A stretch of 24,212 nt of DNA from a virus (Duplodnaviria; Caudoviricetes). The notes under the pieces are model-generated. The model was not told where the DNA came from. It was given only the letters and a program-made list of their open reading frames with translations, and made no database searches. The DNA is taken from positions 1 to 24,212 of the IMG/VR virus record IMGVR_UViG_3300037755_000118, one strand, 5' to 3'. A program made the translations under genes and the position numbers. This document shows, one piece after another, positions 1 to 24,212 of the stretch. The stretch's first letter is position 1. Every line of letters starts with the position of its first letter.

Positions 1-967
1 GGCGGAGGGGTATACGACGCTGAAGAAGTCGGGTCGGGCGTGGATGGGGAAGTGTCCGATACCGGGGCATGTGGACAGCACGCCGTCGTTCGCGGTGTAT
101 CCCGATACGCAGAGCTGGCACTGCTTCGGCGCGTGTGGGACGGGTGGGGATGTGATTAGCCTGGTGATGCTGGCGGAGGGGTTGAGTTTTAAGCTGGCGG
201 TGGAGGTGCTGGGGGGAGAGAATATACCTCACCCCCCAGGCGGGCGACCACATGGGGTCGCCCCTACAAAACGACGCGAGTCTGATGATGGGTGTAAGCC
301 GCCGGATTCGGAATGGCAGGGGGCAGCGCGGCAGGTGATCGCGGCGGGGGAGCATATGCTGTGGTCTGATGTGGGGGAGCGGGCGCGGCGGTGGCTGATG
401 GAAGTGCGGGGTTTGCGTGAGGAGACGATCCGGCAGGCGCGGCTGGGGTATGTGCCGGGCGGGTTTAGCGAATGGCAGACGATGGCGGGGTTGAGTGTTC
501 CGTGCGGGGTGCTGATCCCCTGGCTGATTGACGGCGATGTGTGGGGGCTGAAGGTGCGGCGGTCTACGGGGAAACCGAAGTATCAGCAGGTTGCAGGCGG
601 TAAGCTGGCGCAGGGGCTTTACCGGGTTGACCAGGTTGAAAGCTGGCATACGGTGCTGATTGTGGAGGGGGAGTTTGACGCGCTGGTGGTGGCGCAGACG
701 TCGCGGCTGGTGGTGCCGGTGGCGCTGGGGAGTGCTTCGAATACGCTGCGGGCGCACTGGATGGGGCGATTGGTGTGCTGCCCGGCGATCTATGCACGGA
801 TGGATAAGGATGACAGCGGGCAGAATGCGGTGCGTCGTCTGCAAGCGATCAGCGAGCGGGTGCGGGGGGTGCAGGTTCCGGATCCGCATAAGGATTTGAA
901 CGATTACTGGCTGGCGGATGGGGATGGTTTCCGCCAGTGGGTGCGGGCGTTGGAAGTGTTGGAATGA
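1..967 (+). CDS. DNA primase-like protein (CHC2 zinc finger + TOPRIM), 5'-truncated
   Basis: The frame is open from position 2 (AEGYTTLKKSGRAWMGKCP...H...TPSF...WHCFGAC..GGDVI), a DnaG-type zinc-binding domain. TOPRIM motifs IVEGEFD, MDKDDSG and KDLND follow. The true start lies upstream of the window. Confidence 0.9.
   Translation, partial: AEGYTTLKKSGRAWMGKCPIPGHVDSTPSFAVYPDTQSWHCFGACGTGGDVISLVMLAEGLSFKLAVEVLGGENIPHPPGGRPHGVAPTKRRESDDGCKPPDSEWQGAARQVIAAGEHMLWSDVGERARRWLMEVRGLREETIRQARLGYVPGGFSEWQTMAGLSVPCGVLIPWLIDGDVWGLKVRRSTGKPKYQQVAGGKLAQGLYRVDQVESWHTVLIVEGEFDALVVAQTSRLVVPVALGSASNTLRAHWMGRLVCCPAIYARMDKDDSGQNAVRRLQAISERVRGVQVPDPHKDLNDYWLADGDGFRQWVRALEVLE
242..267 (-). repeat. GTAG-family REP-like palindrome inside the primase linker
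   Basis: The minus strand reads GTAG-GGGCGACC-CCATGT-GGTCGCCC (tetranucleotide plus 8-bp stem). It is translated in frame as GRPHGVAPT. Confidence 0.75.
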
Positions 968-1155
968 TGCGCTACACGTACAAGGGTGATCGTTTAACGG
1001 ACGCGGCGCTGCGTGGGATGTTGTGTGATCCGGTGCGGCGTGGTGGGAAGTGCATCGTGTCGAATAAGATGGCGTCCGCGCTGGTGGTGGATGGCGAGGG
1101 CAAGCGGTACGTGGTGGCTCGTCGTCGGCTGCGGTTGAATGAGAAGAAAGGTTGA
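964..1155 (+). CDS. small basic hypothetical phage protein
   Basis: The ATG overlaps the primase stop (ATGA). Codon style matches its neighbours. Begins MMRYTYKGDRLTD. Confidence 0.7.
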   Translation: MMRYTYKGDRLTDAALRGMLCDPVRRGGKCIVSNKMASALVVDGEGKRYVVARRRLRLNEKKG

Positions 1156-1379
1156 TGATGGCGCACATCAAGCGGGATGGAACGGGTAGGCGATTGTGCG
1201 ATACGACGGGGTGCGATCAACCAGCGACGCACTATTATAAGGTTTACCGGGATGCTGTGGGGTGCGAGAAACACGCACTGGAGACATGCCGGGCGGGGCG
1301 CTCGTATGGGGTGTATGGACTGGAACAAACGATCCGTCCGCTGCGGGATGATGAGCAGTTTGTGACCGAAGATAAGTGA
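1155..1379 (+). CDS. hypothetical protein, possible Zn-binding (CxxxxC...CxxH)
   Basis: Start overlaps the previous stop, with AAGG upstream. Contains CDTTGC and CEKH motifs. Confidence 0.65.
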   Translation: MMAHIKRDGTGRRLCDTTGCDQPATHYYKVYRDAVGCEKHALETCRAGRSYGVYGLEQTIRPLRDDEQFVTEDK

Positions 1380-1390
1380 GTTTATGGAAG
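1370..1390 (-). repeat. dif-like junction site 1
   Basis: Minus strand CTTCCATAA-ACTCAC-TTATCT. Overlaps the stop of 1155-1379. Confidence 0.7.
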
Positions 1391-1407
1391 GGTGGAACTG
1401 AGGACAT

Positions 1408-2109
1408 ATGAACGATTATATTTCTGAGTATCCGGTGCAGCGTGGGTTTTCGACTGTCTCCGCGATTTATGATCTGGTCGCAGGGCGTGGGTTCATTGGC
1501 GGCAGCTACGCGGCGTTTATGGTCGCGCCGATGTCTGACCGGCGGGTGAATGGACGGGCGATGTTTGCGCCGTTTCTGCCGAATGATATTGATGTGTTCG
1601 CTACGAGCGGTGATGCAGCACGAGCGATTGCCAACGATCTTTACGACTGCATGGGGATGACCTGGGATATTGAAACGGATGTAGCTTACAGCATGACGCC
1701 TCAAGGGGATGAACCGGCTCTACCCGTCCAGGTCGTCAAGCCGCATCCTGACTGGAAAAAGTTTCCTGAAGACATTCTACAAAGTTTTGACATGGATGTG
1801 TGCCGGGCAGTATTGATCTCGCCGAATACGATTCTGGCTGACCAAAACGCAGGTGCAGATTTGGGTAAACTACTGCGGATTAATCACCCGCTGCGCTCGC
1901 TGAAACGTGTGCTGAAGTATCACGCTCGCGGGGTGAGCTTTAACGAATGGGAGCTGCTGAAGGTCTTCCGGGCGTGGGATCAGATGAAACCGGAGGATAA
2001 GCAGGCGTTGATCGACGCGCATGATCCGCAAAATAAACTGGGTTCAAGTTCTTACGATGGTGATCCGTATGACTGGTACGATGACGACGACTGGTTCGAG
2101 GGTGAATAG
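1408..2109 (+). CDS. nucleotidyltransferase-like protein (pol-beta superfamily)
   Basis: GAGG RBS. Motifs FIGGSYA...PNDIDVF (hG[GS]...DxD) and FDMDVC, as in CCA/poly(A)-polymerase-like head domains. Very acidic C-terminus. Confidence 0.65.
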   Translation: MNDYISEYPVQRGFSTVSAIYDLVAGRGFIGGSYAAFMVAPMSDRRVNGRAMFAPFLPNDIDVFATSGDAARAIANDLYDCMGMTWDIETDVAYSMTPQGDEPALPVQVVKPHPDWKKFPEDILQSFDMDVCRAVLISPNTILADQNAGADLGKLLRINHPLRSLKRVLKYHARGVSFNEWELLKVFRAWDQMKPEDKQALIDAHDPQNKLGSSSYDGDPYDWYDDDDWFEGE

Positions 2110-2137
2110 TCCAACGACCTGCCGATAGGGTGGTGAG

Positions 2138-2173
2138 GAGCGCAGTAGACTATAGAGTCCGCTGCGCTCTTTT
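2138..2173 (+). terminator. intrinsic terminator-like hairpin
   Basis: GAGCGCAG (2138-2145) pairs with CTGCGCTC (2162-2169), followed by TTTT, just downstream of the 2109 stop. Confidence 0.65.
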
Positions 2174-2178
2174 GGTTT

Positions 2179-2209
2179 GCCGATTTGCCTATATGGAGGC
2201 GGTTACACT
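2179..2209 (+). promoter_or_regulatory. putative promoter, GCCGAT-N19-TACACT
   Basis: One of six GCCGWT-N17-19-(-10-like) motifs. Precedes the HTH/terS genes. Confidence 0.55.
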
Positions 2210-2232
2210 GTAGGGGAATATAGGCAAGGTGC

Positions 2233-2490
2233 ATGAGGGATTTTGGCGTGAGTACGTTTGAATTTGCGGTGCTGCGGGCACTTCACCAGGCGAAACGGGA
2301 TTTGCGGCGGTCTGTTCCGACGTATGCATTACAAGCGCGGCTGAATGTGATGATCCCGGAGCGGACGCTGCGGTATCACCTGCGGAAGCTGGAGATGCGT
2401 GGGTATGTGGCGCGTCCAGAGGGGCATCGCAGCGGGTGGGCGTGCAGCCTGCCTGTCGAGCGTGGGTTACGGGTTCGGTTAGCAGGATAA
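2233..2490 (+). CDS. winged helix-turn-helix DNA-binding protein
   Basis: AAGGT RBS. wHTH-like pattern PTYALQARL...PERTLRYHLRKLEMRGYV. Confidence 0.7.
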   Translation: MRDFGVSTFEFAVLRALHQAKRDLRRSVPTYALQARLNVMIPERTLRYHLRKLEMRGYVARPEGHRSGWACSLPVERGLRVRLAG

Positions 2491-2557
2491 GACTTTCGTA
2501 TAGTGAGGATTGATCGCCCAAAAAGAGGGCGATTAAGTCGGAATTGTCACACGACCT

Positions 2558-2974
2558 ATGGGAAACAAGGCACTGTTTACAAAAACTGAATTCCGCCTGG
2601 CGATGGAGAACTGCGACGGGCACATTGGCGTGCTCGCCGAGCGGCTGAATGTGACGCGGCGGACGGTCTACCGCTACCTGGAGAAATTCCCTGAATTACA
2701 AACTGTATTAAAGGCGGAGCGTCGGAGCGGGCGGGATGAGATTGTGGAGCTGGCGCAGACGAAGCTGGTGCAGGGCATCCTGGCGAACAATGACCGATTG
2801 ATTATGTTCGCGCTGCGGCATTATGACGCGGACGGCGTGCCGGGGGCGGTTGATCTGGGGAGTTTGTTTGCCCCTGATGTGCTGGAATACCTGAATAATC
2901 AGGGTGTGCAGATGAGCGATGTGGTGAAGTCGTTCGAGAGCATGATTCGGATGCAGGCGGAGAAGGTGAAGTGA
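2558..2974 (+). CDS. probable terminase small subunit (N-terminal HTH)
   Basis: HTH (LAERLNVTRRTVYRYL) followed by a helical region (ELAQTKLVQGI...IMFAL). Size and position upstream of terL fit TerS. Confidence 0.65.
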   Translation: MGNKALFTKTEFRLAMENCDGHIGVLAERLNVTRRTVYRYLEKFPELQTVLKAERRSGRDEIVELAQTKLVQGILANNDRLIMFALRHYDADGVPGAVDLGSLFAPDVLEYLNNQGVQMSDVVKSFESMIRMQAEKVK

Positions 2975-3012
2975 CCCCCACCCCTAGCCCCTCCCCCATA
3001 AAGAGGGAGGGG
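2975..3012 (+). repeat. C-rich/G-rich REP-like hairpin repeat, copy 1
   Basis: CCCCCACCCCTAGCCCCTCCCCCATAAAGAGGGAGGGG. Near-identical copies at 7444, 21478 and 22283. Confidence 0.85.
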
Positions 3013-3089
3013 AATCATTGAGGCAGTGTGTTAATTCGGGAAGCTGCCCGGCGGAAGAATATTTGTACAAGGTTCATTATCGCAGCGGG

Positions 3090-3110
3090 TGATAAGAGCA
3101 TTTATGACAG
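3090..3110 (-). repeat. dif-like junction site 2
   Basis: Minus strand CTGTCATAA-ATGCTC-TTATCA, 8 bp before the ATG at 3119. Confidence 0.8.
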
Positions 3111-3118
3111 GTTGAATT

Positions 3119-3481
3119 ATGAGTGTGACATATGAGGGCAGACCGGGCGAGCATGATCTGTACATCGTGCGGGGGGACACGTACCAGCAGACGTTTGTGT
3201 ACGAGTCGCCGGAGGATACGCCGGTGGACCTGAGCGCGGCGGATGCCCGGTTTCAGATTCGGGCGAACGTGCTCACTGAGGATGTGCTGCTGAGTGCGGC
3301 GTCGCCGGGTGAGATTACGCTGGGTGCGGACGGATCGATTGTGATTGAGGTGGCGTCTGGTGTGACCGAGGCGCTGGATTTTGACAAGGCGCGGTATGAC
3401 CTGGAGGTGACGCTGGCGGATGGTACGCGGCGGACGCTGCTGCATGGCAAGATGACGCTGATTAAGGACGTGACGCGATGA
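3119..3481 (+). CDS. virion structural adaptor protein (BppU N-terminal-like beta-sandwich)
   Basis: Pattern RGDT...F...PVDLS...RFQIR...YDLEVT..G...TLL.G is common in small phage proteins encoded just before fibre genes. Stop overlaps the next start. Confidence 0.6.
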   Translation: MSVTYEGRPGEHDLYIVRGDTYQQTFVYESPEDTPVDLSAADARFQIRANVLTEDVLLSAASPGEITLGADGSIVIEVASGVTEALDFDKARYDLEVTLADGTRRTLLHGKMTLIKDVTR

Positions 3482-5130
3482 CGGATGTAATCAAGATCAT
3501 CGAGCCAGCAACCCGTGTTATACGCATTGCGGGGCTGCGGGGGCCACAGGGTGAGCAGGGTCCGGTAGGGGGGGAGATTCCGGGCACGCCGACGATCACC
3601 AGTTTTGCAAATGCCCAACACGATCATCTGGACGCGGAGGGCGGTGGGCAGATCACGGCGGCGGCATTGAGTGATTTCGCATCGGCGGTGGCGGCGAATG
3701 CGGCGGTGGCAGCGAATACGACGCATCGTGGTCTGACGAACAATCCCCATGCTGTGACGAAGACGCAGGTGGGGCTTGGGAATGTGCCGGATGTGGACGC
3801 CAGGGCGAGAGCTACCCACACGGGTACGCAGACGGCGAACACGATCAGTGACTTTGCATCGGCGGTATCTGCGAATGGGGATGTGGCGGCGGCGGCGGCG
3901 CATATCCTGGATACGGATAATCCGCATGAGGTGAACGCGGCGGATGTGGGGCTGGGGAATGTCCCAAATGTGGACGCAACAGCACGAGCGAATCATACGG
4001 GTACGCAGGCTGCCAGCACAATCAGTGACTTTGCATCGGCGGTATCTGCGAATGGGGATGTGGCGGCGGCGGCGGCGCATATCCTGGATACGGACAATCC
4101 GCACGAGGTGAACGCGGCAGATGTGGGACTGGGGAATGTCCCGAATGTGGATGCGACGAACGCCGATAATATCTCTTCTGGTACCCTGGATGCGGCGCGG
4201 CTGCCTGCGTTGCGGTTCTTGCAAAACCACTTCATCAACGGTGACATGGACATTCAGCAGCGGTACGCTGGAGCGCCGATTTCGTGCCCGGTGGCAACGC
4301 GCACCTACCTGAAGGATCGATGGTTTACGACGCCTACTGGTGCGACGGTGACGGCTAACCCCGACGTTTTGAACAATGGCGGCACGAAGGGGAGTCTGAA
4401 GATTACAGGGGCGACGAGTGCAACGACGGTGATTATTGCAGGTCAGTGTATTGAGGCTACTGCTGTTCCGGCGATCAAGGGCACGATTACGATCAGCGCG
4501 GCTATTTATAACGAGACTGGAAGCGCATTCACACCGACCTTATTGATCGAGACGGCTGATGCTGAGGACAATTTTTCCGCGACGACGAATCGATTGACGC
4601 AGGCCCTACAATCGTGCAGCAATGGCGCATTTACGACGGTTTCTCACACGGTGGACATCAGCGGCTTTACTAATGTAAACAATGGGGTGATGGTTCGTAT
4701 TCAGACGCCATCCGGTGCGCTGGATGCGAGTTCTAAACACGTTTATATCACTGAAATTCAACTGCTGAGAAGCAGTGTGTTACTGCCATTCCACGCGATA
4801 CCAACTGCGATAAGCCTGACAATGTGTAAGCGGTTCGCTGAGGTGCTTGGATCGGGGTTCACCGGTGTATGGCTCGGATCAACAGTTGTGAATGTGGGTG
4901 GGCAATGGCAGGAGAAGCGTGCTGCGCCGACAGCGACTTTGTTGACGAGTACACCCGCAGCACACGAGGCGGGTGTTACGGTGCGAAATGGGTCTGGCAG
5001 CAGCATTATCGCATCCAACCTGACGATCAGCGGGGGGCGTATTGCACTGGACGGGTTTACGGGTGCTACTGGCGGGAATATGGCAACGATTGACACTGAA
5101 CGATTAATTTTGTTAACAGCGGAGTTTTAG
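3478..5130 (+). CDS. tail (or head) fibre / receptor-binding protein
   Basis: Short collagen-like GPQGEQGP, repeated H...NPH.V....VGLGNVPN and RANHTGTQ.A.TISDF fibre motifs, then a C-terminal domain starting N.FINGDMDIQQR and ending LTAEF. Confidence 0.8.
   Translation: MTDVIKIIEPATRVIRIAGLRGPQGEQGPVGGEIPGTPTITSFANAQHDHLDAEGGGQITAAALSDFASAVAANAAVAANTTHRGLTNNPHAVTKTQVGLGNVPDVDARARATHTGTQTANTISDFASAVSANGDVAAAAAHILDTDNPHEVNAADVGLGNVPNVDATARANHTGTQAASTISDFASAVSANGDVAAAAAHILDTDNPHEVNAADVGLGNVPNVDATNADNISSGTLDAARLPALRFLQNHFINGDMDIQQRYAGAPISCPVATRTYLKDRWFTTPTGATVTANPDVLNNGGTKGSLKITGATSATTVIIAGQCIEATAVPAIKGTITISAAIYNETGSAFTPTLLIETADAEDNFSATTNRLTQALQSCSNGAFTTVSHTVDISGFTNVNNGVMVRIQTPSGALDASSKHVYITEIQLLRSSVLLPFHAIPTAISLTMCKRFAEVLGSGFTGVWLGSTVVNVGGQWQEKRAAPTATLLTSTPAAHEAGVTVRNGSGSSIIASNLTISGGRIALDGFTGATGGNMATIDTERLILLTAEF
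3667..4155 (+). repeat. 177-bp (59-aa) tandem repeat in the fibre shaft, ~2.8 copies
   Basis: ATCAGTGACTTTGCATCGGCGGTATCTGCG occurs at 3844 and 4021 (period 177), with a more diverged copy at 3667. Confidence 0.9.
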
Positions 5131-5131
5131 C

Positions 5132-5398
5132 ATGTATCAGCTTACAGATGGCAGTACGATTAAACGATTGAGTGATGGCGCGTTCATTCCTGCTGATCTT
5201 GGCAATGAGGATTACCGGGACTATCTATCGTGGATTGGGCAAGGTAATACACCATCCCCGGCAAAGGTGACTGATGTTGACATGCGTATGGCGGCTCGCC
5301 ATCAGGTGATTGAGGCGCTGACTGACCTGGCGATGGGTGAAGAGAACAAATCGCTGGGGCAGCTTATGCAAGAGGTGCGCGGCAAAATACGCGGATAG
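5132..5398 (+). CDS. fibre-associated small protein (tail fibre assembly/chaperone-like)
   Basis: MYQLT...IKRLSDGAFIP.D..N.DY..YL.W...GNTP.PA pattern, typical of genes directly after fibre genes. GGAG RBS. Confidence 0.65.
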   Translation: MYQLTDGSTIKRLSDGAFIPADLGNEDYRDYLSWIGQGNTPSPAKVTDVDMRMAARHQVIEALTDLAMGEENKSLGQLMQEVRGKIRG

Positions 5399-5402
5399 GG
5401 TT

Positions 5403-5423
5403 CGATAACGTGTTTTATGGCAG
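5403..5423 (-). repeat. dif-like junction site 3
   Basis: Minus strand CTGCCATAA-AACACG-TTATCG. Fills most of the 30-bp gap between 5398 and the terL ATG. Confidence 0.8.
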
Positions 5424-5428
5424 GGTGA

Positions 5429-6808
5429 ATGGACGCTGAATCGTTGGCGGCGGCGTGGGCAGAGCGTGTGACGGGGACTCCGGCGCACGTTTTATTTTCC
5501 CGGCGGGAGTGGGAGCTGCGGGGGAATAATGCGCGGCTGCATGAGTTGACTGAACAATCTGAGGTGCTGCTGGTGGGGGCTGCGGGCACGGGTAAGACGC
5601 TGGCGATCCTGGCGTTTTTGCATGAGGTGGCGCTGACGTATGCGGGGGCGCGTTTCCTGATTGTGCGTAAGGTGCGGGCTGACCTGGCGGATAGTGTACT
5701 GGTGACATTTGAGCGGGATATTCTGGGGGAGGATAACCCGATCTGCGCGAATGTGCAGCGGCTGTACCGGAAGGTGTACATCTACCCAAACGGCAGCGAG
5801 ATTGTGGTGGGGGGGATGGATCGACCTGGGCGAATCCTGTCGTCCGAGTATGACATTATCTATGCGGCGGAGGCGGTGCAGCTTGACCTGGAGGATTGGG
5901 AAACGCTGGTGATGCGTAACCGCTCGACGATTGTGCCGTTCCAGATGGTGATCGGGGATACGAACCCGGATCGTCCTGACCACTGGCTGAAAAAGCGGGC
6001 GGATGAGGGTCTGCTGGTGATGCTGAATACGTATCACCAGGATAACCCGAAGTATTGGGATAACGACGCATGGACGCCTGATGGGGTGACGTATGTGCTG
6101 GGTAAGCTGCACCGTCTGACGGGGGTGCGGCGGGCGCGTTTCCTGGATGGCAAGTGGGTGATCGCGGAGGGGGCGATTTATGAGGACTGGCGTGATCCTG
6201 GGCATGTTATTCCGCGCTTTGATATTCCGCGAGGGTGGCGGCGCTTCCGGGTGGTGGACTTTGGGTATACCCATGCGTTTGTGTGCCAGTGGTGGGCGGT
6301 GGACCCGGATGGGCGGATGTATCTGCACCGCGAGATTTACATGACGCGGCGGCTGGTGAGTGACCATGCGGCGCAGATTAAGGCGCTGACGGGTGATGAG
6401 AAGATTGAGACGACGGTTTGTGACCATGACGCGGAGGGCATGGCGCAGCTTCGGGCGGCTGGCATCCCGACGACGCCTGCTAAAAAAGCGGTGACGACGG
6501 GGATTGAGAAAGTGTCGCTGCGTTTGCGTGATGCAGGGGACGGTCAACCGCGACTGTATATCTTCCAGGATGCGCTGGTGGAGCGTGATCTCGACCTGGA
6601 GGAGAGCAAGCTGCCGCTGTGTACGAAGGATGAAATTCCGGGGTACGTGTGGGCGGACACGAAGAAGCGTGAAGAGCCTGTGAAAGAGGACGATCATGGG
6701 GTGGACTGTGTGCGGTATGGGGTGATGTACCTGGATGATCGTCAGGCGGCTGCTGCGACGGCGCGGGCGGTGGGTTTCCGGGGCGGGAGACGTGGGGGGC
6801 GGCGGTAG
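5429..6808 (+). CDS. terL: terminase large subunit (PBSX-like)
   Basis: Walker A GAAGTGKT, Walker B region YDIIYAAEA, coupling motif DTNP...HWLK, nuclease motifs VDFGYTH and DDHGVDCVRY. Confidence 0.95.
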   Translation: MDAESLAAAWAERVTGTPAHVLFSRREWELRGNNARLHELTEQSEVLLVGAAGTGKTLAILAFLHEVALTYAGARFLIVRKVRADLADSVLVTFERDILGEDNPICANVQRLYRKVYIYPNGSEIVVGGMDRPGRILSSEYDIIYAAEAVQLDLEDWETLVMRNRSTIVPFQMVIGDTNPDRPDHWLKKRADEGLLVMLNTYHQDNPKYWDNDAWTPDGVTYVLGKLHRLTGVRRARFLDGKWVIAEGAIYEDWRDPGHVIPRFDIPRGWRRFRVVDFGYTHAFVCQWWAVDPDGRMYLHREIYMTRRLVSDHAAQIKALTGDEKIETTVCDHDAEGMAQLRAAGIPTTPAKKAVTTGIEKVSLRLRDAGDGQPRLYIFQDALVERDLDLEESKLPLCTKDEIPGYVWADTKKREEPVKEDDHGVDCVRYGVMYLDDRQAAAATARAVGFRGGRRGGRR

Positions 6809-6839
6809 TGGTATCATGGAGAAAAACGCGGAGGGGAGC

Positions 6840-7037
6840 ATGGAACGTAATATCCCGATACGGTTTATCGCAGAACGTGTCATTGCGGGTGAAGCACAGG
6901 AGGGTGACGCGCTGGCGCTCGCTGAGTATGTGAAGCTCATAGAAGCGTATTCTAAGAGGCTCTTTGAATTAAGGGTGGCGCGTGCTGATGAGCTGCTGCG
7001 CCTTCGTGGTACGGATAACCCGATCCGTAGGGGCTAG
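6840..7037 (+). CDS. hypothetical protein (~65 aa)
   Basis: GGAGG at 6830-6834 before ATG 6840 (alternative ATG 6816). Helical-looking sequence. Confidence 0.55.
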   Translation: MERNIPIRFIAERVIAGEAQEGDALALAEYVKLIEAYSKRLFELRVARADELLRLRGTDNPIRRG

Positions 7038-7058
7038 TGATAAGGCGCTTTATGGCAG
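7038..7058 (-). repeat. dif-like junction site 4
   Basis: Minus strand CTGCCATAA-AGCGCC-TTATCA. Begins immediately after the TAG ending at 7037. Confidence 0.8.
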
Positions 7059-7061
7059 GTT

Positions 7062-7090
7062 GCCGATGCGGTTTTGAGGTGTGCTATGAT
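7062..7090 (+). promoter_or_regulatory. putative promoter, GCCGAT-N17-TATGAT with extended -10 (TGcTATGAT)
   Basis: Motif family member. The TG-n-TATGAT extended -10 sits directly upstream of the structured region. Confidence 0.65.
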
Positions 7091-7095
7091 GGGAA

Positions 7096-7436
7096 GAACG
7101 GAGATCGGCGCATATCGCGTCATTTTTGTTCGATGCAGTTTCCGGTCTGCTCAAAACCGGGCTTTAAAAAGCGGGGACAAAAATCGGCTTCATGCCGTGA
7201 GAGCAAACCTCCTATATCCCCGGACGCGAAAACCCTTTCATTAGGGAACGCCGCCGCAGCGATAAGAAACAGGCGTGACAGACCGGAGAGACGGTACGCT
7301 CCAGGCAGCGCGTTGGTGGTGAACCGACCTGGCGTGGACGGAAACCGCACGGAACACGCAGAGTTTGTCACTATCTCACGTGCTCCGGTAGTGAAAGTGG
7401 CTCAAAAGACCTTCGGCTATAGACGGGGGTCTTTTT
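7096..7436 (+). ncRNA. candidate structured non-coding RNA of unknown class
   Basis: Bounded by a promoter and a terminator, with no RBS-supported ORF. Many stems, including 7096-7105/7122-7131 (G-U rich), long-range 7141-7149/7279-7287, 7185-7188/7194-7197, 7233-7236/7243-7246, 7301-7305/7328-7332 and 7369-7375/7387-7393. Confidence 0.6.
7404..7436. terminator. probable bidirectional intrinsic terminator
   Basis: AAAAGACCTTCG-gctataga-CGGGGGTCTTTTT has an A-tract before and a T-tract after, between convergent units. Confidence 0.75.
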
Positions 7437-7443
7437 GATTCAA

Positions 7444-7483
7444 CCCCCACCCCCTAGCCCCCTCCCCGTAGACAGGGAGGGGG
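7444..7483 (+). repeat. C-rich/G-rich REP-like hairpin repeat, copy 2
   Basis: CCCCCACCCCCTAGCCCCCTCCCCGTAGACAGGGAGGGGG. Confidence 0.85.
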
Positions 7484-7486
7484 AAT

Positions 7487-7888
7487 TTATCGCCAGGTCT
7501 GGCGTCCTTTTTTGTGGCGGCGGTTGGGGTCGAAGGGGCGATCTTTGGGGGACTGTTTCGACTTTAGTATGTGTTGGCGGTGCTCGCGTTCGGTCTGGGG
7601 CTGCTCTCTCTGATTTGTGTAAGTATCCACCAAGTCTTTGTTCTCTTCCAGCCAGATACCCAATGGAATGACTACTTCCTTTAGGAGAGCGGCGAATACC
7701 TCTGTCATGTTCACGGCGAAGTCAACACAGACATTATTCAAATCAATAGTCACATCATAGAATGAGGGTTCGATCTTTTCCTCACTGGTTAGCGGTTTTT
7801 CCCAGGGCTGAGACACGAGGGTTTGTCCGTCGCCGATCTCGAATGTTTTACGGTTGGGGTTGTAAACAATGAGGTCTTTTGCATCCAT
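7487..7888 (-). CDS. hypothetical protein (antisense moron, ~133 aa)
   Basis: The only credible minus-strand gene. ATG 7888 has a GGAG RBS and its own extended -10. More AT-rich than its flanks. Confidence 0.7.
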   Translation of the reverse strand: MDAKDLIVYNPNRKTFEIGDGQTLVSQPWEKPLTSEEKIEPSFYDVTIDLNNVCVDFAVNMTEVFAALLKEVVIPLGIWLEENKDLVDTYTNQREQPQTEREHRQHILKSKQSPKDRPFDPNRRHKKGRQTWR

Positions 7889-7915
7889 GCGCCAAGTCTC
7901 CGTTCGTTTCTGCAC

Positions 7916-7924
7916 ATTATAGCA
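7916..7924 (-). promoter_or_regulatory. extended -10 promoter (TGcTATAAT) for the antisense gene
   Basis: The minus strand reads TGCTATAAT, a perfect extended -10 consensus, 28 bp upstream of ATG 7888. Confidence 0.7.
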
Positions 7925-7926
7925 TT

Positions 7927-7956
7927 GCCGTTCTCAAGCGAGGGGACGGGTACAGT
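7927..7956 (+). promoter_or_regulatory. putative promoter, GCCGTT-N18-TACAGT, upstream of portal
   Basis: Motif family member, back-to-back with the antisense promoter. Confidence 0.55.
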
Positions 7957-7993
7957 CAAGAAAATGGGCAAAATTATGCAAGGTGGGATGCGA

Positions 7994-9427
7994 ATGGGCA
8001 TCAGGCAGCGGGTGAGTGAGGTGTTTGGCGGCGGCGGACGCCAGATTATTGCGGAGATCATCGGGCGGGTGAGCTACCTGGTGACGGGTGATCGGTGGAA
8101 GTGGCGGCGCTCTGATGACCGGACGCAGGCGGATTATGAATGGTATGACAATCTGCGGCGGGGCAAGCTGGAGACGTACAAGCTGGGGGCGCTGTTCGCT
8201 AAACCGATTGTGGAGCATATTACGAGCTGGGCGCTGGGCGGGGGCTTCCGGGCGAACACGGAGAGCGAGTCCACGAATGAGGCGCTGGCGGATATGGTGG
8301 ACAAGAATCTGTATGGGATCATTACGTTTGTGAAGGAAGCGATGAGCCTGGGTGATGCGTACCTGGTGATTAATGCGGATGGGACGCTGAGTGCTGTTCC
8401 GGCAAGCCAGGTGGAGGTGGAGACTGATCCACTGGATTACCGCCGGGTGGTGGCGTATACGATCACGACGAGCCTAGAGACGGCGACGATTACGGATCGA
8501 TACAGCCTGGACGCGGGGCGAGTGGTGACGATCAAGCGGGTGAATATGCCGGATGCGACGTTTCCGTATCCGCTGGTGGCGGGACGGCTGCCGGTGGTGC
8601 ATCTGCCGTATGGGGCCAGTACGAATGAGGTGTTCGGGCATCCGTTCTATGAGGCGCTGGTGCCGCTGTTCGCGGAATATGATGACGTGCTGATGAACAG
8701 TTTGCTGGGGGTGAAAACAATGTCTAACCCGATCCCGGCGCTGGAAGACGTGGAGGATCCGGCGGCGGAACTGAAGGCGCTGGCGACGAGCACGGAGACG
8801 TACCGGGACAGCGCGGGGAATACGCAGACGGGGGCGGTGATTGACATTGATGCGCTGCGGATCGTGGCGACGACGGGCAAGTTCAATTACAAGGGTCCGG
8901 CGGCGTTCACGGCGGATAGCTGGCAGATGCTGAAGGCGCTGTTCCTGCTGATGCTGCAACACTCGAACGTCCCGGAGTGGGTGTGGGGTGGGGCGATTGC
9001 GTCGAGCAAGGCGAGTGTGGATGCACAAATGCCAGCGTGGAGTAAGTTCATTGAGATGCAGCGGATGATGCTCGAGGTCACGATCCGGGAGCTTCTGGAA
9101 ATCTGGCTGGCGACGATCAGCCTGTATACACCTGGGGTACAATGGAATCTAGAGATTGAGATCGAATGGCCGGAAGTCGCCCCGGCTGACCAGGCGATGC
9201 ACCTTGCCTACGTAGCAAGGGCGGGTGACAAGGGGCTGATTACCGAAGAGTGCGAGCTTGAGCTGCTGGACCTGGTGAAGGATGCAGCGGCGGAAGTGGC
9301 GGCTGCACGGGCTGAAGCGCAGACGCGGCAGGCGGAACGTGATCCCATCGGGGATGGGTGGGAGCGTGCGCTGGACGAGGCGCGACGGAATCTGGATATG
9401 CGGGATGAAGAGGCTGAGGCGGCATGA
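7994..9427 (+). CDS. portal protein
   Basis: ~477 aa after terL, with AKPIVEHITSWALGGGF, AMSLGDAYL, PVVHL...NEVFGHP, VPEWVWG and IEWPEV. Start placed at ATG 7994 (or 7988) after AAGGTGGG, not at 7823. Confidence 0.85.
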   Translation: MGIRQRVSEVFGGGGRQIIAEIIGRVSYLVTGDRWKWRRSDDRTQADYEWYDNLRRGKLETYKLGALFAKPIVEHITSWALGGGFRANTESESTNEALADMVDKNLYGIITFVKEAMSLGDAYLVINADGTLSAVPASQVEVETDPLDYRRVVAYTITTSLETATITDRYSLDAGRVVTIKRVNMPDATFPYPLVAGRLPVVHLPYGASTNEVFGHPFYEALVPLFAEYDDVLMNSLLGVKTMSNPIPALEDVEDPAAELKALATSTETYRDSAGNTQTGAVIDIDALRIVATTGKFNYKGPAAFTADSWQMLKALFLLMLQHSNVPEWVWGGAIASSKASVDAQMPAWSKFIEMQRMMLEVTIRELLEIWLATISLYTPGVQWNLEIEIEWPEVAPADQAMHLAYVARAGDKGLITEECELELLDLVKDAAAEVAAARAEAQTRQAERDPIGDGWERALDEARRNLDMRDEEAEAA

Positions 9428-9660
9428 GCCAAGCACTTGCACGACGACGGACTGAGATTGAACACTTTATATCGCTCATCAAACGCAGCCGGGATGAAGC
9501 TGTTCATCCAGACATTATCGCGCAATGTGATGAAGACCTGGAAGAAACGCATCAATGGTTAAAAAGTGTGGAATTGTGTGAGGTCGAGGGCTGCATCCCG
9601 TATGAACTCGGTGAAGGCAGCAGGACTTATGGCTGCCGTCGATGTGGGGCAACTTGGTAA
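9424..9660 (+). CDS. hypothetical protein with C-terminal Cys motifs
   Basis: ATGA overlap with the portal stop and GAGG RBS. Contains CEVEGC and CRRC. Confidence 0.65.
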   Translation: MSQALARRRTEIEHFISLIKRSRDEAVHPDIIAQCDEDLEETHQWLKSVELCEVEGCIPYELGEGSRTYGCRRCGATW

Positions 9661-9666
9661 ATCGGG

Positions 9667-9687
9667 CTGACAGAAAGTGCGTTATCG
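9667..9687 (+). repeat. dif-like junction site 5
   Basis: CTGACAGAA-AGTGCG-TTATCG, 6 bp after the stop at 9660. Confidence 0.8.
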
Positions 9688-9710
9688 AGCCAAGAGTGTA
9701 GGAGCAACAA

Positions 9711-10088
9711 ATGAAAATTGGACCGCCATTGACTGCGTTTTTAGCGATGCGCCCAGGTGAGATGTTTCACCTTTCAGAGCGACCTTACGATCAGGCGGGG
9801 TGTTACGCGGTGATGCTGCATGAGACTCCGCTATTTCCGGGCAGCGAACATCATCCTGAGAGCAAGAATTTCACTGTGCTTTGTGCTGGATGGTACAACA
9901 CAGAGGAAGGCGAGCTTGGAGAGGAACGCGCATGGGGTTGGGTTCATCTTGAAGCATCCACTAAAGAAATCATTGGGAACGGGCTTGAAAACATTCACGC
10001 TGTGCCGGGAAAATGGTATTACATGCTGACTTCGGGCGCTCTGGGCAACCGTCCACCTGAACATTTTAAGGTCGGGGTTAATGACTGA
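9711..10088 (+). CDS. hypothetical protein
   Basis: AGGAG RBS before the ATG. 125 aa. Composition less G-skewed than core genes. Confidence 0.7.
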   Translation: MKIGPPLTAFLAMRPGEMFHLSERPYDQAGCYAVMLHETPLFPGSEHHPESKNFTVLCAGWYNTEEGELGEERAWGWVHLEASTKEIIGNGLENIHAVPGKWYYMLTSGALGNRPPEHFKVGVND

Positions 10089-10335
10089 GACAAAGAGCCT
10101 GGCGGCTGTAATGCGGAAGATTGGCGAACACTGCGAATACCCGGAGCTGGTGCGGATGCGTGGGCAAATCCTGCTGGCGTATGACAAGAATAAGGCGTCG
10201 CGGGATAACCTGGTGTTTGTTGAACCTGTGGAGATCGCTGGGCATGTGCTGGCGCGGATCGAGGCGGGTGAGGCGGTGGGCGATATTCTGGACATGCAGC
10301 CTGAAGAACTGCTGAGGGCGGTACGTGGCGACTAG
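10081..10335 (+). CDS. hypothetical protein
   Basis: Overlaps both neighbours in operon fashion, with core-type codon usage. Confidence 0.65.
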   Translation: MTETKSLAAVMRKIGEHCEYPELVRMRGQILLAYDKNKASRDNLVFVEPVEIAGHVLARIEAGEAVGDILDMQPEELLRAVRGD

Positions 10336-11401
10336 GGTGATTCGGGATGCACGGCTGCTGCCTGGGGCGCAGGTGCGTTTCAAGCGGGCGTATACGGGTT
10401 TGATGGGTGAAGCCTCGGCGGGGATTGCCGGGGTTTTGCTGCGTGAATCGGTGGACGGCAAAATCCCGGTGCGGCGGGCGGATGTGGTCGCGGCGGCGGC
10501 GGGTGATGTGGTGCAGCAGGTGTTTGTGGTGGATGGGCGGCGGAGTGTGGACGCGGATGGTGTGCCGCTGTCGCCGTATGCACGAGCGCTGCTGACGGAG
10601 GTATACGCCGTTGCGGTAGGTGTGGTGAATCGTCATGCGGATTTTATGGAGCGGCATCTGGACGAGGAGACGCGGCTGCTGCTGAATATGCAGTCGCGGC
10701 GGATCAGCGAGCAGGGTCCGCACCGGCTGTTTGAACCGAAACCGCTGGCGTTCTACGAACCTGCTCATACGTGGGTCGATCCCAGGGGATATGTTCTGTC
10801 TCAGCGCATCTGGCAGAACGGGGTGCGGACGCGGCAGAACCTGGACGATCTGCTGACGGATTTGATCCGGCAGGGGGTGGGCAGCCAGCAGATTGCGCGG
10901 CAGGTGGAACGGTATCTTCTGCCAGGACGGGCGAAAATCCGCACGAATAAGCCCTATGGGAGTGATGCGAGCTTTGACGCGATGCGGCTGGCGCGGACGG
11001 AGATCAGCCGGGCGCACAATCAGGCGTCGTGGGTGGCGGCGTACCTGAACCCGTATGTGGATCAGATTCGGGTGATGCGTTCGCCGAGTGGGGATGCGAG
11101 ATGCCCGATCTGCCTGGAGCACGCGGGACCGGTGGGCGGCGAGGGGATTGTCTACGAGATGAATTCGGGCACGATCCCGCCATTTCATCCGCACTGCATG
11201 TGCCGGGTTGATGCGGAGGTGACGCGATCCCCTGATGATGTGACGGGCGAACTGCGCGATATGCTGCGCGATGCGGAGCGGGAGCTGATCCCGATGGTGA
11301 CGCCGGTGCAGCGGGACACGTTTATTGAGATGCTGATCGGCGCGGCGGTGGCACAATTTTTGCAGCAGCTTCTGCCGATTCAATTTGAGTTAGGATTTTG
11401 A
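10325..11401 (+). CDS. head morphogenesis / minor head protein (SPP1 gp7, Mu gpF-like)
   Basis: RLARTEISRAH, CPIC and PPFHPHCMC signature motifs, downstream of portal. Confidence 0.85.
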   Translation: MATRVIRDARLLPGAQVRFKRAYTGLMGEASAGIAGVLLRESVDGKIPVRRADVVAAAAGDVVQQVFVVDGRRSVDADGVPLSPYARALLTEVYAVAVGVVNRHADFMERHLDEETRLLLNMQSRRISEQGPHRLFEPKPLAFYEPAHTWVDPRGYVLSQRIWQNGVRTRQNLDDLLTDLIRQGVGSQQIARQVERYLLPGRAKIRTNKPYGSDASFDAMRLARTEISRAHNQASWVAAYLNPYVDQIRVMRSPSGDARCPICLEHAGPVGGEGIVYEMNSGTIPPFHPHCMCRVDAEVTRSPDDVTGELRDMLRDAERELIPMVTPVQRDTFIEMLIGAAVAQFLQQLLPIQFELGF

Positions 11402-11403
11402 GT

Positions 11404-12588
11404 ATGGGCAAGCGGGTTTTGATCTTTGCGCCCACCGTTGGGCGTGGGGGTGTGCGGCGGGTGGTTGAGGCGCTGTGTGCGACGTTTGCGCGGCGGCGGA
11501 GCTGGACGTTTGATGTGCTGGGGCAGACGTATGACGAGCTGGGGGACGCGATCGCCTGGCCCGACGGGTGGAACTTTACGCAGATTCGCCCGGTGGATAA
11601 GCTGCCGCTGCACCCGGAGTTGTTCGCGTTCCTAATGTCGCATCGGGCGGACTTCTTCGCGCATCTGGCGGAGGTGGCGGGGGATTATGACCTGATATTC
11701 TGCCCTAGTCCCTGGTGGGCGTTCATTGGTAGCTATCCGGTTGAGACGCCGGTGGTGAGCTTCATCCCGGATTTCGCGTTCGACTTCGGGATTGTGGGCA
11801 GCACGCTGGAGGCTTACTTCCGGGGTATATCGCCGATCATCGCCAAACATTCGGCGCATGTGGTGTTCCCGTCGGATGGTGTGCGGCATCACGGCGAGGA
11901 GCGGTACGGGATGACGGGCAGCACGATCTACTTCAGCACGGATATTGCGGCGAGCGGAGGGGATGATAAATATTCTTCTGTGAGGCTGAAGTATGGTTTG
12001 CCGGAGCAGTATGTGCTGGCATTTCACTGCTATGGACATAAGGGCGCGGAGGTGATTATCCGGGGGCAGGAATACGCCAGGCGGCGGAGCAAGTATGTGC
12101 CTCCGCTGGTGATCGCGGGGTTGCAGACGCAGTATTACCTGGATGCCGTGCCCGTTAATTCGCATGTGAAAATGATCCAGGACACGATCCGCCAGTGCAG
12201 CGGGACGGTGGGGCGGGATGTGTTTATCCTGGGGGCGGTAAGCGACGAGGAGATGAACGCGCTGCACGTGGGCGCGACGGTGGCAGTGACGGCGACTCGG
12301 AGCGAGGGCGGGCTATCCGGGACGATGCTGGAAGCGATACGGACGGGTACGCCGCTGGTGTGTTCAGAGCTGGATGTTTTCCGGGAGCGGCTGACGGAAT
12401 GGAATGTGAGCTTCTTCCCGGTAGACGATCATGCGGCGCTGGGTGAGCAGTTGATCCGGGTGTGCCGGAATCGGATTGTGTATGCGGGAAACGCGGGAGA
12501 AACGCGGGAGCAATTTGCCAAATATACGATGACCGATGTAGCAGGGCAATACATCGATGTGTTTGAGAGGGTAATCAATGGACGATAA
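11404..12588 (+). CDS. glycosyltransferase, GT-B fold (GT4-like)
   Basis: N-terminal [11 protein letters not shown], and C-terminal [24 protein letters not shown] donor-binding motif. Alternative start TTG 11398. Confidence 0.85.
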
Positions 12589-13234
12589 GACACTGATGAT
12601 TTTTGGCGCGGGTGGGGCGGCACGGGATGCGGCGCACGTCGCGGTGAGTATGGGCGGCTGGCAGGTGTGGGGAATGATTGAGCGGGATACTGAGGCATGG
12701 GCGCTGGCGCAGGTCAACGAATGCCATGCGGTGATTGGCATCGGGCAACCGGGTGTGATCCGCAGTATTCATGAGCGGATGCTGAAGCGGGAGGGCATCT
12801 GCTGGGCGAACATTATCCATCCACGTGCGGACATGGGGCATGTGGTGAGCATGGGGAGCGGGAATATTATCGCTTCGGGCGCGACGTTCGCGGTGGATAT
12901 TACGATGGGGCACTGCAACAACATCAACCTGAACGCGACGATTGGGCATGACTGCAATATTGGGAATTACTGTGTGGTGCTGCCTGGGGCGAATGTGTCG
13001 GGCAATGTCATCCTGGAAGATGAAGTCCTGATTGGCAGCGGCGCGGTGGTGCTGCCTGGCGTGCGTATCGGCGCGGGCGCGGTGGTGGGTGCGGGTGCTG
13101 TCGTGACGCGGGATGTGCTGCCGGGTATGACGGTGGTGGGTGTTCCGGCGCGGATGCTGGTTAAGACAGAGGGGTATGATCCGCTGGCAAATGGGGCGCA
13201 CCTGATCCCGGATTTCTGGGGGAATAGGGGATGA
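12578..13234 (+). CDS. sugar N-/O-acetyltransferase (PglD/PerB/NeuD family, left-handed beta-helix)
   Basis: [10 protein letters not shown]-terminus, IGIG.P, NIIHP, IGHDC, hexapeptide repeats and VVGVPAR. Confidence 0.92.
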
Positions 13235-14301
13235 TCCCACTGTCGAGTCTTGAACTGGATCAACGCGCACATGAGTATGTGAATGATGCGCTGCGGCGTA
13301 ACTGGATCAGCGGTGTGGGCGATTATATTCCACGCTTCGAGGCTGCTTTGTCGCAGAAGATTGGGCGTAGGCATACCATCGCCGTGTCGAACGGGACGGA
13401 CGCGCTGGAACTGGCGCTGAAGGGTCTGGGCGTGGGGGCGGGTGACGAGGTGATTGTGCCTGCTCTGACGTTTGCTGCACCTGCGGCGGCGGTGTGCAAC
13501 GTGGGTGCGAAACCCGTGTTCGTGGATGTGCATCTGCGGAGCTGGACGATTGACCCGCTCCAGGTGGTGGTGACGGAGCGAACGAAGGCGCTGATCGCGG
13601 TGGATACGCTAGGGCATCCGGCGGATTACTGGATGCTGCGTGAGGTGGTGGGCGATGTGCCGATTATCCAGGATGCCGCTGAGGCGCACGGGGCGCTGTT
13701 CTGTGGGCAGACGGTGGGGGCGCAGGGTGACATCTCGATCTTTAGTTTCCACGCGAATAAGGCTGTGCCGCTCGGTGAGGGTGGCGCGGTGCTGACGGAT
13801 GATGACGAGCTGGCTGAGAAGATGCGGGAACTGGCGAATCATGGGATGAAGGCAGGGCAGCCGTACTTTCATGAGGTGGTGGGGAGTAACTACCGGCTGC
13901 CGAACTTGCAGGCGGCGATTGGGCTGGCACAGGTGGAACGATGGGACGAGTTGATCGCGGCGCGGGCGGATGTGGCACTGTACTACGATGCGTTGCTGCC
14001 GGTGATGATGGGCAGGCGTCCGGCGTGTGTGTGGGCGACGCCTTCGACGTGGCTGTACTGCATTGCGCTGAACAATCGGTTTGAGCGCGATCTGCTGCTG
14101 GGCAAGCTGCAAGCGGCGGGGATTGATGCGCGGGCGCTGTGGCGTCCTCTGCCGGAGATGCCCCCTTATGCTGATGGGCGTGAGTATCCGATGGCGCGGG
14201 CGATCAGCGATGGGGGTTTGCTGCTGCCGACGTGGGCGGGGATGACGCTGGATGATGTGCGGCAAGTGGTGGGTGTGATCGCGGCGGAGCGGGTGGCGTA
14301 G
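13231..14301 (+). CDS. DegT/DnrJ/EryC1/StrS PLP-dependent aminotransferase (perosamine synthase-like)
   Basis: [45 protein letters not shown] (PLP lysine)..GEGG and GSNYRL. Confidence 0.93.
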
Positions 14302-14310
14302 GCGGGCAGG

Positions 14311-14331
14311 CGGGCAGAATATCTATTATCG
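14311..14331 (+). repeat. dif-like junction site 6
   Basis: CGGGCAGAA-TATCTA-TTATCG, 9 bp after the aminotransferase stop. Confidence 0.7.
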
Positions 14332-14342
14332 GAGGTTGAGAA

Positions 14343-14561
14343 GTGAACAACAAACTGGAACCATTCACGTTTTGCCAACTCTGCGCTATACAAAGTGGCT
14401 TAGAGGACTGGTTGCAAACCAGAGGGGATATGCTCACTACAGATAAGCTGAAAGAAATCAAGCTGCTGAACATCGAAGTCGCAAAGGAACTTGAATGCAG
14501 AATTACCATTAATCGGCAGCGGTTGGTGTTAAACGATCCGCTTTATCGGAGGTTGGGATGA
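14343..14561 (+). CDS. hypothetical protein
   Basis: GGAGG RBS before GTG. AT-richer than its flanks. Confidence 0.6.
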   Translation: MNNKLEPFTFCQLCAIQSGLEDWLQTRGDMLTTDKLKEIKLLNIEVAKELECRITINRQRLVLNDPLYRRLG

Positions 14562-14836
14562 AATTAAGTCACAATCAGCTATTTGTCCTTGAGTACGGGG
14601 CAAGGAAAGGCGGAAAGTTCAATAACCTTGTCTACCCCGGAACGCTCAAGTTACCCAAAGGTCACACCAGGGCATTAAATGCACATACACTGAAGAGTCT
14701 GGAAAAGTTGGATTTGCTAGTGTGCGTATCGGGTTTTCCGGGCGGTATCGGCAGTCGTTACCAATTGACCAAAGAAGGTCTGAAAATCGGCAGGAAACAA
14801 GCCCGTCTGCGAGGGCGGGGTTTACTGAAGAATTGA
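14558..14836 (+). CDS. hypothetical basic protein, possible winged-helix
   Basis: GGAGG RBS and ATGA overlap. MKLSHNQ...TLKSLEKLDLL...YQLTKEG resembles wHTH proteins. Confidence 0.6.
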   Translation: MKLSHNQLFVLEYGARKGGKFNNLVYPGTLKLPKGHTRALNAHTLKSLEKLDLLVCVSGFPGGIGSRYQLTKEGLKIGRKQARLRGRGLLKN

Positions 14837-14838
14837 GA

Positions 14839-14859
14839 GCTACAGAAAACAACTTATCG
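14839..14859 (+). repeat. dif-like junction site 7
   Basis: GCTACAGAA-AACAAC-TTATCG, 2 bp after the stop at 14836. Confidence 0.75.
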
Positions 14860-14874
14860 AATGATGGAGGCAAG

Positions 14875-15429
14875 ATGTCTACAGATAACGATGGTGAGGA
14901 AGTGCGTAAGATACTGATGGATAGCCCGGATAAGCTCTACGAACAAGTGCGGCAGCAAATTGCAGAGGATAGTGTATTCGTCCTCTCGGATAAGGATCGG
15001 TGGACGCCGCGTGACGCAGGTAAATTGCGGTATGGGCAGCAGAGCATCCCGTATAAGCGGATGCTCGAGGAAAATGAGCCGGAAGTCTACTACAGTCGGC
15101 ATCTTGAACAAGGCACAGCCTACCGAGTATCTAAGGAATTACTGTCTGGACACGGTAAGCTAAAGCCCTTTAATGCTGAACTGATGACAGGTTTTCAGGA
15201 TCGCTTGGAACGTGAATTAAATTCGATCTTTCTGCATGGCGCTCGATATGCACATAGACCCGCGCCTGTGGTTATCCTGTGGCAGCGCAAAGCAAATGAA
15301 TCACTCATCGCATGGGGTAAGCGACTTGCAGAGTATGGATACCTTGACGTGCCAGACATCCGATATGTATATCAGGACGCAGTATGGAGTGCGCCTGTGC
15401 AGTGGGTCAAAAAGATGTTACGGCTTTAG
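14875..15429 (+). CDS. hypothetical protein (~184 aa)
   Basis: GGAGG RBS before ATG 14875. Bounded by sites 7 and 8. Confidence 0.65.
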   Translation: MSTDNDGEEVRKILMDSPDKLYEQVRQQIAEDSVFVLSDKDRWTPRDAGKLRYGQQSIPYKRMLEENEPEVYYSRHLEQGTAYRVSKELLSGHGKLKPFNAELMTGFQDRLERELNSIFLHGARYAHRPAPVVILWQRKANESLIAWGKRLAEYGYLDVPDIRYVYQDAVWSAPVQWVKKMLRL

Positions 15430-15435
15430 GTGAGC

Positions 15436-15456
15436 CTGACATAAAGGTGGTTATCG
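15436..15456 (+). repeat. dif-like junction site 8
   Basis: CTGACATAA-AGGTGG-TTATCG, 6 bp after the stop at 15429. Confidence 0.8.
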
Positions 15457-15470
15457 TCTGCTGAAAGATT

Positions 15471-15519
15471 GCCGATAAGTTGAGGGAGAGCCGTCAATAT
15501 TAAGGATGACGGCTTTTTT
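15471..15519 (+). promoter_or_regulatory. overlapping promoter-like motif and terminator hairpin before the head operon
   Basis: GCCGAT-N18-CAATAT. Stem AGCCGTCA (15489-15496)/TGACGGCT (15507-15514) plus T-tract. Confidence 0.65.
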
Positions 15520-15539
15520 GATTCAGGTGGTGATGGGCA

Positions 15540-16637
15540 ATGAGCGAAACATTACACGTACAGATCAGTGAGCTTCGCGGTGACATGCCGGATGTTCCGT
15601 ATGCGCCAGGCATCGATCATGCGGCGCTGGTGGCGGGTGACGTGAACCCGGTTTTCGTCACACTGCCACTGCTGGAGACTGGCGCAGTTTCCAGGCACGG
15701 GCGGCGCTACGGTGAGGCGGCGGTGCGTGCGGTGGTGGAGCAGGTCAATGCGAATAAGCCAGGCGGCATCCTGGGACACATGAGCAACGCGGAACGGTCG
15801 ACACGATTCGACCTTCCGTCGCTGATGTGGGTCGGCGCGACGTACCAGGACGGAAAAGCGTGGGGTAAGGCGTATATTCCACCTTACGCGGACAATGTGC
15901 GGCAGTATGTCGTCAAGAGCAAGGCGCGGCGGGCAAAGATCGCTACGTCCATTTATGGCAGTGCTGTGATGGATGGTGCGGATGTTCGCAGCCTGGAGCT
16001 TGAGAGCATCGACCTGGCAGACCCGACGCGGGCGGGGGTGGGTGCGGCGGTGGCAGAGCCGATCATCACCAGTGAAATGAGTGATTCACAGGAGGGCGAT
16101 ATGCCTGAAGGTACGAGTGAACTTATCAGTGAACTGCGGGGCGAGCGCGATACTGCACGGCAGCAGACGCAGACCTTGCAGACGCAGATCAACGAAATGC
16201 AAGGACGGATTGGCGAACTGGAACCACACGCGGCTGTGGTGACGGCGATCCGCGAGATGATCCCCTCGGGGGATATTGTGCAGACGATCCGCGAGATGCA
16301 GACGGCGTTTGCTGAGGTGCAGCGTTTGCGTCTGGCGGAGCAGATCGACACGGCGGTTACGACTGCGCTGGGTGATATTGCCCAGAATGAACGCGGTGCT
16401 GTGCTGATCCGCGAGATGGTGGGACCGGTGGAGAACGCAGACGCTGCGACTGCACGGGTGAAACATCTGCTGACAACCGATCATGTCCAGGCGATGCTGA
16501 AGGCGCTGGTGAGTGAGATGGGCGGTCCGGGCGCGATAGTGGGTGGTCAGGGGCAGGGGCAGACTGACCAACGTCAGCAGATGGCGGATAACGCGGAGCA
16601 GTTCGCACAGCAGTACGGCATTAACATCCGGCAGTAG
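15540..16637 (+). CDS. prohead protease / scaffold fusion
   Basis: SRHGRRY, LGH, TSIYG and SIDLADP..AG fit the HK97/herpes-type protease pattern, followed by a coiled-coil C-terminus. Lies upstream of decoration and capsid genes. Confidence 0.75.
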   Translation: MSETLHVQISELRGDMPDVPYAPGIDHAALVAGDVNPVFVTLPLLETGAVSRHGRRYGEAAVRAVVEQVNANKPGGILGHMSNAERSTRFDLPSLMWVGATYQDGKAWGKAYIPPYADNVRQYVVKSKARRAKIATSIYGSAVMDGADVRSLELESIDLADPTRAGVGAAVAEPIITSEMSDSQEGDMPEGTSELISELRGERDTARQQTQTLQTQINEMQGRIGELEPHAAVVTAIREMIPSGDIVQTIREMQTAFAEVQRLRLAEQIDTAVTTALGDIAQNERGAVLIREMVGPVENADAATARVKHLLTTDHVQAMLKALVSEMGGPGAIVGGQGQGQTDQRQQMADNAEQFAQQYGINIRQ

Positions 16638-16683
16638 GCACATGGCTGCCTAACCGGGACGATCACAGCGGGCGGTGAGGGTG

Positions 16684-16704
16684 CGATAACCGCTCTTCTG
16701 TAAG
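16684..16704 (-). repeat. dif-like junction site 9
   Basis: Minus strand CTTACAGAA-GAGCGG-TTATCG, in the 16638-16734 intergenic gap. Confidence 0.75.
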
Positions 16705-16734
16705 CATAACGACGGGCATATGAGGATATAGATC

Positions 16735-17130
16735 ATGCCAGATTTGGTTTTTACAGCAGCAAATGTTCGGGCGAAGGATACCTTTGCCCTGATGAGTCAA
16801 TTCGAGGCAGCGGCGGCGGTTGAACTGGGCGAGGCATGTGAACTGCTGGATACCGGGGCGATCCGCAAGACTGCCGACGATAGTGCAGGGTTCGAGGGCA
16901 TTATCGTATCGACGGAAAATAAAGGGACCACAGCAGCGGCTGGTGAAATGGTCGGCGTGGTTTCGTTTGGTGATGTGGTCGGGTTTGAAGACCTGACACC
17001 GGGCGCTCTGTACTATCTGAGCGCGAATGCGGGCAATATTGCCGACACGGGCACGATTGCTATTGCGTATGCGGTGGATGAGCAGACCTTGCGGGTGATG
17101 CCTGCGCTGGCTGACCGTCCTTATCAATAG
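16735..17130 (+). CDS. head decoration / capsid cement protein
   Basis: 131 aa, Ala/Gly-rich, with G.V.GF..LTPGALYYLS...G.I, between scaffold and capsid genes. GAGG RBS. Confidence 0.7.
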   Translation: MPDLVFTAANVRAKDTFALMSQFEAAAAVELGEACELLDTGAIRKTADDSAGFEGIIVSTENKGTTAAAGEMVGVVSFGDVVGFEDLTPGALYYLSANAGNIADTGTIAIAYAVDEQTLRVMPALADRPYQ

Positions 17131-17162
17131 TCCAGTCCGGTAAATGAGGAGGAATAAATCTC

Positions 17163-18296
17163 ATGGCAGGAATTTTAGGACCGCGTGCAGCGGTTGATGC
17201 AGCAACCCTCCCGACTGGCGTCGATGGGGCGAGGATACTGGCGTTCCAATTACGGAACGGTAAGACAACGGGGCAGATCATCGGTGAGGTGGCGTCCGGG
17301 ATCGGGCTGGTAAACCAGCAGATCGCCAACAAGTTTGGGCGGTTTGTGTACTTTACCGATGCCCCTTATGCGTATTATGCGGGGGGTACGGGCGGCGGAC
17401 GGCGCATGACGCCGATCAAGGTCGAGTTCAAGCAGGCGGACGGTGTTCGCAGCGTGGACGGCGGGCATATGCTGCCGCTGAAGGACTTTGAGGATGCGCT
17501 GGCGTGGACGCCTTTGTACCTGCGCGATGCTCGTGACGCCCAGATCAGCAGCGATGTGAATCTGATCGTCGAGAGCTGGCGCAACCGGGTGCATGACGAC
17601 TTCTATCGCCGTATTCTCACTGACAATGAGAATGCACAGGGCGGCGGGTACGATGTACCCTGGGCAATCGGGACGGGCGTGAACGTGCCTTTTATCCCGC
17701 AGCAGTACGGGACATATGAGTTCGACAGCACGCATACGCACTTCCTGGCGTCGGCAACGACGACGAGTGCGGAACATGATGTCCTGATGGAGCAGGCGGT
17801 TGAACATCTGATCCATCACGGGTTCACGGGCCCGTTTACTCTGCTAGTCAGCCGGGCAGATGTGGCGCTGTATGACATCGCCAAGAAATTCGTGCGGCTT
17901 CTGCCGACGGGCGTCACTGCCGTTGGCGGGAACACTGACTCGCCGGTGTTGGTCAGCCCGCAGGATTTGAGCGGCGCTCCTGGTGAAGTGTTCGGGTTAT
18001 GGATCAGCAAGTTCGGTTCGGTTGTCATCCTACGGAACGATCCGTTCATCCCGACTGGCTATGCCTGGATGGGTGTGAGCTTCGGGGAGAATAACCCAAT
18101 GAACCCGGTGGCGATCCGTGTGCATCCAAGCGAAATGTTTGGGCTGCGGCTCGATCCACAGGGGACGAAGAGTCTCATCAACCCGGAACTGGAGAAGGTG
18201 CTGGTGAAGGGTACGCACGGTGTGGGCGTCAATAACCGTCTGGGCGGTGTGGCGATCCACTGGGGCACTTCAAGCTGGACTGATCCGACGTTGTAA
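17163..18296 (+). CDS. major capsid protein
   Basis: 377 aa with a strong GAGGAGG RBS, in the canonical position after protease/scaffold and decoration. C-terminal HGVGVNNRLGGV. Confidence 0.75.
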   Translation: MAGILGPRAAVDAATLPTGVDGARILAFQLRNGKTTGQIIGEVASGIGLVNQQIANKFGRFVYFTDAPYAYYAGGTGGGRRMTPIKVEFKQADGVRSVDGGHMLPLKDFEDALAWTPLYLRDARDAQISSDVNLIVESWRNRVHDDFYRRILTDNENAQGGGYDVPWAIGTGVNVPFIPQQYGTYEFDSTHTHFLASATTTSAEHDVLMEQAVEHLIHHGFTGPFTLLVSRADVALYDIAKKFVRLLPTGVTAVGGNTDSPVLVSPQDLSGAPGEVFGLWISKFGSVVILRNDPFIPTGYAWMGVSFGENNPMNPVAIRVHPSEMFGLRLDPQGTKSLINPELEKVLVKGTHGVGVNNRLGGVAIHWGTSSWTDPTL

Positions 18297-18301
18297 TCAG
18301 G

Positions 18302-18322
18302 CTGACAGAATGACCCTTATCA
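18302..18322 (+). repeat. dif-like junction site 10
   Basis: CTGACAGAA-TGACCC-TTATCA, 5 bp after the capsid stop. Contains the ATG (18310) of the next gene. Confidence 0.8.
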
Positions 18323-19332
18323 ACAATGGGGCGCACAGCCGTGCGCCCCTACCGGCTATCAACTTCTATAACGCGAACGGCTGCAACCCGTACACCGGGT
18401 ATGGCAAGCTGGAGCTGTCGCTGGCGCGGGCGCTGACGAATGCGGGTGTGCGGCTGAACGTGTACCCCGACCCGGATGCGCCGACTTTGGTCATTGGTCG
18501 GGCGGAGCGTCTGCTGGCGGATCATATCGCCCATACACGGCGGTATATCCTGACGCAGAGCGAATCGACGCGGGTGAGCCAGCGATGGGTTGATCTCATC
18601 AACTGGCACGCGGAGCTGGTGTTCGTGACGAACCCTGACCTGGTGGCAATCTACCAGGAGAGCGGGGTGAAGCGCCCGGTGGTGTGTGCGCGGCATGGGA
18701 TTGACCTGCGTGTACCCGTCCAGGCGAGCGGCTGGGATGGAGAGAGCCGGTTTGAGTGGCTGACGTATACATATGGCGACAAGCGCAAGGGCGGCGAGCT
18801 GGCGATGATGGCATTCAAAAACCTGTTCCAGCATGACGAGCGGCATCACCTGACGGTGAAGGTGCGGGACGTGGATGGCTGGATACCGGCGGTTATCAAG
18901 GGCGATGATCCACAACTGACGTTTGTGACCGGACAGCAGAGCGAGCGTGAGTGGATGGAACTGATCGCACGTTCACACTGTTTTCTGTTCCCCAGCCGGG
19001 CGGAGGGTTTTGGTATGCCGCCACGTGAGGCGACGCTGGCGGGTGTGCCGACGATTGCGACTCAGTGGCTGGGAATGGCGGATGTGGACTGCTGGGGTCT
19101 GCCGATCAAGGTGCGGGAAATGCAGCGGTCAACCTACGGTGAGTGGGACGCGAATGCTGAGGGCAGCCTGTGGGCTGAACCGGACATGACGCATCTGAAG
19201 AAACAAATGCGCTGGGTACATGAGCACTACGCTGAGGCGCGGGAAAAGGCGCGGCGCGGTGGGTGGTATCTGCGGGAGCATAACAACTGGACGGGTATGG
19301 CGGATATTATCATGCTGGAGATGGCGCGATGA
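18310..19332 (+). CDS. glycosyltransferase, GT-B fold (GT4-like)
   Basis: TGYG, HGID, RKG and FLFPSRAEGFGMPPREATLAGVPTIAT motifs. ATG 18310 is the only in-frame ATG before the conserved N-terminal motif. Confidence 0.9.
   Translation: MTLINNGAHSRAPLPAINFYNANGCNPYTGYGKLELSLARALTNAGVRLNVYPDPDAPTLVIGRAERLLADHIAHTRRYILTQSESTRVSQRWVDLINWHAELVFVTNPDLVAIYQESGVKRPVVCARHGIDLRVPVQASGWDGESRFEWLTYTYGDKRKGGELAMMAFKNLFQHDERHHLTVKVRDVDGWIPAVIKGDDPQLTFVTGQQSEREWMELIARSHCFLFPSRAEGFGMPPREATLAGVPTIATQWLGMADVDCWGLPIKVREMQRSTYGEWDANAEGSLWAEPDMTHLKKQMRWVHEHYAEAREKARRGGWYLREHNNWTGMADIIMLEMAR
18328..18352 (-). repeat. GTAG-family REP-like palindrome in the GT 5' end
   Basis: Minus strand GTAGGGGCGCAC-GGCT-GTGCGCCCC (9-bp stem). 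Confidence 0.75.
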
Positions 19333-19724
19333 GCGATACACCGACGGATGTACAGATCAGCGATCTGCGGGCGGACATTGGCGACCAGGACGCGACGGCG
19401 TTTACGGACGATGAGATTACACGCATCTGGTATCGGATGCGCGGTGCGTCGTCTGAGGTGCAGCAGCATGAAGCGACGCTGGCGATGATGGCGCGGCAGC
19501 TTATGACGCAGGCGGCGAAGCTGGTCAACTATAGGGCAGGTGCGATCTCTGAAAACAGGGGCGATGTGATTAAGAACCTGGAGCGGATTTACAACCTGTT
19601 TAAACCCAGCCTGGAAGCGGTGCAGGGTACGTCGCGGCAGTTTGCACAGACGACGATACGCGGGAAACCACGCCAGGGGCGGACGTTCCCGGATGGGAGG
19701 TCGGATCATGCCGAGCCTGGATAA
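19329..19724 (+). CDS. head-tail adaptor (head completion) protein
   Basis: LRADIGD.....FTDDEI N-terminal pattern. First neck-gene position. Confidence 0.7.
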   Translation: MSDTPTDVQISDLRADIGDQDATAFTDDEITRIWYRMRGASSEVQQHEATLAMMARQLMTQAAKLVNYRAGAISENRGDVIKNLERIYNLFKPSLEAVQGTSRQFAQTTIRGKPRQGRTFPDGRSDHAEPG

Positions 19725-20049
19725 CTGGCTGCGTGGTACACAGGACGGGCTGACGATTGGGGCGGAAACGATCCAGAAGCGCGACCTGGTGGAGATCACG
19801 ATTGCGCGGGGTACGAGTGACCTTGATCCGCAGTGCGTGCGCGTGGTTCCGTCTCGCGGCGGGAGTGAGAGCGGCGAGACACAGGGTAATAATGTGCCGA
19901 GCGCGTCGGGCGTGGTGGTGATTGGGGATGACGATCTGAACATCCGCAAGGGTGATCTGTTTGTGTTCCGGTCAACGCGCTATAAGGTGATTTATGTCAT
20001 GTCGGCGGTGGCGGGTCATGTGCAGGCATACGCGGAAGGCACGCAGTAA
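19708..20049 (+). CDS. head closure (stopper) protein
   Basis: GGGAGG RBS before ATG 19708. DLNIRKGDLF.F....YKV pattern. Gene order. Confidence 0.65.
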   Translation: MPSLDNWLRGTQDGLTIGAETIQKRDLVEITIARGTSDLDPQCVRVVPSRGGSESGETQGNNVPSASGVVVIGDDDLNIRKGDLFVFRSTRYKVIYVMSAVAGHVQAYAEGTQ

Positions 20050-20453
20050 TGGCGCGGATTGAATGGACGGGCGACGCGCAGGTGAAGGCGCAGATGGCGG
20101 CTTACGGGCGGAAGGTTCGTGAGGCGGAACTGCGGCTGCTGAAGTATTTCTCGGCAGTAATCCAGACGGAAGCGCGGCGGGATGCGTCCTGGACGGATCA
20201 AACGTCGAACGCACGGCAGGCGCTGCGGGCGTACACGAGCGATGATCCACCGGGAAAGTTTGGGGCAGGGACGCATGAGTATCCTAACCCGGCTGACCTG
20301 GCGCGGGACGCGGTGGCTTTATACCTGGCGCACGGGATGGACTATGGGTTGTTCCTGGAGACGAAGTACGCGGGCAGGTACGCCGTCATCATGCAGACGC
20401 TGCGGAAATATTACCCGGAGATCACGCGGCAGTTGAAGGCGATGTTCGGATGA
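20049..20453 (+). CDS. neck/tail completion protein (HK97 gp10-like)
   Basis: ASWTDQTSNARQAL...LAHGMDYGLFLE...GRYAVI pattern. Gene order. Confidence 0.75.
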   Translation: MARIEWTGDAQVKAQMAAYGRKVREAELRLLKYFSAVIQTEARRDASWTDQTSNARQALRAYTSDDPPGKFGAGTHEYPNPADLARDAVALYLAHGMDYGLFLETKYAGRYAVIMQTLRKYYPEITRQLKAMFG

Positions 20454-20890
20454 CGATACGGGGTGATGTGCTGGCGACACTGGACGATGATGCGACGCTG
20501 ATGGCGATCCTGACGGGCGGCATGTATGACGCGGGTCTGCTGCCTGCGGACGGGCTGACGCCAACGTCTGCCCCGGCTGCGTTTAATGGGGCGCGGGTGA
20601 AACCGTGCGGGCTGATCCGCTGGCGGAATGTGGGGGAGACTGCGATTGTCGGTTCGTCGCGGCGGCGGTTCTTCCAAATCTTCTTCTACCAGGTGGCAGG
20701 GCAGACGCAGATTGAGGCGGCTCAATCGCGCTGCCGGGTGCTGCTGCACCACAAGAAACAGTTCAAAACCAGCGGCGGGCAGGTCTACTATACGCGCTGG
20801 GTGGGTGACGTAAACGATCTCATCGCTGAGGAGCTGGACGGGGCGGCGATGGGTTACAGCGACTTTTATGCCGACTTTTTAGAGGAGTAA
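20450..20890 (+). CDS. probable tail terminator protein
   Basis: 146 aa immediately before the tail tube gene. L..DATL.A.L.G..Y N-terminus. Confidence 0.6.
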   Translation: MTIRGDVLATLDDDATLMAILTGGMYDAGLLPADGLTPTSAPAAFNGARVKPCGLIRWRNVGETAIVGSSRRRFFQIFFYQVAGQTQIEAAQSRCRVLLHHKKQFKTSGGQVYYTRWVGDVNDLIAEELDGAAMGYSDFYADFLEE

Positions 20891-20896
20891 AACATC

Positions 20897-21469
20897 ATGC
20901 CGTTAGATTTGAATCCTTATTCACTGTGGGAAATCCTGATCGCCAGCACGGACGCGGAGGCGACTGCCTACGGTACGCCGGTGACACTGTTCAAAGACCA
21001 GATGTTCACGGTGACGCCCGTCCACGATACGGATCAACAACGGGATTCCGGACAGGTGACAAGCAGCCTGAGCATTGCGACTCATGCTGATCTGACGATC
21101 CAGGCGGGCGGTATCCCGATGGAAGCGGGGATTACCATGTTAGGCGCAGCGTCTTCGACGAGCGATGACATCATCACGATCCGGCGGTACACGGCGACGA
21201 ATCGCCCGTACTTCGGGGCGCTGGGTGTCGCGCCGACGGAAGATGATCGTATCCTGGTGGTGGGGTTGTACAAGGCGCAAATCCAGGGGGACCCGGAGAT
21301 TAACTTCGACGGGACGACGAATGCGTGGATCACCAGCGAAATGAGCGCGATTGCACTGGCGAAGGCGAGTGTGATGGCGTTCGACAAATGGAAGGTGTAT
21401 CCCGATCTGGAGACATGGGAGACGGATAAGCCGACGGATGGCACGGATTTCCTGGCGTGGTTCGCTTAA
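20897..21469 (+). CDS. major tail (tube) protein
   Basis: GAGGAG RBS, 190 aa, acidic and Thr-rich, positioned before the chaperone and tape measure genes. Confidence 0.7.
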   Translation: MPLDLNPYSLWEILIASTDAEATAYGTPVTLFKDQMFTVTPVHDTDQQRDSGQVTSSLSIATHADLTIQAGGIPMEAGITMLGAASSTSDDIITIRRYTATNRPYFGALGVAPTEDDRILVVGLYKAQIQGDPEINFDGTTNAWITSEMSAIALAKASVMAFDKWKVYPDLETWETDKPTDGTDFLAWFA

Positions 21470-21477
21470 GAGTAAAT

Positions 21478-21515
21478 CCCCACCCCTGACCCCTCCCCCA
21501 TAAAGAGGGAGGGGG
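21478..21515 (+). repeat. C-rich/G-rich REP-like hairpin repeat, copy 3
   Basis: CCCCACCCCTGACCCCTCCCCCATAAAGAGGGAGGGGG. Confidence 0.85.
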
Positions 21516-21562
21516 AATGAAGTAAGTGTTAATTTGTTGAGCTGTATCGTCGAGAGGGATTT

Positions 21563-22066
21563 ATGGAAACACAAGCATTGAATGGACTGCAAATTACATC
21601 TGCGGAGGACTTCGCGCCGGAGGAGTATAAGCTCCAGCTTCCGTCGGGACGGGTGTTGATGGTGCGGGAGGTCGATCTGATTGCGCTGTTGTCGAACGGT
21701 GAAGGCGATATACCGGATTTCCTGAGCGGATATATTGAAGCAAAACTGCTAGGGAAATCTGTCAAAGAACCGGAAATCAATAAGGAAAACCTGCCGGAGT
21801 TCTTTAATTTCGTTCACTACATCATCCCCGCTGGTGTCGTAAGCCATAAGGTTGTGAAGGCAAACGCCAATCGCCAGGCGGGTGAGATCAATATAAATGA
21901 CTTGAATCCGAACGATAAGATTGTGTTGTTCAATACGGTGATGCCCCTGGAGGCGCTCACCGCTTTGTCCTTTCGCCAGAGGGTCGAAGCTGCAAATATG
22001 GAAACTGTACGAGGTGGCACTGGTGACGGGAACGCTCCCAAGCGAAATCGTCGGGCTAAAAAATAG
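21563..22066 (+). CDS. tail assembly chaperone (gpG-like)
   Basis: GAGGG RBS. Lies between tail tube and tape measure genes and overlaps a second frame. Confidence 0.75.
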   Translation: METQALNGLQITSAEDFAPEEYKLQLPSGRVLMVREVDLIALLSNGEGDIPDFLSGYIEAKLLGKSVKEPEINKENLPEFFNFVHYIIPAGVVSHKVVKANANRQAGEININDLNPNDKIVLFNTVMPLEALTALSFRQRVEAANMETVRGGTGDGNAPKRNRRAKK

Positions 22067-22295
22067 CTGGGTGAGATACTGCTTTAACCGGGCGATTGTG
22101 ACGTTTGGCAGGATGACAGAAGATAAGTTATCGCAGCGTGACAAGAGTGGACGCCCGAAGTACAAGCTGGCGCAACTGCTGGCTGAACCGCCGAAGCCTG
22201 GGGAGAAGCGGGCGGGTCCGCGCAAGATTGGCATCGGGGAGATGCTGGCGCGAGGGCTGGCGGTGGAGGTGAAGAAGGTCAACCCCACCCCCTAA
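21975..22295 (+). CDS. tail assembly chaperone frameshift extension (gpT-like)
   Basis: The +1 frame is open from 21942 to TAA 22295 and reads ...WKLYEVALVTGTLPSEIVGL...YCFNRAIVTFG. Candidate shift site TCC TTT CGC at 21968-21976. Confidence 0.65.
   Translation, partial: ARGSKLQIWKLYEVALVTGTLPSEIVGLKNSWVRYCFNRAIVTFGRMTEDKLSQRDKSGRPKYKLAQLLAEPPKPGEKRAGPRKIGIGEMLARGLAVEVKKVNPTP
22113..22133 (+). repeat. dif-like site 11 (intragenic)
   Basis: ATGACAGAA-GATAAG-TTATCG inside the chaperone extension. Confidence 0.55.
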
Positions 22296-22322
22296 CCCCC
22301 TCCCCGTAGACAGGGAGGGGGG
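22283..22322 (+). repeat. C-rich/G-rich REP-like hairpin repeat, copy 4
   Basis: CCCCACCCCCTAACCCCCTCCCCGTAGACAGGGAGGGGGG. Supplies the TAA stop at 22293-22295. Confidence 0.85.
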
Positions 22323-22355
22323 ATAGAGCAGCAGGTAGGGGAAGTAAGCGGGATT

Positions 22356-22403
22356 GCCGATAAAGACGCTGAGGGCTGTCACGATTTAGGGTGACAGCTC
22401 TTT
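22356..22403 (+). promoter_or_regulatory. overlapping promoter-like motif and terminator hairpin before tape measure
   Basis: GCCGAT-N18-CACGAT. Stem GAGGGCTGTCAC (22371-22382)/GTGACAGCTCTT (22391-22402). Confidence 0.65.
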
Positions 22404-22419
22404 GATTCTGGTGGTGGGT

Positions 22420-24212
22420 ATGACAAGCGGTTTCAACCTGGGCAACGCCTACGGGCGGATCATCATCAGTGACAACGTAGACGAGGCGATGCGGAACGCG
22501 CAGCGCACGTTTGACGGCGGTTTGCGGGGTATTGGCACGTCGATGCAGCGGTTTGGGGATTCGCTGACGGGGGTGGGTGCGCGGATCACGGCTTTAACTG
22601 CGCCGATCACGGCGTTTGGGGTGAGTGGTGTAAATGCTGCGAGCCGCTTCCAGGATGCGCTGATCGAGATTCAAGTACGTGCCGGACTGACGGAAGCAGA
22701 GCTTGAGAAAGTCCGCACTAAGGCACTGGAAATTGGACGTGACAGCCAGTTCAGTGCAGGACAAGGCGCAGAGGCATTCCTGCAACTGCTAACTACCGGG
22801 CAGAGTGTTGAGGAAGCATTCCAGACAATTGACTCTGTAATCTCCGGTGCGGCAGTCTCCGGGGAGGATCTCGGTTTTACGGCAGATGCACTTACCGACA
22901 TCATGGCGCAATTTGGATTAGAGGCTGGTCAAGCGGCTAGCGTCGTACAAACACTAGCGGATGCTTCCGGCGCATCGTCGGCGACATTTCGTGATTTAGT
23001 GGATGCTTTTCAGGACTCTGGGAATGTCGCTTTCCAAGCAGGCATGAGTGTCGAAGAACTCGCTGCAACGATTGCGACGTTGAGCGAAAAAGGCATCAAG
23101 GGCAGCCGGGCAGGAACTTCGGTACGTTCTATGCTCAACGCATTGAGCCGTGATAACGAAGATGTTGTTGAAACATTGAATATGTTGGGTGTCAGCCTGT
23201 TCGATGCAAATGATGCTGCTCGTCCTCTGGCTGATGTTATGAATGACATCCAAGATGCTACAAAGGACATGACTGACAGGCAGCGGGTGGCAGTCTTCAA
23301 CAACCTCGCCGACACCTATGCCCGTTCCGGGTTGGGCGCACTGACAGCCGGACGCGGCATTGATGAGATGATTGATCAGATGCGAACGGGTGAAGATGTC
23401 GCCAAGATCGCGGCGGCACGAATGAATGCCTACAGCGGGTCGGTCAAATTCCTTCGCGGGTCGATTGAAACACTGCAAATCAATGCTCTCGTACCCTTCA
23501 CTGAAGAGACGTTAAAAAACATGAACATGCGGATTGCCGAGGTGGTAAACCGCATCAATGAATGGGTGGTCGCAAACCCGGAACTGGCACAACAAATCGT
23601 GAAGGTGCTGGCTGCCCTTACCGCACTGGGACCGGTGTTGATCGGGCTGGGGATCACCATCAGCACAATTGGGATTGCGATTGCAGGGCTGGCGTCTCCG
23701 CTTGGGCTGGTGGTTGTGGCGGTGGGGGCACTGGGCGCGGCGTGGATAAGTAACTTTATGGGGATCCGGGACGTGATGCGTCCGCTTGTCGATATCGTGT
23801 CGAGGGCGTTGGGCGCTGTCGCATATGTAATTAAGTTCTTCATTGCGGATTTACAGCAGTTCGGATTGCAAGAGGCTTTTCTGAGCATCTTTGGCAAGGG
23901 GAGCAACCTTGATACGGTCCAAAGCTCATTGGAGGGCGCACTCACGAGATTCATTGGTCTTGATCGTGACGTCGCTCAAAACATTGTGGAGCGAGTATGG
24001 GGTGTCGTTTCGCAGATTTCCGGCGGCGTGCAAGTAGCGTTTCAGTTTGTGCAAACTGTCATCCGTGACGCCTTTGATGGCATCACCCTGATGATGACGG
24101 GTGATTTCAAGGGCGGGATGTTCGGTACACAATTTGACGATTTACCGATTGTCGATTTCTTCCTCAGCATCCGTGAGGCGGTGCTTGGGTTCGTGGAGCG
24201 GGTGACGCCGCT
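22420..24212 (+). CDS. tail tape measure protein (TP901-like), 3'-truncated
   Basis: Absent from the ORF track, apparently because it has no stop in the window. Reads MTSGFNLGNAYGRIII..., LELGRDSQFSA, GIKGSRAGTSVR, LGVSLFDA, LGPVLIGLG and AWISNFMGIRD, all typical tape-measure motifs. Confidence 0.92.
   Translation, partial: MTSGFNLGNAYGRIIISDNVDEAMRNAQRTFDGGLRGIGTSMQRFGDSLTGVGARITALTAPITAFGVSGVNAASRFQDALIEIQVRAGLTEAELEKVRTKALEIGRDSQFSAGQGAEAFLQLLTTGQSVEEAFQTIDSVISGAAVSGEDLGFTADALTDIMAQFGLEAGQAASVVQTLADASGASSATFRDLVDAFQDSGNVAFQAGMSVEELAATIATLSEKGIKGSRAGTSVRSMLNALSRDNEDVVETLNMLGVSLFDANDAARPLADVMNDIQDATKDMTDRQRVAVFNNLADTYARSGLGALTAGRGIDEMIDQMRTGEDVAKIAAARMNAYSGSVKFLRGSIETLQINALVPFTEETLKNMNMRIAEVVNRINEWVVANPELAQQIVKVLAALTALGPVLIGLGITISTIGIAIAGLASPLGLVVVAVGALGAAWISNFMGIRDVMRPLVDIVSRALGAVAYVIKFFIADLQQFGLQEAFLSIFGKGSNLDTVQSSLEGALTRFIGLDRDVAQNIVERVWGVVSQISGGVQVAFQFVQTVIRDAFDGITLMMTGDFKGGMFGTQFDDLPIVDFFLSIREAVLGFVERVTP

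Follow-up and report, generated by a model that had tools for sequence, protein, structure and literature searches.

Bacteriophage P1 carries a single loxP site per genome, and dispersed ParB sites are represented by the KorB operators of RK2 and the centromeres of N15. The terminally redundant P1 genome is circularised either by RecA acting on the redundant ends or by Cre-lox recombination (PMC3973344), in which a phage-encoded tyrosine recombinase acts on a two-armed site with a central spacer, arranged 13-8-13 (PMC10250229). On Acinetobacter Rep_3/OrfX plasmids many dif-like pdif sites with unequal arms and a variable 6-bp spacer are found, often in intergenic positions, and successive sites alternate in orientation, giving C and D modules (PMC13141974). 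Stoperators of L5-type mycobacteriophages are also asymmetric and number more than 10 across a temperate phage genome, many of them in short intergenic spaces; they are defined by an orientation that follows transcription (PMC9283540).

The window analysed here, a stretch of 24,212 nucleotides from a tailed-phage record (Caudoviricetes; IMGVR_UViG_3300037755_000118), contains 14 exact matches to CAKAA-N6-TTATC, against a mean of 0.08 in shuffled sequence (0 of 100 shuffles reached 14), and 15 sites when one mismatch is allowed (mean 1.47; Table 1). Among spacer lengths of 0–15, only length 6 is enriched, with 14 matches; length 14 has a single match. Two unequal arms, each about 10 bp long, surround the spacer as in pdif and dif sites, the right arm being conserved over only 5–6 bases, and no site in the window has a perfect inner palindrome. 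The original prediction listed eleven sites with an always different 6-bp centre; all eleven are present with the sequences and strands it gave, and the 15 spacers are indeed all different, but the sites at 4165, 11965 and 23745 and the one-mismatch site at 19981 had been missed. Its placement of the sites at gene junctions holds for 10 of the 15, mostly beside accessory ORFs, whereas the other 5, including the site at 22117, lie in coding sequence; structural genes contain four sites. A unitig break is located near 14831–14856.

Table 1. Dif-like sites and selected genes of the window.
Feature	Coordinates	Strand	Context
Site CATAA-ACTCAC-TTATC	1371..1386	-	Junction; L013 has a homologous site, followed by a different gene
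Site CATAA-ATGCTC-TTATC	3091..3106	-	Conserved junction after terS; kept in L013
Site	4165..4180	-	Inside tail-fibre gene; kept in G001 (223), lost in L013
Site	5404..5419	-	Just before terL; kept in L013
Site	7039..7054	-	Between terL and portal; in relatives, one directly after terL stop
Site	9671..9686	+	Between portal and MuF, among accessory ORFs; one here in L001, none in G001
Site	11965..11980	-	Inside glycosyltransferase gene; G001 keeps arms, spacer identity 1/6
Site	14315..14330	+	After DegT-like gene
Site	14843..14858	+	Between accessory ORFs
Site	15440..15455	+	Before scaffold/protease-like gene
Site	16685..16700	-	Before head-decoration-like gene
Site	18306..18321	+	After major capsid gene, overlaps next start; kept in G001
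One-mismatch site (TTATA)	19981..19996	-	Inside head-closure-like gene
Site	22117..22132	+	Inside conserved reading frame after tail chaperone; G001 keeps arms, spacer differs
Site	23745..23760	-	Inside tape-measure gene; weak flanks (PWM 13.1), not retained in G001; possibly a chance match
Winged-helix gene before terS	2233..2490	+	
Large terminase, Terminase_3/PBSX-like	5429..6808	+	TIGR01547, below its cut-off
Portal, SPP1 gp6-like	7988..9427	+	
Minor head protein, MuF/SPP1 gp7-like	10325..11401	+	

Even spacing is a new and central property of these sites. Sites follow one another every 1–2.5 kb or so; the gaps in the window average 1598 bp, with a maximum of 2632 bp and a CV of 0.38 (P 5e-5, the floor of 20,000 draws); evenness is also significant for 12 genomes combined (P 2e-12) and against a null constrained to gene junctions (P 0.0005), the exception being G194, where spacing is uneven (CV 1.39). 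Stretches of 3.5 kb drawn at random contain a site 100% of the time in the window and 74–96% of the time in 11 relatives, versus approximately 8–14% for a single site. Orientation is random, with 86 of 174 neighbour pairs alternating (P 0.94; 6/13 in the window) and 101 of 193 sites pointing along transcription as defined by automatic gene calls (P 0.56). Spacers are free (147 distinct among 157), although G318 has one pair of identical spacers; selection for unlike spacers was not detected, the spacers being no more dissimilar than random draws.

Such arrays, of 10–17 sites per genome, recur in some 25 relatives, temperate phages and prophages, of which several lie in Aggregatilineales/Anaerolineae genomes. 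The sites are confined to phage and prophage DNA, those in host slices sitting in prophage, and their outer arms are phage-specific. The arrays span whole genomes rather than the morphogenesis region alone, and conserved coding sequence contains no fewer than 52 of 268 sites, which argues against the proposal that bounding cassettes within the morphogenesis operon is their main function. Gains of sites have occurred within terL and within the portal, capsid and tape-measure genes. Among 101 aligned in-gene pairs the site is retained in 16, versus 5.0 expected; third-codon identity pooled in the arms (116/267) does not exceed that of the flanks (0.47), implying that the majority of in-gene sites are lineage-specific. 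Nor do the sites appear to be dif-module borders: in contrast to pdif modules, they do not alternate in orientation, many lie in essential genes and they are evenly spaced genome-wide, and the accessory genes of the window are frequently flanked by a site on just one side.

A host-wide motif of the uptake, matS or HIP1 type was considered and rejected, given that five MAGs contain 6–59 matches in 4–7.8 Mb versus 7–52 in controls; two of the five have about twice the matches of their control, and all five are far below the density of sites in the window. Two other repeat families, TGCAA-N6-TTGCA of G013, G317 and G322 and CGTGACAATTGTCACG of G014, were rejected as site variants and treated as separate systems, since their centres are partly or fully fixed and they follow the gene after parA. 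A capsid-protein search of viral contigs, a single-sequence TerL search of genomes and a search of Rfam returned no matches.

The best gene correlate of the arrays is a second tyrosine recombinase of about 400 aa (R400), distinct from the tRNA integrase. A tyrosine-recombinase site, as originally predicted, is the best reading of the architecture, and relatives encode R400 as a phage-borne candidate enzyme. R400 is absent from the window; its presence in the window's phage is suggested by G001, whose TerL is 78% identical. Every one of the 21 viral loci that encode an R400 ortholog (≥300 bits), several of which repeat genomes already counted, has at least one site, versus 0 of 4 with distant homologs, and the leader of R400 contains a site in 9 of 24 genomes versus 1.75 expected. 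As in Cre, the catalytic residues are intact (R, K, HxxR, H, and Y in the proteins of relatives); the best matches among solved structures are XerD, XerA and Cre, the last only distantly similar (structure model pLDDT 82). Divergent R400s accompany variant arms, namely GATAA-N6-TTCC in G323 (13 copies) and CACAA-N6-TTGTG in G320, with one copy just upstream of R400. Phages with similar R400s tend to have similar outer arms (Mantel r 0.28, P 0.03; with ParB partialled out, P 0.04–0.05), a weak signal that the integrase also gives (r 0.26). Counting against the link, G711 (complete) and G712 encode R400 with only 2 sites each, near background, and G316 (7 sites) and G317 (4 sites) lack R400, their sites being clustered, an arrangement seen before both were classed as array-less. 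In records ≥35 kb dense arrays are found where R400 and a long ParB co-occur (G715 lacks its ParB region), which makes it difficult to tell the two correlates apart.

Among 401 genomes of the class, with 4 candidates scored per genome, R400 has at least one strong and at least two distant matches; a site next to distant homologs was set aside in two host genomes because an unrelated orthologous gene contains it. The first candidate user of the sites, a Xer-like protein of about 300 aa, was rejected, as G168, G192, G079 and G303 have the protein and no sites. It sits at the prophage end opposite a tRNA gene and is followed by a tRNA-like fragment in G001, G168, G192 and G293, which identifies it as the integrase.

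The terminases of these phages are PBSX/SPP1-like, with a PBSX-like match in 6 of 7 scanned, and no cos-type PF03354 terminase was detected in 26 records; the PBSX-like large terminase points to probable headful packaging. Recombinases of the Sak, Sak4, RecT or Erf type are encoded in 0 of 16 array records versus 4 of 9 array-less records (Fisher P 0.01), the Sak4- or Sak-like carriers including the exceptions G316, G317 and G712; this complementarity weakens to P 0.08 for records ≥35 kb. Many records are fragments, and 5 of the 9 array-less records also lack such a recombinase.

We tentatively propose, from sequence comparison and with confidence a little short of even, that the sites are targets of R400 used to circularise the infecting genome. 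Such a system would be a distributed version of P1 Cre/lox, in which sister sites in the terminal redundancy would circularise any permuted genome; the proposed role is the one described for P1 (PMC3973344). The genome in a headful virion would be circularly permuted, its two ends repeating a few kb, and with a site every 1.5–3.5 kb nearly every particle would have one site twice. The duplicated copies would share one spacer, and R400 would bind and recombine them to give a unit circle, ready for integration at a tRNA gene by the separate 300-aa integrase or for maintenance by ParAB. Sites at different positions have different spacers and so would not delete or invert the genome, and module swapping by crossover between related phages at homologous sites would be a by-product. 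Site orientation is random, as is compatible with sister-site recombination. The system would differ from P1 in its 10–17 evenly spaced sites with different 6-bp spacers, in the distance of R400 from Cre and in integration at tRNA genes via a second recombinase. With somewhat more reserve, we suggest that this Chloroflexota phage family may have spread across its genome lox-like sites that do not recombine with one another, a natural orthogonal-site array read by one recombinase, such that any circular permutation would close with no need of RecA or a phage annealing protein and relatives would trade modules between sites.

It is unlikely, though worth weighing, that R400 serves mainly to exchange modules between related phages and prophages by crossovers at homologous sites with matching spacers. 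Spacers are mostly near-identical at homologous sites of close relatives, and the junction sites of the window lie mostly beside accessory ORFs; homology breaks near a site in 7 of 71 cases versus 1.5 under a uniform null, ends at the spacer edge between G319 and G315, and begins at a site among G315, L265 and G710. Between sites 16685 and 18306, the decoration and capsid genes of the window are 29–33% identical to those of G001, compared with 42–65% for flanking genes. Exchange explains neither the even spacing nor the gains inside terL, portal, capsid and tape-measure genes, however, and many variable junctions have no site. The expectation that breakpoints in relatives would fall at the sites finds weak support in a twofold excess of junction breaks at site-bearing junctions (11 of 35 versus 5.7 expected, P 0.02, pairs not independent) but not in the homologous site pairs, of which 14 of 20 are similar on both flanks; the 6 one-sided pairs include a hairpin insertion and cases of drift or misalignment. 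The sequence that site 1371 has in common with L013 extends 8 bases beyond the arm, and the hybrid joints looked for in contigs of five runs, one of which may be the source, were found at no site; contigs drop rare variants, and depth was about 9 or less. Taken together, the evidence lends weak support to module swapping at the sites as a side effect. We regard as improbable the action of R400 on DNA already circular in the cell, by resolving multimers, catenanes or replication intermediates or by relaxing or organising the genome without exchange. The dif-type architecture and the phage-encoded ParA and ParB accord with this, and free spacers and random orientation suit it as well as they suit sister-site recombination at infection, but a single site is enough for multimer resolution, as for dif, cer and loxP, and neither the even spacing nor the Sak4/Sak complementarity is predicted.

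Readings without R400 fare worse. The sites resemble RK2 KorB and N15 sites in being dispersed 16-bp sequences of a replicon that encodes ParA and ParB, and a long ParB accompanies nearly all dense arrays; G316, with ParB and no R400, has 7 sites, G711 and G712, with R400 and no such ParB, have 2, and G014 has a dispersed 16-bp palindrome. It is nonetheless highly improbable that they are parS-like centromeres from which a ParB CTPase loads clamps genome-wide, because a perfect 6-2-6 palindrome unlike the sites, and more plausible as parS, occupies a conserved position beyond the HTH region in 17 of 23 parB genes, and G014 and G303 have a long ParB without an array. The ParB HTH regions of G323 and G714 are 73% identical, yet their motifs differ; the putative recognition helix varies widely, yet the site core is invariant, and the site centre is free where a palindrome would have a conserved one. 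Slightly more doubtful still are operators or stoperators of a phage repressor, either a Cro/CI-like HTH protein or the winged-helix protein encoded before terS, which was the main alternative in the original prediction. Many sites do lie in short intergenic spaces near starts, and a 5-6-5 geometry suits an HTH dimer, but unlike stoperators the sites ignore the direction of transcription, the HTH repressors of G001 and G011 have no mutual BLAST match although their site cores match, and G013 and G014 carry G011-like repressors and no array. The winged-helix protein is an unlikely reader: G013 and G303 have its gene, and no copy was detected in many of the genomes with arrays. Least probable of all is action by host XerC/XerD, as on pdif: in the inner ATAA/AGAA-N6-TTAT and in their consistently unequal arms the sites are like E. 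coli dif, and presumably Firmicutes dif, but the right arm is short in its conservation, the outer arms differ by phage and orientation does not alternate. G195, the one closed host genome searched, gave with the consensus of its own prophage 5 prophage matches and 2 outside, the latter not convincingly dif-like.

No report of such an array was found in the literature searched, mainly outside subscription journals. Genome closure in temperate headful phages without Sak, Erf or RecT is usually ascribed to host RecA; if the circularisation proposal is correct, spacer-insulated sites arrayed across the genome would constitute a third route to closure, which could be tested simply. Such a system would also provide a family of single-subunit tyrosine recombinases, each with 10–17 natural heterospecific sites, whose differing arm specificities would be useful in genome engineering. 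Dispersed dif-like sites in phages are not necessarily cassette borders, and their spacing and in-gene copies deserve to be checked first.

The window, a virus record taken in full (24,212 bp), encodes a primase, terminases, an SPP1-like portal, MuF, sugar-modifying genes, capsid and tail genes and a tape measure. The motif CAKAA-N6-TTATC occurs 14 times in it, against 0.08 copies expected (15 sites with one mismatch allowed); enrichment is seen at a spacer length of 6 bp only, the arms are unequal in every site, and all spacers are distinct. Ten of the sites sit at gene junctions; the other five fall within coding sequence, namely the tail-fibre, glycosyltransferase, head-closure-like, and tape-measure genes and the reading frame that follows the tail chaperone. 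A core, AKAA-N6-TTAT(C/G), is common to related phages and prophages (G or L numbers denote related genomes or contigs: G001, L013, L001, G011, G012, L019, G007, G008, G135, G194, G195, G314, G315, G318, G319, G321, G709, G710, and G713-G718), while the outer arms are phage-specific and the full site spans about 26-28 bp. Within host slices the sites are found in the prophage (the 41-kb prophage of G195 holds 12 of the 15 in its 80-kb slice), and a motif scan of host MAGs revealed no richness in the motif. The array is a real, family-wide feature. The named TerL relatives belong to Aggregatilineales/Anaerolineae, so the window phage probably infects a host from that group. PMC3025954 predicts dif for just three Chloroflexi genomes, those named being Dehalococcoides, with no sequence in the accessible text. 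No published report of such an array was found in a search of main texts, with subscription journals sparsely covered.

Sites are regularly spaced, both in the window (CV 0.38) and in 12 genomes combined (P 2e-12; G316, G317, and L013 excluded, G323 having too few core sites, and the irregular G194 retained), and spacing in the window is still regular against a null in which 11 sites are drawn from gene junctions and 4 from any position (P 0.0005). Spacer diversity equals that of random draws (147 of 157 distinct), with no sign in these 157 of selection for unlike spacers. Site orientation shows no relation to the direction of the closest long gene (101 of 193 sites), which speaks against the operator family raised originally as an alternative, in its stoperator form; the L5-type stoperators of mycobacteriophages resemble the arrays in the spread of their sites but differ in orientation, as far as the accessible part of the source describes them (PMC9283540). 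Coding sequence alignable to two or more other genomes contains at least 52 of the 268 sites. Because the majority of in-gene sites are lineage-specific (one, in terL, is accompanied by an amino-acid change), yet the site is kept in 16 of 101 aligned in-gene pairs against 5.0 expected, sites arise independently, essential genes included, with some retained afterwards; this points to position along the genome, rather than gene borders, as what matters.

Features of the window and of related genomes, with positions in each record
Genome	Position	Feature	Reading
Window	2975-3028; 7445-7498; 21477-21530; 22283-22336	C-rich/G-rich hairpin repeat, four copies; similar hairpins adjoin sites in other phages and are present too in unrelated contigs of the runs	REP-like
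Window	3655-4130	177-bp repeat, three copies, N-terminal part of tail-fibre gene; site 4165 just past it	
Window	7055-7440	About 390 bp lacking any convincing gene, flanked by site 7039 and a hairpin; Rfam search negative	
Window	11398-14301; 18310-19332	Two GT4 glycosyltransferases, hexapeptide acetyltransferase, and DegT-type aminotransferase within head operon; conserved in G001	Possibly virion glycosylation
Window	16735-18296	Decoration-like and major capsid genes, 29-33% identical to G001 (neighbours 42-65%), between sites 16685 and 18306	Replaced head module
G194 slice	28015-29703	Site cluster; outer arms differ from remainder of prophage	Perhaps a module from another phage
G315	35304-36476; 39680-40537	Near-identical R400 copies flanking the integrase, leader site on each	May be true duplication or assembly effect at contig end
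G014	5128; 15627; 29833; 35285; 35864	16-bp palindrome, five identical copies; degenerate copies too	parS-like family
G011; G008 slice; L277; L278; others	32801; 45029; 3901; 5140	Palindrome within parB	Candidate parS

The gene set of G001 includes two tyrosine recombinases as well as an HTH repressor, ParA, and ParB. The 300-aa recombinase is the integrase, since it sits at the prophage end opposite a tRNA gene, with a tRNA-like fragment after it in four records; as a reader of the sites it was rejected, being present without them in four genomes or contigs. The recombinase of about 400 aa (R400) has intact catalytic residues, weak matches to XerD, XerA, and Cre, and a confident predicted structure. 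All 21 loci with R400 orthologs carry at least one site (several duplicate known genomes, and one or two sites is near background), against none of four with distant homologs; in 9 of 24 genomes the leader of R400 carries a site, where 1.75 would be expected (the pattern was widened a little, and related genomes are not independent), and variant arms accompany divergent R400s in two cases. G711 and G712 carry R400 yet only two sites each, G316 and G317 have clustered sites and no R400, and Mantel tests are weak. R400 is the likely reader predicted from these associations. ParB, the other candidate, co-occurs with arrays nearly as well, but 17 of 23 parB genes contain a palindrome of their own, G014 and G303 have ParB and lack an array (G014, a ParAB phage, also lacks R400), and G323 and G714 combine close ParB HTH regions with different motifs. 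The parB palindromes, one or two perfect 6-2-6 copies right after the HTH region, vary between phages and may be parS sites, possibly co-varying with the recognition helix. In G013 (L151-L153), G317, and G322 a 230-270-aa non-ParB protein follows ParA, and dispersed TGCAA-N6-TTGCA palindromes occur (12, 5, and 3 strict copies, respectively); the two are possibly another partition adaptor and its centromere.

Cassette swapping at the sites, as first proposed, finds some echo in the genomes: homology breaks between relatives are commoner near a site than chance (4 of 76 against 1.1 expected; 7 of 71 against 1.5 with either genome counted), junction breaks favor site-bearing junctions (11 of 35 against 5.7; P 0.02), one G319/G315 break lies right at a spacer edge, and one three-way break begins at a site. 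Several observations speak against such exchange, however: in 14 of 20 pairs of homologous sites the flanks match on either side, numerous variable junctions have no site, and the alternating orientation given as the rule for pdif, whose core is similar, in the accessible text of PMC13141974 is absent from the arrays (86 of 174 neighboring pairs). Nor did contigs of five runs contain a joint at a site. Exchange is plausible as a by-product and, less probably, may be the primary function.

One site is enough to resolve dimers of a circle; many evenly spaced sites would be required solely where the duplicated stretch has no fixed place, as with the terminal redundancy of a headful-packaged genome. 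Matching spacers are a working presumption for a recombinase (PMC10250229), and pdif reactions occur between identical or nearly identical spacers (PMC13141974), in the accessible parts of both sources; with a spacer-matching recombinase, sites with unlike spacers would pair solely with their own sister copy. The terminases are PBSX/Terminase_6N-like (PF03237 matched in 16 of 26 records, PF03354 in none of 26; TIGR01547 in 6 of 7, below cut-off), and a redundancy of 3.5 kb, an illustrative assumption, would include a site in 74-100% of particles. A Rad52/Sak, Sak4, RecT, or Erf protein is encoded in none of 16 array records against 4 of 9 non-array records, three of them among G711, G712, G316, and G317 (P 0.01; P 0.08 for records of at least 35 kb). 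P1 closes its DNA by RecA acting on redundant ends or by Cre-lox, according to the accessible part of PMC3973344; the array would work alike in its proposed role, but differs from Cre/lox in site geometry and number and is not a member of that system. From the spacer-matching logic, terminase type, redundancy coverage, absence of annealing proteins, and P1 precedent, we infer that the array serves these phages as a distributed Cre/lox, its site binding, catalysis, packaging mode, and circularization all being predicted from the genomes.
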